DNA of 20,436 bases, taken from positions 1 through 20,436 of the IMG/VR virus record IMGVR_UViG_2690316086_000007; one strand, 5' to 3'. The stretch comes from a virus. Lineage: Duplodnaviria; Heunggongvirae; Uroviricota; Caudoviricetes. This document shows, in pieces, positions 1 to 20,436 of the stretch. The position numbers were made by a program, and so were the translations under genes. Positions within the stretch are counted from its first letter, which is position 1, and the number at the start of each line of letters is the position of its first letter. Below the pieces are notes generated by a model. The model saw nothing but the letters and a program-made list of their open reading frames with translations, ran no database searches and was not told the DNA's origin.

Positions 1-73
1 CATCCTGACTTTCCAGAACCATACGAATCGCCCGCTGACGGACTTCGGGGGAAAAACGAGTATTTTTAGTCAT
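1..73 (-). CDS. IS3-family transposase OrfA, N-terminal 24 codons only (partial, runs off window)
   Basis: Minus-strand ATG at 71-73 preceded by GAGG RBS; translation MTKNTRFSPEVRQRAIRMVLESQD. It differs from the right-hand copy at two residues (I/V, D/G). Confidence 0.8.
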   Translation of the reverse strand, partial: MTKNTRFSPEVRQRAIRMVLESQD

Positions 74-127
74 CCTGTTTACCTCTTTCTCAGGGAGTTT
101 AGTCTCCAGGATTTCCGGGGCGGTTCA
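1..127 (-). mobile_element. IS3-family insertion sequence (IS629/IS3411-like), partial: terminal inverted repeat plus 5' end of orfA; element continues beyond window start
   Basis: Reverse complement of 1-127 reads TGAACCGCCCCGGAAATCCTGGAGACTAAACTCCCTGAGAAAGAGGTAAACAGGATG..., which is also found in direct orientation at 20310-20436. The terminus TGAACCGCCCC and the OrfA N-terminus MTKNTRFSPEVRQRA match the IS629-type IS3 family as I recall it. Confidence 0.85.
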
Positions 128-217
128 CAACGCGCCATCCGTTACTACCTTGAGGCAGACAAAAAGGCTCTGGAAGAACAGGAAGCGAAGGAGGAAGCCT
201 TTTTCGCACAATCCACC

Positions 218-2851
218 GTGGGTAAAAAACTCATGGCATCCCTTGAGGAAGCCGGACAGCGTGAAAAGCTGGCACAAAGCATCATCAGCAAGCGTCAGGC
301 AACAGAACAAGACCCGGTGGCCCGTGCTTTTGCCACACTGAAGGTGCTTCCCGTTTATCTGCGTGAACCTCTGAGCCGCCACCTCTCTTTCCTGCGCAAA
401 AAACAGGAAGCCGATCGCCAGAAAGGCAAAAAGAGCTGGCAGGCTGAACGCTACGCGCGCGGAACCCTGCGCAAAATATTCGAACGTCTGGACCGCACCG
501 ATCACCGCTGGCTGACACCGGGTTATCGCTCCCTTGCCGGACGCGAACGCCTGGACGATTTGCTTTACCTGCCGCAGCTCAACAAACACCAGATACAGAC
601 GCTGGCCACCATGACGGCGGCGATGTTCAGCAGCACCTTCGAAAAACTCTGCGATGGCTTTGGCGCGACTGATGGCGAACTGACCATGGATGTAACGCTG
701 AAGGCGTATCAGATGCTGGCCCGCATGGCGTTACACCTGCACGCCATGCCTCCACATTATGACGCACTGACAACAGACAAAGACCGGAGGAACGAACCGG
801 ACACGGAGCTGCTGCCGGGCGCAATCCTTCGCCTGACCTGTGCGGAATGGTGGAAACGCAAACTGTGGCTGTTACGTTGCGAGTGGAGAGAAGAACAACT
901 CCGCGCCGCCTGTCTGGTTTCCAGAAAAACATCACCCTATCTGAGCCAGGACGCGTTAAGCGAGTTTCGCGCACAGCGCGAGAAAACACGCGATTTCCTG
1001 AAAAGTTTCATGCTGGAAAATGAAGACGGGTTCACGATTGATCTCGAGACAGTGTATTACGCGGGAGTAAGTAACCCGGTTCACCGTAAGGCAGAAATGA
1101 TGGCCACCATGAAGGGGCTGGAACTTCTGGCCGAAGCCCGTGGCGACAGAGCGGTGTTTCTGACTGTCACCTGCCCGTCAAAATACCACGCAACAACGGA
1201 GAACGGTCATCCGAATCCCAAATGGAACGGGGCCACTATGCACGACTCCAGCGATTACCTGGTTAACACGTTTTTTGCGGCGGTCCGCAAAAAACTGAAC
1301 CGCGACGGCCTGCGCTGGTATGGCATCCGCACGGTGGAGCCTCATCATGACGGCACGGTGCACTGGCACATGATGGTTTTTGCTCATCCTGACGAGATTG
1401 TAACCATCGTGTCCCACGTCTGCGATATTGCCATTCAGGAAGACCGCCACGAGCTGGGCAATGACATAACTCCGCGTTTTAAGGCGGAGTACGTCGACGG
1501 CTCAAAAGGCACGCCAACCAGCTACATCGCCACCTACATCGGAAAGAACCTGGACAGCCGCGCCGTGGATGGCATCGACCCGAAAACGGGCAAGCCACGC
1601 GTTGACCACGAAACAGGTAAATCAATGGCCGAGAGCGTGGAGCGCGCCATCGGCTGGGCGCGCCTTCACCGGGTCCGTCAGTTCCAGTTCTTTGGCATCC
1701 CCTCCCGTCAGGTGTGGCGTGAACTGCGCCGCCTTGCCAGCCAGATGGCACGCAATCCGGAAGGCCCGCAACGGCTGAAAGATGATGCAATGGATGCGGT
1801 ACTCGCTGCCGCCGATGCCGGGTGTTTTGCCACCTACATTGAAAAACAGGGTGGCGTGCTTGTTCCACGCAAGGACTACCTGATTCGCACCGCCTACGAC
1901 CTCGCAGATGAGCTGAACGATTACGGCGAACAGAGCGTACAGATTTACGGGATCTGGTCACCACTCATCGGGGAATCCTCCCGTGTGTGCACGCATCCGG
2001 ATAACTGGAAGCTGGTAAGACGTAAACCAGAACCGGAAGACAACGCCCACGAAAATGGTTTTGACCTTCAGGGCGGCCCTGCCGCCCCTTGGACTCGTGG
2101 CAATAACTGTCCCCGTGTACAGGAAACGGACAACAACGGGACAGAACAGCCGGAAGAACGGCCAGCACCGTGGCCGCAGCTTCCTGACGGCGTTGAAGTG
2201 AACGAATGGATGCATTCACTGAAACGGCACGAACGCCGGGCGCTGATGCGTTCGCTTCGTGACAAACAGGCAAAAAACAGCAGCGATGAAATGCAGAACT
2301 GGACACAGAGCCGCAAACAGCCACAGCCTTTGCCTGATAACCACGAGTTACTCGCTAAAGAATGGCGGGAGTCTGCTGAATCTCTCGGCCTGCATATTGG
2401 TGAACAGCAGATGCAGCACCTGTTACGGGGCGGCAGCCTGTACGTTGACGGCAGCATCATTGCACCGCAGGGATTTGAAATTGTACGCAAACCGGATACC
2501 CGCCCGGACAGCCAAATCACGCAGCTCTGGCAGCGCCTGAGCCGTAATCACGGCGTAAGCAGCACGGAGATCCGCCATAACCCGGTCGCCAGCTATCTGG
2601 AACAGCTGGGGGCATCAGACCCCGAAGCCGCCGCACGTCTGGTATCCACACTTCAGCAGGACCAGAACACCATGCCCACCCCCGTTACCGTGCTTTCTGA
2701 CATGCTGCGCGCCATCCGTGACGCAGAGCACGCACAGAGAATCAGTGAAACCACTGAACGCGCCCACCGCAAAGCAGACCTGCTGCGGGGTAGCCTGACC
2801 AGTGGAAACAAAAAAACAGACAGAAACGGGATTCACAAATCCCGTAAATGA
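218..2851 (+). CDS. A: Rolling-circle replication initiation endonuclease, P2 gpA family
   Basis: 877-aa ORF with motifs TVTCPSKYH, VEPHHDGTVHWHMMVF (HUH-type), YIATYIGKNLDS and GWARLHRVRQFQFFGIP, collinear with P2 gpA as recalled. Start is uncertain (GTG 218 or ATG 233), and the frame stays open upstream to the IS junction at 128. Confidence 0.85.
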   Translation: MGKKLMASLEEAGQREKLAQSIISKRQATEQDPVARAFATLKVLPVYLREPLSRHLSFLRKKQEADRQKGKKSWQAERYARGTLRKIFERLDRTDHRWLTPGYRSLAGRERLDDLLYLPQLNKHQIQTLATMTAAMFSSTFEKLCDGFGATDGELTMDVTLKAYQMLARMALHLHAMPPHYDALTTDKDRRNEPDTELLPGAILRLTCAEWWKRKLWLLRCEWREEQLRAACLVSRKTSPYLSQDALSEFRAQREKTRDFLKSFMLENEDGFTIDLETVYYAGVSNPVHRKAEMMATMKGLELLAEARGDRAVFLTVTCPSKYHATTENGHPNPKWNGATMHDSSDYLVNTFFAAVRKKLNRDGLRWYGIRTVEPHHDGTVHWHMMVFAHPDEIVTIVSHVCDIAIQEDRHELGNDITPRFKAEYVDGSKGTPTSYIATYIGKNLDSRAVDGIDPKTGKPRVDHETGKSMAESVERAIGWARLHRVRQFQFFGIPSRQVWRELRRLASQMARNPEGPQRLKDDAMDAVLAAADAGCFATYIEKQGGVLVPRKDYLIRTAYDLADELNDYGEQSVQIYGIWSPLIGESSRVCTHPDNWKLVRRKPEPEDNAHENGFDLQGGPAAPWTRGNNCPRVQETDNNGTEQPEERPAPWPQLPDGVEVNEWMHSLKRHERRALMRSLRDKQAKNSSDEMQNWTQSRKQPQPLPDNHELLAKEWRESAESLGLHIGEQQMQHLLRGGSLYVDGSIIAPQGFEIVRKPDTRPDSQITQLWQRLSRNHGVSSTEIRHNPVASYLEQLGASDPEAAARLVSTLQQDQNTMPTPVTVLSDMLRAIRDAEHAQRISETTERAHRKADLLRGSLTSGNKKTDRNGIHKSRK

Positions 2852-2934
2852 GCAAAAAACGTGCCGCGATATATGAGGCGCGCACAAAACAGGCAAAAGC
2901 GGGATTTAAAAATCCTGTAAACGATTAATTAATC
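2827..2934 (+). promoter_or_regulatory. Palindromic repeat pair plus 12-bp perfect palindrome upstream of parM; candidate operator/centromere-like site
   Basis: CGGGATTcacaAATCCCGtaaa at 2827-2848 (perfect 7-bp arms) and GGGATTTaaaAAATCCtgtaaa at 2901-2921 share a ~21-bp unit 74 bp apart. GATTAATTAATC (2923-2934) is a perfect palindrome just upstream of the parM RBS (AAGGA 2940-2944). Confidence 0.35.
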
Positions 2935-2952
2935 AACATAAGGAAAAGCGAC

Positions 2953-3912
2953 ATGAAAATTTGTATCGACGACGGCTCCACCAACATCAAGCTGGCATGG
3001 GCTGAGAACGGCGAACGCCGCAACGCCATCAGCCCGAACAGCTTCAAGTCGGAATGGTCTGCGCCGTTCGGTGGCACGCAGCCCGCGAACTACATGCTTG
3101 ATGGCGTGCGCTATGGTTTTGATCCGGTCAGCGATCGCTTTGTCCAGACGACCGACACGCAATACCAGTACAGCGATGTGAATGTCATTGCCATTCATCA
3201 CGCACTGGTCAAATCAGGCATCACGCCACAGGAGGTGGATGTGGTTGTCACCCTGCCACTGAGCGAGTATTTCGACACAAACGCACAGCCGGATATGGCC
3301 AACATCAGCCGCAAAAAATCGAACGTTATGCGCCCGGTGGAGTACCAGAACGGCGAAGCATTCACTATCCGTAACGTACGGGTTATGCCTGAATCCATTC
3401 CGGCTGGCTTTAAAGCACTGGCTGACATGAGTCCGTTTGAATCCCTGCTGATTGTGGATTTAGGCGGAACCACACTGGATGTGGCAAAGGTTCAGGGGCA
3501 ACTGGCAGGTATCAGCCAGGTGTTTTGCGATCCACACGTAGGCGTTTCCCTGATGGCCGATGCCGTACTGTCGGTGATGGCCACTAACGGTATGCGTACC
3601 AGTCACCACATCGCCAATACCATTATCGAACATCGCCATGATGAAGCCTGGTTGCGCCAGCACATCCACAATGACGCGCATTACGCCAGCCTGATGGCGG
3701 TTATTCGTGAAAAGGAAGAAACACTGAAACAACGCGTGATCCGCGCGCTGGCGGGCTTTTCGGGTTACGGGCGGGTGATGGTTGTCGGTGGCGGGGCGGA
3801 GATTGTGGCACCCGCTATCCGCGAAGCCTGCGGAGTTAATGCGACTTTCATCGCGGACGGGGTGCCACAGTTTGCTCTGGTTAATGGGCTGTACGCAATG
3901 GACAAGGAGTAA
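2953..3912 (+). CDS. parM: ParM/StbA-family actin-like segregation ATPase
   Basis: 319 aa; collinear similarity to plasmid R1 ParM as recalled (IDDGSTNIKL, ISPNSFK, YSDVNV..HHAL, VMPESIPAG, IDLGGTTLD, FSGY, VGGGAEI, LVNG). RBS AAGGA 8 nt upstream of ATG. Confidence 0.85.
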   Translation: MKICIDDGSTNIKLAWAENGERRNAISPNSFKSEWSAPFGGTQPANYMLDGVRYGFDPVSDRFVQTTDTQYQYSDVNVIAIHHALVKSGITPQEVDVVVTLPLSEYFDTNAQPDMANISRKKSNVMRPVEYQNGEAFTIRNVRVMPESIPAGFKALADMSPFESLLIVDLGGTTLDVAKVQGQLAGISQVFCDPHVGVSLMADAVLSVMATNGMRTSHHIANTIIEHRHDEAWLRQHIHNDAHYASLMAVIREKEETLKQRVIRALAGFSGYGRVMVVGGGAEIVAPAIREACGVNATFIADGVPQFALVNGLYAMDKE

Positions 3913-3916
3913 ACCA

Positions 3917-4228
3917 ATGACGACACCAACCAGACGGATAAGTTTCTATCTGAAGCCCGCCGCCGTCAAGAACGAAGGCGAAGCATGCGCCTGGCTGGAC
4001 AGCCTTACACCAGAAGCCCGCAAAAGTGGTCAACGCGTGGCTTTTCTGGCCGGACTGGCACTTATGAAAATTAATCCGGCAGAGGCTTACCGACTGGCTG
4101 CATGGGCTGACGATGAAGCGTTATCCCTGACACAAACCAGGACAGAACGCCCCGCATCACAGCCAGTATCAACCGCACAGATAACCAGTCAGATGGCCGG
4201 AAATATCCGGGCGTTATTTCCTGAATAA
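3917..4228 (+). CDS. parR: ParR/StbB-like partition adaptor (ribbon-helix-helix type)
   Basis: 103 aa from ATG 3917, 4 nt after the parM stop, with GGAG RBS. Similar to R1 ParR as recalled (ISFYLKP.., AFLAGLAL, C-terminal ..RALFPE). The longer ORF from 3782 overlaps parM and is rejected. Confidence 0.7.
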   Translation: MTTPTRRISFYLKPAAVKNEGEACAWLDSLTPEARKSGQRVAFLAGLALMKINPAEAYRLAAWADDEALSLTQTRTERPASQPVSTAQITSQMAGNIRALFPE

Positions 4229-4236
4229 CACAACAT

Positions 4237-4254
4237 CAGGGCGAGTTCGCCCTG
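4237..4254 (+). terminator. GC-rich hairpin immediately after parR (possible terminator, no U-tract)
   Basis: CAGGGCG-agtt-CGCCCTG, a perfect 7-bp stem 9 nt after the parR stop, followed by CTCTCC rather than a T-run. Confidence 0.3.
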
Positions 4255-4291
4255 CTCTCCACCTCAGAACATAAACAAAGAGAACGACTTA

Positions 4292-4675
4292 ATGAGCGAA
4301 ATCAACTATCAGGCATTACGTGAACGTTATTCACCTGTGCCAGTACCGAAATGCCCTATTTGCGGCGAGGAAATGTCAATTCAGCGAATATCTGGAGCAC
4401 AGGTTGTTTATGCCTGCTCCGGTTATGGTGATGATGGAGATTTCAAAATTGGCCGAACTCTTGCCGACGAACATTATGAAAAATCACGCGTAACAGTGTT
4501 GGATGTCGGGAATCCTGAAGTATTGGCGCTACTTGATTGGCTGGAAACCAAAGACAACCGAATCGCTGAACTGGAAAAAATCGCCACTGACTATGCACTT
4601 AAATTACAGAAAGCACAGGACGCATTAAAGTACGCCGCTTTGCTGCATAGCAGGACAGCGCAGCTACAAGACTAA
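4292..4675 (+). CDS. Hypothetical protein with N-terminal Cys motif (CPICGEE..YACSGYG) and C-terminal predicted coiled coil
   Basis: 127-aa ORF with AAGAGA RBS-like sequence 8-9 nt upstream; lower GC than flanking phage genes. I recognise no homolog. Confidence 0.5.
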   Translation: MSEINYQALRERYSPVPVPKCPICGEEMSIQRISGAQVVYACSGYGDDGDFKIGRTLADEHYEKSRVTVLDVGNPEVLALLDWLETKDNRIAELEKIATDYALKLQKAQDALKYAALLHSRTAQLQD

Positions 4676-4766
4676 CTTAAAGCGGAAGATTAATACATGG
4701 TGAGTCGGGGTAATTTGTTTTTATCCCGACAAATAAACAAAAAAAGTGGACTATCTCTGTAGTATC

Positions 4767-5297
4767 TTATTCAGCATCGTCTCGTGCAGTCTGTGCATAC
4801 GTCACAACAACGCCCAATGCATTAGTTTTCTTTTCAACATAGATAATATTGTCATATTCATAGTTACCATACGGATAGCAAATAAGAATATTTTTATGCA
4901 GATCGGGATCATCAACAAACGCTCCGGAACAGCTTCTTGAACTACCGGATGTATACTCATACGGTGCAACATATGGTGATGTTACTCCTGGTAAAAAATA
5001 AGTCACCATCATAAGAGGGATAATCAGGAATATCCCTGTAAGAATGCAAGAGCCAGCATAAACCTTCAGGTATTCCGACAGTCCTTTCCAGCCACTTTGC
5101 TTCACTACCCCCCTCTTCACCAGAAACAAGGAGAAGAAAAAGGACATACCCATACTACACAAGATGTAATAATTGGATATACGCGAATTAAGATATGTAA
5201 TCCTGTAGATATCTGCCCTCCACCAGTAAAAGAGGAAAATAATCCCTAGCACTGAAACAGTCATGCAAATCAAATAAGGATATGAATCTTTCTTCAT
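4767..5297 (-). CDS. Hypothetical integral membrane protein (3 predicted TM helices plus ~70-aa C-terminal domain), AT-rich cargo gene
   Basis: 176-aa ORF. Hydrophobic segments YLICMTVSVLGIIFLFYWW, YYILCSMGMSFFFSLFLV and SCILTGIFLIIPLMMVTYFL. Markedly AT-rich, with codon usage unlike the surrounding phage genes. Weak RBS. Confidence 0.5.
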   Translation of the reverse strand: MKKDSYPYLICMTVSVLGIIFLFYWWRADIYRITYLNSRISNYYILCSMGMSFFFSLFLVKRGVVKQSGWKGLSEYLKVYAGSCILTGIFLIIPLMMVTYFLPGVTSPYVAPYEYTSGSSRSCSGAFVDDPDLHKNILICYPYGNYEYDNIIYVEKKTNALGVVVTYAQTARDDAE

Positions 5298-5340
5298 GTC
5301 TTGCGCTCATTAAAATTTCCCTGCTACGAACAAATTTACC

Positions 5341-5826
5341 ATCCGTTTTTTGCGCAGAAAACAGCACGATGCACACTGCACGATAGTGCACAAATTTGCA
5401 CAATTTTTTTGAACGACTTTTTACCCTTCCGGCCCGCATGGCGGCTGGATCCGTCAAGGATCCGTGCGTGCACAAAAAAACGCGTTTTTTCTGCGCGCAG
5501 GTGACGGGGGAACAGCCCGCGTTTCAGGGGGTAAATAGCATTCCCTGAACGATGTCGCAGAGATACAACAGAATGGCTGTATTTCTCACGCTGAGCGTGA
5601 AAAAGACGTGAGGGCTTTTGATTTATGGGGTGAAAGGTAAGGCCGTCAAAATCGCACTGAGACGGCGAGAACATGCAGTCAACGCGGTGGGATTGCGTAA
5701 GAGTCTGACTGTCGATGGTGGCGATAAACTGGAAGGCGTCGTGAAATTATCTGACTGATACAGGAGCTGGAGAGTCGGGGCATAAATTTTTTATGCCCCG
5801 GCGAAGCAGCAGACAAGCGAAGCGCG
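5341..5826. other. Non-coding region between cargo slot and portal gene; expected location of the cos site and packaging signals by P2 synteny (exact cos not identified)
   Basis: No convincing ORF. Dense in direct and inverted repeats (TGCACA array 5364-5403; GGATCCGT x2 at 5447-5465; AAAAAACGCGTTTTTT palindrome 5474-5490; 11-bp-stem hairpin 5776-5800). In P2 the cos lies between old and Q. Confidence 0.4.
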
Positions 5827-6873
5827 TCAGGATGTGGGCTGGGTGTCTAACAGTGCGTAAGGGTTAAAGCGGATCACCTCTTCGCCAAGCCAGTCATTGA
5901 TGTGCTTCATGGCCTCCATGACGGGCATCAGCTCGTTAATTGCGTAAACCCGCGCGGCCTTCTCCACATCACCAAACGCACTTTTTTCGCCCGGCATCGC
6001 CCCCATCAGTTGCGGCGGAACGCGGTGCGCAGCCAGCACATCATCACGGGATGCCGCCTTAACATTCATGAACTCATCCTTTGCGGTGATCTGCTGGAAC
6101 GGCAAAATTTGCACCCCCTCTTTGCCCCCGTTGGGAGCATGGATGAGCACGTTTTTAAACGCACCACCACCACGCGCACCCTGTAACGTTTCTTTCAGGG
6201 AGTCCATGCTTTCGCGGTTTACCTGCGCTGCACCGATGTAGATGATGCACCCGGCGTGGGATCCATTGTCGTAATACAGTTTTCTGAACATGTCCGCCGA
6301 ATGAGACAGGCTGGCCGAGAGTAATGCGCCAAGATATTCCGGCATGCCGTAAATTTCCTGGTTAATGTCCGGATTCATCAGGTGGCACACTTTGCCAGGG
6401 CGAAACTGAAACGCGTCCTTGCCATCCTGCACATACCACCATGATTCAAGATCGCTTCCGCGTCGCATGTATTTCGCCAGTGCGTGCCGTAATTTAAGCG
6501 GTTCGCCGAGCATATTGCTTCGAAGCTCAAGGAATGCGTTACCGAACACAAACCAGTCCAGCGCCAGCGCCGAGAAATCCTGCCGGGAAAGCAGCGGGTG
6601 CGGGATGTAGCAACCGAGTAATACATTGCGCTTAAAGTAAAGCGCAGACTGATGCCAGGACGTTTGCCGGGCAGCTCTTGCCAGACCGTACCAGTCCACC
6701 GGGGTTTCATACCACCGCCCGTTATCAGCACAGTACATATTGTCCAGCAGGTCATGCCCGGTCAGGCGATAAGGACCATCAAATGTGAATGCACTGAGCG
6801 ATGATTCTTTCCTGAGCGCATCAGCGAGATCAATGCGTGAACTCATGCGCACTTTTTTATTTTTTCTGCTCAT
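5827..6873 (-). CDS. Q: Portal protein, P2 gpQ-like
   Basis: 348-aa ORF immediately downstream of and translationally coupled to the terminase gene (minus-strand TGATG overlap at 6871-6875); position and size match P2 Q. Confidence 0.8.
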   Translation of the reverse strand: MSRKNKKVRMSSRIDLADALRKESSLSAFTFDGPYRLTGHDLLDNMYCADNGRWYETPVDWYGLARAARQTSWHQSALYFKRNVLLGCYIPHPLLSRQDFSALALDWFVFGNAFLELRSNMLGEPLKLRHALAKYMRRGSDLESWWYVQDGKDAFQFRPGKVCHLMNPDINQEIYGMPEYLGALLSASLSHSADMFRKLYYDNGSHAGCIIYIGAAQVNRESMDSLKETLQGARGGGAFKNVLIHAPNGGKEGVQILPFQQITAKDEFMNVKAASRDDVLAAHRVPPQLMGAMPGEKSAFGDVEKAARVYAINELMPVMEAMKHINDWLGEEVIRFNPYALLDTQPTS

Positions 6874-8624
6874 CAGAACTCCATAACCGTGAAACGCTCG
6901 TTTTCTCCTTCGCCGCCAATCGGTTCGTTAATGACAGCAAGCATGGTTGCCCACGCAAGGTCGCCGTGGCTGATCCCCCTCGCGCGATCCGTTTCGTAAG
7001 TGATAAAGCCGCCCGGTGTTTTCACCTTACGCACGGCGTTAAAGGCCGCGACCAGCTCGCGTTCGGCGCGATCGTATTCCCACCGCCCGGCACGCATTAT
7101 TTGCAGCATTTTCAGTACCAGCGACCGTTTTGATGACAGCGTGAAGGTGTACGGAATAGCAGCAGGGAAAAACCGTTTCACTATCTGATAAACAGCCTCC
7201 CCGTTCCCGCCCGTCACATCAATGCCGATGTGTTCCACGTTGTAGCGATACGTGAACTCTTCAATGACTCTGGCCTGTTCTTCAAACTCCAGCCCCTGAA
7301 CGCGTCGCGTCTCCACCGTTCGAAAACGGCCACCAGGAACAGCCGGAGGAACCACCACGGACACAGCGCCGCTGTCGCCGTTGCCACTGCTGCCGTTTGC
7401 GTCATACCCAATCCATACCGGACGATTCCCCATCGGTCGGGGAGCAAAAGGTTTCCAGTCTTTCCAGTCGTCGTATCCGTCAACACCGCAGCCAATCAGG
7501 ATATTCAGGTTAAATGCCGATTCCCCTTCGCGAACAAACTCACACATATAGAGATTGAGGAACTCGTCTTCGGTGTTTTCATCACGGATTTCGTCAATAT
7601 CGGTGTGTTTCCAGCCGTGATTAACCACATCTTCCAGCGTGACAATTTGTCGCCACGTCCGGTCAGGGCAGATAAGCCCGTTATGCAGCGTTTTCCAGTC
7701 CACAGAAAAACGCTGGCGTTTATGCGAGGCCTTTTTCTCGTTCCAGCGGTCGCCGTTCCAGTAGGCGTATGCCTCGTGCGTTTCGGTGGATGGCGTGGAG
7801 AAGTAGGTGCGCCGCAGTCCGCTGAGGGTTGCCATAGCGCCAGCTACCTTGCGCAGTTCAGCAAAGCGACTGACCCAGAAAAATTCATCAAAATAAAAAT
7901 TGCCCGTATAGGACTGTGCCGACGCAGCAGAAGTGCCGAGAAAATGCAGCTCTGCGCCGTTGGAGAGGATGATTTTATCGCCCCCTTTCAGCTCCACATC
8001 AACTTCAGCCGCGGCCTTCTGAATAATGCTTTTAAACTGGAACGCCTGACGACGCGACGCAGACAAAAAAATCTGGTTACGCTGGTAAGGTTGCGCCACA
8101 TCGTCACGCAGCGCCATCAGCAGAGCTTCCTGTGCAAAATACCAGGTCGCCCCAATCTGTCGGGATTTCAGGATCATCCTGTTACGTATCCCGGCTTCCC
8201 TGCAAAGGGTCAGGGAATCAAACCAGCCCCGCTGATGCCACTCCAGCCTGCTGATGATTTTTTCCCGCAGTGCGGCAATCTGTTCCGGCGTGAAATGATT
8301 TTTGAGTTTTTTCGCCCGGCCTTTCTTTCCTGTGACCGTCGCATCCGGCTGGCCATCATGCAGTTTTTTAAGCTGCCGGGTCAGCAGGTCTATTTCCTTA
8401 AAGTCACCGCCTGTTTTATTCTGTTTTTCAGTAAGCTGGATGAGGCGCGCATCGATGGACTGCGTGACACGCTGCACGGGTGGCGTTTCATCCCACTGGT
8501 CGCGTTTTTTCCACGCATAAATCGTGTTCGGGTTTATTCCCATCAGACGTGATATTTCTGCGGGCGGATAACCCTGCCAGTAAAGTTGCCGCGCACGCTG
8601 GCGCACAAAAGCGTCCTGAATCAT
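6873..8624 (-). CDS. P: Terminase large (ATPase) subunit, P2 gpP-like
   Basis: 583 aa; N-terminal HTH-like segment (PPAEISRLMGINPNTIYAWKK), Walker-A-like ILKSRQIGAT, size and position as in P2 P. Confidence 0.88.
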   Translation of the reverse strand: MIQDAFVRQRARQLYWQGYPPAEISRLMGINPNTIYAWKKRDQWDETPPVQRVTQSIDARLIQLTEKQNKTGGDFKEIDLLTRQLKKLHDGQPDATVTGKKGRAKKLKNHFTPEQIAALREKIISRLEWHQRGWFDSLTLCREAGIRNRMILKSRQIGATWYFAQEALLMALRDDVAQPYQRNQIFLSASRRQAFQFKSIIQKAAAEVDVELKGGDKIILSNGAELHFLGTSAASAQSYTGNFYFDEFFWVSRFAELRKVAGAMATLSGLRRTYFSTPSTETHEAYAYWNGDRWNEKKASHKRQRFSVDWKTLHNGLICPDRTWRQIVTLEDVVNHGWKHTDIDEIRDENTEDEFLNLYMCEFVREGESAFNLNILIGCGVDGYDDWKDWKPFAPRPMGNRPVWIGYDANGSSGNGDSGAVSVVVPPAVPGGRFRTVETRRVQGLEFEEQARVIEEFTYRYNVEHIGIDVTGGNGEAVYQIVKRFFPAAIPYTFTLSSKRSLVLKMLQIMRAGRWEYDRAERELVAAFNAVRKVKTPGGFITYETDRARGISHGDLAWATMLAVINEPIGGEGENERFTVMEF

Positions 8625-8778
8625 TGCTCCCCCTGAGTAATTACAGGAAGATTACCCGCGCGCGAAACTGTTCTCCTTAACCCCCTGTTCTGGCCGTTTT
8701 CTTACAACAAAAGCCCTTTGTATCAGCCTGTTACGCTTTGCCATCATGACTGAAGAACCAGTCAGAGGGGCAAAAACT
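8625..8778. promoter_or_regulatory. Divergent intergenic region between P (minus) and O (plus); expected late promoters
   Basis: 154 bp between divergent start codons. Contains ACA-N12-TGT dyad at 8704-8721; no clean TGT-N12-ACA (Ogr-type) match found. Confidence 0.4.
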
Positions 8779-9615
8779 ATGGCTAATGAAAAAAAGACAT
8801 CCCGCAAAAAGTTTCGCGTGGCTGTCTCCGGATCAACTGTTGATGGCCGCGAAATCAGCCCGGTACATCTGCGTGAAGCCGCCGAGAACTTCAACCCGGA
8901 TGTTTACGCTGCCCGCGTGAACGTTGAGCACTATCTCTCGCCATGCCCGTCAAGCGAATTTTCCGCAATGGGCGATGTCACCGCGCTAAGTACGGAAGAT
9001 ATTACGGAAGGCCCGCTGGCCGGACGTACTGCGCTGTATGCAGAAATCGAACCGACCGAGCGCATGAAGCAGCTTGTCGCTGACGGCAAGAAAATCTATT
9101 CCAGTATCGAACTGCACCCGCAGTTCTCCGTTAACGGGCGTGCCTATCTGGTCGGGCTGGCGATGACCGACACCCCGGCAAGCCTGGGCACTGAGCGCCT
9201 GAAATTCACGGCACAGCAGCGTCAGGCGGTGATGACGTTCAACAGTATCCAGGGTGAAGCACCGCTTATCTCCGAAGCCATCGAGTCTGAAATCATCGAA
9301 ATGGCAGAACAACGCCAGGAAGAAGGCACCCAGTGGTTTAACCGCGTAATGGGGATTATTGGTCGTGGCCGCAAAGCGGATGACGCCAGTTTCTCCCGTA
9401 TTCAGGAAGCGGTGGAAGGCGTTGCAACGTCACAGGCCGACATTATCGACCGTTTTAATGTGCTGGAAACCCGCCATCAGCAGGACAGCCAGAAAATCAC
9501 TTTACTGACCACAGAGCTGGCAGCACTGAAGGAAAAACTGCGCACGCAGGACGGCGATCCGCAGAATCGGTTCACCGCAACGGGCGCAGCCTCCGACCAG
9601 CTGGCTGACTTCTGA
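8779..9615 (+). CDS. O: Capsid scaffolding protein, P2 gpO-like
   Basis: Start ATG 8779 with GAGGGG RBS; MANEKKTSRKKFRVAVSGSTVDGREISPVHL..NPDVYAARVNVEHY parallels the P2 O N-terminus as recalled. Confidence 0.85.
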   Translation: MANEKKTSRKKFRVAVSGSTVDGREISPVHLREAAENFNPDVYAARVNVEHYLSPCPSSEFSAMGDVTALSTEDITEGPLAGRTALYAEIEPTERMKQLVADGKKIYSSIELHPQFSVNGRAYLVGLAMTDTPASLGTERLKFTAQQRQAVMTFNSIQGEAPLISEAIESEIIEMAEQRQEEGTQWFNRVMGIIGRGRKADDASFSRIQEAVEGVATSQADIIDRFNVLETRHQQDSQKITLLTTELAALKEKLRTQDGDPQNRFTATGAASDQLADF

Positions 9616-9638
9616 TAAGACAAAGGAGCAAATTTTTT

Positions 9639-10691
9639 ATGAATCTGGTGATGTCAGATATTACCCGCAACAAGCTGGGTTGCTATATGGCGCAGCAGGC
9701 GTCGCTTAACAATATCCCGGTTTCCGCACTGGTATCGCGATTTACCGTGGAACCCTCGGTACAGCAGCGTTTTGAAAACGCCTCAAAGGAAAGCACCGAA
9801 TTTACAAAAAGAATTAACGTGATCGGCGTGACCGACCAGAAAGGCGAAAAAATCCTCCTGGATACCACCGGGCCGATTGCGCGCACGAATACCAGTTATG
9901 ACGGCACAAAACGCCGTAACCCGAATAACGTGGTTGATCTGAAAAACCGCAAATACCAGTGCGAACAGGTGAACTACGACACGTTTATTTCGTATCCGCA
10001 GCTTGATGCCTGGTCGGCACACCCTGATTTTCAGTCCCGCATCAGCGCACAGATTGCCCGACAGGTGGCGCTTGACCGCATCATGATCGGTTTCAACGGC
10101 ACGTCTCACGCGGATGAGTCCAACTTCAGCACCAACAAGCTGCTTCAGGACGTTAACGTGGGCTGGCTGGAGCACATCAGAACCGACGCCAGCGAACGCG
10201 TTATGAATGACGTGACGCTGACCTCCCGCAACATGGACAACACCGTGGCGCACGCGGGTAAGTATGCGAACGCTGATGCACTGGTACAGGACGCGCGTTC
10301 ATCCCTGCTGGATGAATGGCACAAGGAAGCTGACGACCTCGTGGTGATTATGGGGCGCAACCTGTTTAACTCGCTGCGTCTGCCCGTGCTGAACAGCATC
10401 AGCGGCCAGAATCCCAATGCGGAATTACTCGCCGGGCAGCTCATCCTGTCATCGCGCACCATTGGCGGGCTGGGCGTGTTCCTTGCGCCGTTCTTCCCGG
10501 ATGCAACGATACTGATCACCTCGTTCAACAACCTGTCGATTTACTGGCAGAAAGGTTCAATGCGTCGCCTGATGAAAGACGAGCCGGAATACAACCGCAT
10601 CGCCACCTACCAGTCCATCAATGACGCTTATGTCGTTGAAGACTATGGCAAGTGCGCGATGGTCACTGGCCTGAAGTTCGCCGACAGCTAA
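9639..10691 (+). CDS. N: Major capsid protein, P2 gpN-like
   Basis: 350 aa; AAGGAG RBS. Motifs FTVEPSV, KYQCEQVNYD, IMIGFNG, LQDVNVGW, DLVVIMGR and NLSIYW are collinear with P2 N as recalled. Confidence 0.9.
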   Translation: MNLVMSDITRNKLGCYMAQQASLNNIPVSALVSRFTVEPSVQQRFENASKESTEFTKRINVIGVTDQKGEKILLDTTGPIARTNTSYDGTKRRNPNNVVDLKNRKYQCEQVNYDTFISYPQLDAWSAHPDFQSRISAQIARQVALDRIMIGFNGTSHADESNFSTNKLLQDVNVGWLEHIRTDASERVMNDVTLTSRNMDNTVAHAGKYANADALVQDARSSLLDEWHKEADDLVVIMGRNLFNSLRLPVLNSISGQNPNAELLAGQLILSSRTIGGLGVFLAPFFPDATILITSFNNLSIYWQKGSMRRLMKDEPEYNRIATYQSINDAYVVEDYGKCAMVTGLKFADS

Positions 10692-10700
10692 TCAACTCAC

Positions 10701-10719
10701 GGCGGGCATCATGCCCGCC
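10701..10719 (+). other. Perfect hairpin between major capsid gene N and M
   Basis: GGCGGGC-atcat-GCCCGCC, 10 nt after the N stop; no T-run follows. Possible mRNA-stabilising or attenuating structure. Confidence 0.3.
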
Positions 10720-10736
10720 AGTAACGGAGAGAACAA

Positions 10737-11537
10737 ATGATTACTCCTGCACAGCAACACTGGCAGAACGTGATGGCACAGCGCGCAGGCCGGGCGAATG
10801 AAGGCGTGGACCACGCCGCGCGTACCGCGCATGAAGAGGTGCTGTATCGTCTGCGTCTGGCACAGGCCCGGCTTAAGGGCGTACAGGCCAGAAGCGCGAA
10901 AGCCGCCATCAAAAAAGAGTTGTTGCCGGATTTTTCCGGCTGGATTGAGGGAACGCTGGAGGCTGACGGCGGGCAGCAGGATGAAGTGATTGCCACGCTG
11001 ATGGTGTGGGCGATTGACTGCGGCGATCTTCCGCTGGCGTTGCGTATTGGTGCGTATGTGGTCCGTCATAACCTCATTATGCCGGATAACTTTGGCCGTA
11101 CTGCTGCCACAGTGCTGACCGAAGAAATCTGCAACCCGGTACTGACGCAGGCCGGGGCGGATGCCGACGCGGATTTGTCCGCCTTTATCGAACCACTGGA
11201 CACCCTCCGGAAGATTGTCACCGACCAGGACATGCCGGACGAAGTACGCGCCAAATTATGCAAGGCGTGCGCCTTTGCCCGTCGTGGTCTGACCGATGCA
11301 GACAACATGGCCTTATCACTGAAGCTGCTGCGCGAAGCGATGCACCTGAACCCGAACGCAGGTGTGAAACGCGAGATTGCAACCCTTTCCCGCGCCCTGA
11401 AAAAAGCCGATTCCGCAGCCGAACCAGAAGACGCCAGCGCACAGCAGGCGCAGGACGAAAGCAGCAAAAGTAAAAAGACAACGCGGAAGCCTGCAACACG
11501 AAAAACCACCGCGACGCAGAAGGCGAAGCGCGGTTAA
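10737..11537 (+). CDS. M: Terminase small (endonuclease) subunit, P2 gpM-like
   Basis: 266 aa, GGAGAG RBS, position after N as in P2; basic Lys/Thr/Arg-rich C-terminal tail. Confidence 0.8.
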   Translation: MITPAQQHWQNVMAQRAGRANEGVDHAARTAHEEVLYRLRLAQARLKGVQARSAKAAIKKELLPDFSGWIEGTLEADGGQQDEVIATLMVWAIDCGDLPLALRIGAYVVRHNLIMPDNFGRTAATVLTEEICNPVLTQAGADADADLSAFIEPLDTLRKIVTDQDMPDEVRAKLCKACAFARRGLTDADNMALSLKLLREAMHLNPNAGVKREIATLSRALKKADSAAEPEDASAQQAQDESSKSKKTTRKPATRKTTATQKAKRG

Positions 11538-11552
11538 CGACTGACCCCGTCA

Positions 11553-11625
11553 GCGGGCGGCGTGCGCGGTGTTCCGGTTTGACTCCGTGACCGTTTACAC
11601 CGCGCACCCACCGCCCGATTTTTTT
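11553..11625 (+). terminator. Structured intrinsic terminator/attenuator between M and L
   Basis: Nested inverted repeats: GTGCGCGGTGT (11562-11572) pairs with ACACCGCGCAC (11597-11607), and GCGGGCGG (11553-11560) with CCGCCCG (11611-11617). A run of seven T follows at 11619-11625. Confidence 0.45.
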
Positions 11626-11639
11626 CAGGAGTGAACCCC

Positions 11640-12134
11640 ATGAGTATGGTTGCCAGAACTGAACCCAGACCCGCAGAGGACGACATCACCGATACCGATG
11701 ATGGCGATACCCGCATTTCAGCGGGTGCATTCTGGCCGGATATTGTGCTGCGCGAGCTGCGTCTGGCGGTACGACTGCCGGGCCGCGTGACCACCTCCCG
11801 CCTGCTGCATACTGCCACCGGGGCTGTGGCACACGTTACCCGCGAGCTGGAAGCATGGCAGCAGGAACAGCAGGCAGCTGGCCATCAGACGCTGGCCGAT
11901 GTTCCGGCACCCGTAATTAACGGAGAAAGCGTCAATCTCTGGCACTGGCGCAATGCTGTTTATACCGCCACGCGCGCCCTGATTCTGGAGCGTTATCGTG
12001 ATGCAGACACAACGGACAAGGGCGACCGCCGGGCGGACGCTCTGGATATACAGACATCGGATTTGTGGCGTGATGTGAGCTGGGCCATCTCTGACATTCT
12101 GTGCCGCCCGCGAATGTTTGCGGAGTTGTGCTGA
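11640..12134 (+). CDS. L: Head completion/stabilisation protein, P2 gpL-like
   Basis: 164 aa from ATG 11640 (CAGGAG RBS 8 nt upstream); position and size as P2 L; stop overlaps the X start (TGATG at 12132-12136). Confidence 0.8.
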   Translation: MSMVARTEPRPAEDDITDTDDGDTRISAGAFWPDIVLRELRLAVRLPGRVTTSRLLHTATGAVAHVTRELEAWQQEQQAAGHQTLADVPAPVINGESVNLWHWRNAVYTATRALILERYRDADTTDKGDRRADALDIQTSDLWRDVSWAISDILCRPRMFAELC

Positions 12135-12334
12135 TGAAAGTGAAGGCACTGGAAGGCGACACCGTGGATTCGCTCTGTTTCCGGTACTACGGCACGACGC
12201 AGGGCGTCACCGAAAAGGTGCTGGATGCCAACCCCGGACTCTGTCAGCAGGTATTTCTGGACGCCGGGCAGGAAGTTGAGATGCCGGAGCCGGAGAAGAA
12301 GAAACGAGAAATGATTCAGTTGTGGGGGGAGTAG
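12134..12334 (+). CDS. X: Tail protein X, P2 gpX-like
   Basis: 66 aa, MKVKALEGDTVDSLCFRYYGTTQGVTEKVLDANPGL, close to P2 gpX (MKTFALQGDTLDAICVRYYGRTEGV...) as recalled. Confidence 0.8.
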   Translation: MKVKALEGDTVDSLCFRYYGTTQGVTEKVLDANPGLCQQVFLDAGQEVEMPEPEKKKREMIQLWGE

Positions 12335-12336
12335 CA

Positions 12337-12660
12337 GTGAGCACCATTCAAACAGGGATCACAGAGCAGGTTATTGCGTGGCTCTTTGACCACCTGCCAA
12401 CGGTGTATGCAGCAGGCGCGGCGGTCAGCATTTCCGCGCTGATGAGTCTTTATGACGGACGAACACTGGTTCAGACCGTAACGGGATCGCTGGCGTGCGG
12501 CGTTCTTGCCATGGCCGTGGCCGGGTCGTTGCGCTTCTTCGGGTTTCCTGAAGATGCCGTGACGTTTATCGGCGCATCAATCGGTTTTATGGGTGCAGAG
12601 AAAGCACGCGACAAGGTTATTGCGGCCTTTAATCGCAGGGTGAAGGAGAAGGACGAATGA
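12337..12660 (+). CDS. Putative holin (3 predicted TM segments, charged C-terminus)
   Basis: GTG 12337 preceded by GGGGGGA; hydrophobic segments followed by EKARDKVIAAFNRRVKEKDE; stop overlaps the endolysin start (ATGA at 12657-12660). Start codon uncertain (GTG 12322 is an alternative). Confidence 0.6.
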   Translation: MSTIQTGITEQVIAWLFDHLPTVYAAGAAVSISALMSLYDGRTLVQTVTGSLACGVLAMAVAGSLRFFGFPEDAVTFIGASIGFMGAEKARDKVIAAFNRRVKEKDE

Positions 12661-13049
12661 GCAACACATTTAAATTCAGCAGCCGGAGCGAAAAGAATTT
12701 GCAGGGCGTAAATCCTGATCTGGTGAAAGTGACCCGACGGGCACTGGAAATCTCGGAAGTGGATTTTGGTATCACCGAAGGGTTGCGCAGCCGTTACCGC
12801 CAGAAGCAACTGGTGGCCACGGGTAAGAGCCAGACCATGAACAGCCGCCACCTTACGGGGCATGCCGTGGATGTTGTGGCTTATATCGGCAGCCAGGTGT
12901 CATGGGAATGGCCGCTGTACGAAAAAATCGCAGCAGCATTCAGACAGGCCAGCCGGGAACTGAATATTCCGGTGGAATGGGGCGGCGACTGGAAGACTCT
13001 GAAAGACGGACCGCATTTTCAGTTACCACACGGAGCCTATCCGGCATGA
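12657..13049 (+). CDS. Endolysin, peptidase M15-type (L-alanyl-D-glutamate peptidase-like)
   Basis: 130 aa; RHLTGHAVDV zinc-ligand motif and the size typical of small M15 endolysins; sits in the lysis-cassette position after the holin. Confidence 0.75.
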   Translation: MSNTFKFSSRSEKNLQGVNPDLVKVTRRALEISEVDFGITEGLRSRYRQKQLVATGKSQTMNSRHLTGHAVDVVAYIGSQVSWEWPLYEKIAAAFRQASRELNIPVEWGGDWKTLKDGPHFQLPHGAYPA

Positions 13050-13453
13050 AGCTCTGGCCCACGCTTGGCGTCGCTTTCCTTCTGATTGCCGGATGGGGAA
13101 CATCCATGCGTCTGTCGTGGTCGCTGGGCCGGGAGAACGCCAGAAACGAAGCGCAGGCCAGCACCCTGAAAAGTACCGCCGACACCCTGAATATCATCAG
13201 CGCCGGGGTACAGGATATGCAGCAGGTGCTGGCGCAACTCCGCGTGGAAAATCAGCAACGCAATCAGGACGGAGAGGTAAGACGTGAACAGCTACGCAAC
13301 GATATTGCAAAAGATGAATGCGCCCACGCTTTGCCTGACGCTCGTTTTACTGACAGGCTGCGCAGGCACGCAGAACGCGCCACTGCCAGCGCCGTCAGTC
13401 CGGCTTATACCGCAGACGCTGACCATACCGGTAACGCCTCCCCCCTTCCCTGA
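13046..13453 (+). CDS. i-spanin (LysB/Rz-like)
   Basis: ATG 13046 overlaps the endolysin stop (ATGA); N-terminal TM segment LWPTLGVAFLLIAGW followed by a coiled-coil-like region. The longer ORF from 12902 is rejected. Confidence 0.65.
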   Translation: MKLWPTLGVAFLLIAGWGTSMRLSWSLGRENARNEAQASTLKSTADTLNIISAGVQDMQQVLAQLRVENQQRNQDGEVRREQLRNDIAKDECAHALPDARFTDRLRRHAERATASAVSPAYTADADHTGNASPLP

Positions 13454-13604
13454 TACTCCCACATGGGGAAATCTCGGTATATGGGGCGACCGCCTTCTGG
13501 ATGCACTGGAAACCTGTAACGCGGATAAACGGGCCATTGAATTATTGGAACAGCGCAGGCTGCAACGACTGAACAACGAGGATAACAACCATGCTGAAAA
13601 CTGA
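13311..13604 (+). CDS. o-spanin lipoprotein (LysC/Rz1-like), overlapped in a different frame with the i-spanin gene
   Basis: Signal peptide with lipobox LLTGC, proline-rich mature part (PLPAPSV..PVTPPPFPDTP); starts inside the i-spanin ORF and extends past it. Start may instead be GTG 13284. Confidence 0.6.
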   Translation, partial: KMNAPTLCLTLVLLTGCAGTQNAPLPAPSVRLIPQTLTIPVTPPPFPDTPTWGNLGIWGDRLLDALETCNADKRAIELLEQRRLQRLNNEDNNHAEN

Positions 13605-14058
13605 TTCCCTGCGTGAAGCCATGACCCGTTCATGCCGATGGTGTCAGGCCAACCCGGAAAAATTCACCATTTTCGTGGAAAGCGGCAACATTGAAACGAC
13701 CGGAGAAACGCCCTCGTTTGTTTACCGCTATCAGATGGTGATGTTTGTCATGGATTACGCCGGGGAGCTGGACGACCTCACGCTGCCGCTACTGGCGTGG
13801 TTATCCGAAAATCAGCCACAGTTGTTGCTCAATCCGGAGCGTAATCAGGACATCAAATTCTCCGCCGTTATCAATGACGATGACAGCGCCGATCTCCTGT
13901 TTACGCTCCCCCTGCGGGAACGCGTTCGCATCACGCGCAGCAGTCAGGGCACACCGCAGGCAGAACACCTGCCTGAGCCAAAACCCCGCCTGCCATCTTC
14001 CGAAGGCGACTGGTCGCATGTATTCCAGGATGTGACGTGGGGTGAAAGCGATGGATAA
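13591..14058 (+). CDS. R: Tail completion protein, P2 gpR-like
   Basis: 155 aa; MLKTDSLREAMT.., LPLLAWLSENQP, FSAVINDDDSADLLFTLPL parallel P2 gpR as recalled. Confidence 0.8.
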   Translation: MLKTDSLREAMTRSCRWCQANPEKFTIFVESGNIETTGETPSFVYRYQMVMFVMDYAGELDDLTLPLLAWLSENQPQLLLNPERNQDIKFSAVINDDDSADLLFTLPLRERVRITRSSQGTPQAEHLPEPKPRLPSSEGDWSHVFQDVTWGESDG

Positions 14059-14686
14059 GGCATTCACCCGCGTGGATGAAACCTTTGATGCCATCCGCGA
14101 CAGCCTGAATCAGCAGGCCATCAATAACATCGCCAGAAAGCTGGCACAGGATTTACGCCGCGCCCAGCAGGCGCGTATCCGGTCACAGAAAGCGCCGGAC
14201 GGGACCGCGTGGACACCACGCAGACGCCGCGTAACCCGGATACAGGAACGCATTCGCTTTATCTGGAATAACGAAGCACGCACGCTGAAAAACTGGCATC
14301 ACGACACGGGGAAATACGGGCGAACCATTACCGGGTGGGATGAGGATAAAAACAATATCCGCACGTTTTACCGGGATGACATCGACCGTTTTCTGGAAAT
14401 ACGCACCCGGCGCATCAACCAGGACAGCACAAAGCGCGTCCCCATGTTCGTAAAACTGCGCACCGCCCGCTACCTGAAAGCCCGTGCAGATGCTTCCGGT
14501 GTGACGGTGGGTTACAGCGGCGTGGCCGCACGTATTGCCCGCGTTCATCAGTTCGGTGAGCGCGATCAGGTTGCGCCGGGCATTTTCACCGATTACCCGG
14601 TACGTGAGCTGTTGGGTATCAGCCAGGCAGATGAGCGCCTGATTTATAACACGGTGCTGGGCCGGATTGCGGAGGCTGTACGGTGA
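14051..14686 (+). CDS. S: Tail completion/virion morphogenesis protein, P2 gpS-like (longer than P2 S)
   Basis: ATG 14051 just before the R stop; positional equivalent of S between R and V. Start could be GTG 14042. Confidence 0.6.
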   Translation: MDKAFTRVDETFDAIRDSLNQQAINNIARKLAQDLRRAQQARIRSQKAPDGTAWTPRRRRVTRIQERIRFIWNNEARTLKNWHHDTGKYGRTITGWDEDKNNIRTFYRDDIDRFLEIRTRRINQDSTKRVPMFVKLRTARYLKARADASGVTVGYSGVAARIARVHQFGERDQVAPGIFTDYPVRELLGISQADERLIYNTVLGRIAEAVR

Positions 14687-15264
14687 GCGCAGAACTCATG
14701 CGACTGCTGAGCAACATCATCCGTACCGGGATCATCTCTGAAGTTGATGAGGAATCCTGGTGCGTGCGCGTTCGCAGCGGCGAACTGGAAACAGGCTGGC
14801 TGCGCTGGAACACCACGCGCGCGGGAGCCTTCAATGTGTGGCTGCCGCCATCACCAGGCGAACAGGTGGTAATTGCCTGCATTGGCGGCAACCCGGAAAC
14901 CGCCATGATAATTGGCAGCCTGTGGAGTGATGCCAGTCCGGCCCCCGGCAAAAGCCTGAACGAAATCGTGATCAGCGCGCCGGACGGCGCGGTGTTCCGC
15001 TACGACGCGGACGCAGGCGCACTGAGCGCCAGCGGCATGAAAACGGCCACTTTACAGGCATCCGTCAGCGTGAAACTGGATACGCCCGTCGTGGAATGCA
15101 CAAACCTTCTGAGAACGGCGACGCTTGACGTCATAAAAGGAGGAAAGATGAGCGGCAATATCACGCACAGCGGCGGCAACTTCACCTCAAACGGCATTAC
15201 CGTGCATACGCATAAACACGGTGGCGTGAAAGGCGGCAGCGATTCGACAGGAGGCCCGCAGTGA
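14683..15264 (+). CDS. V: Baseplate spike protein, P2 gpV-like
   Basis: GTG start overlapping the S stop (GTGA). IIRTGIISEVD, PSPGEQVVIA, VVECTNLL, IKGGKMSGNITHSGG and HTHKHGG are collinear with P2 V as recalled. Confidence 0.85.
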   Translation: MSAELMRLLSNIIRTGIISEVDEESWCVRVRSGELETGWLRWNTTRAGAFNVWLPPSPGEQVVIACIGGNPETAMIIGSLWSDASPAPGKSLNEIVISAPDGAVFRYDADAGALSASGMKTATLQASVSVKLDTPVVECTNLLRTATLDVIKGGKMSGNITHSGGNFTSNGITVHTHKHGGVKGGSDSTGGPQ

Positions 15265-15611
15265 CAACCCGCTACACAGGAATGAATCCGGACGGGACGG
15301 GAAACCTGAACGATATGGAGCACCTGAAACAGTCAGTCAGGGATATCCTGACCACCCCGCTGGCAAGCCGGGTTATGCGACGGGAATATGGCAGCCTTGT
15401 GCCTGATTTGATTGACGAACCCATGAATAACACCACGCGTCTGCAATGCATGAGTGCTGCCGTGATTGCACTGACACGATGGGAACCCCGCATTGCCCTG
15501 GATGCCATCGACGTTGTCTGGAAGGCAGGAGGCCGCGCCGGGGTGACGCTGTCGGGCACTGTCATGCAGACCATGCAGAATGTTGAATTAACCATCACGC
15601 TGAGAGAGTAA
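15261..15611 (+). CDS. W: Baseplate wedge protein, P2 gpW-like
   Basis: 116 aa; MTTRYTGMN.., ..PLASRVMRREYGSL match the P2 W N-terminus (MTARYLGMN..RVMRRDYGSL) as recalled. Confidence 0.85.
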   Translation: MTTRYTGMNPDGTGNLNDMEHLKQSVRDILTTPLASRVMRREYGSLVPDLIDEPMNNTTRLQCMSAAVIALTRWEPRIALDAIDVVWKAGGRAGVTLSGTVMQTMQNVELTITLRE

Positions 15612-15614
15612 ATC

Positions 15615-16511
15615 ATGCCTGCTGTTGACCTTTCCCAGTTACCGGACCCCGCCATTATCGCGGAGCCTGATTTTGAGGCAATTCTGGCTGACACAAAGGC
15701 CATGATGATTGCGGCTTATCCCGCCGAACAGCGTGAAGCCGTCTCCGCCGCGCTGGAGCTGGAATCGGAACCCCTGAACGTTATCGCCCAGATAACAGCG
15801 TTTCGTGAAATGCTGTTACGCCAGCGGGTCAATGAGGGGGCACGGGCCTGCATGTTAAGCCACAGCACCGGGACAGACCTGGACAACCTCGCGGGCAATA
15901 TGAACACAAAGCGCCTGACCATCACTCCGGCAACGGATACCACCGACGCGGTGATGGAGAGTGACACCTCACTGAGACTGCGGGCGCAGCGGGCGTACGA
16001 CGGCCTGAGTGTTGCTGGCCCGTCAGGTGCATACGAGTATTTTGCCCGCAGCGCCAGCGGTCTGGTGCGTGATGCGCGGGCCATCAGCCCGTCTCCGGCA
16101 AATGTGACGGTTTCCATCCTGTCCACTGAAGGCGACGGCACAGCAACGGAGGCGTTGCTTAATACCGTTCGCGCCGTTCTGAATGCAGAGGATACCCGTC
16201 CGGTGGCCGACCGCCTGACCGTACAGAGTGCCAGAATCGTGACATGGCGGCTGAATGCAAAACTGTACTTTTACCCCGGCCCGGAATCCGAACCTATTCT
16301 GGCTGCGGCGGAATCGTCGTTCAGGAAGTGGCTGGCTGAGCAGGGGCTTATCGGTCAGGACGTGGCGTTGTCCGCCATTGCTGCCGCACTGCATGTGCAC
16401 GGTGTGCAACGCGTGGAGATAATCGAACCCACACAGAATATGGCCATCAGCGACATACAGGCGGCGCGCTGTGAGTCGTTCACCATCAGCGAAGGTGGGC
16501 GCAATGAGTAA
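15615..16511 (+). CDS. J: Baseplate assembly protein, P2 gpJ-like
   Basis: 298 aa; LESEPL, RQRVNE, KRLTITPA, AVMESDT, GLSVAG, SPSPA, RPVADRLTVQSA, YPGPESEPI and GVQRVE are collinear with P2 J. Confidence 0.85.
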   Translation: MPAVDLSQLPDPAIIAEPDFEAILADTKAMMIAAYPAEQREAVSAALELESEPLNVIAQITAFREMLLRQRVNEGARACMLSHSTGTDLDNLAGNMNTKRLTITPATDTTDAVMESDTSLRLRAQRAYDGLSVAGPSGAYEYFARSASGLVRDARAISPSPANVTVSILSTEGDGTATEALLNTVRAVLNAEDTRPVADRLTVQSARIVTWRLNAKLYFYPGPESEPILAAAESSFRKWLAEQGLIGQDVALSAIAAALHVHGVQRVEIIEPTQNMAISDIQAARCESFTISEGGRNE

Positions 16512-17034
16512 TTCGCTGTTACCACCATCAGCCAGCAATTTCATGCGTTGTGCCGAAGCCGTCGGAACGCGCATTACAGACATTCCGGTAGACCTCAACA
16601 CGCTGTGGTCGCCGGACACATGCCCGGTGCATCTGCTGCCTTATCTCGCCTGGGCATTTTCCGTTGACCGCTGGGATCGCAACTGGCCGGAAGAGACAAA
16701 GCGACAGGTTATTCGTGATGCATGGCTGATACACCGACACAAAGGGACCATCAGCGCACTGCGCCGGGCCATTGAGCCGCTGGGATACCTCATTCGTGTG
16801 TCTGAGTGGTGGGAGTTCGGCGGAGAACCGGGAACATTTACCGTTGAAGTCGGCACGCTGGACAGTGGCGTGACGGAGGAAATGTATCTGGAAATGGAGC
16901 GGTTGATTGCTGATGCCCGCCCGGTCAGCCGCCACATGACAGGGCTGAATATCATTCAGGAGATCCCGGGAGATATTTTCGCAGCGGCAGCAACTTACGA
17001 CGGTGAAGTCATTACCATCTATCCGGACGATTAA
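16504..17034 (+). CDS. I: Baseplate/tail-fibre attachment protein, P2 gpI-like
   Basis: ATG 16504 overlaps the J 3' end; [49 protein letters not shown] are collinear with P2 I. The longer ORF from 16471 is rejected. Confidence 0.8.
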
Positions 17035-17036
17035 GC

Positions 17037-19037
17037 ATGAGTACCACAACACGAAAATTTAAAACCATTATCACCGATACGGGTGCCAAAAAATTAGCGC
17101 AGGCAGCCGCACCAGATGGTAAACCCGTCCGCCTGACACATATGGCCGTGGGTGACGGCGGCGGTACTTTACCCACGCCAGACAGTAAGCAGACCCGTCT
17201 TGTGCGTGAGGTGTGGCGACATACCGTTAATCGCGTCTTCCTGGACGCAACACATCAGAACCGCATTATTGCGGAGCTGGCTATTCCTCCAGAAACGGGC
17301 GGATTCTGGATCCGGGAAATTGGTGTGTTTGATGAGCACGGCGATTTAATCGCGGTAGGCAATACTGCCGAAAGTTACAAGCCAGCCGTTGCCGAAGGGT
17401 CCGGTCGTGCACAGACATTTCGCACCATTCTGACCGTATCCAGCACTGCCACCGTGGCACTTACCGTGGATAACACCATGGTGATGGCCACAGTGGATTA
17501 CGTGGATGACAAACTGAAAGAGCATGAACAGTCACGACGTCACCCGGACGCCTCGCTGACCGCAAAAGGCTTTGTTCAACTCAGTAGCGCCACTAACAGC
17601 GTGTCTGAAACACAAGCTGCAACGCCGAAAGCAGTAAAGGACGCGTATGACCTTGCTAACGGGAAATATACTGCGCAGGATGCCAGCACGACGCGAAAAG
17701 GCCTTGTTCAGCTCAGTAGCGCCACCAATAGCGATTCTGAAACGCTGGCGGCAACGCCAAAGGCGGTAAAGGCAGCATATGACCTTGCTAACGGGAAATA
17801 TACCGCACAGGACGCTACCACAGAGCGAAAAGGTCTTGTCCAGCTCAGTAGTGCCACCAACAGCGATTCTGAAACGCTGGCGGCAACGCCAAAGGCGGTA
17901 AAGGCAGCATATGACCTTGCTAATGGCAAATACACCGCACAGGATGCAACAACAGCACAAAAAGGGATAGTCCAGCTTACTAGTGCAACCAACAGCACGT
18001 CTGAAACGCTTGCCGCGACTCCGAAAGCGGTGAAAGCTGCTAATGACAATGCAAACGGGCGTGTGCCCTCTGGACGTAAGGTTAATGGCAAACCACTGAC
18101 CAATGATGTCAATGTTACATCACAGGATATTTTTAACGATCAGAGTATTGAGATTGGTGCAAACCAGAATCTGGATAATTACAAAACGCCGGGGCTGTAC
18201 CATCAGCCTGCGAATGCCAATACAAGTGCAGCGCTGAAATACCCAGAGAATCTTGCCGGTACACTGGTTGTGCTTAAAAGTGCCGGGATAACACAGATTT
18301 ACTATGTGTATAACACATCCAGAAGCTATACCCGCAGCCAGTACTCAACGGGTGACTGGACAGCATGGACGCCGCAGGATTCATTTCCTGTAGGTGCGGC
18401 GATTCCGTGGCCTTCTGATTCAGTGCCTACAGGCTATGCCGTTATGCAGGGGCAGACTTTTGATAAAACAACCTATCCCCTGCTTGCAGCAGCTTATCCC
18501 TCTGGTGTACTCCCCGATATGCGTGGCTGGACAATCAAGGGCAAGCCCGCAAGTGGTCGAGCCGTATTGTCTCAGGAACAGGATGGCATTAAATCGCACA
18601 CCCACAGTGCCAGCGCATCCAGTACGGATTTGGGTACGAAAACCACATCGTCGTTTGATTACGGTACTAAATCAACGAATAACACAGGTGCACATACCCA
18701 CAATGTATCTGGTACTGCAAATAGTGCTGGCGCACATACTCATACCGTTCCATTAAGGAGACCAAACAGTGGAGGTATGAATTTCGACTGGCTTGATGGT
18801 GCATCAAGTGGCACGGTCGTGGGGAATGGAACAGTGCCTTCTTCTGGTGCACACACCCACTCAGTATCAGGCACTGCTGCAAGTGCAGGGGCGCATGCAC
18901 ATACAGTTGGTATTGGCGCTCATACGCACTCTGTTGCGATTGGTTCACATGGACATACCATCACCGTTAACGCTGCTGGTAACGCGGAAAACACCGTTAA
19001 AAACATCGCATTTAATTATATTGTGAGGCTTGCATAA
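17037..19037 (+). CDS. H: Tail fibre protein, P2 gpH-like N-terminus with a His-rich (HxH) C-terminal tip
   Basis: 666 aa; N-terminal ~190 aa collinear with P2 H ([62 protein letters not shown]). C-terminus carries repeated GAHTH/GAHAH/GSHGH motifs and ends ..[11 protein letters not shown]. Confidence 0.9.
17565..18062 (+). repeat. In-frame tandem repeat (4 units of 132 bp / 44 aa, last unit truncated) inside tail-fibre gene H
   Basis: Units start at 17565, 17697, 17829 and 17961 (KG[FLI]VQL[ST][31 protein letters not shown]..). Units 2 and 3 are near-identical at the nucleotide level. P2 H has two such units as recalled. Confidence 0.85.
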
Positions 19038-19654
19038 TGGCATTCAGAATGAGTGAACAATCACGTACTGTAAAAATTTATAACCTGCTGGCCGGAACTA
19101 ATGAGTTTATTGGTGAAGGTGACGCATATATTCCACCTCATACAGGGCTGCCAGCTAATTCTACAGATATCGCCCCACCGGAAATTCCTGCTGGCTTTGT
19201 GGCAGTTTTTAACAGTGAAAATGAATCGTGGAATATTGTTGAAGACCATCGTGGTAAAACGGTCTATGACGTGGCCTCGGGGGACGCGTTGTTTATTTCT
19301 GAACCCGGACCGCTACCAGAGAATGTCACCTGGTTGTCGCCAGCAGGGGAGTATCAGAAGTGGGACGGCGTATCCTGGGTGAAGGATGAGGAAGCAGAAA
19401 AACTGTTTCGGATACGGGAAGCGGAAGAGAAAAAGGCAAGGTTGATCCAGGAGGCAACAGATAACATCGCAATTCTGCAGGATGCAGTTAATCTTGAAAT
19501 AGCAACAAACGAGGAAAATTCACAACTGGATTCCTGGAGAAAATACAGAGTATTAGTGAGTCGAATTGACACCAGTACAGCTCCGGATATCGTATGGCCA
19601 GAGCTGATGAATCAGGGTTATGTGCGGGAGGACGAGCAGATAACTTCAGACTGA
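19037..19654 (+). CDS. G: Tail fibre assembly chaperone, P2 gpG/Tfa-like
   Basis: ATG overlaps the H stop (TAATG); 205 aa; positional and compositional match to Tfa-family chaperones that follow tail-fibre genes. Confidence 0.75.
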
Positions 19655-20181
19655 AATTTAGTGATGAATGTTGAATCATCAGGAATATCATGCAATACCA
19701 ATGCATGAGCACCTATTGTGACATTGTTTCCTATACGCACTTTGCCACCAAGAATGGTGGCATTACAACCAATGGTCACATTATGTCCTATAACAATATC
19801 CATATCATTAAAATCACCACGTAGCCCAATAGTTACCCCTGGTTTTATTGAACAATTTTCACCGATGGTTACTTTGTGACCGATAACAACACTATTGAGA
19901 TAAGAAATATCAAAGCCTTTCCCTATATTTACAGTTAAAGGGACTGTTACATTATATTTATCAAGAATGAAACGTTCTATTTTCCCCGCAATCTTCCGAC
20001 AGTATCCGCCTTTATCAAAAAGGTATTTGGCTATGCGCCACCAAAATAAATAACGAACTCTTCTATGTTTTATTGCGCGAACAATTGCCTTTCGCCAGGA
20101 GAAAGGACGCTCGCTACCGATTACTTCATAGTGAATACAGTCTTTAAGTTCATTAATATTCATATCTCTATTATTTAGCAT
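19618..20181 (-). CDS. Hexapeptide-repeat (left-handed beta-helix) acetyltransferase, WcaF/WbbJ/CysE-like; AT-rich moron
   Basis: 187 aa; repeated [LIV]G..X hexads ([56 protein letters not shown]) and N-terminal FWWR segment as in small sugar O-acetyltransferases. About 35% GC against ~55% for the phage genes. 3' end overlaps G convergently by 37 bp. Confidence 0.75.
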
Positions 20182-20309
20182 AAGATAATCATGTGACCAA
20201 TTATTGTAATAATTTTAATGGTATGTTTCTACTGGCTATCCAGCGCGTCTGATATCCGGTAACAAATCGTTAACACTGGTGCAATCAAATGGTGAGTGTT
20301 AAGACTGGC

Positions 20310-20436
20310 TGAACCGCCCCGGAAATCCTGGAGACTAAACTCCCTGAGAAAGAGGTAAACAGGATGACTAAAAATACTCGTTTTTCCCCCGAGGTCCGTC
20401 AACGGGCAGTTCGTATGGTTCTGGAAAGTCAGGGCG
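20310..20436 (+). mobile_element. IS3-family insertion sequence (IS629/IS3411-like), partial: terminal inverted repeat plus 5' end of orfA; element continues beyond window end
   Basis: TGAACCGCCCCGGAAATCCTGGAGACTAAACTCCCTGAGAAAGAGGTAAACAGGATGACTAAAAATACTCG...; inverted copy of 1-127, with 6 mismatches clustered in the last ~45 bp. Confidence 0.85.
20364..20436 (+). CDS. IS3-family transposase OrfA, N-terminal 24 codons only (partial, runs off window)
   Basis: ATG 20364 with GAGG RBS; MTKNTRFSPEVRQRAVRMVLESQG, which matches the canonical IS629-type OrfA N-terminus as recalled. Confidence 0.8.
   Translation, partial: MTKNTRFSPEVRQRAVRMVLESQG

Follow-up and report, generated by a model that had tools for sequence, protein, structure and literature searches.

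Insertion of IS629/IS1203 elements into prophages of enterohaemorrhagic Escherichia coli (EHEC) was reportedly described by Ooka et al. in 2009. The transposase of the IS3 family is a DDE (rve) enzyme encoded by orfA and orfB, which are joined via a -1 programmed frameshift, and members of the family transpose via a circle joining the IRL and IRR of one element. IS3411, an isoform of IS629, flanks the citrate transposon Tn3411. Subtypes of IS629 are 55-60 nt apart, 62% of the copies reside within prophages or prophage-like elements, and the target-site duplications (TSDs) are 3-4 bp long (Rump et al. 2011, PMC3271280). In Shiga-toxin E. coli (STEC), including O121:H19, the IS-excision enhancer (IEE) promotes the excision of IS3-family elements as well as deletion of the flanking DNA (PMC9397093, PMC9943667).

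The locus described here, a stretch of 20,436 nt (hereafter the window), resembles the IS629/IS1203 insertions in EHEC prophages (PMC3271280) in the element itself (1310 bp, TGAACCGCCCC termini, orfA and orfB with a programmed frameshift, a 3-bp TSD), in the habit of landing in prophages, and in the coexistence of two subtypes ~60 nt apart in one genome. As in EHEC, the insertions appear to inactivate genes and to break short-read assemblies. Only the sites are new, namely codon 32 of the replication gene A and the spacer between an acetyltransferase gene and gpU, and among complete genomes both occur in a single O121-type genome. It is very likely that the two elements entered a resident prophage by independent, simple insertions, and the window ends are probably k-mer breaks. 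This kind of event is already known, and there is no sign of flipping or of a mobile unit. The likeness to IS-flanked inversions and composites (of the Tn3411 or Tn10/Tn5 type) is one of layout only, a related pair of inverted IS copies around genes; unlike those systems, the locus has no shared outer TSD, each copy has its own TSD, the context is native, the two subtypes differ and one copy is disrupted. The host lineage and the IS family are those in which IEE acts, but neither excision nor deletion was seen here. IEE is the most plausible route by which the insertions might be lost in future, or phage DNA beside them deleted. The locus thus adds another case of IS629-group elements decaying STEC prophages and fragmenting short-read assemblies, and means little beyond bookkeeping.

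The P88-like prophage and its IS-free relatives

The whole window was found in the complete genome of strain ML775 (NZ_CP193495) at 99.95% identity, with 1 mismatch and one 10-bp indel. As part of the explanation outlined above, we are highly confident that the window holds the central 20.2 kb of a P88-like prophage (genus Xuanwuvirus, P2-like Peduoviridae) in an O121-type STEC. The gene set and order are of the P2 type (A; Q P, O N M L X, lysis, R S V W J I H G; FI FII E T U; D; ogr), and the identity to P88 is 97% over 80% of the window. The features of the window are as follows.

1-127, minus strand: IRL end of an IS1203-type (IS629 subtype I-like) element of the IS3 family, IS nt 1-127 including the first 24 orfA codons; full copy in ML775
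128-2851, plus strand: 3' part (codons 32/33 to end) of the P2-type replication endonuclease gene A, from tblastn and the empty site
2953-3912, plus strand: ParM actin-like segregation ATPase (Pfam StbA_N, 1.6e-81; ParM C-terminal domain, 1.3e-68)
3917-4228, plus strand: ParR-like partner (Plasmid_stab_B, PF10784, 1.9e-25)
4292-4675, plus strand: Ead/Ea22-like protein, incomplete according to PGAP (C-terminus missing)
4767-5342, minus strand: hypothetical gene, annotated as frameshifted in ML775 and the O121 genome
5827-8624, minus strand: portal Q (5827-6873) and large terminase P (6873-8624), from annotation
8779-12134, plus strand: head genes, namely scaffold O, major capsid N, small terminase M and head completion L
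12134-13604, plus strand: tail protein X and lysis cassette (holin, M15 endolysin, DUF2570/LysB-like, LysC)
13591-17034, plus strand: tail completion and baseplate genes R, S, V, W, J, I
17037-19654, plus strand: tail fibre H and tail fibre assembly protein G
19618-20181, minus strand: hexapeptide-repeat (LbetaH) acetyltransferase, a moron
20310-20436, plus strand: IRL end, IS nt 1-127, of a second IS629 subtype; full copy in ML775

The coordinates of the head genes are those of the L001 annotation shifted by -12010. A Pfam search gave no match for the hypothetical gene at 4767-5342. The ParM gene also occurs in phage P88. Tail fibre H carries a 132-bp Phage_fiber_2 repeat in 3.6 copies (17564-18036). 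The GC content of the acetyltransferase moron is 36.9%, versus 53.7% for the block, and 128 nt of its upstream region with promoter-like hexamers have been kept.

The prophage lies between yecA and the tRNA-Leu/Cys/Gly cluster, and runs on past both IS copies, into the early genes on the left and into the tail operon U-T-E-FII-FI, D and ogr on the right. In O121:H19 genomes, positions 128-20309 of the window are present at 99.9% with the same gene order, both sites are free of IS, and the flanks lead into the same prophage genes on both sides. The gene order of phage P88 is also the same (A, parM, parR, Q, P, O, N, M, L, X, lysis, R-G, a cargo slot and the leftward tail operon U-T-E-FII-FI). 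Two points distinguish the locus from P88: its cargo slot holds the hexapeptide acetyltransferase, where P88 has an invertible tail-fibre segment with a DNA invertase, and its gene A is broken by an IS.

Two IS629-group copies and their target sites

Positions 1-127 (reverse complement) and 20310-20436 of the window aligned without gaps, both starting with the IS terminus TGAACCGCCCCGGAAATCCTGGAG (5'-TG). The two are the same IS end in inverted orientation, and both present the IRL, the orfA-proximal end, directed into the block, as had been proposed from the sequence alone. In a self-comparison of the window the repeat was recorded as I1 (124 nt, 97%); the IS portion is exactly 127 nt at each end, and the flanks diverge directly past nt 127 and nt 20310. 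The sequence-only reading had also given ~85 bp of identity followed by six differences. The six mismatches stand (IS nt 84, 93, 99, 100, 125 and 126), but the identical stretch is 83 nt (IS nt 1-83). orfA starts at IS nt 55, and 24 codons are visible per end (MTKNTRFSPEVRQRAIRMVLESQD on the left, ...AVRMVLESQG on the right), and the two amino-acid changes noticed earlier are I16V and D24G.

With 127 nt of each IS in the window, the full-length status of the copies is known only from ML775, the complete genome nearly identical to the source genome, in which the TSDs, the orientation and an ISCro1 insertion were read as well. The left IS in ML775 is an intact element of 1310 bp (L001 10818-12127) with an intact transposase and the structure CAA|IS|CAA. 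PGAP names it 'IS3-like element IS1203 family transposase', and it is 100% identical to many copies elsewhere that are annotated as IS1203 family. The right insert is 4017 bp (L001 32320-36336) with the structure GGC|IS::ISCro1|GGC; both ends of the IS are present, but a 2699-bp ISCro1 (IS66 family) with the TSD CATCAACA interrupts it at IS nt 1032. Reconstructed without ISCro1, the right copy matches copies in O157:H7 genomes at 100%, among them a Sakai copy annotated as IS629/IS1203. Both copies are 1310 bp long; their orfA encodes 108 aa and their orfB frame is open. PGAP marks a 'programmed frameshift' and the AL1L pseudoknot. The IRR is TGAACCGCCCCGGGTTTCCTGGAG, which matches the IRL at 21/24 positions. 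The copies thus show what defines the IS629/IS1203 group of the IS3 family (TG...CA terminal inverted repeats, ~1.3 kb with orfA/orfB, a 3-bp TSD), and each shares 95% or more of its nucleotides with a named element, with annotated genome copies rather than ISfinder as the reference. The assignment to IS629-like elements that had been made from their ends is supported.

The left and right copies differ at 64/1310 positions (95.1% identity, 4.9% divergence), with 4/108 amino acids different in OrfA and 10/317 residues in the translated orfB frame. The longest perfect run between them is 266 nt (IS nt 255-520), and further runs are 83, 86 and 60 nt. Since each copy has a 100% match among canonical copies from unrelated genomes, neither is a recombinant of the two, and by sequence each is a pure subtype. 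The 64 differences fit the known IS629 subtypes (PMC3271280), which bears out the earlier suggestion of independent insertions rather than a duplication.

The left IS interrupts gene A itself after codon 32; in L002, the empty site is 96 nt into the ORF. The earlier placement of this IS upstream of A is wrong. The right IS occupies the intergenic spacer that separates the acetyltransferase gene from gpU, where the tail operon has its distal end. The interruption thought to precede the sheath and tube genes is thus located in this spacer, and the sheath and tube genes themselves are uncut. In O121 RM8352 the empty sites read ...CTGCAA/CGCG... and ...CTGGC/CACTT..., respectively.

Separate insertions, inversion and composite transposition

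In the scenario that we favour, two members of the IS629 group would have transposed separately into a resident prophage by the normal copy-out-paste-in route of the IS3 family. An IS1203-type copy would have entered gene A after codon 32 with its own 3-bp target duplication, and a copy of the second subtype would have entered the spacer between the acetyltransferase moron and gpU, also with its own 3-bp duplication, to be hit later by ISCro1. The prophage would consequently be unable to replicate, and the IS copies would not form a functional unit.

The sequence-only reading took the pair as bracketing the whole block. This seems to be largely a product of assembler stops, as the prophage continues beyond both IS copies. 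The window would be a contig from a short-read de Bruijn graph with a largest k of 127; 127 is the largest k of SPAdes. If both IS types are multi-copy in the genome, they are impassable for the assembler, and the contig would stop one k-mer (127 nt) into each because of this. The left 127-mer does occur twice in ML775, the second copy at yeeJ, and the IS half of each junction query has about 10 matching places there. No second copy of the right 127-mer was found within the ~144 kb of ML775 examined. The k=127 origin is probable for the window ends, and for the right end it is a prediction. A repeat of exactly 127 nt at both contig ends should accordingly be taken for a signature of the assembler rather than for biology, and the warning that the IS repeats could confuse assemblies was well founded, as the window ends exactly 127 nt into each IS. 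Contig ends that are repeat overlaps of k-mer length are also places where assemblers can mis-join, and one may ask whether the IS ends were mis-attached, with no IS beside this phage DNA. Both junctions recur at 100% over 160 nt apiece in an independent complete genome, together with full-length IS copies and their TSDs, which makes such an artefact extremely unlikely.

Inversion deserves attention, as the copies are both inverted and homologous (1310 bp, 95.1%), and their 266-nt identical run is enough for RecA-dependent homologous recombination to flip the 20.2-kb block, whether in the past of this prophage or as a population polymorphism. Inversions between repeats have been documented in O157:H7, the window looks alike in either orientation, and the source isolate may carry either. 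Against this, the orientation in ML775 is ancestral, both TSDs are intact and matched, and both IS copies are pure subtypes without left/right chimeras. The 5% divergence probably lowers recombination, judging from what is known of homeologous recombination, and a switch would have no apparent selective or regulatory logic. Neither the inverted orientation nor a footprint of exchange (swapped TSDs, chimeric repeats) was found in ML775. Comparison with the IS-free relatives leads to the same answer, as the block is colinear with the O121:H19 prophage and P88. The next gene to the acetyltransferase was a P2 tail-operon gene in 10/10 long contigs, being gpU in 9/10; in L012, which has a deletion, the acetyltransferase adjoins a truncated gene after the tube gene. 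Inverted (early-gene) neighbours of the identical acetyltransferase were absent among the 10 long-contig contexts shown. We therefore reject an inversion history for ML775, where the block is colinear with O121 and P88, the TSDs are matched and the IS copies are non-chimeric, and consider a flip of the block, which had been raised earlier, very unlikely overall. It is similarly improbable that the block is a live polymorphism in the source strain, flipping via the 266-nt core or being excised or deleted by the IS629 transposase and IEE. If that were true, the linkage of parMR and the acetyltransferase to the prophage early promoter would be changed, or the cargo lost.

The same pair of copies could in principle mobilise the phage block as a single unit, with parMR and the acetyltransferase among its genes. 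A cargo lies between two copies of one group, the transposase of the left copy is intact, the outer ends in ML775 are both IRR-type with the conserved terminus TGAACCGCCCCGG, and IS3411/Tn3411 is a precedent. Nevertheless, a TSD of its own accompanies each IS. The outer flanks, CAA for the left copy and GGC for the right, share no duplication, and no single TSD around the whole unit was seen in ML775. The block sits in its native prophage place, colinear with IS-free relatives, the right copy is disrupted by ISCro1, and an IRR-IRR unit of ~25.5 kb would serve very poorly as a substrate, judging from knowledge of IS911 and the IS3 family. Each junction occurred in 1/5426 complete E. coli genomes, this being ML775 in the native context, and the block junctions were found nowhere else among the 5426. 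Composite transposition was rejected on this distribution, and the composite element suggested by the sequence-only reading has a practically negligible probability. Two findings that the earlier reading had itself named as speaking against its view were both made in ML775: different IS types (64/1310 differences) and intact TSDs around each copy (CAA/CAA and GGC/GGC). The latter argue against an inversion or composite history alike. Separate insertion accounts for these observations, and the two rare sites (1/5426) could serve as lineage markers in IS-typing of an O121 sublineage.

Gene A and the state of the prophage

A acts in cis in P2-type phages and is essential to them. Owing to the split of gene A after codon 32, the prophage is very likely to be replication-defective, and the phage has presumably lost viability, in agreement with the earlier expectation of a defective prophage. 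Prophage-calling tools should not score it as intact. The prophage is also ~5.3 kb oversized, with a length of ~40.6 kb.

tblastn with the P88 gpA aligned aa 27-927 at 90%. PGAP flags gene A as 'frameshifted' in the O121 genome and ML775, which corresponds to an A7 versus an A6 run. The A7 run, near 2810-2816, alters the last ~19 aa of the gene A product; it is uncertain whether gene A was already dead through this run before the IS arrived, as the change is not clearly inactivating. Several of the acetyltransferase contexts have decayed in other ways, by deletions and by an IS66 in gpD.

The IS ends and the prophage locus that carries them

Window positions 1-127, once reverse-complemented, start TGAACCGCCCCGGAAATCCTGGAGACTAAACTCC, as do positions 20310-20436 on the forward strand, and the two align without gaps, confirming that the same IS629-group end lies inverted at the two window ends, each copy having its orfA-proximal end (IRL) directed into the phage block. 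A repeat finder returned the inverted arms as 4-127 and 20310-20433 (124 nt, 97%), and the sequences beyond nt 127 and nt 20310 are unrelated, so that the IS portion is exactly 127 nt at each end. The ends are identical over IS nt 1-83, close to the ~85 bp given by the sequence-only reading, and differ at the six positions that it had counted (IS nt 84, 93, 99, 100, 125 and 126). The orfA frame starts at IS nt 55, and its 24 visible codons include the two amino-acid changes claimed, I16V and D24G.

Between the IS ends lie 20.2 kb from the middle of a P88-type, P2-like prophage (genus Xuanwuvirus). Phage P88 shares its gene order and aligns at 97% with 80% of the window. The block contains the following features:

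Early side of the block: replication endonuclease gene A, parM, a ParR-like gene and an Ea22-like remnant
Minus strand: portal and large terminase
Plus strand: scaffold, capsid, small terminase, L, X, lysis cassette, R, S, V, W, J, I, tail fibre H and assembly protein G
Block end, 19618-20309 including the spacer to the IS, minus strand: hexapeptide acetyltransferase, a moron

One complete genome, the chromosome of E. coli strain ML775 (NZ_CP193495), carries the entire window, both IS ends included; the only differences are a single mismatch and a 10-bp indel. At least nine O121:H19-type genomes (e.g., RM8352, NZ_CP028110) match window 128-20309 at 99.9%, with IS absent on either side, and the exact insertion sites were obtained by aligning the ML775 locus (L001) with the IS-free O121 locus. 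The left IS is 1310 bp long (L001 10818-12127) and has a CAA triplet on each side, a duplication of the one in the empty site, which reads ...GACCTGCAA/CGCGCC.... In gene A this triplet forms codon 32, and the IS cuts codons 1-32 off from the remainder. The right insert is 4017 bp long (L001 32320-36336) and lies between duplicated GGC triplets in the acetyltransferase-gpU spacer. The insert is an IS629-type element of 1310 bp into which, at nt 1032, a 2699-bp ISCro1 (IS66 family) has inserted, duplicating 8 bp (CATCAACA); this nested insertion inactivated orfB of the right copy. To the left of the left IS the prophage continues with early genes and the integrase, followed by yecA; to the right of the right IS it continues with gpU, T, E, tube and sheath (minus strand), then D, ogr, hok and a tRNA-Leu/Cys/Gly cluster. 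The prophage measures ~35.2 kb in O121 (from the 124-bp att repeat) and ~40.6 kb in ML775 with its inserts. The underlying biology is two IS insertions 20.2 kb apart within a 35-kb prophage.

The ML775 record is titled 'E. coli O103 strain ML775', while PGAP names an O121 family O-antigen flippase and polymerase in it (NZ_CP193495.1 1,888,361-1,903,174; L005 8361-23174), and the prophage with its flanks matches O121:H19 genomes at 99.9%. The sister record NZ_CP193494.1, 'O121 strain WL1277', has a 96.6% prophage variant also present in O103:H2 FWSEC0007. It looks as though these two records have had their serogroup labels exchanged.

Origin of the two copies

Once ISCro1 is taken out, the two ML775 copies can be compared over 1310 positions: 64 differ (95.1% identity), corresponding to 4 of 108 OrfA residues and, in the translated orfB frame, 10 of 317. 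Apart from nt 255-520, where a run of 266 nt is identical, the differences are distributed along the element. Many genomes contain copies annotated 'IS3-like element IS1203 family' that match the left copy at 100%; the right copy is matched at 100% in at least 25 O157:H7 genomes, among them by the ycgR copy of Sakai, which is annotated IS1203/IS629. Both copies are pure canonical subtypes, which means that neither arose by crossover between them. IS629 subtypes are 55-60 nt apart and coexist in one genome, 62% of IS629 copies lie in prophages or prophage-like elements, and their TSDs are 3-4 bp (PMC3271280); the ML775 pair fits this picture. The suggestion of independent insertions holds for ML775, given two pure subtypes, 64 differences and a TSD for each copy, and these insertions are a known, ordinary kind of event.

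Inversion of the block by recombination between the copies is physically possible, since they have the 266-nt identical run in common; for the source isolate it remains an unlikely possibility, as flipping would leave the window sequence unchanged. An inversion would pair CAA with the reverse complement of GGC around each IS, make both copies chimeric and place the acetyltransferase beside the 5' stub of A, none of which is seen in ML775, where the TSDs match and the block has the order of the IS-free O121 prophage and P88. The two findings that the sequence-only reading had named as refuting its proposal, ends of different IS types and an intact TSD at each IS, are both present in ML775. An exact-protein look-up in public assemblies listed ten long-contig contexts of the acetyltransferase; none has early genes next to it, and in all ten the neighbour is a P2 tail-operon gene, gpU in nine and a truncated gene after the tube gene in the deleted prophage L012. 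Nothing suggests that the block has been inverted, and the invertible unit that had been proposed is not borne out. The same applies to a composite mobile element: a composite transposon is expected to be flanked as a whole by one duplication and to occur outside its native context, but in ML775 the outer flanks are CAA (left) and GGC (right), separate TSDs of the two IS, and each IS-phage junction is present in only 1 of 5426 complete genomes.

The apparent bracketing of the whole block is mostly an assembly property: the two insertions are real, but the prophage continues past both. The largest k of SPAdes, and of pipelines built on it, is 127. With a de Bruijn-graph assembler at k = 127, a unique path meeting a repeat would end the contig with the first k-mer wholly inside the repeat, and exactly 127 nt of IS at both window ends is the pattern expected. 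The left 127-mer occurs a second time in ML775, in an IS1203 copy at yeeJ (L004 12963-13089), and for each junction query the IS half has ~10 matching places in this chromosome. No second copy of the right 127-mer was located in the portions of the ML775 chromosome read, so that the k-mer account of the right end is a prediction. The warning that the IS copies could confuse assemblies is thus illustrated by the window, which itself ends 127 nt into each IS.

Consequences for the phage and variation of the block

Gene A encodes the cis-acting replication initiator required by P2-type phages. The left IS splits this gene, and read-through rescue is not expected because its transposase reads away from the A remnant. 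The right insertion disrupts no ORF: it lies downstream of U, the gene with which the leftward tail operon ends, and is separated from the acetyltransferase start by 128 nt of upstream sequence, in which the promoter-like hexamers remain in place. All ML775 structural genes are annotated intact. We therefore infer that the prophage is most likely excision-competent but replication-defective and oversized, in agreement with the defect suspected from the window. PGAP flags A as frameshifted even without the IS because of a run of seven A at 2810-2816 (six in P88), also found in the IS-free O121 copy, which replaces only the last ~19 aa with 11 others.

The acetyltransferase is regarded as a moron because its GC content is 36.9%, against 53.7% for the block. 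It occupies the slot between G and U, where P88 instead has an invertible tail-fibre cassette with a DNA invertase; this interval is a variable cargo site in the P88-like group. A ParM/ParR-like plasmid-partition pair (2953-4228) lies immediately 3' of gene A in this integrating P2-like phage and is kept in P88 and relatives. In tail fibre gene H a 132-bp unit is repeated 3.6 times in tandem (84% matches; 17564-18036), corresponding to Pfam Phage_fiber_2 repeats, and the H proteins of relatives are 666, 729 or 885 aa long, lengths consistent with variation in repeat number. The 10-bp unit GCACAAATTT (~5360-5400), intergenic and upstream of the portal gene, has one copy fewer in the window than in ML775; the region upstream of the portal gene is that of cos in P2-type phages.

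In this host lineage the IS-excision enhancer promotes IS3-family excision and adjacent deletions (PMC9397093, PMC9943667), and these insertions would most realistically be lost in that way in future. Decay is common in this prophage family. Among other E. coli genomes with the same acetyltransferase, L012 has a decayed prophage with a large internal deletion and a gpA-tail-fibre fusion ORF of 1152 aa, L013 a decayed prophage with a parM-to-gpI deletion, and L011 an IS66 element in gpD.

Follow-up and report, generated by a model that had tools for sequence, protein, structure and literature searches.

Does an insertion element that borders a phage replication gene lie just ahead of that gene, or has it broken the gene itself? 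The question is raised by the left end of a Caudoviricetes stretch of 20,436 nucleotides (IMG/VR record IMGVR_UViG_2690316086_000007, positions 1 to 20,436), which we refer to as the window. Here the reading frame of gene A, which encodes the replication protein gpA, is open all the way back to the terminus of an insertion sequence at position 127, and its first possible start codons are GTG 218 and ATG 233. The initial annotation had described this arrangement correctly and had left both possibilities standing. We now think it very probable that an IS1203 insertion after codon 32 has split gene A of a P88-like prophage, with a likely loss of replication initiation. The features of the junction are as follows.

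1-127, minus strand: left end (IRL side) of IS1203, an IS629 isoform of the IS3 family, identified by sequence matches and the PGAP annotation
128-130, plus strand: CAA, codon 32 (Gln) of gene A, which doubles as the right-hand copy of the target-site duplication (3 bp)
128-217, plus strand: gene A codons 32-61, continuing in the frame of the remaining gene, recognised by homology to relatives
128-2851, plus strand: 3' remnant of the gpA replication endonuclease gene, 907 codons, identified by PF05840 and PGAP
218-235, plus strand: candidate restart codons GTG 218 (residue 62) and ATG 233 (residue 67)

Position of the IS1203 element

An IS1203/IS629 element of the IS3 family has its left end in window positions 1-127, which thousands of IS copies match at 97-99%, and the PGAP label of the element at the window start is "IS3-like element IS1203 family transposase". 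The terminal sequence is ...CGGGGCGGTTCA, with its last base at 127. The ATG of the transposase orfA lies at 73-71 on the minus strand, so that the transposase reads toward the window start and away from A, as had been noted before. The complete IS1203 is 1310 bp long (L004 7818-9127), and its terminal inverted repeats (ends TGAACCGCCCCGG...) are imperfect, 22 of the first 25 nt being matched. The element thus has the marks of the IS3 family: a length of about 1.3 kb, imperfect inverted repeats beginning TG...CA and a target-site duplication within the 3-4 bp range, CAA standing on both sides. In the IS3 family a DDE transposase is made by programmed -1 frameshifting between two overlapping ORFs, and PGAP annotates the transposase here with a "programmed frameshift" and an AL1L pseudoknot, as a non-pseudo product (WP_171877072.1).

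The far side of the element, where the initial annotation had proposed to look for gene B/cox, is found in E. coli O103 ML775, a genome 99.95% identical to the window. There, behind the upstream genes, codons 1-32 of A run directly into the IS's own TGA, its first triplet. When the IS and one CAA are removed, the empty site of O121 strain RM8352 is exactly restored over 387 of 387 nt. The element is therefore inside gene A and not just upstream of it: it follows codon 32, and the duplicated CAA is that codon.

Is the stretch between the element and the first start codon really part of the gene? Window 2-217 is free of stops in the frame of the 218-2851 ORF; in a source-like genome the nearest in-frame upstream stop is found within the IS, 10 nt ahead of the window, and no ATG, GTG or TTG occurs between this stop and 218. 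The 30 codons of 128-217 translate as QRAIRYYLEADKKALEEQEAKEEAFFAQST, and the protein-like, E/K-rich composition remarked on earlier does hold. A run of 30 open codons has a probability of about 0.24 in random sequence and is not significant alone, and we regard 128-217 as coding because of its homology to IS-free relatives rather than the length of the open run. Residue by residue it can be aligned to codons 32-61 of their intact 946-aa gpA (941 aa in Salmonella), its conservation at the protein level extends to relatives 73% and 38% identical over the N-terminal region, and in six relatives no frame other than that of A is free of stops across the first 300 nt. The ratios of synonymous to non-synonymous changes in codons 1-100 among close relatives (4:3, 5:6 and 5:2) come from counts too small to inform.

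Intact A starts 93 nt before the equivalent of position 128, that is, 61 codons before 218, at an ATG overlapping the stop of the preceding gene (ATGA). The isolated phage PhiR44_2 has its A annotated at this earlier start, and phage Chuche has the same start in a slightly shorter A (938 aa). Had homologues begun at 218, the 90 bp of 128-217 would be non-coding in IS-free relatives; they are coding in all of them. A product made from GTG218 would lack 61 residues and one made from ATG233 would lack 66. The initial annotation had estimated a shortfall of about 15 residues from P2 A. This arithmetic can be reproduced, the first block shared with P2 A being preceded by 36 residues in the GTG218 ORF and by 52 in P2 A, but P2 is not the right standard; the true loss is the 61 or 66 seen against homologues of the same lineage, in whose intact protein 97 residues precede that block. 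Of the lost residues, 31 are still encoded beyond the IS together with the duplicated Gln32, in a 32-codon stub closed by TGA.

Catalytic core, N-terminal motif and expression signals

Gene A encodes an HUH nicking initiator of rolling-circle replication; proteins of the P2 gpA family nick site-specifically at an origin that lies within their own gene. The Phage_GPA profile (PF05840) is matched over positions 1-321 of 321 with 428 bits, where the gathering score is 31.4. The HWH motif (H443-W444-H445) and the tyrosines Y497 and Y501 are invariant in 24 homologues and both are present in the window ORF; the tyrosine pair, YIATY, aligns with YIAKY of P2 A, whose active-site tyrosines are Y450 and Y454. 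Identity to P2 A is 31% over 672 residues, and the two proteins have the Phage_GPA domain, HWH, the paired tyrosines and a WNxPRxA motif in common, whereas the intact protein of this lineage, at 946 aa against 761 aa, has a longer C-terminal region. A PDB sequence search returned no homologue, and NCBIfam gave no match for A, for the upstream 129-aa gene or for the parR-like gene.

The part that is missing from the remnant contains a motif, [FY]xWxW[NQ]xP[RK]xA[IV], which occurs in P2 and P88, in phages from three more genera and, in part, in another, represented by Enterobacter phage phiT5282H. Among 24 database representatives, with identities as low as 56%, W8, P11 and A14 of the motif never vary, and the next invariant column in this set is P106. 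The IS separates the remnant from this motif and from the start codon; the window does not contain a complete coding sequence of the gpA family but a gene fragment homologous to it, a pseudogene. This status is already in the public annotation, in which PGAP calls gene A a pseudogene ("incomplete; missing N-terminus; frameshifted"). Taking GTG218 as the start would yield a false "intact" replication protein of 877 aa. Residues 15-101 of gpA are poorly conserved. For an intact homologue of 946 aa, AlphaFold2 run with 24 sequences produced a model (pLDDT 60, pTM 0.33) too poor to place the N-terminus against the catalytic domain; in it the N-terminus has low confidence and residues 1-29 are predicted to be unstructured. 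A homologue search with the N-terminal 171 aa found only short partial proteins, one of them with a 73%-identical N-terminus (P0005); these matches are probably cut short by contig breaks at the border between the variable module and the conserved core.

The gene carries a second lesion, absent from the initial annotation, near its 3' end.

2810-2816, plus strand: A7 homopolymer (A6 in intact genes), a +1 frameshift

As a result, the last 19 residues give way to 11 and the stop is shifted from 2874-2876 to 2849-2851. In a comparison made with a 67-nt query, the same frameshift is common to nine IS-free O121 genomes, and it predates the arrival of the IS.

Can the remnant still be expressed? 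As it stands, 128-217 contains no ATG, GTG or TTG and is untranslatable. There is no convincing, above-background Shine-Dalgarno sequence ahead of 218 or 233: the dG of the anti-SD duplex is +1.9 at 218 and -3.9 at 233, compared with a weak -4.1 at the native start, and 44% of positions inside gene A reach -3.0 or lower. No sigma-70-like promoter turned up on either strand when window 1-600 and the entire IS with its flanks were scanned for the consensus, a weak negative, since the scan was stringent and missed even the IS's own transposase promoter. No LexA box was found upstream of A, and the IS strand antisense to the transposase carries one weak terminator-like hairpin.

The P88-like prophage around gene A

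Downstream of A, two partition genes lie in the same rightward block and hence are likewise downstream of the IS.

2953-3912, plus strand: parM
3917-4228, plus strand: parR-like partition gene

The annotated order is int, repressor, early ORFs, A, parMR, portal, terminase and scaffold, followed by P2-family capsid, lysis, baseplate and tail fibre genes. With its structural and early gene set in the P2/P88 order, the prophage belongs to the P2 family (Peduoviridae) and is P88-like. A further IS-associated rearrangement is seen at its tail module. Upstream of A there are about 12 small ORFs, and a terminator-like hairpin and a promoter-like site are found about 0.9 kb away. Unlike in P2, the upstream operon has no annotated gene B, and parM and parR follow A. 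This bears on the earlier suggestion that A has been cut off from a cox-B-A promoter. The separation itself is real, as 1310 bp of IS stand between A and everything upstream, but the operon is P88-like and not the cox-B-A operon of P2.

The order of small early ORFs, A, parM and parR is shared with P88 (Xuanwuvirus, Peduoviridae), PhiR44_2 and Chuche, in all of which A is uninterrupted. Over the A region compared, identity to PhiR44_2 and Chuche is 95-97% across the whole N-terminus, and identity to the P88-type A is about 97% from residue 95 on, whereas the N-terminal module of P88, of about 90 residues, differs and is 38% identical.

It has been reported that 62% of the IS629 copies in four O157:H7 genomes lie within prophages or prophage-like elements and that IS629 makes target duplications of 3-4 bp (PMC3271280). 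The insertion described here resembles the IS629/IS1203 prophage insertions of E. coli that produce Shiga toxin (STEC) in family, in its length of 1310 bp, in its 3-bp duplication, in the preference for prophages and in gene disruption, and its mechanism is no different. What differs is the site, codon 32 of a P88-like A: this junction is present in 1 of 5426 complete E. coli genomes, and the uninterrupted site is present in 405. The event is routine IS-mediated prophage decay, an ordinary gene knock-out.

Competing readings and the fate of the prophage

In the sequence of events that we favor, an IS1203 copy jumped into gene A of a P88-like prophage of the P2 family that was integrated in its host, landing directly after codon 32 and duplicating its CAA. 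The 5' stub of 32 codons keeps the upstream genes and the native start, which is translationally coupled, in front of it and ends on TGA. The 3' remnant of 907 codons is left with no start for 30 codons, no recognisable promoter and no above-background ribosome-binding site, and restarting at GTG218 or ATG233 would give a protein deprived of residues 1-61 or 1-66 and, with them, of the family-invariant N-terminal motif. The sequence shows the insertion and its exact position, the duplication, and the absence of the start and of the motif; from these features we infer that the expression and function of A are lost. Since A is an HUH initiator and P2 A reportedly acts preferentially in cis, the prophage is probably replication-defective; most likely it would be unable to begin its own DNA replication after induction. 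Several observations weigh against a loss of function. The catalytic core, with the Pfam domain, HWH and both tyrosines, is intact; the SD of the native start is also weak, which is compatible with low-level initiation at ATG233; upstream transcription could in principle cross the IS antisense to the transposase; and with residues 15-101 so poorly conserved, the essentiality of the N-terminus is only putative.

Could the remnant be expressed after all, by read-through or IS-borne transcription and a start at ATG233, to give a truncated gpA that is partly active or inhibits in trans? We consider this unlikely. A loose parallel exists in the A* protein of phiX174, which is made from an internal start in gene A. 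The intact catalytic domain and active-site residues would suit such a product, as would an SD-like match at ATG233 as good as that of the native start, the lack of a strong terminator on the read-through strand of the IS, and an N-terminal part that is variable over residues 15-101 and predicted to be unstructured over residues 1-29. However, that SD match is at background level, scanning of window 1-600 and the entire IS with its flanks revealed no promoter-like site, and about 1.4 kb of untranslated RNA past the stop of the stub would favour Rho-dependent polarity. Such a product would also be without the invariant motif, database entries with a short N-terminus are rare singletons (P0063 and P0138), and M62 and M67 are missing from the P88-type N-terminal module; on this last ground a conserved internal start of the A* kind was rejected.

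The remaining readings concern the junction itself. Mis-joining of an IS copy to the prophage contig during assembly is a natural suspicion for a multicopy element, as IS629/IS1203 occupies 10 places in the ML775 chromosome and repeats are classic points of mis-assembly. It is nevertheless highly improbable here: a closed chromosome contains both junctions, the 3-bp duplication is perfect, and the empty site is exactly restored. Furthermore, the window differs from the ML775 assembly by one SNP and one copy of a 10-bp repeat, a difference suggesting that a second assembly or isolate also contains the junction. We give almost no credence to an IS lying just upstream of an intact A that begins at GTG218 or ATG233, in which case only the promoter would be lost and 128-217 would be a non-coding leader. 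It is true that such an open run can arise by chance, that codon 62 is ATG in some relatives and that the N-terminus of P2 A is shorter than that of this lineage. But all IS-free relatives carry the frame 61 codons further, to the ATG overlapping the preceding stop; 128-217 is conserved as protein in the 73%- and 38%-identical homologues; the family-wide W8, P11 and A14 lie upstream of the junction; and the target duplication is exactly codon 32.

A knock-out by IS1203 thus remains our preferred explanation, and what it might mean beyond the loss is more speculative. STEC serotypes carrying iee include O103:H2 (PMC9397093), and IS1203 belongs to the IS3 family, as do the elements whose excision is promoted by IEE (the reversible lacZ::IS600 of O121:H19). 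Perhaps the IS acts as a reversible lock, or an A*-like initiator from ATG233 blocks incoming P2/P88-type phages, but we would rate either as very improbable. If the lock existed, simple excision promoted by IEE in a STEC host that carries iee would reunite the remnant with codons 1-32 and turn the replication initiator back on in a subpopulation; the A7 frameshift would outlast the excision.

Beyond bookkeeping the significance of the finding is small: the prophage should be scored as replication-defective, which bears on counts of inducible prophages in STEC genomes. For phage biologists, the N-terminal motif WxW[NQ]xP[RK]xA[IV] of the gpA family, strictly conserved and uncharacterised, may be of use, and in this lineage the first approximately 94 residues of A come as two exchangeable modules on a nearly identical core.

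An IS1203 copy within gene A

The first 127 nucleotides of the window are the left end of an IS3-family element and match thousands of IS1203/IS629 copies on E. coli plasmids and chromosomes at 97-99%. The last IS base is position 127 (terminal sequence ...CGGGGCGGTTCA). The transposase orfA has its start codon at 73-71 on the minus strand and is read away from the gene downstream, as the initial annotation had stated. From 128 the plus strand carries a long open reading frame, listed as 218..2851 (877 aa), in which the Pfam domain Phage_GPA is present at full length (428 bits; cut-off, 31.4 bits). Our analysis bore out the earlier reading that this frame is open from the IS end: there is no in-frame stop in 2-217, and no in-frame ATG, GTG or TTG ahead of GTG 218 and ATG 233.

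Did the element land just upstream of A or inside its 5' end? Both alternatives had been proposed, and relatives lacking the IS decide for the latter. In every such record tabulated, A begins 93 nt before the equivalent of position 128, so 128-217 correspond to codons 32-61 and the IS lies inside the gene. No intact homologue starts at the codon at 218, and the 90 bp upstream of it are coding. Over the first 300 nt of six relatives the A frame alone is stop-free, and at the protein level 128-217 aligns with the database gpA homologue P0005 (73% identity over the N-terminal region) and with P88-type homologues (38% over the same region). Judged by these alignments, the IS is within gene A and 128-217 is coding sequence.

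Gene A in IS-free records
E. coli 34.5-kb circular record NZ_CP148288.1: 946 aa
STEC411: 946 aa
Salmonella record: 941 aa
O121 chromosome (RM8352): 2842 nt, annotated as 'frameshifted'
PhiR44_2 (isolated phage): 946 aa
Chuche (isolated phage): 938 aa

Across its full length the window is 99.95% identical to the E. coli O103 ML775 chromosome (NZ_CP193495.1). A SNP at 2261, within gene A, is G versus A between window and ML775, and an intergenic 10-bp tandem repeat (TGCACAAATT; ~5386-5405) has two copies in the window and three in ML775; the window thus represents a very close but non-identical relative of that assembly. Beyond the window start, ML775 carries a full-length 1310-bp IS1203 annotated with an intact transposase via programmed frameshift; its terminal inverted repeats are imperfect (22/25 first nt match) and a CAA triplet flanks it on either side. 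On its far side the early genes of a P2-family prophage, which is integrated next to yecA, come to an end, and codons 1-32 of A (ATGAATGAG...CTGCAA) follow them. The gene just before A has 129 codons, and its stop overlaps the A start codon in the sequence ATGA. The IS begins with TGA, a stop immediately after codon 32 (CAA), so that the 5' piece encodes no more than MNEFAWSWNEPRPAIDPARFTEHRQETETDLQ. Without the IS and one CAA, the ML775 sequence matches the uninterrupted O121 RM8352 prophage at 387/387 positions. The insertion was by simple transposition and duplicated 3 bp of target, in agreement with the published description of IS629 (PMC3271280); the same study places 62% of the IS629/IS1203 copies of O157:H7 STEC in prophages, their main location. 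The IS-A junction occurs in exactly one of 5426 complete E. coli genomes, and the uninterrupted site in 405.

Expression of the remnant

P2 has the arrangement cox-B-A, whereas here no gene B is annotated and about a dozen small ORFs come after a Cox/Apl-like gene. Some 0.9 kb upstream of A, the 320-bp gap before a 'derepression protein' gene holds two sites:

ML775 locus L004 6833-6848: terminator-like hairpin with a T-run, consensus match only
L004 6866-6894: promoter-like site after the hairpin, consensus match only

No LexA box was found around L004 6833-6894. Gene A may lie in a different transcription unit from that of the Cox/Apl-proximal early promoter. The initial annotation held that A was cut off from an early cox-B-A promoter; the separation stands, as the IS parts A from its promoter, whichever promoter that is, but the cox-B-A layout does not apply here.

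Could the remnant still be expressed? A stringent scan of both strands detected no sigma-70-like site in window 1-600 or in the IS and its flanks. GTG 218 has no Shine-Dalgarno complementarity (dG +1.9 kcal/mol), and the score of ATG 233 (-3.9) is reached or nearly reached by 44% of intragenic positions. The native A start is just as weak (-4.1); it presumably relies on translational coupling via the ATGA overlap, a coupling that the insertion destroys. Transcripts started upstream could reach A only through the 1.3-kb IS, antisense to the transposase and untranslated past the TGA of the stub, which should favour Rho-dependent termination. Most probably, we infer, A is not made, despite its untouched catalytic core, in which the HWH motif is kept and the YIATY tyrosine pair aligns to YIAKY of P2 A. 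The insertion might instead be reversed by excision, or an A*-like truncated product might be made. IEE helps to excise IS3-family elements in STEC, and lacZ was restored in O121:H19 (PMC9397093); we found nothing positive for either route in this prophage and consider the two, even jointly, very improbable.

The severed N-terminus

The initial annotation put the protein about 15 residues short of P2 A. The arithmetic was sound, as 52 residues precede the first block shared with P2 A in P2 A itself and 36 in the GTG 218 frame, but intact A of this lineage has 97 at that place, and the true loss is 61 residues from GTG 218 or 66 from ATG 233.

O121 RM8352 locus L005 6908-7189: N-terminal module, codons 1-94 of A; codons 32-94 are window 128-316
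L004 7731-7766: motif [FY]xWxW[NQ]xP[RK]xA[IV], codons 4-15 of A, beyond the window start

A and P88-type A share about 97% identity from residue 95 onward, whereas the first ~94 residues of A form a different module, 38% identical; two exchangeable modules sit on this core. Contig breaks at the mosaic boundary probably explain the many gpA database entries of about 100-240 aa that are labelled 'partial'. In another database entry, P0023, the first ~165 residues of P88-type gpA are fused to the C-terminal end of ParM, which looks like a deletion of most of A and parM in another genome.

The severed part holds the sole strongly conserved N-terminal feature, the motif listed here. P2 A has it at about residues 24-33, and it recurs in P88 and in Kapieceevirus, Felsduovirus and Irrigatiovirus phages; its range runs from P2 to Klebsiella and Salmonella phages, and the Novemvirus phage phiT5282H has it in part only. 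In 24 database representatives with identities down to 56%, W8, P11 and A14 never vary and R12 hardly does, with no further invariant column before P106. N-terminally short gpA entries number 2 of 30 retrieved sequences (P0063 and P0138, each a singleton) and look like mis-called or damaged genes. AlphaFold2 gave a poor model of an intact 946-aa homologue (pLDDT 60, pTM 0.33), in which residues 1-29 are coil and 30-59 and 61-90 two long helices; with low confidence, the motif would lie in an unstructured segment. No sequence-related solved structure was found for gpA.

An older frameshift and wider decay of the prophage

A second lesion had been overlooked. An A7 run at 2810-2816, A6 in intact genes, causes a +1 frameshift, because of which the frame stops at 2851 instead of the equivalent of 2876 and 11 residues take the place of the last 19 of gpA. 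Ten complete genomes, those of ML775 and of nine O121 strains without the IS, contain the 67-mer spanning A7 without a mismatch, and 1114 have A6 between the same flanks; as the nine O121 genomes share A7, the frameshift predates the insertion. PGAP marks A as frameshifted in both ML775 and O121 RM8352. The extreme C-terminus is highly variable among full-length homologues, one of which (P0065) has the same alternative-frame tail.

The phage is P88-like, with parM and a parR-like gene after A as in P88 and PhiR44_2. NZ_CP148288.1, a relative deposited as a circular 'plasmid' of 34.5 kb, is an entire phage genome (int, cox, A, parMR, terminase), which hints that this phage type can persist extrachromosomally.

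Window 2953-4228: parM and parR-like partition cassette, directly downstream of A
Window 4292-5342 (L004 13292-14342) and L004 2818-3468: three further pseudogenes (PGAP)

The window closes, at 20310-20436, with the left end of another IS1203/IS629-like copy, in the orientation opposite to that of 1-127 (96.8% identical over 124 nt), so that inverted IS ends enclose the 20-kb prophage segment. In ML775 the second copy is interrupted by ISCro1 of the IS66 family (ML775 region L014, 5262-9182), and beyond it the tail genes FI-FII-E-T-U are inverted, suggesting an IS-associated inversion. The three further pseudogenes, marked in ML775 and in O121, are a truncated ead/Ea22-like gene, a frameshifted hypothetical gene and a gene near int with an internal stop. 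Gene A, which public annotation already flags as a pseudogene, has been disrupted by a routine IS insertion into a prophage that is decaying in several places; the additional pseudogenes are consistent with this decay.

Follow-up and report, generated by a model that had tools for sequence, protein, structure and literature searches.

The window analyzed here, 20,436 nucleotides of a P2-like prophage, carries an intact type II (ParM–ParR) partition module directly downstream of the phage replication gene A. It is somewhat likely that this is a genuine partition system with its own candidate cis site, and that it partitions or positions the phage genome while the latter exists transiently as an excised or infecting circle. 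Action on such a circle, rather than support of a stable plasmid lifestyle, is suggested by the near-exclusive chromosomal state of the cassette: 1453 of its 1455 copies in complete Escherichia coli genomes are chromosomal, and two are on plasmids.

The parM and parR genes

The gene parM (2953–3912, plus strand) is intact and encodes an actin-like segregation ATPase of 319 aa, identified by Pfam (StbA_N, E = 1.6e-81; ParM C-terminal domain, E = 1.3e-68), PHROGs, R1 ParM structures and RefSeq, where the protein is WP_000686474.1 and bears the name 'plasmid segregation protein ParM'. The R1 ParM structure 1mwk matches it end to end (E = 2.5e-92) with the nucleotide-binding motifs kept, and identity to plasmid R1 ParM is ∼50% over the full length. 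Purifying selection on ParM is very strong (dN/dS = 0.05–0.08), and in a Hafnia phage ParM is 93.7% identical to that of the window whereas gene A is merely 62.8% identical.

After a gap of 4 nt follows parR (3917–4228, plus strand), a predicted centromere-binding adaptor of 103 aa that matches PF10784 (Plasmid_stab_B, E = 1.9e-25), a family also matched by the R1-type ParR of an IncFII plasmid (E = 2.8e-30); PHROGs classes both ParM and ParR as 'partition protein'. Alignments point to an R1-like layout in three parts, with a putative DNA-reading strand (an invariant RRISFYLKP strand plus helices at the N-terminus), a hypervariable linker at about residues 65–93, and a C-terminal motif of the ParM-binding type, the conserved NI(R/Q)ALFPE, which aligns with KKNAMKLIN of R1 ParR and NIKNLFPDDE of IncI-gamma/K. 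The AlphaFold model of ParR, with a mean pLDDT of 56, does not confirm the fold. A preliminary description of this DNA had taken the two open reading frames for ParM and ParR homologs in canonical order, and the Pfam and PHROGs matches bear this out for both proteins, as does the R1 structure match for ParM; the upstream repeat region that it mentioned is likewise real, as a 39-nt direct repeat.

Genomic position

Upstream of the module lies gene A (218–2851, plus strand), which encodes the rolling-circle replication endonuclease (Phage_GPA, E = 2.5e-128), and downstream lie the minus-strand genes for portal Q (5827–6873) and terminase P (6873–8624). The module is thus located between gene A and portal/cos, where P2 has tin/old, as had been proposed. 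The gene A reading frame is open from the start of the window (the RefSeq gene model begins at ∼position 35) and was intact over 128–2833 by tblastn. Its stop is at 2851 in the window and in E. albertii and at the equivalent of 2876 in P88 and pZ1323, a difference in the frame of the C-terminal tail that arises because the length of the A-run at 2808–2819 differs; PGAP labels the gene 'frameshifted'.

Just beyond the parR stop, the G+C-rich hairpin CAGGGCGAGTTCGCCCTG (4237–4254), terminator-like on the minus-strand reading alone, lies immediately outside the right end of the conserved cassette, and the region under study (2827–4254) extends from the first palindromic box to this hairpin. Most matches in related phages stop at 4223–4254, with six at the parR stop (4228–4231) and three earlier at 3971. 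Variable cargo begins after parR, not before it, and an integrase adjoins the cassette copies. In this prophage the cassette is intact and the neighboring cargo genes have decayed.

A candidate centromere upstream of parM

The two copies of the direct repeat (family D1; 2813–2851 and 2886–2924) are 82% identical, lie 73 bp apart from start to start, and each contain a palindromic box, CGGGATTCACAAATCCCG at 2827–2844 and CGGGATTTAAAAATCCTG at 2900–2917; within these, the 16-bp box 1 is GGGATTCACAAATCCC (2828–2843) and box 2, 73 bp away, is GGGATTTAAAAATCCT (2901–2916). The last ∼45 nt of gene A overlap repeat copy 1, which is 78% conserved relative to Hafnia against 46% for the adjoining gene A flank, and which is kept as DNA while the overlapping gene A frame varies. 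Copy 2 is 85% identical to Hafnia. The core between them (2852–2885) is poorly conserved (50% identical to Hafnia) and holds the A/T-rich GATATAT and, in P88-type genomes, also the gene A stop codon. Locus comparison further delimits a conserved leader, TTAATTAATCAACATAAGGAAAAG, with the parM ribosome-binding site (2925–2952, plus strand); the form ATTAATCAA(A/C)...AAGG is common to the E. coli, Plesiomonas and Hafnia L013 loci, and Hafnia L006 has the variant ATTAATAAAGCAACATAAGG.

The GGG-N10-CC(C) box pair stands at −125/−52 of the parM start with a spacing of 72–73 bp in 4/4 clade A lineages, an arrangement with a chance of at most 1e-4 per locus, and the boxes are better conserved than their flanks. 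Of the box pair, Plesiomonas and Hafnia L013 retain only the outer GGG/CCC triplets and the spacing, and complementarity between the inner arms has been lost, which fits protein recognition on one helix face, not an RNA stem. The two boxes are presented here as a candidate centromere, one that is unlike R1 parC. The parC sites of R1 and IncI consist of two blocks of 10–11 bp direct iterons (five 11-bp iterons per block in R1), and no GGG-N10-CC boxes were found among the unrelated iterons upstream of R1 and IncI parM. Given that the present site has merely two palindromic boxes where R1 and IncI have two iteron blocks, it may be an operator alone, or the site of another protein.

Distribution and linkage to gene A

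At an identity of at least 90%, the cassette is found in 1307 of 5426 complete E. coli genomes (24%). That of the window is 100% identical to those of E. coli O121/O103 STEC prophages, and DNA identity is 94–98% in phages P88, P884B11, PhiR44_2, Shae_phiSM, 520873 and others, P88 and its relatives forming the genus Xuanwuvirus. Phage P88 can be induced and forms plaques (PMC5285337), and its RefSeq record (NC_026014), like more than 1300 E. coli chromosomes, labels the gene 'plasmid segregation protein ParM'. Roughly one in four P2-like phages has the module, which is listed as 'StbA + Plasmid_stab_B' arrangements in a catalogue of the P2 gene A–Q hotspot (Rousset 2022, PMC9122126), and P88 has been flagged as a possible phage-plasmid on account of it (Pfeifer 2021, PMC7969092). 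The cassette is not new: it is common, routinely annotated and already in the literature, and the window holds another copy that differs in nothing material from those catalogued. The preliminary description was right about the protein families, but its statement that no described P2-like phage carries a type II partition system is contradicted by the P88 record and by both surveys. Searches of the accessible literature turned up no experimental work on the cassette.

The same description spoke of a cargo slot, which holds for the location between gene A and Q and does not hold for the module itself. parMR is not exchangeable cargo but is linked to the lineage of P88-type gene A: it is present in 1278 genomes, against 1355 with that gene A, and its position is kept in distant P2-like lineages. 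The order gene A, parM, parR, portal was found in 6/6 phage-side lineages (E. coli, two Hafnia, Plesiomonas, Serratia and Enterobacter), these being the lineages with ParM identity of at least 54% whose context was examined, whereas ParMs of at most 53% identity, among those checked, lie in plasmid or conjugative-element contexts. Plasmid ParMs are 46–52% identical to that of the window, with a clear gap to the phage clade. These patterns are best explained by inheritance of the module within the replication-gene block of a P2-like lineage that comprises P88-like phages (Xuanwuvirus) and related Enterobacterales/Plesiomonas prophages.

Proposed role and alternatives

In the favored reading, the phage genome would become a free circle after infection or excision, and parM and parR would be transcribed as part of the early operon that includes gene A. 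This timing is inferred from a simple scan for consensus signals, which gave no sigma-70 match in the core at 2852–2885 and neither a plus-strand terminator nor a sigma-70 match between gene A and parM; against it, a weak promoter under ParR control, located between the boxes or downstream of them, may allow expression in the lysogen. ParR dimers would bind the two boxes at the end of gene A, the conserved C-terminal helix of ParR would, by homology to R1, capture the ends of ParM filaments, and ATP-driven polymerization of ParM would separate or position sister phage circles. The benefit could be that the episome is not lost at division before integrating, or that replication in the lytic cycle is efficient, though P2-type lytic replication is fast and high-copy and the need for active partition is thus less obvious. 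Comparable roles have been experimentally established for SrpMRC of SXT/R391 (PMC4489591) and AlpAC of prophage CGP3 (PMC4446434).

The preliminary description suggested three roles: plasmid life, an incompatibility weapon, and a repurposing such as defense. Plasmid maintenance has also been proposed in earlier work (Rousset 2022, PMC9122126; Pfeifer 2021, PMC7969092), and long-term persistence as a low-copy plasmid, instead of or alternating with integration, would make use of a complete ParMR module and candidate cis site, with a precedent in the P2-like Burkholderia phage KS14 (PMC3091744) and a whole P88-like genome deposited as the 34,461-bp circular 'plasmid' pZ1323PEC0009-2. It is nonetheless unlikely given the chromosomal count above and the presence of an integrase. 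A phage 99.9% identical to pZ1323PEC0009-2 is integrated in another strain, so this record may be an excised replicating circle caught by assembly, and 5/7 plasmid-database matches are in records of 228 kb–1.4 Mb, consistent with an inserted prophage or misassigned chromosome. In addition, replication relies on gene A, a lytic rolling-circle gene, where KS14 has RepB and ParA (PMC3091744), and ParR shows no variation in its DNA-reading strand within the E. coli clade even though as many as three copies co-reside, which would not be expected of long-term co-resident plasmids. That the prophage module is instead a weapon that destabilizes ParMR plasmids in the same cell, for example those of the R1/IncFII or IncI types, is very improbable. 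The 46–52% ParM identity and a ParR C-terminal motif like that of IncI-gamma/K make some ParR–ParM cross-talk conceivable, but every plasmid ParM falls below the gap to the phage clade, the ParR DNA-binding domain is merely 26–28% identical to those of plasmid ParRs, and the R1 and IncI upstream regions have other iterons in place of the boxes. A tblastn search with ParR (E ≤ 1e-5) of 72,556 plasmids gave no match beyond seven records, six of which also have an adjacent gene A and one of which is a 26.8-kb Shigella record with a partial cassette, and cassette DNA including the boxes matches these seven alone; these records aside, no plasmid shares ParR or site, which disfavors an incompatibility function.

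A module repurposed in the lysogen, whether for anti-phage or anti-plasmid defense, for superinfection exclusion by centromere capture or for an effect on the host chromosome, might be expected from a gene A–Q hotspot that houses many defense systems (PMC9122126), from the 24% prevalence, and from an intact cassette beside decayed cargo. Such a role is quite doubtful here, however. Those parts of the text and supplements of Rousset et al. (2022, PMC9122126) that were available discuss the parMR cassette as likely having another function and give no sign of a test of it, PADLOC finds no match among the genes of the slot, a promoter of its own was not detected in the simple scan, and the module is not variable like defense cargo but linked to the gene A lineage with all canonical partition features kept. 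Finally, the boxes could act at the RNA level, as hairpins or terminators, or be bound by a different phage protein, with ParR binding elsewhere or no functional cis site at all; read on the minus strand, the two E. coli boxes resemble hairpins followed by T-rich runs, and a two-palindrome layout is unlike characterized parC sites. This too is improbable: there is no minus-strand gene there to terminate, the outer triplets and spacing persist in Plesiomonas and Hafnia L013 without complementary inner arms, and the position upstream of parM mirrors that of parC, srpC and alpS.

Relation to known partition systems

The module shares with ParMRC (stb) of R1/NR1 the full-length ParM similarity and nucleotide-binding motifs, the ParR family and three-part ParR architecture, the gene order, and repeated elements that flank a core upstream of parM. 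It differs in residing in an integrating P2-like prophage instead of a low-copy plasmid replicon, in its palindromic boxes, in a core without a clear promoter, and in a ParR of 103 aa rather than 116–117 aa that is merely 26% identical. SrpMRC of SXT/R391 is likewise a type II-like module on a normally chromosome-integrated element; it is expressed solely on activation of the element, its substrate is a transient circle whose replication depends on a rolling-circle-type relaxase, and its centromere, which precedes the ATPase gene, comprises just four repeats, direct and inverted (Carraro et al. 2015, PMC4489591). SrpM and SrpR, however, are distant from R1 ParM and ParR, SrpR lacking a recognizable ParR domain, whereas the window proteins are close family members; SrpMRC also belongs to a conjugative element and its function was shown experimentally, while the role of the phage module is predicted from sequence.

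AlpAC/alpS of the Corynebacterium glutamicum prophage CGP3 again pairs an actin-like ATPase with an adaptor in an integrated prophage; the adaptor binds repeats in its own upstream region, and the genes are switched on soon after excision, the circular phage DNA requiring them in order to replicate efficiently (Donovan et al. 2015, PMC4446434). The host there is Gram-positive, the ATPase is of another actin-like family, the adaptor is unrelated and comes first, and no sequence relation to the window proteins exists beyond the actin fold. Partition modules of plasmid type are also known from the temperate tailed plasmid prophages P1 (ParAB), D6 (StbA-type, with a ParM homologue 47.5% identical to that of the window) and KS14 (RepB and ParA), the last of which is P2-like and proven to live as a plasmid (PMC3091744). 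These phages use initiators of the plasmid type for replication and occur as plasmids, in contrast to the gene A, integrase and chromosomal copies seen here, and in KS14 gene A is missing in the comparison with P2 proteins (PMC3091744). Beyond what Rousset (2022) and Pfeifer (2021) described, the present analysis adds the linkage of this P2-like module to P88-type gene A, a candidate cis site, the selection pressure acting on ParM, and a wider phylogenetic spread.

Identity of the partition genes

Both genes of the cassette lie on the plus strand, parM at 2953-3912 (319 aa) and parR at 3917-4228 (103 aa), with the parR start 4 nt past the parM stop. ParM matches Pfam StbA_N (E 1.6e-81) and the ParM C-terminal domain (E 1.3e-68) and aligns end to end, over residues 2-316, with the R1 ParM crystal sequence 1mwk (E 2.5e-92), while ParR matches PF10784 (E 1.9e-25), a family that also holds the R1-type ParR of an IncFII plasmid (E 2.8e-30). 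These matches from HMM and database searches bear out the preliminary description, which had read the two ORFs as ParM and ParR homologues. PHROGs contains families for both proteins, each named 'partition protein'; in NCBIfam, ParM gave matches below threshold only and ParR gave none. The segments DDGSTNIK, PESIPAG, DLGGTTLD and GGGAE, which we take to be the nucleotide-binding and hydrolysis motifs following the catalytic residue assignment in R1 ParM, are identical or near-identical in the aligned window and R1 proteins.

A sequence search of the PDB with ParR returned no matches at E<=1, and the AlphaFold monomer, built on a 19-sequence alignment, was a poor model (mean pLDDT 56) in which the N-terminal strand was not modelled. 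Across 19 ParR relatives from the protein database the N-terminal M..RRISFYLKP..V is invariant, the helices are conserved to about residue 63, a linker at about residues 65-93 is hypervariable, and a tail, NI(R/Q)ALFPE, is again conserved and aligns with KKNAMKLIN at the C-terminus of R1-type ParR and with NIKNLFPDDE of the IncI-gamma/K ParR. As judged from this alignment, ParR matches the known three-part layout of such adaptors, and its sequence would fit a ribbon-helix-helix DNA-binding part with a putative ParM-binding helix at the C-terminus; in R1, it is the ParR tail that binds ParM. ParR 'types' at 50-95% identity differ mostly in the linker and at scattered positions of the helical part, and because the N-terminal strand is invariant, the same DNA specificity is suggested across types. 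Specificity would then appear to have remained undiversified despite the presence of up to three co-resident copies per genome.

Prevalence and prior annotation

The 1428-bp cassette matches 14 phage records at 94-98% identity, with P88, Xuanwuvirus P884B11, PhiR44_2, Citrobacter phage Shae_phiSM and phage 520873 among the phages that carry it, and several of the matching records annotate a 'plasmid segregation protein ParM'. The preliminary description had proposed a survey of P2-like prophages for the same insert; of 5426 complete E. coli genomes, 1307 carry the cassette at >=90% identity, at 1455 places, 1453 of them chromosomal. Carriers include O121, O157:H7, ST131 and UTI89-type strains, and the window cassette is 100% identical to those in prophages of O121 and O103 STEC strains. 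Among 72,556 PLSDB plasmids, seven match the cassette, six of them together with the adjoining gene A; the remaining one, a 26.8-kb Shigella boydii record, contains part of the cassette only.

The arrangement has also been noticed before. 'StbA + Plasmid_stab_B' arrangements are listed in the supplementary tables of Rousset et al. (PMC9122126), and P88 was scored for 'plasmid-like replication genes' and flagged as a possible phage-plasmid for its partition genes, yet noted to be integrated (Pfeifer et al. 2021, PMC7969092). The belief that no P2-like phage with a type II partition system had been described must therefore be given up, since P88 and its relatives are already annotated, catalogued and flagged in print. 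The cassette is widespread and has previously been catalogued in a named phage genus, and the main hypothesis about it has been published; in the searchable literature we found no paper testing the function of the cassette.

Two database records deserve separate mention. NZ_CP148288.1 (pZ1323PEC0009-2) is a complete P88-like genome deposited as a circular, non-mobilizable 'plasmid' of 34,461 bp from E. coli of a cat; its int-C-cox region is 99.9% identical to a chromosomal copy in strain Z1323HEC0067, and the record may stand for a genuine episome or for a phage circle caught replicating after excision. A 3.7-kb contig assigned to a 'Collinsella sp.' MAG (JAIJJM010000298.1) encodes a ParM 98% identical to that of the window, almost certainly through binning contamination by E. 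coli prophage DNA.

Cargo or replication block

With gene A (Phage_GPA, E 2.5e-128) stopping at 2851 and the portal gene Q and terminase gene P running on the minus strand from 5827, the parMR module falls within the gene A-cos-Q interval, at the tin/old position of P2. Gene order in the window thus upholds the location given in the preliminary description, and the gene A-Q interval is a defined hotspot (PMC9122126). The accompanying notion that parMR is variable cargo did not hold up. Among complete E. coli genomes, the 3' half of a P88-type gene A (coverage >=80%) is found in 1355 and parMR in 1278, so that the two are nearly always together; the parMR position is retained in six diverged lineages, and its presence does not vary among closely related phages as that of swappable cargo would. 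Similarity to most related phages ends at the parR stop or a few tens of bases after it, and the genes that follow differ among the window, P88 and pZ1323PEC0009-2. Because variability starts after parR, the hotspot proper begins there, and parMR behaves like a component of the replication block of this lineage.

In the window prophage the cargo following parR (4292-5674) is decayed, and parM and parR are intact. At 4292-4675 lies an Ead/Ea22-like gene that the annotation calls truncated; on the minus strand follow a hypothetical gene with a frameshift (~4767-5342; PHROG 1416, of unknown function) and an ORF with no family match (5336-5674). The corresponding cargo in relatives includes a HicAB toxin-antitoxin pair in Serratia (L014, 7450-8084), a KAP NTPase in Enterobacter (L015, 7411-8757) and an HTH plus Peptidase_M78 gene in another E. 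coli prophage (L007, 1114-2833), which is consistent with a variable hotspot starting downstream of parR. Extra ORFs also occur between gene A and parM in two distant P2-like prophages: one of 167 aa in the second Hafnia lineage (L013, 5453-5956), and, in the Enterobacter locus (L015, 4914-5848), a methyltransferase-like ORF together with one of 71 aa.

At the far end of the window, a hexapeptide-repeat acyl/acetyltransferase gene (19618-20181, minus strand) sits just past the tail-fibre and tail-fibre-assembly genes, on the opposite strand to them, and its equivalent in pZ1323PEC0009-2 is annotated 'transferase'. P2-like phages have their second cargo position here, and for that reason the enzyme may modify a surface polysaccharide.

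Selection and phylogenetic spread

In comparisons with P88, pZ1323PEC0009-2 and one prophage each of E. albertii and Hafnia, dN/dS is 0.05-0.08 for parM and higher, 0.11-0.29, for gene A. The Hafnia ParM is 93.7% identical, gene A just 62.8%, and in the Hafnia comparison parM shows roughly half the dS of gene A; transfer of the module from phage to phage may account for the lower value.

The nearest ParMs outside the P88 group (54-63% identical) come from Plesiomonas, the second Hafnia lineage, Serratia and Enterobacter, and in all four of the loci looked up the gene lies in the interval from gene A to the portal gene of a P2-like prophage. Three homologues that are 49-53% identical have Rep3, ParA/ParB or Tra genes around them, the setting of a plasmid or conjugative element, and ParMs of PLSDB plasmids are all <=52% identical, except in six phage-bearing records (>=95%). 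For ParR, no PLSDB plasmid matched at E<=1e-5 beyond the seven records with cassette DNA. A bootstrapped distance tree of ParM contains two fully supported phage-linked clades, clade A (E. coli, Hafnia and Plesiomonas) and clade B (Serratia and Enterobacter), the latter weakly sister to the IncI-gamma/K plasmid ParM. Given the shared position across lineages and the two-clade tree, the link between ParM and P2-like phages is old, and it may have had two origins. A scan of species-representative genomes with exact peptide words recovered three loci only, one of them the Collinsella contig; such a scan is too strict to gauge breadth, which is taken here from the protein searches and context look-ups.

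The upstream element

The repeat region that had been described upstream of parM was recovered as a 39-nt direct repeat (2813-2851 and 2886-2924) with starts 73 bp apart and a palindromic box in each copy. Two conserved repeat blocks flank a 34-bp core: between E. coli and Hafnia the blocks are 78% and 85% identical, the intervening core 50% and the gene A flank 46%. The first repeat overlaps the last codons of gene A, where a one-base difference in an A-run (2808-2819; A7 in the window and the E. albertii prophage, A6 in P88 and pZ1323PEC0009-2) makes the frame of the tail vary among phages. The frame is intact up to 2833, and the variation alters that of the last 15-21 codons. The stop lies at 2851 in the window and in E. 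albertii ('GIHKSRK') and 25 nt later, at the equivalent of 2876, in P88 and pZ1323PEC0009-2 ('QKTRSDI'). The 'frameshifted' flag that PGAP sets on the window gene A is due to this tail polymorphism only, and since the tail is read in differing frames, the constraint here is on the DNA and not on the protein.

In each of the four clade A lineages the 200 nt preceding parM contain exactly two GGG-N10-CC boxes, 72-73 bp apart at positions of about -125 and -52; such a pair arose in shuffled sequence in <=1 in 10,000 trials per locus. The inner bases of the boxes vary by lineage (GGGATTCACAAATCCC, GGGATTGAGGAAACCC, GGGACAACAAAAACCC), and only the outer triplets and the spacing of about seven helical turns are conserved, a pattern that fits a protein bound on one helix face better than an RNA hairpin or terminator. 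The signal is one of conserved position and spacing and not of counts, as the loose form CGGG-N10-CC is not enriched across the window (16 found vs 13 expected). No GGG-N10-CC boxes occur upstream of parM in clade B, R1 or IncI; clade B has instead inverted arms of 14-20 nt around a 26-28-bp core. In R1 and IncI, parC consists of two blocks of 10-11-bp direct iterons, an architecture from which that of the window site differs. We regard the boxes as a candidate ParR site, whether centromere, operator or both, and consider it quite unlikely that they are not a centromere.

In the second Hafnia lineage both boxes, there GGG-N10-CCC, fall within the extra 167-aa ORF or at its 3' end. A perfect outer palindrome inside gene A (1062-1078, CGGGAGTAAGTAACCCG) resembles the upstream boxes with a spacer of 9 nt, not 10, between GGG and CCC, a resemblance that may be due to chance.

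Possible roles of the module

A sigma-70 consensus scan of 2600-5900 found no promoter, and the terminator-like matches at the boxes were on the minus strand only, the strand on which the E. coli copies look superficially like terminators. Inspection of the core by eye revealed no -10/-35 pair conserved across lineages, and ATTAATCAA, conserved upstream of the ribosome-binding site, does not fit a -10 consensus. parM is on the same strand as gene A. Because the scan gave no plus-strand terminator or sigma-70 match between them and the P88 gene A stop falls inside the upstream element, the simplest reading is that parMR would be co-transcribed with gene A from the early operon.

Copies are almost all integrated and accompanied by an integrase, and P88 is inducible and plaque-forming. 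Together with the probable co-transcription with gene A, these properties suggest a role on the free circle. The module would act while the genome is free, after infection or excision, and segregation or positioning of copies could avoid loss at division before integration or make replication efficient. Membership of the two proteins in the ParM and ParR families is essentially certain; the role of the module in vivo is something that we infer, and we lean towards partitioning or positioning of a transient phage circle. The window prophage has the layout of SrpMRC, the partition module of SXT/R391 elements, and of AlpAC, the actin-like module of Corynebacterium glutamicum prophage CGP3, namely an integrase, an actin-like ATPase, an adaptor and upstream repeats. 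For both a role on the free circle has been shown; SrpMRC is expressed only on activation, has a centromere of four repeats and serves a circle replicated by the relaxase TraI from oriT.

Stable life as a plasmid might be argued from the one whole phage deposited as a 34.5-kb circular 'plasmid', pZ1323PEC0009-2, yet a near-identical phage is integrated in another strain, plasmids account for only two of the 1455 cassette places counted in complete E. coli genomes, and annotations of P88 and the O121 prophage list a tyrosine integrase and gene A but no plasmid Rep. KS14, the one proven plasmid P2-like phage, has RepB and ParA and is without gene A, and we consider an autonomous replicon unlikely. 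A role in the lysogen, as defence or otherwise, is more improbable still, given that PADLOC models at E<=0.01 matched neither ParM, ParR nor the three downstream ORFs and that parMR behaves unlike variable cargo. That the module is a weapon of incompatibility against resident plasmids is very hard to credit, as among PLSDB plasmids, phage-cassette records aside, neither the ParR nor the boxes recur and no ParM exceeds 52% identity.

Partition or positioning of the transient circle can be placed in a wider and more tentative proposal, possible although rather doubtful as a whole, in which ParMR and the two-box site are a conserved life-cycle part of a large P2-like branch and not an accessory. 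The filament would segregate or position the rolling-circle products of gene A, and thereby raise lysogenisation, prevent curing after abortive excision or organise lytic replication.

Roughly a quarter of complete E. coli genomes harbour, within an integrated prophage, a partition module that is intact and strongly conserved, and the question of interest is what benefit a plasmid partition machine brings to an integrating P2-like phage. That 'integrative' elements depend on maintenance functions of the plasmid kind has so far been demonstrated for the SXT/R391 elements and for a single Corynebacterium prophage. This idea would be extended if the transient circle is indeed partitioned, and the two-box site would then offer a simple system for studying the coupling of ParR to ParM. 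Under the wider proposal, an actin-type cytoskeleton would be a routine tool of a phage group found in about a quarter of E. coli genomes, and the two-box site would define a new and much simpler type of ParR centromere.

Follow-up and report, generated by a model that had tools for sequence, protein, structure and literature searches.

A putative parC equivalent with inverted half-sites upstream of the parMR genes of a P2-like prophage

Introduction

ParMRC is a textbook bacterial machine that pushes DNA. In type II partition systems, parC always lies directly upstream of parM-parR (PMC5016525). The parC of plasmid R1 comprises 159 bp, with two arrays of five 11-bp repeats and a core of 39 bp; it is curved, and together with ParR it forms a U (PMC2241845). 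All characterised ParR proteins have been reported to bind direct repeats, and for R1 ParR two iterons suffice for binding (PMC9426499). Working centromeres with about four repeats are known (PMC4489591), and the centromere of pCW3 consists of four 17-bp repeats (PMC9426499). In pSK41, parC is built of four contiguous, direct tandem repeats of 20 bp, each of which takes up two ParR dimers, with a sub-site of about 10 bp per ribbon-helix-helix (RHH) dimer (PMC5016525, PMC9426499).

Comparable modules exist on integrated elements. The srpMRC module of SXT/R391 elements is type II-like, and its host element is normally integrated and circular only transiently; four 13-bp repeats, direct as well as inverted, lie in the leader that precedes the ParM-like gene, and expression is driven by an upstream promoter, with none inside the centromere (PMC4489591). 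In prophage CGP3 of Corynebacterium glutamicum, the AlpAC/alpS system consists of an actin-like protein and an adaptor that sits on repeats upstream of its own operon; once excised, the circular phage DNA is tied to filaments by this system, on which efficient phage replication depends (PMC4446434).

Here, we analyse the region upstream of parM-parR in a P2-like prophage, using a stretch of 20,436 nucleotides that we refer to as the window. Positions 2813-2934 are most likely the parC equivalent, i.e., the cis-acting ParR-binding region, of a phage type II ParMR system, in which two 39-nt blocks are arranged round a variable core of 34 bp. Inverted half-sites in a ParR operator or centromere would be a departure from the characterised ParRs, since these have all been reported on direct repeats (PMC9426499).

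A type II ParMR module in a common prophage

The whole window is a P2-like prophage of the P88/Xuanwuvirus type, which is very common in E. coli. O157:H7 and ST131 strains are among its E. coli carriers. The P2-like (P88/Xuanwuvirus-type) replication endonuclease gene gpA occupies positions 218-2851 of the plus strand (Pfam Phage_GPA, E 2.5e-128; its DNA is 95-97% identical to that of P884B11, P88 and other phages), and parM, parR and an Ead-like gene are likewise all encoded on the plus strand. Of 5426 complete E. coli genomes, 1304 contain the junction between gpA and the parMR cassette. We found no study of this module in the literature.

The parM gene (2953-3912, plus strand) is preceded by the Shine-Dalgarno sequence AAGGA at 2940-2944, which is read from the sequence 8 nt before the ATG and is invariant in 50 haplotypes. 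Its product is an actin-like partition ATPase with matches to Pfam StbA_N (E 1.6e-81) and the ParM C-terminal domain (E 1.3e-68) as well as to the structure of R1 ParM (1mwk; E 2.5e-92 over residues 2-316), and the nucleotide-binding motifs DDGSTNIK and DLGGTTLD can be read in the translation. The protein is about 46% identical to R1-type ParM and 51-52% identical to the closest plasmid ParMs, and across 80 phage contigs it is 98-99% identical.

The gene for ParR, an RHH centromere-binding adaptor of 103 aa (3917-4228, plus strand; Pfam Plasmid_stab_B, PF10784, E 1.9e-25), starts 5 nt past the parM stop codon. A phmmer search of the PDB with the ParR sequence alone gave no match, and it took the family profile to find pB171 ParR (2jd3, E 1.2e-10). 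The N-terminal strand of the protein reads RRISFYLKP, its C-terminal tail, which is conserved, reads NIRALFPE, and its linker is hypervariable. The strand is invariant in 22 variants, even in those whose other parts drop to about 50% identity. In the tail, N96, I97, F101 and P102 are invariant, and since plasmid ParRs align with it at their C-terminal ends, it may well be the part that contacts ParM. The low-confidence AF2 model of the monomer (pLDDT 57.5) opens with an unstructured N-terminal stretch; two helices come next, and a disordered linker joins them to a helix at the C-terminus. A Foldseek search of the PDB with this model returned nothing meaningful. By alignment to family members, the N-terminal stretch is predicted to form the RHH strand. 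The locus thus has the parts of a type II (ParMRC) system: an actin-like ParM, a downstream ParR with its tail, and an upstream cis site that bears repeats.

Two repeat blocks and three dyads

In a window-wide search, all three dyads and both 39-nt blocks fell into the 140 bp that precede parM, the place of the centromere or operator in a type II par system, as the first-pass annotation of this DNA had supposed. Block A (2813-2851, plus strand; family D1 of the repeat search) begins with the A-rich flank AAAACAGACAGAAAC, followed by dyad P1 and TAAATGA, and block B (2886-2924, plus strand), found by the same search, runs from AAAACAGGCAAAAGC through dyad P2 to TAAACGA. The two are direct repeats with 82% identity over 39 nt and a start-to-start distance of 73 bp, and both contain one dyad of the form CGGGATT-N4-AATCC(C/T)G. 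Between them lies a core of 34 bp (2852-2885) without conserved promoter-like hexamers.

Dyad P1 (ACGGGATT-CACA-AATCCCGT, 2826-2845) is a perfect palindrome of 8+4+8 (20 bp) and a putative site for two RHH ParR dimers. Dyad P2 (2900-2917) reads CGGGATT-TAAA-AATCCTG, and dyad P3 (2923-2934) reads GATT-AATT-AATC, which is the perfect 12-bp palindrome GATTAATTAATC that had been pointed out before. The GATT core of P2 (2903) precedes the start of P3 by 20 bp, and P3 has the GATT-N4-AATC core in common with P1 and P2. There are three such cores in the 20,436 bases (at 2830, 2903 and 2923), where 0.33 are expected, and none of 100 shuffled windows reached this number; for the 22-mer pattern, 0.05 occurrences are expected per window.

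The first-pass annotation had described the region as only two palindromic 21-mers, 74 bp apart, plus the 12-bp palindrome. These elements are present, and the first copy (CGGGATTCACAAATCCCGTAAA, 2827-2848) overlaps the end of gpA as described: because the gpA stop codon TGA is at 2849-2851, it reaches into the last eight codons of the gene, and these final codons (NGIHKSRK) are encoded by dyad P1. The second copy (CGGGATTTAAAAATCCTGTAAA) was also found, but at 2900-2921, which makes the start-to-start distance 73 bp rather than 74. The description moreover understated the region in missing the 39-nt blocks with their 82% identity and the core that P3 has in common with the other dyads. It was right in setting the region apart from R1: an R1-type array, i.e., ten 11-bp direct iterons (2 x 5) round a 39-bp promoter core, can be seen directly in pAA and is absent here, where the repeats are two blocks with dyads. 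Additional iteron arrays elsewhere in the locus were looked for and not found. TRF detected no tandem repeats in the locus, and the window contains neither further dyads above chance at up to 3 mismatches nor clustered half-sites outside the region.

How the region compares with known centromeres

With R1 parC, the region has in common its position directly upstream of parM-parR, homologous ParM and ParR (PF10784) proteins, a bipartite build of two repeat blocks round a core of 34-39 bp, and strong 10.5-bp phasing of A-tracts with predicted curvature. In contrast to R1, 11-bp direct iterons are absent, and the repeat units that can be recognised are six inverted half-sites, paired in three dyads. 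The block spacing is 73 bp instead of 94, the core is variable and without a recognisable promoter, and on the left the repeats reach into the end of a phage gene. The parC sites of pOXA-48-type IncL/M, IncFIA and IncI-gamma/K plasmids, which belong to the same ParM/ParR family (ParM identity 51-52%), also have bipartite upstream blocks; the block spacing in the pOXA-48 type is likewise 73 bp, and IncI-gamma/K mixes direct and inverted TTGCAT/ATGCAA motifs. However, these plasmids use T-rich 10-bp units or TTGCAT motifs, and their ParRs are longer (138-147 aa as compared to 103 aa) and have the beta-strands NRKCSFYIYP and SRRCSFELFP. The first-pass annotation had suggested a minimal or degenerate centromere and a comparison with plasmid homologs. 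This comparison does not support a minimal or degenerate centromere: in its bipartite layout, its 73-bp spacing and its A-tract phasing, the overall build resembles R1-family parC, and the half-sites are conserved across genera.

The 20-bp unit of pSK41 parC also has its counterpart here, in that P1 spans 20 bp and P2 and P3 start 20 bp apart, though the sub-sites are inverted and the units are distributed 1 + 2 across the 34-bp core, unlike the four direct tandem repeats of pSK41. Compared to srpMRC, where SrpR lacks detectable similarity to ParR, the phage ParR is a clear PF10784 member. Conversely, centromere binding and plasmid stabilisation by srpMRC are proven by experiment, whereas for the phage module both are predictions.

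Bending, promoters and RNA signals

A-tracts are phased with a 10.5-bp period across the whole candidate parC (2795-2945), spanning both blocks. With an AA power of 1.87, this interval ranks among the top 0.06% of 151-bp windows, and 0-0.1% of shuffles match it. Elsewhere, the power is 2.16 in the R1-type parC of pAA, 2.31 in the pOXA-48-type parC and 1.74 in the Hafnia homologue; when the phage region and pAA were compared, at most 0.05% of shuffles attained the value of either. The helical phasing of the A-tracts is as strong as that of R1-type parC and predicts an intrinsic bend.

The earlier suggestion that the 12-bp palindrome covers the likely promoter found no backing in either the consensus or the relaxed sigma-70 scans. 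There is no sigma-70-like consensus site in 2500-4800, and a relaxed hexamer scan of the window, Hafnia, Salmonella and a second E. coli lineage returned only candidates such as TTTAAA-N16-AATTAA and TGAGCA-N17-TATGAG. As these are weak and not conserved, we place no promoter. Nor was a plus-strand terminator found between gpA and parM, such that read-through from the early operon is possible.

The dyads might be RNA hairpins instead of protein sites, either as minus-strand terminators that shield gpA from antisense transcription or as hairpins in the parM 5′-UTR. On the minus strand, P1 gives an 8-pair stem with a T-rich tail that was flagged by the terminator scan and folds at -10.2 kcal/mol (z -2.6), and the A-rich flank common to both blocks would serve as the U-tract. 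Each of P1, P2 and P3 also folds on the plus strand, and the P3 series A-T, G-T, G-C (see below) is a route typical of RNA helices. However, no minus-strand gene reads into the region, the minus-strand hairpin of P2 is not the preferred fold in the window (z -0.6), P3 with its 4-bp A/T stem is incapable of termination, and the plus strand has no U-tract after the hairpins. Furthermore, it is the stem sequence itself and not just the pairing that is the same in both copies and across genera, a common P1 variant breaks a pair, and Rfam yielded no match in the whole window. We therefore consider an RNA function very unlikely.

Conservation and variation of the sites

Conservation statistics were derived from a ParM-anchored set of phage haplotypes (unbiased, n = 50). 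A pattern-based IMG/VR set was left out of them because it is conditioned on intact half-sites; in IMG/VR, parM starts at most 80 nt downstream of the two-dyad pattern in 102 of the 105 contigs carrying it. A search of species-representative genomes contributed 3 near-identical loci, which are of little use for divergence, and the Hafnia and Cronobacter loci were taken from a search for contigs encoding the proteins. The contigs of the most divergent ParRs (P0031, P0066, P0028) stop short of the upstream region.

Loci from Escherichia, Salmonella, Cronobacter and Hafnia retain the half-sites CGGGATT/AATCCC but differ in the N4 spacers. In P2, the half-sites are nearly invariant round a spacer that is TAAA or TCAG (TGAA in Hafnia), though most relatives have AATCCCG where the window has AATCCTG, and Cronobacter has AAACCC. 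The 34-bp core between the blocks, in contrast, varies among relatives and is the most polymorphic non-coding stretch, with 44% polymorphic positions versus 7% in the P2 half-sites. For P2 and P3 together, 3 of 26 half-site positions are polymorphic as compared to 21 of 63 other non-coding positions (one-sided Fisher p 0.028 for 50 haplotypes that are mutually related), which lends modest statistical support (p about 0.03) to a constraint on the half-sites.

P1 is less constrained than P2, and an uncompensated GGGACT variant (T2832C) is found in 12 of 51 rows (the 50 haplotypes plus the window). The conservation of P1 is confounded by its overlap with gpA codons. In P3, the inner TTAATTAA is invariant across the Escherichia haplotypes, and positions 2 and 11 show a symmetric series of polymorphisms, from A/T via G/T to G/C. 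Covariation of an RNA helix was tried as an explanation and rejected: of the three common transitions, the one in P1 is compatible with wobble pairing on the minus strand and those in P2 and P3 on the plus strand, so that there is no coherent RNA reading. Hafnia has lost the right half of P3, while its block B and the 73-bp block spacing are conserved. The GGGACT variant of P1, the loss of half of P3 in Hafnia, AAACCC in Cronobacter and the lack of a recognisable promoter, unlike in R1 parC, are observations that count against a ParR site.

The dyads might also be the sites of another factor, either as accessory sites for gpA or the replication origin or as sites of a host nucleoid protein, or else a duplication long ago at the border of the cassette may have left them behind without a function. 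P1 does lie inside gpA, and an A/T-rich bent region attracts nucleoid proteins. Also, the lineage-specific C-terminus of gpA and the parMR cassette are invariably linked, and co-occurrence for this reason cannot assign the repeats to parMR over gpA. Against this stands that the three dyads are found nowhere else in the phage window, that P2 and P3 are non-coding and yet better conserved than the core between the blocks, and that a remnant in E. coli EC7518, from which gpA is deleted, still retains P3 beside parMR. Judged by eye, the dyads contain no recognisable motif of a known P2-family regulator. We consider this explanation very unlikely as well. Taken together, the position upstream of parM-parR, the non-random occurrence of the dyads, a pattern of conservation as expected for a dyad bound by protein, the build in common with R1-family parC and the closeness of parM to the two-dyad pattern in IMG/VR contigs most likely point to a ParR site. 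The constancy of both partners points the same way: the half-sites are conserved and the ParR strand is invariant, whereas other branches of the family have different ParR strands and different upstream repeats.

Centromere or operator

On such a site, ParR might act as follows. Each dyad would offer two inverted half-sites with centres about 10 bp (one helical turn) apart and could thus seat two RHH ParR dimers side by side. P2 and P3, 20 bp apart, would form an array of four half-sites by the parM ribosome-binding site, and P1, 73 bp (about 7 turns) upstream, would be on the same face of the bent, A-tract-phased DNA, such that two ParR clusters could bend it round into a U or part of a ring, in the manner known from R1 parC. 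ParM filaments would then be captured at their ends by the conserved tails of ParR. Since P2 and P3 border directly on the start of parM, ParR on these sites would probably also restrict the expression of parMR. In this scheme, we infer ParR binding, its stoichiometry, bending, repression and DNA segregation alike. The cargo is likely to be the excised or replicating circular phage genome and not the integrated prophage.

It is conceivable that ParR on the dyads regulates parMR, or blocks read-through from the early operon, and nothing else, the array being too small for a segrosome. DNA segregation would then be lost, or ParM would serve another role in the phage cycle. The four to six half-sites as compared to ten iterons in R1 would be in line with this, as would the chromosomal integration of the element in 1441 of 1443 places, where inheritance needs no centromere; chromosomal ParMR systems with roles other than segregation have been described (PMC12270681; bioRxiv 10.1101/2025.06.27.661541). 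However, centromeres with about four repeats do function (PMC4489591; pCW3, PMC9426499), R1 ParR binds with just two iterons (PMC9426499), and the ParR tail and ParM are strongly conserved, which a bare repressor/operator pair would not need. We thus regard a role as mere operator as improbable; were it correct, the region would be an ordinary member of a well-known family.

A bolder version of the parC interpretation is possible, if doubtful: an R1-family ParR would read palindromic half-sites, and three dyads on bent DNA would be enough for a functional segrosome, by which the circular P2-like genome is moved or retained after excision. This might take place upon induction, while the phage replicates lytically by rolling circle, or in a carrier state in which it transiently resembles a plasmid. 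If this were true, a quarter of E. coli genomes would carry an active phage centromere. The AlpAC/alpS system may serve as a model for such a role of ParMR in an integrating phage, even though its proteins are unrelated by sequence, its host and phage type are different and its adaptor gene comes first. Given the frequency of the gpA-cassette junction in E. coli genomes, this role is the more interesting question, and with a known cis site, the part that a plasmid partition machine plays in an integrating phage becomes directly testable.

If the parC interpretation holds, a natural ParR/parC pair that relies on a few inverted half-sites would tell how far type II centromeres can shrink and how much their arrangement can vary.

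A type II ParMR cassette in a P2-like prophage

The window comes from a P2-like prophage that belongs to the P88/Xuanwuvirus type; phages P884B11, P88, PhiR44_2, Shae_phiSM and others are 94-98% identical to positions 2600-4700. The gene for the replication endonuclease gpA (218-2851; Pfam Phage_GPA, E 2.5e-128) is followed by parM (2953-3912; StbA_N, E 1.6e-81, and the ParM C-terminal domain, E 1.3e-68) and by parR (3917-4228, 103 aa; PF10784 Plasmid_stab_B, E 1.9e-25). Since this ParM matches R1 ParM crystal structures (E 2.5e-92) and a profile built from ParR relatives matches pB171 ParR (2jd3, E 1.2e-10), the gpA-adjacent cassette is, judging by homology, a genuine type II ParMR system, located in the non-essential region that follows gene A.

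The gpA protein has 877 aa, with the Phage_GPA domain spanning residues 124-448 only; its C-terminal 200 aa are present only in 14 Xuanwuvirus-type phage records, all of which carry parMR. Downstream of parR lies an Ead/Ea22-like gene (4292-4675) and, between it and the portal gene (5827-6873, minus strand), an AT-rich membrane ORF (4767-5297, minus strand) whose 176 aa include several hydrophobic segments. This ORF, which resembles a moron or cargo gene, has no match in Pfam or NCBIfam and occupies a slot whose content varies among related phages.

Three dyads upstream of parM

The first-pass annotation had described two repeat copies 74 bp apart, the first overlapping the end of gpA, together with a 12-bp palindrome. 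All of these are present, namely CGGGATTCACAAATCCCGTAAA at 2827-2848, whose last base directly precedes the gpA stop codon (2849-2851), CGGGATTTAAAAATCCTGTAAA at 2900-2921, and the palindrome GATTAATTAATC at 2923-2934; the spacing of the copies, however, is 73 bp. The 22-mer pattern has an expected count of 0.05 per window. The direct repeat is longer than first described: it spans 39 nt (2813-2851 and 2886-2924) that are 82% identical, and each copy has an A-rich flank, AAAACAG(A/G)CA(G/A)AA, 5' of its dyad. The first dyad, P1, is a perfect 20-bp palindrome, ACGGGATT-CACA-AATCCCGT (2826-2845), and the 12-bp palindrome, P3, is a third copy of the GATT-N4-AATC core found in P1 and P2 (2900-2917). 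This core occurs exactly three times in the 20,436 bases (at 2830, 2903 and 2923; expected 0.33), a number reached by none of 100 shuffles. Further repeat copies, half-site clusters or tandem arrays were not found elsewhere in the window, so the additional iteron arrays that, by the annotation's own account, would have refuted it are absent.

Comparison with plasmid centromeres

In the 159-bp parC site of plasmid R1, two sets of five 11-bp iterons flank a 39-bp core with the promoter. This DNA is curved; ParR binds it at about one dimer for each iteron, and it folds up in a U shape (PMC2241845). On plasmid pAA, which has an R1-type parC, the two iteron sets show up as copies of a 46-nt repeat at a spacing of 94 bp, and in pOXA-48-type parC the block spacing is 73 bp, equal to that in the phage. 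The pOXA-48-type IncL/M locus carries T-rich blocks upstream of parM (1066-1178 of that locus), unrelated in sequence to the phage repeats. The periodicity of AA dinucleotides at 10.5 bp has a power of 1.87 in phage positions 2795-2945, which is in the top 0.06% of all 151-bp windows along the stretch and is reached by 0-0.1% of shuffles. Comparable values were obtained for pAA parC (2.16), pOXA-48-type parC (2.31) and the Hafnia homologue (1.74), and coding controls gave no signal.

The phage region thus shares a bipartite and, as predicted from AA phasing, bent build with R1-family parC, which argues against the proposal that it is a minimal or degenerate stump of a centromere. That it is unlike canonical parC holds for the type of unit (inverted half-sites instead of direct iterons) and for their number, but not for position, bipartite layout or bending signature. 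The annotation's interpretation is supported in part, and the region is most likely the parC-equivalent of the phage ParMR module.

In the mechanism that seems most likely, two RHH dimers could sit on one face of each dyad, because its half-site centres are about 10 bp apart; this would resemble the two ParR dimers for each 20-bp unit in pSK41 (PMC5016525, PMC9426499). P2 and P3, whose starts are 20 bp apart, would then form a four-dimer array adjoining the parM ribosome-binding site, and P1, which is seven helical turns farther upstream and faces the same side of the bent DNA, could allow a U-shaped or partial-ring complex offering ParR tails to the ends of ParM filaments. Two iterons suffice for R1 ParR binding, and functional four-repeat centromeres are known from pCW3 (both PMC9426499) and from SXT/R391, whose srpC has direct and inverted repeats (PMC4489591). 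In an integrating phage, the circular form, excised or replicating, would be the cargo, with precedents in srpMRC of SXT/R391 (PMC4489591) and AlpAC of prophage CGP3 (PMC4446434).

Conservation of the half-sites

Among 14 Escherichia and Salmonella loci, most changes affect the N4 spacers (CACA to TACG, TAAA to TCAG), a single position of P1 (GGGATT to GGGACT) and the DNA that separates the two blocks. In Hafnia, GGGATT and AATCCC are exact in both dyads despite far more diverged surroundings; the spacers are new (CATG, TGAA), the block spacing is still 73 bp, the GTAAA flank is lost and P3 is reduced to its left half, GATTAAT. In Cronobacter, P1 is perfect, with one change each in P2 and P3.

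Polymorphism was scored in 50 distinct haplotypes, selected by ParM similarity and therefore unbiased as to the repeats. Polymorphic positions make up 3 of 26 in the P2 and P3 half-sites versus 21 of 63 in other non-coding positions (one-sided Fisher p 0.028), and the 34-bp core (2852-2885) and the gpA tail are equally polymorphic (44-45% of positions). The most variable spot is the P2 spacer. P1 is under weaker constraint than P2: T2832C is found, uncompensated, in 12 of 51 rows (the haplotypes plus the window). At P3, 40 rows have GATT..AATC, 5 have GGTT..AATC and 5 have GGTT..AACC, a symmetric series that is suggestive of selection for dyad symmetry, although the haplotypes are related to one another. 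The corresponding IMG/VR sequences are GATTAATTAATC (40/50), GGTTAATTAATC (5/50) and GGTTAATTAACC (5/50), and the second change brings the symmetry back.

A less likely alternative is that the dyads act as RNA hairpins or leftward terminators. Minus-strand P1 is indeed flagged by a terminator scan and folds at -10.2 kcal/mol, but the minus-strand P2 hairpin is not the preferred fold in the window, P3 is too weak, nothing reads leftward into this stretch, and conservation extends to the sequence of the stems and not only to their pairing.

The phage region is most variable in its core, where R1 parC has its promoter, and a promoter scan found no sigma-70-like site in the gap from the gpA stop to the parM start codon (2852-2952); a relaxed scan gave only weak candidates, not conserved in relatives. 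As no plus-strand terminator was found between gpA and parM, it is plausible that parMR is co-transcribed with the phage early operon. Such read-through would parallel SXT, where srpC is part of a leader whose promoter lies upstream (PMC4489591), and parMR may thereby be expressed mainly upon induction.

ParR as the putative reader

Across 22 ParR variants there is little or no variation in R6-P14 (RRISFYLKP, predicted to be the RHH strand) and in the C-terminal NIRALFPE, whereas residues ~20-95 can drop to ~50% identity beside 98% identical ParM and unchanged upstream DNA; this pattern suggests recombination or diversifying selection in the predicted helical domain and linker. When window parR (3917-4228) is compared with locus L003 (2501-2812), the protein is a mosaic, its first 18 and last 8 residues being invariant across variants. 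Other branches of PF10784 combine different strands with different repeats upstream of parM: RRTIAFKLNP with A/C-rich 11-bp iterons (R1-type), NRKCSFYIYP with T-rich 10-bp units (pOXA-48-type), and SRRCSFELFP with TTGCAT/ATGCAA motifs in both orientations (IncI-gamma/K). A constant strand together with constant half-sites is what would be expected of a cognate pair, though it amounts neither to covariation nor to proof. The dyads may also serve as an operator only, without any segregation of DNA, yet both ParM and the tail of ParR are strongly conserved, which speaks against this.

Distribution of the junction and the cassette

The 181-bp junction (2780-2960) is carried by 1304 of 5426 complete E. 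coli genomes, in which 1441 of 1443 occurrences are chromosomal. All 39 listed matches that span the whole junction are flanked by 'replication endonuclease' and 'ParM'; the sole exception among the matches listed is the gpA-deleted remnant H61, described below. Of the 84 ParR relatives found, almost all belong to Escherichia and a few to Cronobacter and Hafnia, and every retrieved context that extended upstream has the order gpA-ParM-ParR within a P2-like prophage. Co-occurrence does not separate ParMR sites from sites used by gpA or by a host factor, which the dyads may be instead, although nothing speaks positively for such a reading.

Close ParM relatives are encoded on 248 IMG/VR contigs. 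In PLSDB, only six matches exceed 60% identity, and each of them is a copy of the phage; among true plasmid ParMs, the nearest (IncFIA, IncL/M pOXA-48-type, IncI-gamma/K) are 51-52% identical, and R1-type ParM ~46%. By these sequence comparisons, the ParM lineage is peculiar to P88/Xuanwuvirus-type phages. A prophage with this ParMR module is found in about one quarter of sequenced E. coli.

In a prophage remnant of E. coli EC7518 (2150-3811 of that locus), gpA, P1 and P2 are deleted and a DUF4761 gene is joined directly to TAAACGATTAATTAATC and parM-parR, but P3 and intact parMR are kept. The circular 34.5-kb 'plasmid' NZ_CP148288.1 (1-34461), deposited for an E. coli isolate from a cat, is a complete P88-like phage genome running from the integrase through parMR and gpA. 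It represents either the phage in an episomal or excised state or DNA assembled from induced phage. Some E. coli genomes contain the gpA/parM junction in 2-3 copies, i.e., co-resident prophages sharing one candidate centromere, and partition interference could occur between their excised forms.

Follow-up and report, generated by a model that had tools for sequence, protein, structure and literature searches.

A 3'-truncated Ead/Ea22-family gene, probably left behind by a cassette exchange, in the gpA-gpQ hotspot of a P2-family prophage

The open reading frame (ORF) at positions 4292..4675, + strand, of the window, by which we mean the whole stretch of 20,436 nucleotides that was analysed, is the 5' two-thirds of an Ead/Ea22 accessory gene, truncated through the swap of an adjacent cassette and now probably a decaying remnant. 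We give this reading a probability of about 0.85. With the tail of the gene lost through a neighbouring cassette swap, the ORF is best regarded as an ordinary prophage gene remnant, and not as a new defence sensor. Its novelty is limited: the family, the exact protein, the pseudogene status and the place in the hotspot can already be found in public annotation or in supplementary tables.

The frame starts with an ATG and runs, according to the ORF list, over 127 amino acids plus a stop. Its translation is MSEINYQALRERYSPVPVPKCPICGEEMSIQRISGAQVVYACSGYGDDGDFKIGRTLADEHYEKSRVTVLDVGNPEVLALLDWLETKDNRIAELEKIATDYALKLQKAQDALKYAALLHSRTAQLQD, a 14-kDa acidic product. The motif CPICGEE...YACSGYG, pointed out when the ORF was first described, is indeed present, and the protein contains exactly three cysteines: C21 (4352-4354), C24 (4361-4363) and C42 (4415-4417). 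The ribosome-binding site that had been reported can be read from the sequence as an SD-like AAGAGA at 4278..4283 (+), 8 nt 5' of the ATG, though it is modest, if not weak.

The original prediction recognised no homolog for this protein, a statement contradicted by sequence comparison. The Pfam family PF13935 (Ead_Ea22) matches the 127-aa protein with 99.8 bits, for a gathering cutoff of 27, and an E-value of 2.5e-28; phrog_368 matches it at E 1e-25; a search of 5.8 billion proteins yields 284 homologues, with a top match at E 1e-73, and of those that bear a name almost all are called 'ead/Ea22-like family protein'. Under that same name, the identical 127-aa sequence is found at NCBI (e.g. BCS66529.1), in 45 contigs; NCBIfam has no family assignment for it. 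The match with the PF13935 profile spans positions 1-111 of 139, so that the protein falls short of covering the whole profile, while a relative of 196 amino acids, the representative P0001, covers positions 1-134.

The window is a P88-like prophage (Xuanwuvirus, P2 family). Reading from the left, the replication gene gpA (35-2876, +) is followed by parM (2953..3912, +), identified by PF06406, by PF21523 and by the ParM label in related records, then by a parR-like partition gene (3917..4228, +), whose start is taken from the homologous coding sequences in the related loci L001 and L003. The match of this gene with PF10784 (Plasmid_stab_B) bears out the earlier call of a parR upstream of the ORF. 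On the far side, the right boundary of the hotspot is a gpQ-like portal gene (5827..6873, -; PF04860, portal in related records), next to the large terminase (6873-8624, -). A Rfam scan of 3700-6000 gave only a sub-threshold 'gyrA RNA' match, located on a hairpin at 5768-5821, and no match to a cos sequence of P2 was found.

The interval between gpA and gpQ is a published hotspot for defence genes and other cargo in P2-like phages (PMC9122126; PMC13586616). The ORF does lie in a hypervariable cargo slot, as had been proposed: it stands between gpA and the portal gene, and six different slot contents were seen among relatives. The slot holds four small + strand ORFs in P88, a DUF4760 gene with two others in an ST131 prophage, a reverse-strand membrane protein in Citrobacter phage phiSM, an intact 196-aa Ea22-like gene in L001, and a 174-aa gene together with an intact Ea22-like gene in L002. 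About a quarter of P2-like hotspots contain plasmid-partition genes and other non-defence cargo (Rousset et al. 2022, PMC9122126), and Table S5A of the same study lists the arrangement ParM + ParR + Ead_Ea22 for the gpA-gpQ hotspot: the arrangement found here is thus already catalogued.

The closest relatives of the window protein are 196 amino acids long, and are 93-97% identical to it over its residues 1-124. In the alignment, these relatives run on for about 72 residues (...QTNNFAVSLPDISEYFINDVFQPLRYERDVERAIIKAGGKALWQEK...), and the window protein stops with LQD. The 196-aa ead/Ea22-like proteins, such as UIV03762.1 in CP061244, WP_063120749.1 in NZ_CP110658 and the representative P0001, share the slot of the window copy: in P88-like prophages, their genes come after parM-parR and before the portal gene, in the same orientation as in the window. 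Unlike them, the window copy has no C-terminal domain and ends with LQD, three codons past a breakpoint that is visible at the DNA level. Homology to the full-length locus L001 (CP061244) covers window positions 2801-4662 and 5376-7000, with 97-98% identity; between these two stretches, the 713 bp at 4663-5375 stand in place of 258 bp of L001. The swap removed the last 72 or so codons of the Ea22 gene and 38 bp further downstream, and no other part of the window codes for the C-terminal domain that was lost. The reading frame now ends three foreign codons past the breakpoint. In the Ea22 proteins that have been studied, the specific activity is believed to reside in the C-terminal domain, which is gone from the window copy.

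The same structure has been noticed by automatic annotation. Genome NZ_CP027454 is 99.9% identical to window positions 128-11700, and at this locus RefSeq has a pseudogene described as 'ead/Ea22-like family protein; incomplete; partial in the middle of a contig; missing C-terminus'. The 'missing C-terminus' note of PGAP is attached to the locus in eight complete genomes, NZ_CP027454 and seven others that were sampled, with complete STEC genomes among them.

What took the place of the lost tail is recognisably lambdoid. The replacement segment (4663..5375, no strand assigned), delimited by the break in homology with L001, provides the codons of the final LQD together with the stop. Over 96% of the segment, it aligns at about 77% identity with a stretch found in the lambdoid phages 434, mEp332 and 2B8. 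In phage 434, the counterpart stretch belongs to the exo-xis region, after orf60a, orf63 and a zinc-finger gene; in lambda, the matching place is occupied by ea22. Inside the segment, an ORF of 176 amino acids (4767..5297, -) is convergent with the Ea22 remnant. From MKKDSYPY onward, it is homologous to CPT_434_36, a 'putative membrane protein' of phage 434; its C-terminal half matches phrog_1416, and at least two stretches of it are strongly hydrophobic. Neither Pfam nor PADLOC gave a match for this ORF. It is annotated as the intact WP_000711113.1 in one genome and as 'frameshifted' in others, and its homologues, confined to Enterobacteriaceae, are all named hypothetical.

In a metagenomic contig, L007, the truncated ea22 and the reverse ORF are preceded by another upstream flank, and the ea22 part is 8% diverged. 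From the different flank and the divergence, it follows that the cassette circulates in more than one background. The exchange can be pictured as homologous recombination inside ea22 on the left side, and on the right side as recombination at a short shared TGCAC-rich sequence, at 5376-5412; through these two exchanges, the cassette would have moved between phage types. The arrival of lambdoid DNA of the exo-xis type in a P2-family prophage illustrates cleanly how swapping between gpA and gpQ leaves truncated neighbours behind.

How the remnant would be transcribed is suggested by the sequence around it. A GC-rich hairpin does follow parR, as announced: at 4237..4254 (+), between parR and the Ea22 remnant, the stem CAGGGCG/CGCCCTG forms 7 bp around a loop of 4 nt, with a centroid energy of -13 kcal/mol and a z-score of -2.3 against shuffles. 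The sequence 3' of the hairpin on the + strand is CTCTCCACC. It has no U-tract, and the hairpin is therefore not a canonical intrinsic terminator. A simple consensus scan, which a weak promoter could escape, found no sigma-70-like promoter in 3700-5900 or in 2700-3100. These two results give no support to the idea that the ORF is a separate transcription unit. The genes gpA, parM and parR and ORF 4292-4675 are co-oriented, with successive gaps of 76, 4 and 63 nt, and the remnant is probably transcribed by read-through from gpA and parMR.

We now turn to the protein itself, in which three parts can be delimited: a leader, MSEINYQALRE, formed by residues 1-11 (4292..4324, +) and common to the Ea22 proteins of lambda and 933W; a CCCH-type N-terminal module at residues 13-71 (4328..4504, +), with a putative Zn site, a beta-hairpin and a short helix; and an amphipathic helix or coiled-coil segment at residues 75-124 (4514..4663, +), seen both as a helix in the AlphaFold2 (AF2) model and as a heptad pattern. 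When 1.84 billion cluster representatives were searched exhaustively with residues 1-77 (HMMER), 299 proteins were retrieved at E <= 0.001. In an alignment of 138 representatives, C21 and H61 are present in 138/138, C24 and C42 in 137/138, and P19, G54, D59, Y62 and S65 in 138/138 each; a second alignment (A4) leaves the invariant set unchanged. The invariant residues C21, C24, C42 and H61 define the signature C-x2-C-x17-C-x18-H.

The AF2 model of the full protein, based on an alignment of 33 sequences, has a mean pLDDT of 76. Its elements are a helix at 6-13, a beta-hairpin with strands at 29-34 and 37-41, a helix at 57-65, a strand at 67-70 and a long helix at 75-126, whose block-mean pLDDT is about 74-93. 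The knuckle CPICG is placed before the beta-hairpin, C42 after the second strand, and H61 on the helix that follows. With the heptad register that fits the long helix best, the a and d positions are 73% hydrophobic, versus 39% elsewhere; the C-terminal coiled-coil-like segment that had been suspected is thus supported by both the model and the heptads. Structure prediction had been proposed from the outset as a check. Fold searches returned no significant match, and when the N-domain is modelled alone, the confidence drops to a pLDDT of 60.

As for the metal site, the original guess was a zinc-ribbon-like one. A zinc ribbon is built on two knuckles, and the protein has one CxxC (C21, C24) and, at the second site, the single C42. 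Zinc-ribbon families of Pfam match residues 18-50 at sub-threshold E-values, 0.008-0.14, and Zn_ribbon_recom reaches E < 0.001 in only 5/131 relatives; a sequence search of the PDB brought up only two chance zinc-knuckle matches, at E around 0.9. What survives of the guess is a conserved candidate site with H61 as fourth ligand, and what has to be given up is the classical zinc ribbon. The Cys2-Cys-His pattern is, judging from sequence, typical of a structural zinc site, and the module probably binds one zinc ion in that capacity; the fourth ligand is likely His61, Asp59 being a less likely one. We lean, with some reserve, towards the view that a zinc-binding domain not described before, the C-x2-C-x17-C-x18-H module, defines a separate Ea22 subfamily. 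No mention of a Cys2-Cys-His module was found in the Ea22 papers examined, nor any link between Ea22 and zinc in the literature searched. The one mildly new point of this analysis is that the module would mark a large Ead/Ea22 subfamily distinct from the lambda and Stx-phage proteins that have been studied.

Among readings that compete with that of a gene remnant, a chance ORF without coding history has nothing but its small size to recommend it. Homology, at E 1e-73 to named proteins and at E 2.5e-28 to a curated family, refutes this reading, and its probability is negligible. The role originally imagined, that of a small and novel zinc-ribbon protein which would sense or regulate the anti-phage defence of the hotspot, with a transcription unit of its own, draws some credit from its surroundings, since defence systems abound between gpA and gpQ in P2-like prophages (PMC9122126, PMC13586616), and from the conservation of the Cys/His motif. 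However, the protein is not novel, in view of PF13935, of its homologues and of the exact NCBI entry, and the studied members of the family are modulators of the decision between lysis and lysogeny (PMC7093339). Searched against PADLOC-DB v2, the ORF matches 0 families at E <= 10, and its two neighbouring ORFs match none at E <= 1. No effector partner accompanies it, the sole neighbour being the small membrane protein brought by the insertion on the opposite strand, and a promoter or terminator signature is missing; partition genes and other non-defence cargo are, as said above, what roughly a quarter of P2-like hotspots carry (PMC9122126). With, in addition, a frameshift in a major lineage, discussed below, we consider this role highly improbable.

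A more serious competitor sees in the 127-aa protein a short form of Ea22 that still works, made of the CCCH module and the coiled coil and kept by selection; such a protein might act alone through its N-module, or form mixed oligomers with full-length Ea22 paralogues of co-resident or incoming lambdoid phages, and in this way alter their choice between lysis and lysogeny. The truncated junction is present in 74/5426 complete E. coli genomes, which include O121, O103 and O45 STEC, ETEC, APEC and commensals. The 127-aa frame is open in 9/10 of the truncated alleles examined, among them the 8%-diverged one that L007 has in another context, and pN/pS among truncated alleles is 0.15-0.26. To this can be added that many prophage paralogues share 65-97% identity with the ORF in its N-module and at the start of the coiled coil, that some genomes have up to 5 copies, and that the split ea22 of 933W is a precedent (PMC8614690). 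However, the differences between truncated alleles coincide with variants found in full-length genes, so that a low pN/pS can be inherited through recombination instead of having arisen after the truncation. The window protein also has a D74N substitution at a position that is invariant in 131 relatives, the three foreign tail codons vary freely between truncated alleles (LQD vs LKY), and in lambda the C-terminal domain is not enough by itself to give the Ea22 phenotype (PMC10834534). The most abundant derivative is, moreover, a broken one: in the O103:H2 strain FWSEC0007, the loss of 1 nt from a G-run at codon 74 gives a 111-aa product in which the coiled coil is destroyed. This frameshifted product occurs in at least 1000 contigs (e.g. 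O45:H2), versus 45 and 128 for the two listed intact 127-aa forms, and at least 19 of the best 30 complete-genome matches have the length of 1470 nt expected of the frameshift group. A 1-nt frameshift in a large O103/O45 STEC sublineage argues for decay of the remnant. Selection for a short isoform is thus unlikely, and the likeliest account of ORF 4292-4675 is that cassette exchange at the hotspot produced it as a by-product, which is now decaying. That the remnant, if expressed, forms mixed oligomers with the full-length Ea22 of co-resident or incoming lambdoid phages, Stx phages included, and disturbs their lysis-lysogeny decision is, in our opinion, a long shot; if true, it would amount to interference of one prophage against another by a dominant-negative fragment.

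The studied Ea22 proteins, those of lambda and of the Stx phages 933W, Phi24B and P27, are tetrameric, pro-lysogenic products of the exo-xis region (PMC7093339, PMC10834534): in both lambda and Phi24B, Ea22 tips the balance towards lysogeny (PMC7093339), and ea22 is non-essential in lambda (PMC10695390). This effect is the one phenotype tested so far, and the two proteins that show it have no CCCH module. Lambda and 933W Ea22 belong to the same Pfam family as the window ORF, and have a mosaic build with swappable parts (PMC7093339, PMC10834534). Yet lambda Ea22 (NP_040612) and 933W Ea22 (NP_049469) have only two things in common with the ORF, the leader, in which a BLASTP comparison with 933W finds 11/12 residues identical, and the 'P-x-VLALLDE' start of the coiled coil. 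Lambda Ea22 has nothing between the leader and the coiled coil, and thus no N-module; that of 933W is unrelated and does not show the CxxC...C...H signature. A 63-aa segment described in Stx-phage Ea22 (PMC10834534) had been a candidate for the Cys module, and was ruled out by translating the 933W ea22 gene. The leader and central coiled coil by which characterised Ea22 proteins are recognised can both be found in the ORF, in which the leader and 'VLALLD' align and the helix and heptads are predicted. The folded C-terminal domain, dimeric in lambda and usually ending in R/K-G-E in the lambda and Stx-phage proteins, is absent from the ORF, which ends at residue 127. The settings also differ: the lambda and Stx-phage genes are in the exo-xis operon of lambdoid phages, transcribed from pL, and the window ORF has parR on one side and the portal gene on the other, in a P2-family prophage.

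Given that lambda has no N-module, that 933W has an unrelated one, and that both genes sit in a pL setting, the Ea22 phenotype is not simply transferable to the ORF. The label 'pro-lysogenic Ea22' should be applied with caution to CCCH-type proteins, which have only the leader and the coiled coil in common with the studied ones. Closer to the ORF are ES18 gp41, ST64B Sb32 and an Ea22-like protein of phage D6, which share the Cys2-Cys-His module and the start of the coiled coil, with 49-56% identity over 89-99% of the query; unlike the window protein, they are full-length, with C-terminal regions of their own, and are found in other phage backbones. The literature yielded no tested function for these three proteins.

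The sharing of leader and coiled coil between proteins with differing N-modules depicts the Ea22 family as a mosaic, composed of a leader, an optional N-module, a coiled coil and a variable C-terminal domain. The CCCH-type relatives illustrate the last point: the 131 examined are mostly 140 to 360 aa long, and their C-terminal parts vary, with a DUF551 domain in 6 and a dATP/dGTP pyrophosphohydrolase in 1. Elsewhere, fusions between the anti-OLD protein Oad2 and an EaD/Ea22 protein have been noted (2026 preprint, 10.64898/2026.07.10.737580). Leader and coiled coil could then be an oligomerising scaffold on which exchangeable C-terminal effector domains are displayed, and the helix of the window protein would be the start of such an oligomerising coiled coil, in a copy that has lost its effector. 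The nearest parallel to this loss is in 933W, where ea22 is split by the insertion of a gene (PMC8614690). Both this gene and the window copy have been separated from their C-terminal domain by an insertion event; the two cases differ in the fate of the detached part, which is absent from the window, whereas in 933W it is said to persist as the separate gene L0065 (PMC8614690).

The actual cargo brought in by the 713-bp segment at 4663-5375 is the reverse-strand membrane-protein gene at 4767-5297. Its product has no match in Pfam or PADLOC, and its match to phrog_1416 is confined to the C-terminal half. The PGAP annotation labels the gene 'frameshifted' in most genomes, and treats it as intact, under WP_000711113.1, in O103:H2 FWSEC0007. 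In the window, a start at the ATG at 5297 yields a complete homologue, so this copy is probably intact. The gene is a candidate moron, possibly with a role in superinfection exclusion.

The right-hand recombination junction coincides with a TGCAC-rich stretch at 5370-5412, in which the motif occurs four times in about 32 nucleotides (tgcacactgcacgatagtgcacaaatttgcac) and is followed by a run of T. This stretch is common to the P88-like prophages and to L007, a metagenomic contig with a truncated ea22, and is found in part in phage 434: it could serve the reverse gene as operator or promoter, or else be a hotspot of recombination. The interval 5376-5826, adjoining the portal gene, is where cos lies in P2-like phages; a search with an approximate P2 cos sequence did not find it. 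Overlapping this interval is a 112-aa ORF on the reverse strand, 5336-5674, for which Pfam, PHROGs and PADLOC gave no match; it is annotated as a gene in none of the related records and is probably spurious. A strong hairpin at 5768-5821 (gtcggggcataaattttttatgccccggc), immediately downstream of the portal gene stop, is most likely the terminator of the late Q-P operon; its match to the Rfam 'gyrA RNA' family is sub-threshold, at 22 bits for a gathering score of 45.

The replication gene gpA spans 35-2876, and comparison with L001, a related prophage locus, reveals one additional A in the poly-A run at 2804-2810. This extra base shifts the frame, leaving about 21 last codons out of frame and ending the open frame at 2851 instead of 2876. 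In the prophage of NZ_CP027454, which is 99.9% identical, RefSeq also labels gpA 'frameshifted'. The prophage of the window may be replication-defective, or else the C-terminal tail of gpA may be dispensable. In the Ea22 remnant (4292-4675), most alleles have GGGGAT (Asp) at the G-run of codon 74 (4511-4513), where the window has GGGAAT (Asn). The O103/O45 STEC group has GGG-AT at this site, and the resulting frameshift gives a 111-aa product; in NZ_CP031908, the G-run lies near position 592. This 111-aa form is the most abundant one in public data, and the G-run is a mutational hotspot.

Another decayed allele, P0010, is a Shigella boydii Ea22-like protein of 158 aa, in which an internal segment, CSVMVMMEISKLAELLLTNIMKKSRV, resembles the product of a compensated double frameshift spanning the C42-H61 region. 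This allele suggests that Ea22-like genes in the slot between parR and the portal gene have been degraded repeatedly. Carriers of ead/Ea22-like genes of the CCCH type (those with the C21-C24-C42-H61 module) include E. coli plasmids of about 100-120 kb (matches H24-H41 and H118-H126), which we suspect, from their size, to be phage-plasmids. In some O157:H7 chromosomes, one 140-nt match overlaps two genes of this kind. The family is therefore found in prophages, both lambdoid and P2-family, as well as on large plasmids.

Follow-up and report, generated by a model that had tools for sequence, protein, structure and literature searches.

The SieA protein of phage P22 (162-164 aa, three transmembrane (TM) helices) has been located experimentally in the inner membrane, where it blocks the ejection-protein conduit, and it is alone sufficient to block DNA entry (PMC10883804). 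HK97 gp15 is a superinfection-exclusion (Sie) protein of the inner membrane as well; it is encoded by a moron and has non-prophage homologues in Enterobacteriaceae, and the criteria by which morons are recognised follow Juhala and Hendrix (PMC3594210). Phage P2 carries its lysogenic-conversion exclusion genes, old and tin, on the minus strand between gpA and gpQ, with their promoter beside cos, and this interval is defined in the hotspot passages of Rousset 2022 (PMC9122126) as the cos-proximal hotspot of P2-like prophages.

Here we describe a gene in the same interval of an Escherichia coli prophage, contained in a stretch of viral DNA of 20,436 nucleotides that was analysed as a whole (the window; IMG/VR record IMGVR_UViG_2690316086_000007). 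It had been singled out from the nucleotide sequence as an AT-rich, separately acquired gene for a membrane protein, and as a candidate for either abortive infection (Abi) or superinfection exclusion.

The cassette and its place in the prophage

We identify the window as an E. coli prophage of the P2 family and the P88 type (Xuanwuvirus, Peduoviridae), and chromosomes of STEC O121, O103 and O45 are 99.9% identical to it over window 2900-5900. As the original prediction had it, the membrane-protein gene occupies the P2 old/tin slot; its orientation is that of old and tin (Table 1). The content of this slot proved to be variable: phages P88 and vB_EcoM-705R2 hold other genes there, and the membrane-gene cargo is found in 62 of the 1564 genomes that match the flanks. 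Searches with the cos sequences of P2 and 186 gave no match, which argues that the P88-type cos differs from both, and the site was thus not placed; an Rfam scan of 4200-5900 found no RNA family.

Table 1. Coordinates of the genes, protein segments and control elements discussed in the text (window numbering)
Feature	Position	Strand	Remarks
gpA	218-2851		first gene in the order listed here
parM	2953-3912		between gpA and parR
parR			after parM, before the Ead/Ea22-like gene
Truncated Ead/Ea22-like zinc-ribbon gene	4292-4675	+	PF13935, E = 2.5e-28; convergent with the membrane-protein gene
Mobile cassette	4678-5434	-	757 bp; upstream control region, ORF and 3' hairpin; homology to phage 434
3' stem-loop	4704-4730	-	past the stop codon; conserved
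Membrane-protein gene	4767-5297	-	
Five-stranded beta-barrel	4785-4985	-	residues 105-171; AlphaFold; predicted periplasmic
Cys140	4878-4880	-	in the barrel
Cys123	4929-4931	-	in the barrel
TM helix 3	4995-5081	-	residues 73-101; AlphaFold and hydropathy
G6 homopolymer	5108-5113	-	codons 62-64, followed by GTG (V65) at 5103-5105
TM helix 2	5115-5186	-	residues 38-61; AlphaFold and hydropathy
TM helix 1	5211-5282	-	residues 6-29; AlphaFold and hydropathy
Shine-Dalgarno-like TGAG	5306-5309	-	8 nt before the ATG
Predicted extended -10 element TGGTAAATT	5333-5341	-	44 nt upstream of the ATG
Near-palindrome TTTTCTGCGCAAAAAA	5346-5361		over the -35 region
Non-coding DNA			about 530 nt, between the membrane-protein gene and gpQ
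Portal gene gpQ	5827-6873	-	followed by the terminase gene gpP

The gene has a GC content of 39.0%, as compared with 54.5 +/- 4.6% in 34 non-overlapping 531-nt windows taken elsewhere in the window (z = -3.4), and the 91-nt spacer between it and the convergent Ead/Ea22-like gene has 35%. It is absent from P88, which matches the flanks on both sides at 95-97% identity (2801-4254 and 5374-6000), the homology to the P88 backbone stopping at 4254 and resuming at 5374. The cassette is 76% identical at the DNA level to the xis-exo region of the lambdoid phages 434, mEp332 and 2B8, and the homology to 434 takes in about 135 nt upstream of the ATG as well as the 3' stem-loop. The AT-richness and the separate acquisition that had been proposed are therefore borne out; the interval proposed for the island (4676-5340) contains the gene, and the true unit is slightly larger, running from 4678 to 5434.

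The suggestion that parMR and a neighbouring Cys-motif protein form a composite cargo island with the membrane gene did not hold. Phage P88 matches the parMR stretch (window 2801-4254) at 97% identity, and because this stretch is shared with a phage from which the membrane gene is absent, we assign it to the P88 backbone rather than the cargo. As for the Cys-motif protein, it is the truncated Ead/Ea22-like protein, for which PGAP remarks 'missing C-terminus' in a 99.9%-identical genome; 2 nt separate its stop codon from the junction with the cassette, where the 434-type homology begins (4678), as if the gene had been cut by the arrival of the cassette. Only in this P2-like lineage (8 of 86 loci) is it found beside the membrane gene, and there is hence no composite functional island. 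In every other context examined the flanking genes vary and no partner gene is conserved, so that the membrane gene behaves as a single-gene module. In the lambdoid copies a 56-aa ORF annotated as 'putative membrane protein' precedes the gene on the same strand (phage 434, locus L001, 4755-4925); since it is missing from the P2-like cassette, it is not an obligate partner.

The cassette also carries putative control elements of its own. Of 10 diverged loci, 6 (among them those of Salmonella, Enterobacter and Cedecea) have the pattern of the predicted extended -10 element, TGnTAAnTT, at -44 to -48, and two more have variants of it. A strict consensus scan called neither a promoter nor a terminator for the cassette, the TGGTAAATT element falling below its threshold. 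The near-palindrome TTTTCTGCGCAAAAAA, a possible operator, is identical in the window and in the 434-type allele, though dS in the adjoining ORF is about 1; non-coding blocks such as TTTTCTGCGCAAAAAA(C/T)GGATGGTAAATTTGT are identical between the alleles, and the synonymous sites of the ORF beside them are near saturation. At the Shine-Dalgarno (SD)-like position, six diverged loci have a purine-rich GGAG, GGGG or TGAG. The 3' stem-loop is kept in 434 and mEp332 with one compensatory pair change, and it is present in the minimum-free-energy structure computed for 4690-4770 (81 nt), a stretch that also contains a second upstream helix and as a whole reaches -16.2 kcal/mol (z = -2.7); because the stem-loop is without a U tract, it is not a canonical terminator. 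Given its deviant base composition, its absence from the syntenic close relative P88 and its 3' hairpin and probable promoter, the cassette fits the moron as Juhala and Hendrix defined it, with promoter and terminator function predicted from sequence.

Several repeats and shared stretches lie in or near the cassette. A 30-nt direct repeat of 73% identity (4698-4727 and 5768-5797) comprises the hairpins after the membrane gene and after the portal gene Q, and both copies end in CCCCGACTC; the likeness could be due to chance, or the repeat could be a reused terminator or a recombination anchor. The 60-nt stretch 5374-5434, which is common to the P88 backbone (95-97%) and to the region upstream of the phage-434 homologue, holds AAAAAAATTGTGCAAATTTGTGCAC (TGT-N12-ACT) and may be a recombination junction, or else a promoter remnant in P88-type phages that have lost the gene. 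Upstream of the cassette, a second A/T-flanked GC palindrome, AAAAAACGCGTTTTTTT (5470-5495, minus strand), resembles TTTTCTGCGCAAAAAA and may have to do with cos, terminase or the site of a regulator.

Two observations concern the prophage more broadly. The last approximately 20 residues of P88 gpA align in another frame (2811-2873) than the rest of the protein (128-2833), and gpA of the 99.9%-identical RM8352 is flagged as 'frameshifted' by PGAP; from the frame shift (window 218-2876) and the flag together, replication of the prophage may be defective. Immediately following the tail-fibre assembly gene (19037-19654), a further AT-rich island (minimum 35% GC) occupies window 19618-20181 on the minus strand, a site like that of the P2 Z/fun hotspot. 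It encodes an acyl/acetyltransferase of the hexapeptide-repeat kind (187 aa; PF00132, E = 1e-12), for which PADLOC gave no match, and the gene may be one of lysogenic conversion by surface modification.

The protein and its family

The predicted gene is present as an intact ORF of 176 aa with an ATG start, and intact ORFs of 173-178 codons were found in all 50 distinct loci extracted. Comparison of the window ORF with the 434-type allele (79% identical) gives a dN/dS of about 0.12 at a dS of about 1.0, with 0.10 for the C-terminal domain and 0.135 for the TM part; by this measure the ORF is under purifying selection. PGAP labels the gene a 'frameshifted' pseudogene in the near-identical RM8352, which we regard as an artefact because its reference consists of 200-aa models with a 24-aa N-terminal extension that is not conserved. 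The start MKK(D/N)SYPYL is conserved, with an SD-like purine motif 8-9 nt upstream, and since the position of this motif is kept, we favour the ATG at 5297 over the start of the 200-aa models. Phase variation at the G6 tract was considered and rejected: the tract is an in-frame G6 in all 62 complete genomes carrying the segment, and a G7 frameshift was seen in one IMG/VR locus (L083). At least 1000 contigs carry the annotation of a 112-aa product (P0131), a mis-annotation that we infer to be probably due to GAGGGGGG and the GTG that follows it, which resemble a strong ribosome-binding site and start.

As to architecture, the hydropathy profile has peaks at residues 8-26, 44-60 and 81-102, and AlphaFold, run with the 34-sequence family alignment, returned a model with a pLDDT of 91.4 and a pTM of 0.79. 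The model has three TM helices, a short strand in loop 1 (residues 34-36) and a five-stranded beta-barrel in which pLDDT is 91-97; the product is accordingly predicted to be an inner-membrane protein. The three helices and soluble C-terminal domain of the original prediction are thus recovered, and so is the Tyr-richness of that domain (9 Y in the C-terminal 73 residues), the 5 G among the same residues not making it notably Gly-rich.

Family-wide, the mean number of K and R residues is 1.7 in the N-terminus and 4.3 in loop 2, as against 2.3 in loop 1, and the C-terminal domain is neutral to acidic. From this charge bias we infer an N-in/C-out topology, with the barrel on the periplasmic side and cytoplasmic parts of only about 7 and 17 residues. 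Near-invariant cysteines are confined to the C-terminal domain: of the 34 sequences, 33 have C123, all have C140 and 31 have exactly two Cys in the domain, the pattern expected for a periplasmic disulfide. The barrel is also the best-conserved part of the family. Conserved positions cluster at W26, in loop 1 and in the barrel, and the near-invariant residues (W26, G118, C123, G125, I137, C140, K156 and G162) are all on the predicted periplasmic side. In fold the barrel weakly resembles OB folds and the small periplasmic barrels CusF and SilF, and a BFVD 'NfeD-like C-terminal domain' protein was among the weak Foldseek matches (E = 0.17).

Scans of the protein against Pfam, NCBIfam and PADLOC yielded nothing above threshold. 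With the defence HMMs of PADLOC-DB v2 there were 0 families at E <= 1, and in Pfam the query and all 34 members had only sub-threshold matches to unrelated membrane families and no match to the superinfection families (T4 Imm-like, SieB, YebO/gp15). A sequence-profile search of the PDB gave nothing relevant, and a search of the literature by locus tag and accession (WP_000120056, ECs0804, mEp332, 434) gave no functional data on family members. A direct family match, to phrog_1416 (residues 90-175, E = 5.5e-45), is to a PHROG with no function assigned; its 90-aa profile spans only TM3 and the barrel and may stem from gene calls that are N-terminally short, as the 112-aa product is.

A search by profile through 1.84 billion representative proteins yielded 59 matches. 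The family is restricted to Enterobacterales and one Orbus genome, all members being annotated 'hypothetical', and the full-length members keep one architecture, with identities to the query that fall as low as 22% in those aligned. Two large repeat proteins that matched the barrel profile, P0102 (3074 aa) and P0114 (PKD-like), were set aside as compositional matches of Cys and beta-strand and not homologues. In complete E. coli genomes the family is common (999 of 5426, or about 18%), 77 of the carriers having a >=99% allele and 918 an allele of about 78%; a scan of species-representative genomes produced one locus only. The lambdoid phages 434, mEp332 and 2B8 carry a 79%-identical copy between xis and exo, antisense to the pL operon. 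The copy in O157:H7 Sakai is ECs_0804 in prophage Sp3, and O157:H7 JEONG-1266 has a matching context. P2-like prophages of Salmonella, Enterobacter and Klebsiella have 55-57%-identical copies in the gpQ-gpA slot, and the Cedecea copy, because it adjoins an integrase fragment, is probably a prophage remnant. The distant homologues (Orbus and a 62%-GC enterobacterial contig) are chromosomal, with host-like GC and a non-prophage context, so the ancestral role of the family may have been cellular.

Two of these loci have neighbours of interest in their own right. The Klebsiella P2-like copy adjoins a 790-aa NB-ARC/AAA_16 STAND NTPase and a 279-aa protein (locus L096, 3281-6623), neither of them recognised by PADLOC-DB v2, and the pair may be an unclassified Avs-like defence system. 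On the chromosome of Orbus wheelerorum, the most distant member (P0115) has a Cas13a-Cas1-Cas2 locus and an HTH gene immediately upstream of it (locus L092, 835-7465).

Possible roles, superinfection exclusion among them

We consider envelope-level superinfection exclusion to be the likeliest role of this protein, with a probability of about 0.4, because its only sizeable conserved soluble part is predicted to face the periplasm and because the gene travels alone. With such tiny cytoplasmic parts and no conserved partner gene, we favour a direct block at the periplasm or inner membrane over a sensor-effector Abi role. Of the two functions originally put forward, both of which are plausible, exclusion is hence the better fit. 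The generalisation behind them, that small membrane proteins of the hotspot commonly act in exclusion or Abi, found no support in the passages concerned of Rousset 2022, which give TM proteins only within multi-gene systems (PMC9122126).

In the mechanism that we propose, a sigma-70 extended -10 promoter probably drives the cassette, which would make its transcription independent of the phage operons and would allow it in the lysogen. Three helices would anchor a disulfide-bearing, OB-like five-stranded barrel on the periplasmic face of the inner membrane, and the barrel would engage the DNA-delivery apparatus of an incoming phage (tape-measure or ejection proteins) or, alternatively, an inner-membrane or periplasmic host factor that this apparatus uses. 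Genome entry would thereby be blocked after adsorption, in a manner akin to the action of P22 SieA, HK97 gp15 or T4 Imm, the protein itself belonging to none of those families. Since the gene occurs in two unrelated phage types, its distribution gives no clue to the target. We count against exclusion the lack of a PADLOC match and of a relation to SieA, the promoter score under the scan threshold and the chromosomal setting of the distant homologues.

The same features can be read in other ways. A lysogenic-conversion factor that guards the envelope against threats other than phages (pore-forming colicins or microcins, CDI/T6SS effectors, lysozyme or antimicrobial peptides), its barrel binding the toxin or the toxin's entry partner, seems rather unlikely to us. 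Pore-forming colicin immunity proteins are inner-membrane proteins with 3-4 TM helices, and such a role would suit a small inner-membrane protein that is polytopic and has a barrel of the binding type in the periplasm, weakly resembling CusF and SilF; stand-alone chromosomal homologues with ameliorated GC suggest that there is a use independent of phages. No toxin gene, however, is adjacent in any locus examined, no Pfam immunity family was matched, and no 70-aa periplasmic domain is known from colicin immunity proteins. Morons such as cor do guard against colicin M as well (PMC3594210). That the gene is a non-functional remnant or an unexpressed pseudogene is very improbable. The PGAP flag in RM8352, the truncated Ea22-like and frameshifted gpA genes nearby and the single G7 variant could all be taken for signs of decay, but the flag stems from the 200-aa models, the MKK start and SD-like site are conserved, and a dN/dS of 0.12, 50 of 50 intact loci and the in-frame G6 of 62 of 62 complete genomes speak for a maintained gene.

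Location in a defence hotspot, where by the passages of Rousset 2022 on these systems TM proteins serve as effectors in several of them (PMC9122126), together with three TM helices that could oligomerise, would also accord with an Abi effector that permeabilises or depolarises the inner membrane on infection, so that the cell dies before phage release. We nonetheless find this distinctly unlikely, as no sensor partner is conserved, the cytoplasmic parts are minimal, PADLOC gave no match, and conservation is periplasmic rather than helical (dN/dS 0.135 in the TM part against 0.10 in the barrel); moreover, the predicted constitutive promoter would be risky with a toxic effector. Quite improbable, too, is a modulator of a host membrane machine for the benefit of the phage, whether as an NfeD-like scaffold of SPFH/FtsH-type complexes (e.g. 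HflKC-FtsH) or in the tuning of lysis or DNA entry. The succession of TM helices and a small C-terminal OB-like barrel matches that of short NfeD proteins such as YbbJ, and the weak BFVD match points the same way. Yet PF01957 (NfeD) matched none of the 34 members, hhalign against E. coli YbbJ gave a probability of 1%, no SPFH/stomatin-family gene is adjacent in any locus examined, and the YbbJ/QmcA domains are cytoplasmic, as opposed to the predicted periplasmic barrel here.

Returning to exclusion at the envelope, we tentatively suggest that this protein is the founding member of a widespread single-gene exclusion family, unrecognised before, that blocks genome delivery from the periplasmic side through binding to the DNA-delivery apparatus as it comes in, or to the inner-membrane receptor of that apparatus. 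It is a further tentative suggestion that this exclusion family takes the form of a 0.75-kb cassette exchanged between P2-like and lambdoid prophages, including phage 434 and O157:H7 Sp3. If the protein is active in this way, a common and compact single-gene determinant, one that the defence HMMs of PADLOC-DB v2 miss, would be added to the exclusion repertoire of E. coli and Salmonella prophages, and part of the phage resistance that is specific to strains of STEC and further lineages, and that matters for phage therapy and typing, could find an explanation in it. Its small periplasmic domain would also offer a handle on the transit of phage DNA across the periplasm and inner membrane, a step that is poorly understood. 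The cassette is in addition a clean case of moron exchange, from predicted promoter to hairpin, between temperate phages of the myovirus type (P2-like) and of the siphovirus type (lambdoid).

Comparison with described proteins and elements

With short NfeD proteins (YbbJ/YuaF, PF01957) the window protein has in common a series of TM helices followed by a small C-terminal OB-like barrel of about 75 residues; it differs from them in giving no sequence signal, in having no SPFH partner gene and in the predicted side of the membrane on which the barrel lies. With P2 old and tin the gene shares the hotspot and the strand, convergent with the gpA operon, the old/tin promoter being next to cos. Old, a cytoplasmic ATPase/nuclease, and Tin, which is soluble, have neither sequence nor architectural similarity to the window protein.

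The HK97 gp15/YebO moron is like this locus in its deviant GC, in encoding a small inner-membrane protein and in having non-prophage homologues. It is unlike it in sequence, to judge from the missing Pfam YebO match, and in the placement of the gp15 gene in the tail operon; gp15 is also much smaller and is not known to have a beta-barrel domain.

The likeness to P22 SieA is one of form. Both are prophage-encoded proteins of about 160-176 aa with three predicted TM helices, the membrane location and single-gene action of the window protein being predicted, and SieA is independently transcribed, as the window gene would be from its putative promoter. Membership of the SieA family was ruled out: hhalign of P22 SieA against our family gave a probability of 0.2%, indicating no detectable homology, and the SieA motif FxRYPxEAxxFNK is missing from the family alignment. 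Whereas the conserved motif of SieA is predicted to be cytoplasmic, the conserved domain of the window protein is a predicted periplasmic beta-barrel with a Cys pair. The protein family described here would be a new one, carried by an element of an already known kind.

Follow-up and report, generated by a model that had tools for sequence, protein, structure and literature searches.

The prophage in the stretch of DNA analyzed here (20,436 nucleotides, referred to as the window) raises the question of whether it retains a working cos site and, if so, where its DNA is cut. The original prediction expected cos by synteny between the cargo genes and the portal gene Q, noted that the exact P2 cohesive end is lacking there, and offered two alternatives, namely, a diverged cos or compromised packaging. 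The P2 cohesive end had been given correctly, since the P2 record annotates cosL at positions 1 to 19 as GGCGAGGCGGGGAAAGCAC, and we found no match to it with up to 3 mismatches on either strand of the window. The nearest resemblance put forward, GGTGACGGGGGAACAGCCC at 5500 to 5518, is indeed identical to the P2 cos at 13 of 19 positions. Four sites in the window reach at least 13/19, compared with 5.65 ± 2.3 in composition-preserving shuffles; this match alone is thus not above chance, and the weight of 5500 to 5518 therefore comes from positional homology and conservation and not from its P2 score. Our reading is that this prophage, a P88-like (Xuanwuvirus) member of the P2 family, very probably has a functional-type cos site at positions 5377 to 5521. 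The location expected from synteny was borne out by both synteny and alignment, and of the two alternatives the diverged cos stood, with 5500 to 5518 as the positional homolog of the P2, 186, and SEN4/5 cohesive ends, whereas the compromised packaging did not.

Judged by its genes, the prophage is a P88-like Xuanwuvirus and has no close relative in P2. Membership in this group, marked by near-identity to phage P88 in structural and packaging genes and in the cos region, is borne out by the portal and the cos region. The portal gene Q (5827 to 6873, minus strand; Pfam Phage_portal) encodes a protein that is 100% identical to that of P88; its identity is 45% with P2 Q and 49.5% with 186 W. The large terminase subunit gpP (6873 to 8624, minus strand; Pfam Terminase_5, Terminase_6N, and Terminase_6C; PF06056) has an N-terminal gpP-type HTH, an ATPase, and a nuclease domain, shares 46% identity with P2 gpP and 78% with that of phiT5282H, and is the enzyme expected to nick cos. 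The small subunit gpM (10737 to 11537, plus strand; Pfam Phage_term_smal, PF05944), 40% identical to P2 gpM and 58% to that of phiT5282H, is the expected cos-recognition subunit. The portal gene and both terminase genes are full length. Homology of the cargo stops at 5376, the cos block spans 5377 to 5521, and the Q stop codon lies at 5827. Directly downstream of this stop codon, a perfect hairpin with 11-nt arms (CGGGGCATAAA/TTTATGCCCCG, 5776 to 5800) is likely the terminator of the P-Q operon and the counterpart of P2 tQ, which is annotated in the P2 record at the equivalent place. The cos region is 93.5% identical to that of P88 overall, and the 35-mer at 5488 to 5522 is without any difference; positions 5376 to 5830 are 93 to 98% identical to P88-like phages. 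When 5300 to 5830 was used as the query, at least 80% of it was covered in 1,099 of 5,426 complete Escherichia coli genomes, i.e., in about 1 in 5.

The cos block is made up of several elements, here described from left to right. (i) The distal element (5377 to 5410) comprises TGCAC boxes starting at 5377, 5387, and 5398, with a phasing of 10 to 11 bp, and then a T7 run. Among 78 P88-like copies, homology sets in abruptly at 5377, the block 5377 to 5410 is identical in Enterobacter phage phiT5282H, and TGCAC is about 23-fold enriched in this element with respect to the whole window; we propose that the three boxes are terminase-binding repeats. (ii) The lineage-specific spacer (5430 to 5465) contains a GC-rich imperfect dyad, CCGGCCCGCATGGCGGCTGG (5430 to 5449), and the direct repeat GGATCCGT, present twice (5447 to 5454 and 5458 to 5465) as had been noted. 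Although the spacer sequence is not the same from genus to genus, all GGTGAC-type lineages have a GC-rich dyad and a GATC located 41 nt left of the nick, and the second GATC of the spacer (5459 to 5462) is conserved. (iii) The proximal TGCAC box with its A7 tract (5469 to 5480) lies 31 nt to the left of the nick, and its conservation extends to 35 loci of other species. (iv) A variable center (5481 to 5485) and a T-run extend to 5492 and form, together with the A-tract, the palindrome AAAAAACG/CGTTTTTT (5475 to 5490) pointed out earlier. A functional role for the palindromes found no support: the center of the perfect palindrome AAAAAACGCGTTTTTT reads CGCGT, CGCGC, CGCAT, AGGCC, or CACGC among close relatives, and the palindrome is missing in other genera. 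A further symmetric element, CTGCGCGCAG, does occur at 5491 to 5500. (v) The left flank GCGCGCA (5493 to 5499, plus strand) abuts the proposed top-strand nick at 5499|5500 and is invariant or nearly so in the 78 close copies and the 35 cross-species loci of both cos types; it corresponds to GCGGGCG| in P2, GTGGGCA| in 186, and GCGTGCG| in SEN5. (vi) The proposed cohesive end (5' overhang) at 5500 to 5518 on the plus strand is followed by a right flank (5519 to 5523, plus strand) in which a variable base (G, A, or C at position +20) precedes CGC in most lineages; the CG at 5520 to 5521 was invariant in one alignment. The left boundary of the putative overhang, at 5500, is well supported, whereas the right boundary is uncertain and may lie anywhere from 5516 to 5519, corresponding to an overhang of 17 to 20 nt.

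Positional homology with cos sites whose ends are known or reported carries much of this assignment. The 19-nt 5' overhangs are GGCGAGGCGGGGAAAGCAC in P2 and P4 and GGCGTGGCGGGGAAAGCAT in 186, and a 55-bp conserved core was described by Ziermann and Calendar in 1990, as cited in PMC5694545 and PMC3931495. In our alignment of P2 and 186, the stretch from the TGCAT at -29 through the end of TGCGCGC measures 55 bp and presumably is this published core. Relative to the nick, TGCAY boxes are found at -123/-111/-101/-29 in P2, at -124/-111/-101/-29 in 186, and at -111/-101/-29 in SEN5; relative to the proposed nick, they are found at -123/-113/-103/-31 in the window and in phiT5282H. The proximal TGCAY-A-tract is thus at -29 in P2, 186, and SEN5 and at -31 in the window, phiT5282H, and ST16-OXA48phi5.4. 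The window site shares its genomic place with the cos of P2, P4, and 186: it is flanked by the variable accessory genes (cargo) of the right end on one side and by the 3' end of Q on the other, with the order and orientation seen in the P2 and 186 maps. Also common to these sites are phased TGCAY boxes at about 100 to 125 nt to the left of the nick, a TGCAY-A-tract at about 30 nt, and the gpM plus gpP type of terminase. The window site also shares a GC-rich overhang of about 19 nt that has a GG(C/T)G start, GG(Y)GA in this group, and a G-run and that aligns with the known ends via conserved flanks. Compared with the P2 cos, 6 of the 19 overhang positions are different, including T for C at position 3, the left spacer is longer by 2 nt, and the overhang is apparently shorter by 2 nt; the boxes of the window site read TGCAC instead of the TGCAT of P2 and 186, and its right flank reads N-CG(C) instead of TGCGCGC. 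By sequence, it also falls outside the packaging-specificity group of P2, P4, and 186 (same cos, interchangeable helper), which is defined by an overhang that is GGCG(A/T)GGCGGGGAAAGCA(C/T) or nearly so and by the right flank TGCGCGC: there is no match with up to 3 mismatches, the best being 13/19, and the right flank of the window is GCGTTT. The second candidate, GGCGAGAAC, is present at 5664, but its position is not homologous to known ends and nothing supports it as a functional element.

The closest relatives with reported ends that we found are the Salmonella phages SEN4 and SEN5 (Senquatrovirus), whose cos is reported as GGCGAGGCGGGGGAACGAG (PMC5261728). The SEN5 record begins at its cos, and SEN5 TGCACAAAAAAGCGGGGTTTCTGCGTGCG|GGCGAGGCGGGGGAACGAG aligns with TGCACAAAAAAACGCGTTTTTTCTGCGCGCA|GGTGACGGGGGAACAG in the window. 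The left flanks, TGCACAAAAAA...CTGCG(T/C)GC(G/A), are directly alignable, and CGGGGGAAC is found in both overhangs; differences concern the start (GGCGAGG versus GGTGA-C in the window), the right end, and the right flank, and the portal, gpP, and gpM are 53%, 57%, and 48% identical, respectively. Klebsiella relatives bridge both forms, with GCGCGCA|GGCGAGGCGGGGGAGCAAG in 3LV2017 and GCGCGCA|GGTGACGGGGGGCAAGCCC in ST16-OXA48phi5.4. An alignment of CTGCGCGCAGGTGACGG in the window with the P2 right flank TGCGCGCTGACGG, which would move cos to the left of 5491, was rejected because SEN5 and these Klebsiella intermediates show that GCGCGCA is the left flank. The comparison with P2, 186, and related cos regions that had been suggested thus places the top-strand nick at 5499|5500, at the start of the first candidate.

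We also considered that cos lies in this region but is nicked elsewhere, either 2 nt to the left, which would yield the overhang CAGGTGACGGGGGAACAGC (5498 to 5516), or near 5422 to 5449; we regard this as improbable. A nick at 5497|5498 would, in an ungapped alignment, preserve the box positions of P2, 186, and SEN5 (-111/-101/-29), but GCGCGCA|GG(C/T)GA aligns at 11 of 12 positions between the cos types, compared with 6 of 14 for the ungapped solution. A nick near 5422 to 5449 is suggested by the record of P88_4B11, which starts at the window equivalent of 5422 and contains GCGTGGCGG, which resembles part of the 186 cos. However, nucleotide 1 of that record was "chosen relative to reference genomes" by its authors and was rejected as a measured end, and positions 5423 to 5445 are polymorphic in close relatives and not conserved in other genera. 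For the site as we place it, the exact nick positions, the overhang length, and the assignment of proteins to boxes are inferred.

The conservation of the 19-mer agrees with this placement. In 450 intergenic columns of 78 P88-like sequences, the longest strictly invariant run corresponds exactly to 5500 to 5518, although a run of 19 or more invariant columns reaches only p = 0.06 by permutation, and 54 of 56 metagenome copies picked by the right flank alone had an unchanged 19-mer, the other two carrying single substitutions. In phiT5282H, homology is confined to 5377 to 5521, where the 19-mer is identical and the surrounding block is 76% identical. The 19-mer recurs with unrelated flanks in at least 10 other enterobacterial genera. 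Among unbiased GTDB species genomes found via the portal, 23 loci carry GGTGACGGGGG-NNN-AGCCC, in genera that include Salmonella, Citrobacter, Edwardsiella, Serratia, Kosakonia, Pantoea, and Erwinia; in 22 of these, positions 1 to 11 and 15 to 19 are unchanged and variation is limited to overhang positions 12 to 14. We refer to the unannotated sites with an identical or near-identical 19-mer in phiT5282H (Novemvirus), ST16-OXA48phi5.4 (Reipivirus), and many enterobacterial prophages as type A cos. They share with the window the GCGCGCA flank, the TGCAC boxes at -123/-113/-103/-31, and a conserved GATC at -41, whereas their spacers and all sequence beyond the right end of the 19-mer bear no relation to those of the window. 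In the literature searched, such sites are neither described nor tested, a full-text search for GGTGACGGGGG returned no phage paper, the P88 paper never mentions cos, and none of the records examined has a cos annotation in this region. Two apparently virion-derived assemblies, Chuche (PP925824) and P88_4B11 (LR595891), carry deletions of 7 and 5 nt, respectively, within the 19-mer or at its right edge; should these be real, and not artifacts of assembly at the ends of the genome, the 19-mer would be able to do without its right part.

These data bear directly on the possibility that cos has decayed and that the prophage is unable to cut and package its DNA. The exact P2 cos is absent, IS629 in gene A has damaged the prophage at another place, and the near-identical RM8352 copy has annotated frameshifts in gene A and in a tail gene, all of which could be taken to favor decay. 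On the other hand, the 35-mer at 5488 to 5522 is identical in P88, a viable phage that is inducible and lyses its host, and in the five deposited phage records vB_EcoM-569R5, vB_EcoM-705R2, Shae_phiSM, PhiR44_2, and 520873; the surrounding 531 nt are 93 to 98% identical in about 1,100 E. coli genomes; the 19-mer is invariant in 78 of 78 close copies and conserved across genera; and the portal and both terminase genes are intact. Decay is therefore very improbable and already largely refuted by these observations, and compromised packaging is not supported. The cos differs from that of P2 because the whole lineage differs, and such divergence is in keeping with the identity of just 40 to 46% between the prophage terminase and portal and those of P2, the terminase proteins themselves spanning this range, as expected of a co-diverged and not a decayed allele. 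The site is ordinary and is no sign of broken packaging. The real threat to viability is another one. The window begins with the end of an IS629-like element (1 to 127, minus strand), whose insertion point lies about 32 codons into replication gene A, and closes with an IS629 end at 20310 to 20436 (plus strand), which is inverted relative to the left copy and matches the IS629 of pO157 Sakai with 100% identity. The window aligns with the RM8352 prophage only over 128 to 20309, and IS629 splits gene A at 127/128. The prophage is thus probably defective, the cause being the IS629 insertion in gene A and not cos.

We consider it highly unlikely that the conserved block has a role other than packaging, such as a regulatory region or small gene for the cargo or the Q operon, with DNA packaged in another manner, e.g., by headful. 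A hypothetical ORF is annotated across the block in several phage records, and hairpins lie nearby, one with 14-nt arms at 5579 to 5607 and the terminator-like one at 5776 to 5800. However, a search for a promoter-like site found none, an Rfam scan of 5150 to 5900 gave no match, and the overlapping ORF (5336 to 5674) has no Pfam match and its reading frame is not conserved, since a 1-nt indel at 5624/5625 between the window and 76 of 78 relatives shifts its frame. Taken together, these results indicate that the region is not coding and holds no known RNA. In addition, the order, spacing, and sequence of the block are common to the experimentally defined cos sites of P2 and 186, and the terminase is of the P2 gpM/gpP type, a family of which, to our knowledge, all characterized members use cos.

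In the mechanism that we propose, the site would read, from left to right, as three helically phased TGCAC boxes (5377 to 5402), a GC-rich spacer, TGCAC-A7 (5469 to 5480), GCGCGCA (5493 to 5499), and GGTGACGGGGGAACAGCCC (5500 to 5518). The phage's own terminase, gpM (10737 to 11537) and gpP (6873 to 8624), would bind the TGCAC boxes and nick the top strand between 5499 and 5500 and the bottom strand 17 to 20 nt farther to the right, which would leave 5' protruding ends that are rich in GC, like those of P2 and 186, and the genome would be packaged through portal Q. Among approximately 250 viral and metagenome contigs retrieved by portal, by the exact 19-mer, or by the right-flank pattern in metagenomes, most of which are prophage predictions or permuted assemblies, none has a physical genome end at the site. 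A break of homology at 5498 in one contig was rejected as a terminus, as it reflects the end of an insertion sequence, which we take to be IS1, at the edge of a draft contig. Likewise, a 19-mer located 5 nt from the start of another locus marks a mere storage-chunk boundary inside a 34-kb contig. The proposed arrangement is similar to lambda cos (cosQ-cosN-cosB) in that a nicking site gives rise to 5' cohesive ends and repeated terminase-binding elements lie on one side, but lambda cos has no sequence homology to it, its overhang measures 12 nt, and the small terminase of lambda is unrelated. The packaging substrate is said to be concatemers in lambda and monomeric circles in P2.

The biological surprise is small, given that variation of P2-family cohesive ends between lineages, including GGTGA starts in phiRSA1, Smp131, and AP3, was already known. 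The cos of Ralstonia phage phiRSA1 is GGTGAGGCGGGGTCCAAC, which its source paper reports as a determined end, and that predicted for Burkholderia phage AP3 is GGTGGGGCGGGGTCACAACT. Like the proposed end, both start with GGTG and not GGCG, and phiRSA1 shows that T at position 3 occurs; in this comparison, which covers the overhangs, their hosts are distant and the middle and right parts are unlike the window. What is gained is a defined packaging site for a very common type of E. coli prophage, a correct nucleotide 1 for annotators of P88-like and related phages, a probe of whether a prophage remains packageable, and a starting point for cos-plasmid and phagemid tools with P88-type helpers. In addition, cos is removed as a reason to call the prophage dead. 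In one portal clade, the GGTGAC type was found at 23 loci and the GGCGAGG type at 12. We raise, as a possibility that we consider rather doubtful, that a GGTGAC-type cos with its co-diverged terminase may form a separate packaging-specificity class in the P2 family, with alternation between it and the GGCGAGG type in enterobacterial phages that are close in other respects. P4-like satellites carry the P2 cos. We looked for such satellites with the present cos: of 255 copies of the 19-mer, 244 have a portal gene at a distance of 199 to 936 nt, 10 are cut off by locus ends, and the remaining one belongs to a rearranged prophage remnant and not to a satellite. These phages may thus have no satellites of their own or may have satellites that are still unrecognized. 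If the separate class is real, a switch of class could insulate these phages from cross-packaging with P2/186-type phages and from piracy by P4-like satellites.

The stretch from 5377 to 5521 is very probably an ordinary, intact and lineage-specific cos site (the packaging site with cohesive ends) of a P88-like phage. Positions 5376 to 5830 are 93 to 98% identical to P88-like phages (genus Xuanwuvirus, Peduoviridae), and 1,099 of 5,426 complete E. coli genomes have a place that covers 80% or more of the query 5300 to 5830, with 100% identity in E. coli O121 RM8352. As anticipated from synteny, the cos region lies between the cargo, that is, the variable accessory genes, and the portal gene Q. 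Replication gene A (218 to 2851), ParM (2953 to 3912), a plasmid-stability protein (to 4228), and an Ead/Ea22-like protein (4292 to 4675), all on the plus strand, and an unknown cargo gene on the minus strand (4767 to 5297) are located to its left, where relatives diverge completely from ~5377 outwards. Portal Q (5827 to 6873) and large terminase P (6873 to 8624) follow on the minus strand, and small terminase M (10737 to 11537, plus strand) lies further right. The portal shares 45% identity with P2 Q and 49.5% with 186 W, and gpP and gpM are 46% and 40% identical to their P2 counterparts; with portal and terminases so far from P2, there was no reason to expect an exact P2 cos in the window.

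The P2 cohesive end had been given correctly, since the P2 reference record annotates cosL (1 to 19) as GGCGAGGCGGGGAAAGCAC, and this sequence is indeed absent from both strands of the window, even when 3 mismatches are allowed. Two degenerate candidates had been proposed instead, and both are present as placed: GGTGACGGGGGAACAGCCC at 5500 to 5518 and GGCGAGAAC at 5664. Although real, the 13/19 match of the first to P2 cos does not exceed chance (4 sites of at least 13/19 in the window versus 5.65 ± 2.3 in shuffled sequences), so that the claim for 5500 to 5518 must rest on other evidence. The second lacks support; its position is not homologous, and it has only GGCGAG in common with P2. It is enclosed by a GTG-started, 42-codon ORF (5630 to 5758), annotated as a hypothetical protein in phage P88_4B11 and preceded by a hairpin at 5579 to 5607 with 14-nt arms (GTATTTCTCACGCT and AGCGTGAAAAAGAC).

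The position of the nick was derived from relatives with known ends. For P2 and 186, the records themselves annotate the ends, and the closest relatives with reported ends are the Salmonella phages SEN4/SEN5 (portal identity, 53%), whose sticky end is reported as GGCGAGGCGGGGGAACGAG (PMC5261728). This sequence opens the SEN5 record, and the joined ends of that record read ...TGCACATTTGCACAAAAAAGCGGGGTTTCTGCGTGCG/GGCGAGGCGGGGGAACGAG/CGCGCGC; the window counterpart is ...GTGCGTGCACAAAAAAACGCGTTTTTTCTGCGCGCA/GGTGACGGGGGAACAGCCC/GCG. The left flanks are directly alignable, and the overhangs have CGGGGGAAC in common. Several closer relatives bridge the SEN5 and window forms, namely, Klebsiella phage 3LV2017 and a Klebsiella phage-plasmid (GCGCGCA/GGCGAGGCGGGGGAGCAAG/CGCGCGC), Klebsiella phage ST16-OXA48phi5.4 (GCGCGCA/GGTGACGGGGGGCAAGCCC), and Enterobacter phage phiT5282H (GTGCGCA, then the exact window 19-mer). 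Flank alignment and bridging relatives place the predicted top-strand nick between 5499 and 5500, and a nick at this position would make the first candidate, 5500 to 5518, the cohesive-end sequence. The alignment with the P2, 186, and SEN4/SEN5 ends thus bears out the suggestion of a diverged cos in the form of a lineage-specific site.

Conservation was analyzed at several levels. (i) In the window and 77 P88-like loci fetched via the portal protein, homology sets in abruptly at 5377. Of the 450 intergenic columns, a third vary, and the longest strictly invariant run is exactly 5500 to 5518; the permutation P value for so long a run anywhere is 0.06, which makes the run supportive and not decisive. 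(ii) The 19-mer is unchanged in 54 of 56 metagenome copies picked by right-flank pattern only, the other two carrying single substitutions. (iii) In a BLAST comparison with phiT5282H, only 5377 to 5521 matches (76% identity), and the 19-mer and the distal boxes described below are identical. (iv) An unbiased portal search of GTDB species genomes returned 23 loci of the GGTGAC type and 12 of the GGCGAGG type, two cos alleles named by their overhang start. Hosts of the former were Salmonella, Citrobacter, Edwardsiella, Serratia, Symbiopectobacterium, Kluyvera, Kosakonia, Enterobacter, Pantoea, Mixta, Izhakiella, Erwinia, and Klebsiella. Overhang positions 1 to 11 and 15 to 19 are unchanged in 22 of the 23 GGTGAC loci, all variation in those 22 falling at positions 12 to 14, and the sequence right of cos is unrelated between lineages. 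(v) Among exact 19-mer copies in all fetched DNA, 244 of 255 lie 199 to 936 nt from a portal gene. The cos block is not coding: the window differs from 76 of 78 relatives by a 1-nt indel at 5624/5625 that puts the overlapping ORF 5336 to 5674 into another frame; this ORF has no Pfam match, and the block has neither an Rfam match nor a promoter-like site. The two alleles were found interleaved among the GTDB loci L274 to L323, with portals 63 to 78% identical to that of the window, and sometimes in one genome (Kosakonia oryziphila and Klebsiella michiganensis).

Each phage was then anchored on its known or proposed nick, and TGCA(C/T) motifs were listed relative to it. These boxes are located at -123, -111, -101, and -29 in P2; at -124, -111, -101, and -29 in 186; at -111, -101, -37, and -29 in SEN5; and at -123, -113, -103, and -31 in both the window (starts at 5377, 5387, 5398, and 5469) and phiT5282H. 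TGCAC is ~23-fold enriched in the cos region relative to the whole window. The layout is conserved in all five phages: two or three boxes spaced one helical turn apart come first, then a ~70-nt spacer with a GC-rich dyad in it, and last, ~30 nt from the nick, a proximal box with an A-tract behind it. By analogy with other cos phages, the boxes are likely terminase-binding sites. Lineages of the GGTGAC type have 2 extra nt between proximal box and nick and 2 fewer at the overhang start (GGTGA-CGGGGG versus GGCGAGGCGGGGG), leaving the box-to-G-run distance unchanged. The symmetric elements pointed out in the original prediction are all present and fared differently. The palindrome at 5475 to 5490 (AAAAAACG and CGTTTTTT) is perfect in the window (AAAAAACGCGTTTTTT) but not conserved: its center is polymorphic among close relatives (CGCGT, CGCGC, CGCAT, AGGCC, and others), the equivalent in other genera is no palindrome, and only the A-tract after TGCAC is kept. 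The conserved left flank GCGCGCA lies within CTGCGCGCAG (5491 to 5500), together with the initial G of the overhang. As to the two copies of GGATCCGT (5447 and 5458), only the GATC of the second recurs; this Dam methylation site (5459 to 5462), located 41 nt to the left of the proposed nick, is shared by every GGTGAC-type cos region irrespective of genus and is absent from the GGCGAGG type.

Sequence alone yields several candidate positions for the right-hand (bottom-strand) nick. A constant overhang length gives 19 nt (5500 to 5518), in agreement with the invariant run and a GCCC block kept across genera; a constant distance from the boxes gives 17 nt, and 18 nt would result from right-flank likeness to CGCGCGC. 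Both nicks come after GC(A/G) in P2, 186, and SEN5, and this rule, applied to most relatives, would predict 20 nt. Deletions inside or at the right edge of the 19-mer are seen in two records that look like assemblies of virion DNA: Chuche, an environmental isolate (PP925824, ~19668 to 19700), reads GGTGACGG and, after a 7-nt deletion, GCCCGCG, and P88_4B11, from a culture or virome collection (NC_049391, ~79 to 100), reads GGTGACGGGGGGACAG and, after a 5-nt deletion, GTTTCAGG. Neither was seen in any of ~250 prophage or metagenome copies. They are probably joining artifacts at physical genome ends, which would lend indirect support to the cos location; if real, the right part of the 19-mer would tolerate loss.

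Compromised packaging had been offered as the alternative to a diverged cos, and we found no reason for it in the cos sequence. The 35-mer 5488 to 5522 is identical in P88, a phage that is induced and lyses hosts (PMC5285337), and in five other deposited phage records (vB_EcoM-569R5, vB_EcoM-705R2, Shae_phiSM, PhiR44_2, and 520873); the portal and its P88 counterpart share 100% identity, and portal and terminases are intact, both terminase subunits giving full-length domain matches. The prophage is probably defective for a reason other than cos. The window matches the RM8352 prophage only from 128 to 20309 (99.93% identity), and both ends (1 to 127 and 20310 to 20436) are IS629-type termini in inverted orientation, the right one 100% identical to IS629 of pO157 Sakai and the left one a diverged copy. 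The latter interrupts gene A ~32 codons from its start, so that the prophage is probably replication defective. The 20.2-kb segment between the IS629 copies could be inverted. The RM8352 prophage (NZ_CP028110, 4479502 to 4520032), nearly identical to the window, lies next to yecA; RefSeq marks four of its genes as damaged, with frameshifts in gene A, a tail gene, and the cargo gene and only a partial Ead/Ea22-like gene, and this copy may also be defective, unless these marks reflect sequencing errors.

Further observations concern neighboring DNA and other loci. In the interval 4767 to 5434, the DNA that lies upstream of the cargo gene, beginning within the first few codons of that gene, is ~76% identical to a b-region segment of phage 434 (OL657226, 27195 to 27321) that overlaps a putative membrane-protein gene, which may be the counterpart of cargo gene 4767 to 5297. 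The TGCAC-box part of the cos region falls within the match; phage 434 has no stretch equivalent to ~5437 to 5525, including the nick site, and resumes at GGGGTAAATAGCAT, which suggests that a P88-like and a lambdoid phage exchanged cargo and that the foreign cos core was lost. In another P88-like prophage, IMGVR_UViG_2681813261_000011 (L022/L153), homology breaks off at window-equivalent 5498, and what we take to be an IS1 terminus fills the rest of the contig, which points to IS1 insertion right at the cos nick site. The distance from 19-mer to portal is ~312 nt in most copies and ~936 nt in ~5% (L075, L098, L107, L137, and others), L075 having a 584-nt insert near window 5754 to 5764; the long spacing agrees with the insertion hotspot reported between cos and Q in P2-like phages. 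A contig assigned to "Vagococcus sp. WN89Y," a Gram-positive genus (NZ_JBQPOM010000071.1), has a portal 100% identical to that of the window and the same cos region, most likely because that assembly is contaminated with E. coli DNA.

Cohesive ends of the P2 family are already known to vary: GGCGTGGCGGGGAAAGCAT in 186 and PSP3, GGCGAGGCGGGGGAACGAG in SEN4/5, GGCGTGGCGGGGAGACGAG in Smp131, GGTGAGGCGGGGTCCAAC in phiRSA1, and, as predicted, GGTGGGGCGGGGTCACAACT in AP3; for this family, the literature also cites a conserved core of 55 bp. The window site shows every P2-family feature testable by sequence and departs only in its lack of identity with the P2/186/P4 specificity group. No description of a P88-type site was found in the literature searched, the P88 paper does not mention cos, and no phage paper in a full-text search contains GGTGACGGGGG. 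It seems rather unlikely that the GGTGAC and GGCGAGG alleles are separate packaging-specificity classes; if they were, such classes could affect cross-packaging and satellite piracy.

What the first reader, a model, noticed from the sequence alone, without database searches (positions are those of the whole stretch)
19618..20309. AT-rich hexapeptide acetyltransferase moron convergent with and overlapping the tail-fibre chaperone gene, 129 bp from the right IS
The gene has ~35% GC against ~55% for the phage, is on the opposite strand, and its 3' end overlaps G by 37 bp. It sits where P2 carries Z/fun, the second cargo hotspot. A WcaF/WbbJ-like sugar O-acetyltransferase beside receptor-binding genes suggests lysogenic conversion of surface polysaccharide (O-antigen or capsule) to block superinfection. 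Related left-handed beta-helix enzymes also acetylate antibiotics (XAT/Vat class), so a resistance function is an alternative. The IS lies just upstream of its promoter region and may alter expression.
Basis: partly seen in the sequence, partly recalled or inferred. Interest (0 to 1): 0.5.

Follow-up and report, generated by a model that had tools for sequence, protein, structure and literature searches.

The report
Tail-fibre-linked acetyltransferase-like prophage cargo gene
A small AT-rich cargo gene beside the tail-fibre genes of a defective P2-like E. coli prophage encodes an acetyltransferase-like protein of unknown function; it moves between phages together with the fibre-chaperone gene, and it has replaced the histidine that this enzyme family normally needs, yet is strongly conserved.

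Summary
A 181/187-codon ORF lies at 19618-20163/20181 on the minus strand. Its GC is 37% against 55-56% for the phage. It converges on the tail-fibre chaperone gene and overlaps it by 37 bp. An IS629/IS1203-like element starts at 20310.

The protein is a left-handed beta-helix protein with the CysE/WcaB fold (PHROG 2154, unknown function). It is not WcaF/WbbJ-like, not XAT/Vat, and not a true serine acetyltransferase.

- Relatives sit immediately convergent with a chaperone gene in 12 of 28 phage lineages. The same chaperone-plus-gene module occurs in P2-like prophages, P1-like plasmids and 47-kb phage-plasmids.
- This lineage has replaced the family's catalytic His-Asp pair with Tyr88 and Thr73. 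His is kept in 87 of 99 and 116 of 119 relatives. dN/dS is still about 0.08.
- The overlap comes from a 2-bp deletion at the chaperone gene's stop codon.

My best reading is a lysogen-expressed modifier of an envelope glycan with non-canonical chemistry (confidence about 0.4). A non-catalytic role is a serious rival. The family is already annotated but uncharacterised. Interest is moderate.

The parts
19618..20181 (-). LbH acyltransferase-like gene ('sat'). The longest ORF is 187 aa from the ATG at 20181; RefSeq starts at the ATG at 20163 (181 aa, WP_001447286.1).
   Evidence: ORF list; RefSeq annotation; Pfam Hexapep; PHROG 2154, E = 4e-79; AF2 model pLDDT 91.5; dN/dS 0.07-0.08.
19900..19902 (-). 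Codon for Tyr88 (181-aa numbering). It occupies the column of the catalytic His of the family (E. coli CysE His158).
   Evidence: HMMER alignment to PDB serine acetyltransferases; MAFFT alignment A1. The column is His in 87/99 and 116/119 relatives. CysE numbering was verified against 1t3d.
19945..19947 (-). Codon for Thr73, in the column of CysE Asp143, the partner of the catalytic His.
   Evidence: Other phage relatives have Asp or Glu here; the Tyr clade has Thr, Lys or Val.
19618..19654 (.). 37-bp overlap of the 3' ends of the two convergent genes.
   Evidence: It arose from a 2-bp deletion at the chaperone gene's stop codon (GAG CTG TGA became GAG CTG ATG at about 19604-19609), judged against loci L038 and L043, where the chaperone ends WPEL* and a 10-bp spacer follows.
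20203..20231 (-). Sigma-70-like promoter candidate, TAGAAA-17-TACAAT, 21 nt upstream of the first ATG.
   Evidence: Consensus scans. This is weak evidence: 8 sites found against 3.6 +/- 1.5 expected. The site lies inside the stretch that stays with the gene in P2-like, P1-like and 47-kb plasmid contexts.
20182..20309 (-). Retained 128-bp upstream region. Its distal end is one arm of the hairpin that follows gene U in IS-free relatives. GGC at 20307-20309 is one copy of the target-site duplication.
   Evidence: Comparison with the IS-free locus L002 and with the far junction in L001.
20310..20436 (+). Left end of an IS3-family (IS629/IS1203-like) element. The terminal inverted repeat starts at 20310 and the transposase orfA ATG is at 20364, reading away from the gene. 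In the source genome this IS is itself interrupted by ISCro1 (IS66 family).
19037..19654 (+). Tail-fibre assembly (chaperone) gene, the P2 G / lambda Tfa family. It is 15 codons longer than in close relatives.
   Evidence: Pfam Caudo_TAP, E = 1.6e-39; C-terminal comparison.
17037..19037 (+). Tail fibre gene (P2 H equivalent, 666 aa). The distal ~220 aa are about 65% identical to the tips of lambda Stf and T4 gp37.
   Evidence: Pfam Phage_tail_fib, Phage_fiber_2 x4 and Collar; tblastn against phages.

Best explanation
The gene is a horizontally acquired single-gene moron. It encodes a soluble, probably trimeric, left-handed beta-helix protein with the CysE/WcaB fold.

It is part of a mobile host-range module: fibre tip, chaperone gene, then this gene in convergent orientation. 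Recombination moves that module among P2-like prophages, P1-like and 47-kb phage-plasmids, and other tailed phages. Here it occupies the P2 fun(Z) slot.

I infer that it is transcribed from its own AT-rich promoter in the lysogen, on the strand opposite the late fibre operon. I also infer that it acts in the cytoplasm on a nucleotide- or lipid-linked envelope glycan precursor (LPS core, O-unit, ECA or colanic acid type). That would change the cell surface and give exclusion of related phages or tailocins, or seroconversion.

Shown here: gene reality, fold, family, linkage to the chaperone gene, purifying selection, and loss of the His/Asp pair.
Inferred: expression in the lysogen, a glycan target, and an exclusion phenotype.

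Because Tyr88/Thr73 replace the catalytic pair, the chemistry cannot be the textbook His-based O-acetylation. It may be transfer to an amine or substrate-assisted transfer, as in base-less LbH sugar N-acetyltransferases (own knowledge), or a Tyr-dependent variant.
For: - Real and constrained: 23 alleles with up to 14% nucleotide divergence give dN/dS of 0.07-0.08 at dS up to 0.7, with no stops in 22 of 23.
- Family-invariant Gly, Ile, Glu and Asn positions of the helix are retained.
- Glycan ancestry: the nearest non-phage relatives P0025 and P0038 sit among glycosyltransferases, a flippase and UDP-glucose dehydrogenase.
- Linkage: in 80 IMG/VR loci forming 28 clusters at 90% identity, 12 clusters have a convergent chaperone gene within -37 to +49 bp. 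The same holds in Hafnia phage yong2, Citrobacter phiNP and the P1-like JL22.
- Mobility: the identical 618-nt + 546-nt module occurs in chromosomal P2-likes, IncY P1-like plasmids and 47-kb phage-plasmids.
- Moron features: GC 37% against 56%; the same slot and strand as P2 fun(Z); a promoter-like site inside the co-transferred upstream stretch.
- Precedent: the prophage-borne LbH O-acetyltransferase NeuO modifies K1 capsule and raises phage resistance (PMC3046976; PMC13001214, title and abstract only).
Against: - The catalytic His and its Asp partner are replaced. The NeuO structure paper states that all LbH family members crystallised up to then share a catalytic histidine (PMC3046976).
- No glycan-pathway gene accompanies the gene in any phage context examined.
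- Carriers span many serotypes (O121:H19, O103, O166:H15, O80:H26, ETEC, APEC). An O-antigen-specific acceptor is therefore unlikely.
- The linked fibre tip resembles lambda Stf and T4 gp37. From my own knowledge their receptors include a protein, OmpC.
- There are no expression or phenotype data. The JL22 paper calls the gene's role unknown (PMC9603915).
- The promoter evidence is only a weak consensus match.
Confidence: 0.4

Rival explanations
1. Neofunctionalised pseudo-enzyme. The protein keeps the LbH/CoA-binding scaffold but no longer transfers acyl groups. It would act by binding: sequestering a precursor, inhibiting a host enzyme, or sensing acetyl-CoA.
For: Both members of the catalytic pair were lost together. 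The loss appears to have happened once, at the base of a clade that is monophyletic in a crude NJ tree. That clade has since diverged to about 51-57% identity while keeping Tyr invariant. Selection is strongly purifying, so the protein is functional rather than decaying.
Against: The rest of the helix, including family-invariant residues, is unchanged. From my own knowledge, LbH N-acetyltransferases without a catalytic base exist, so loss of His does not prove loss of activity. No binding partner is encoded next to it.
Confidence: 0.2
2. Anti-phage defence or small-molecule detoxification gene that does not act on the receptor. One version is acetylation of an antibiotic, toxin or phage-derived metabolite, including the reader's XAT/Vat idea.
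For: The slot is the fun(Z) position. P2 fun(Z) blocks T5 (record note), and the Z/fun locus is cited as carrying defences (PMC13586616). The gene is a self-contained single-gene module.
Against: There is no PADLOC hit even at E = 1. Vat/CatB models score 22-27.5 bits against cutoffs of 300-475. The word 'acetyltransferase' does not occur in the main text of either P2/P4 hotspot paper. The XAT class depends on a catalytic His (own knowledge), which is absent here.
Confidence: 0.12
3. Accessory factor for the phage's own fibre: it modifies or assists the fibre or chaperone during assembly.
For: The physical linkage to the chaperone gene is tight and recurrent across phage types. In this phage the gene is also co-oriented with, and downstream of, the late FI-U tail operon.
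Against: It is almost always convergent with the fibre operon rather than inside it. Many family members sit beside integrases at prophage ends with no fibre gene nearby. Chaperone and acetyltransferase-like gene do not co-diverge: the first 100 residues of the JL22 chaperone are 91% identical to the window's, but the linked gene product is only 36% identical.
Confidence: 0.08
4. Genuine serine O-acetyltransferase: a metabolic gene that boosts cysteine synthesis, as many annotations say.
For: The best NCBIfam and PDB sequence and fold matches are serine acetyltransferases. Several records label it 'serine acetyltransferase'.
Against: TIGR01172 scores 70.5 against a cutoff of 210.65, and PRK11132 scores 44.2 against 397. 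His158, Asp143, Asp157 and the GDRHP serine-binding motif (Arg192, His193) are all absent. There is only about 70 aa of N-terminal helices, against about 140 in CysE. The C-terminus ends ...SSRT, not with the Ile tail that docks into CysK (own knowledge).
Confidence: 0.02

Closest known systems
NeuO, the polysialic acid O-acetyltransferase of prophage CUS-3 (E. coli K1)
   Different: NeuO belongs to the Maa/LacA-like branch and needs His119 and Trp143 (PMC3046976); the window protein has the CysE/WcaB fold with Tyr in the His column. NeuO is phase-variable through 5' heptanucleotide repeats; no tandem repeats are present here. NeuO's acceptor, polysialic acid, is known; none is known here.
WcaB / EpsC-type short CysE-like polysaccharide O-acetyltransferases
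   Same: Similar size (about 160-190 aa) and architecture: a few N-terminal helices followed by the LbH. These are among the best-scoring NCBIfam models (EpsC 80.7, WcaB 62.2 bits). Non-phage relatives lie in glycan clusters.
   Different: Scores are far below the equivalog cutoffs (150 and 196). The gene is not in a wca or eps cluster. The His/Asp pair is replaced. A phage-family-specific FWWR motif is present.
Serine O-acetyltransferase CysE
   Different: See the membership test. Catalytic, substrate-binding, N-terminal-domain and C-terminal-tail features are all missing.
P2 fun(Z), the lysogenic-conversion gene between G and FI
   Same: Same slot directly after the chaperone gene, same opposite-strand orientation, non-essential cargo. 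In locus L088 a relative lies between the chaperone gene and the tail sheath gene (FI), as fun(Z) does in P2.
   Different: The P2 record places fun(Z) at 15675-17261, about 528 codons, against 181 here, so the two are probably unrelated; I did not compare the sequences. In this phage the FI-U block is inverted, so the gene's upstream neighbour is U.
PHROG 2154: phage 'serine acetyltransferase' genes such as sacF of P1-like JL22, sat of Citrobacter phiNP, and those of Hafnia yong2 and ESSI2 phages
   Same: This is the family the gene belongs to (E = 4e-79), with the same convergent placement next to a chaperone gene.
   Different: phiNP, JL22, ESSI2_ev015 and the other relatives outside the Tyr clade keep the Asp/Glu-His pair. 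The window, yong2 and a few metagenomic sequences form the Tyr clade. No member has an assigned function (PMC9603915).

Membership tests
Hexapeptide-repeat / left-handed beta-helix acyltransferase superfamily | Tandem hexapeptide repeats detectable by profile | tested here: met
   Pfam PF00132: E = 1.1e-12, 47.5 bits against a cutoff of 27.
Hexapeptide-repeat / left-handed beta-helix acyltransferase superfamily | LbH fold | tested here: met
Hexapeptide-repeat / left-handed beta-helix acyltransferase superfamily | Catalytic histidine at the active-site position | tested here: not met
   Tyr88 occupies the His column. His is present in 87/99 and 116/119 relatives. The NeuO structure paper states the His is shared by all family members crystallised up to then (PMC3046976).
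Hexapeptide-repeat / left-handed beta-helix acyltransferase superfamily | Homotrimer with acyl-CoA bound at subunit interfaces | not testable with these tools
Serine O-acetyltransferase (CysE) | Score above the curated equivalog cutoff | tested here: not met
   TIGR01172 70.5 against 210.65; NF008349 44.2 against 397; EpsC 80.7 against 150.
Serine O-acetyltransferase (CysE) | His158-Asp143 catalytic pair (PMC8786284) | tested here: not met
   Tyr88 and Thr73 occupy those columns.
Serine O-acetyltransferase (CysE) | Serine-binding residues Asp157, Arg192 and His193 (GDRHP motif) | tested here: not met
   Ser87 aligns with Asp157. The GDRHP stretch aligns with 'ND-MD'.
Serine O-acetyltransferase (CysE) | Full N-terminal helical domain (SATase_N) | tested here: not met
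   Only about 70 residues (4 helices) precede the helix, against about 140 in the 273-aa CysE. No SATase_N Pfam hit.
WcaB colanic acid acetyltransferase | Equivalog score and location in the wca cluster | tested here: not met
   62.2 against 196 and 59.8 against 194.65 bits. The gene lies in a prophage.
   WbbJ 39.8 against 243; WcaF 26.1 against 192; LacA 31.6 against 347; Maa 30.5 against 314. Only the C-terminal helix turns match.
XAT / Vat / CatB antibiotic acetyltransferases | Profile score above cutoff | tested here: not met
   22.1-27.5 bits against cutoffs of 300-475, with about 40-residue matches.
Prophage lysogenic-conversion glycan O-acetyltransferases (NeuO-like) | Prophage-borne, next to the receptor-binding gene, non-structural | tested here: met
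Prophage lysogenic-conversion glycan O-acetyltransferases (NeuO-like) | Catalytic His/Trp and demonstrated glycan acetylation | tested here: not met
   The His column is Tyr. Glycan acetylation itself cannot be tested with these tools.
Prophage lysogenic-conversion glycan O-acetyltransferases (NeuO-like) | Phase-variable 5' repeat tract | tested here: not met
   No tandem repeats in 19500-20320.
Known anti-phage defence systems (PADLOC) | Match to any defence protein model | tested here: not met
   0 families at E <= 1.
PHROG 2154 (phage protein family of unknown function) | Full-length profile match | tested here: met
   E = 4e-79; residues 5-186 match profile positions 2-184 of 185.

The most novel reading that the evidence does not exclude
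The window's gene represents an enterobacterial phage clade of LbH proteins (monophyletic in a crude NJ tree). The clade discarded the superfamily's catalytic His-Asp pair once and fixed Tyr in its place. It has since been kept under strong purifying selection while being shuttled with tail-fibre host-range cassettes. On this reading it is a neofunctionalised protein: either a Tyr-dependent or base-less transferase with a new acceptor, or a non-catalytic binder. Its job would be tied to the receptor specificity of the fibre it travels with.
Probability: 0.25. Interest if true: 0.6.

Novelty: new variant of a known kind. Interest (0 to 1): 0.4.

Why it matters
Morons beside tail-fibre genes are a main route by which temperate phages change the bacterial surface, phage sensitivity and virulence.

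This gene is in about 3% of complete E. coli genomes, including O121 and O103 STEC, ETEC and APEC, and on P1-like and 47-kb phage-plasmids. It is variously labelled 'serine acetyltransferase', 'transferase' or 'LbetaH domain protein', and it has never been tested. Showing what it modifies would explain why it rides with host-range cassettes.

The His-to-Tyr lineage is also a natural test of whether an LbH scaffold can work without the canonical base.

Practically, the 'serine acetyltransferase' label on this lineage is misleading: the residues that define that enzyme are absent.

Tried and rejected
- A single-sequence AF2 run gave an unusable model (pLDDT 56). It was repeated with a 99-sequence alignment.
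- The afdb50 fold library was unavailable.
- PADLOC found nothing.
- The two P2/P4 hotspot papers and the P2-like diversity paper do not mention this gene. Literature searches for a characterised phage hexapeptide or serine acetyltransferase next to a chaperone gene returned only the JL22 paper, which says the function is unknown.
- I looked for glycan-pathway neighbours of phage homologues. I found only one weak GT9-like match (L061, E = 1.6e-4, below cutoff), plus integrases, tail and baseplate genes, a DNA methylase, and a PIN-domain gene. So there is no operon partner.
- I rejected the idea that the 37-bp overlap is a designed antisense arrangement. It is a 2-bp deletion at the chaperone gene's stop codon.
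- I rejected the idea that the FI-U inversion was caused by the two inverted IS copies. IS-free relatives have the same order.
- I rejected an IS-driven promoter. The IS left end faces the gene and the transposase reads away from it.
- The genome-contig scan gave only distant relatives, because the E. coli representative genome lacks the gene.
- I could not inspect the spatial neighbours of Tyr88, because model coordinates are not exposed.
Full report
**Source and setting.** The window is identical to E. coli O103 strain ML775, NZ_CP193495.1. It covers most of a defective P2-like prophage integrated next to a tRNA cluster near uvrC-pgsA. Replication gene A is truncated by one IS1203 copy, whose end lies at window 97-127 on the minus strand. 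A second, inverted IS629/IS1203-like copy begins at 20310. That copy is itself interrupted by ISCro1. Relative to P2, the FI-FII-E-T-U block is inverted in place, so the order is H, G, the gene under study, then U-T-E-FII-FI on the minus strand, then D and ogr. IS-free relatives such as O121 RM8352 have the same order, so the inversion is not an IS artefact.

**Check of the observation.**
- The ORF runs 19618..20181 on the minus strand (187 aa). RefSeq uses the in-frame ATG at 20163 (181 aa, WP_001447286.1).
- GC is 36.9% (GC3 29%), against 56.2% for the structural genes (capsid GC3 70%).
- It converges on the 205-aa Caudo_TAP chaperone gene at 19037..19654 and overlaps it by 37 bp.
- The IS inverted repeat starts 128 bp upstream of the first ATG. 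The flanking 3-bp direct repeat GGC shows a simple insertion with nothing deleted.
- P2 fun(Z) lies on the minus strand between G and FI, so the slot and orientation claim holds.

**What the protein is.**
- Pfam finds hexapeptide repeats.
- The best NCBIfam models are EpsC, CysE and WcaB. All are far below cutoff. The WbbJ, WcaF, LacA, Maa, Vat and CatB models match only about 40-90 residues of generic helix.
- PHROG 2154, of unknown function, matches end to end at E = 4e-79. PADLOC finds nothing.
- With a 99-sequence alignment, AlphaFold gives a confident model (pLDDT 91.5): four N-terminal helices followed by a left-handed beta-helix.
- The nearest non-phage relatives, at about 30-36% identity, are embedded in polysaccharide clusters with glycosyltransferases, a flippase and UDP-glucose dehydrogenase. 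The wider family is therefore the WcaB-like short CysE-fold group of glycan acetyltransferases.

**It is not a serine acetyltransferase, and its active site is unusual.** I verified E. coli CysE numbering against 1t3d. In CysE, His158 is the catalytic residue, activated by Asp143 (PMC8786284). HMMER alignments to PDB SATs and two MAFFT alignments agree on the following:
- The window protein has Tyr88 in the His158 column and Thr73 in the Asp143 column.
- Ser87 aligns with Asp157.
- There is no GDRHP motif.

The His column is His in 87 of 99 homologues and in 116 of 119 representatives at 50% identity drawn from 1.84 billion proteins. Tyr occurs in the window's lineage: the E. coli alleles, metagenomic P0007-P0010, P0013 and P0014, and Hafnia phage yong2. 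One further 50%-identity representative also has Tyr; I did not identify it. Among the 15 aligned phage-family sequences, the Tyr carriers form a monophyletic group in a crude NJ tree. That group is sister to a His-bearing phage clade (the P0015/P0016/P0020/ESSI2 clade), with His-bearing outgroups (phiNP, JL22). The partner column is Asp or Glu in the other phage relatives examined and Thr, Lys or Val in the Tyr clade. This looks like a single ancestral loss of the pair.

**The gene is nevertheless under strong constraint.** Twenty-three alleles recovered from IMG/VR and E. coli loci give dN/dS of 0.07-0.08 at dS up to 0.7. Only one allele carries a stop. Tyr88 is invariant across a clade that has diverged to about 51-57% identity. 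This argues for a working protein with altered chemistry or a new role, not for decay.

**Linkage to the fibre module.**
- In 80 IMG/VR loci (28 clusters at 90% identity), 12 clusters have a convergent chaperone gene within -37 to +49 bp downstream of the gene. This includes homologues only 36-50% identical.
- The same arrangement is seen in Hafnia phage yong2, Citrobacter phiNP, and the P1-like JL22, where the gene lies between the two alternative chaperone genes next to the cin invertase.
- In L088 a relative lies between the chaperone gene and the tail sheath gene, as fun(Z) does in P2.
- Other family members sit next to integrases at prophage ends or beside tail genes.
- In complete E. coli genomes the gene is present in 184 of 5426: 158 chromosomal places and 59 plasmid places, with up to 3 per genome.
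- The same 618-nt chaperone gene plus 546-nt gene, with the same 37-bp overlap, is found in P2-like prophages, IncY P1-like plasmids and 47-kb phage-plasmids.
- Homology upstream of the gene extends at least to window 20251 in every context. That stretch includes the promoter-like TAGAAA-17-TACAAT at 20231..20203. The module thus appears to carry its own expression signals, although the consensus match alone is weak.
- Chaperone and gene do not co-diverge. The first 100 residues of the JL22 chaperone are 91% identical to the window's, but the linked gene product is only 36% identical. The association is therefore re-created or maintained through recombination inside the chaperone gene.

**The overlap explained.** In loci carrying the 91%-identical allele, the chaperone ends ...WPEL* and a 10-bp spacer separates the two stop codons. 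The window lineage lacks 2 bp at that stop (GAG CTG TGA became GAG CTG ATG). This extends the chaperone by 15 residues into the antisense 3' end of the gene. The acetyltransferase-like gene ends at the same place in both. No terminator-like structure lies between the convergent genes. Late H-G transcription must therefore run antisense into the gene. That would favour expression in the lysogen and silencing during lytic growth; this step is inference.

**Effect of the IS.** In IS-free relatives, about 170-190 bp separate the U stop from the gene's start and contain a 9-bp-stem hairpin. The IS inserted in one arm of that hairpin. Its transposase reads away from the gene. The gene keeps its own 128-bp upstream region but is now about 4 kb from the tail operon, so any late read-through is lost. 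I see no basis for IS-driven activation.

**Mechanism.** I commit, at about 0.4, to a lysogen-expressed cytoplasmic LbH transferase that acts on an envelope glycan precursor and changes the cell surface, with non-canonical chemistry. The support is the family's glycan context, the moron features, the persistent linkage to receptor-binding modules, and the NeuO precedent (PMC3046976; PMC13001214). Against it:
- the catalytic pair is lost;
- there are no partner genes;
- carriers span many serotypes;
- the distal ~220 aa of the linked fibre are about 65% identical to lambda Stf and T4 gp37, whose receptors (own knowledge) are OmpC and LPS core rather than O-antigen or capsule.

If a glycan is the target, a conserved one such as LPS core, ECA or colanic acid is more likely than an O-antigen. 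From my own knowledge, LbH sugar N-acetyltransferases such as QdtC and WlbB work without a catalytic base. That gives a precedent for a His-less enzyme acting on an amine.

**Rivals.**
- A non-catalytic, neofunctionalised protein: 0.2.
- Defence or small-molecule acetylation unrelated to the receptor: 0.12, with XAT/Vat essentially excluded.
- A fibre-assembly accessory: 0.08.
- A true serine acetyltransferase: 0.02.

**Novelty and verdict.** The gene family is widely annotated but uncharacterised. The one paper that discusses a member says its role is unknown (PMC9603915). As far as my searches show, the recurrent coupling to the chaperone gene and the His-to-Tyr clade are not described. I therefore rate it a new variant of a known kind, of moderate interest. 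The reading also misses the active-site change.

Noticed in passing
window 1-127 (-) and 20310-20436 (+): The window is bounded by the same end of two inverted IS629/IS1203-like copies; the 31-nt terminal sequence is identical in both. The left copy truncates replication gene A. The right copy is itself split by ISCro1 (IS66 family) in the source genome. The prophage is defective. Inverted IS copies could in principle invert the whole 20-kb segment.
   Followed up: partly
window 19604-19609: A 2-bp deletion at the chaperone gene's stop codon adds 15 residues ([15 protein letters not shown]) to the tail-fibre assembly protein. This extended form is the commoner one among related loci (27 of 40 IMG/VR loci of the cluster).
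   Followed up: yes
L001 10365-19437 and L004 (outside the window); L002: The FI-FII-E-T-U tail operon is inverted in place relative to P2, while D and ogr keep the P2 orientation. The same order is seen in IS-free relatives. A Hok/Gef toxin gene follows ogr at the prophage end.
   Followed up: partly
window 19380-19578 (+): A sub-threshold Rfam hit to IS009 (RF02111): 81.9 bits against a gathering score of 117, E = 1.5e-18, inside the chaperone coding sequence. It may simply reflect sequence homology to other copies of this coding region rather than an RNA gene.
   Followed up: no
window about 2950-4230 (RefSeq features at NZ_CP193495.1 2128327-2129602): The hotspot between gene A and the portal gene carries a ParM-type plasmid segregation pair and an ead/Ea22-like remnant. 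Rousset et al. report a putative partitioning system in about a quarter of P2-like phages (PMC9122126).
   Followed up: no
window 17500-18100 (+): The tail fibre gene contains four tandem ~44-aa Phage_fiber_2 repeats (Pfam E = 1.3e-81). GC falls progressively from 53% to 45% towards the distal tip, then to 46% in the chaperone gene and 37% in the acetyltransferase-like gene. This fits a recently swapped host-range cassette.
   Followed up: partly
L008 (Escherichia phage JL22) 1381-8140: In this P1-like phage-plasmid a His-type family member lies between the two alternative fibre/chaperone gene sets next to the cin invertase. If it is inside the invertible segment, its orientation relative to outside promoters would flip with each inversion.
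   Followed up: no
L061 3021-4124 (-): One IMG/VR phage carries, convergent with and 62 bp downstream of its His-type family member, a 367-aa ORF with a weak heptosyltransferase (GT9) match (E = 1.6e-4, 21.5 bits against a cutoff of 22). This is the only hint of an LPS-core-related neighbour.
   Followed up: no
NZ_CM180508.1 (hit H76) and NZ_CM180511.1 (hit H95): In a few E. coli genomes the gene is itself interrupted by IS1 or is only partly present. It is therefore dispensable in some hosts despite the overall purifying selection.
   Followed up: no
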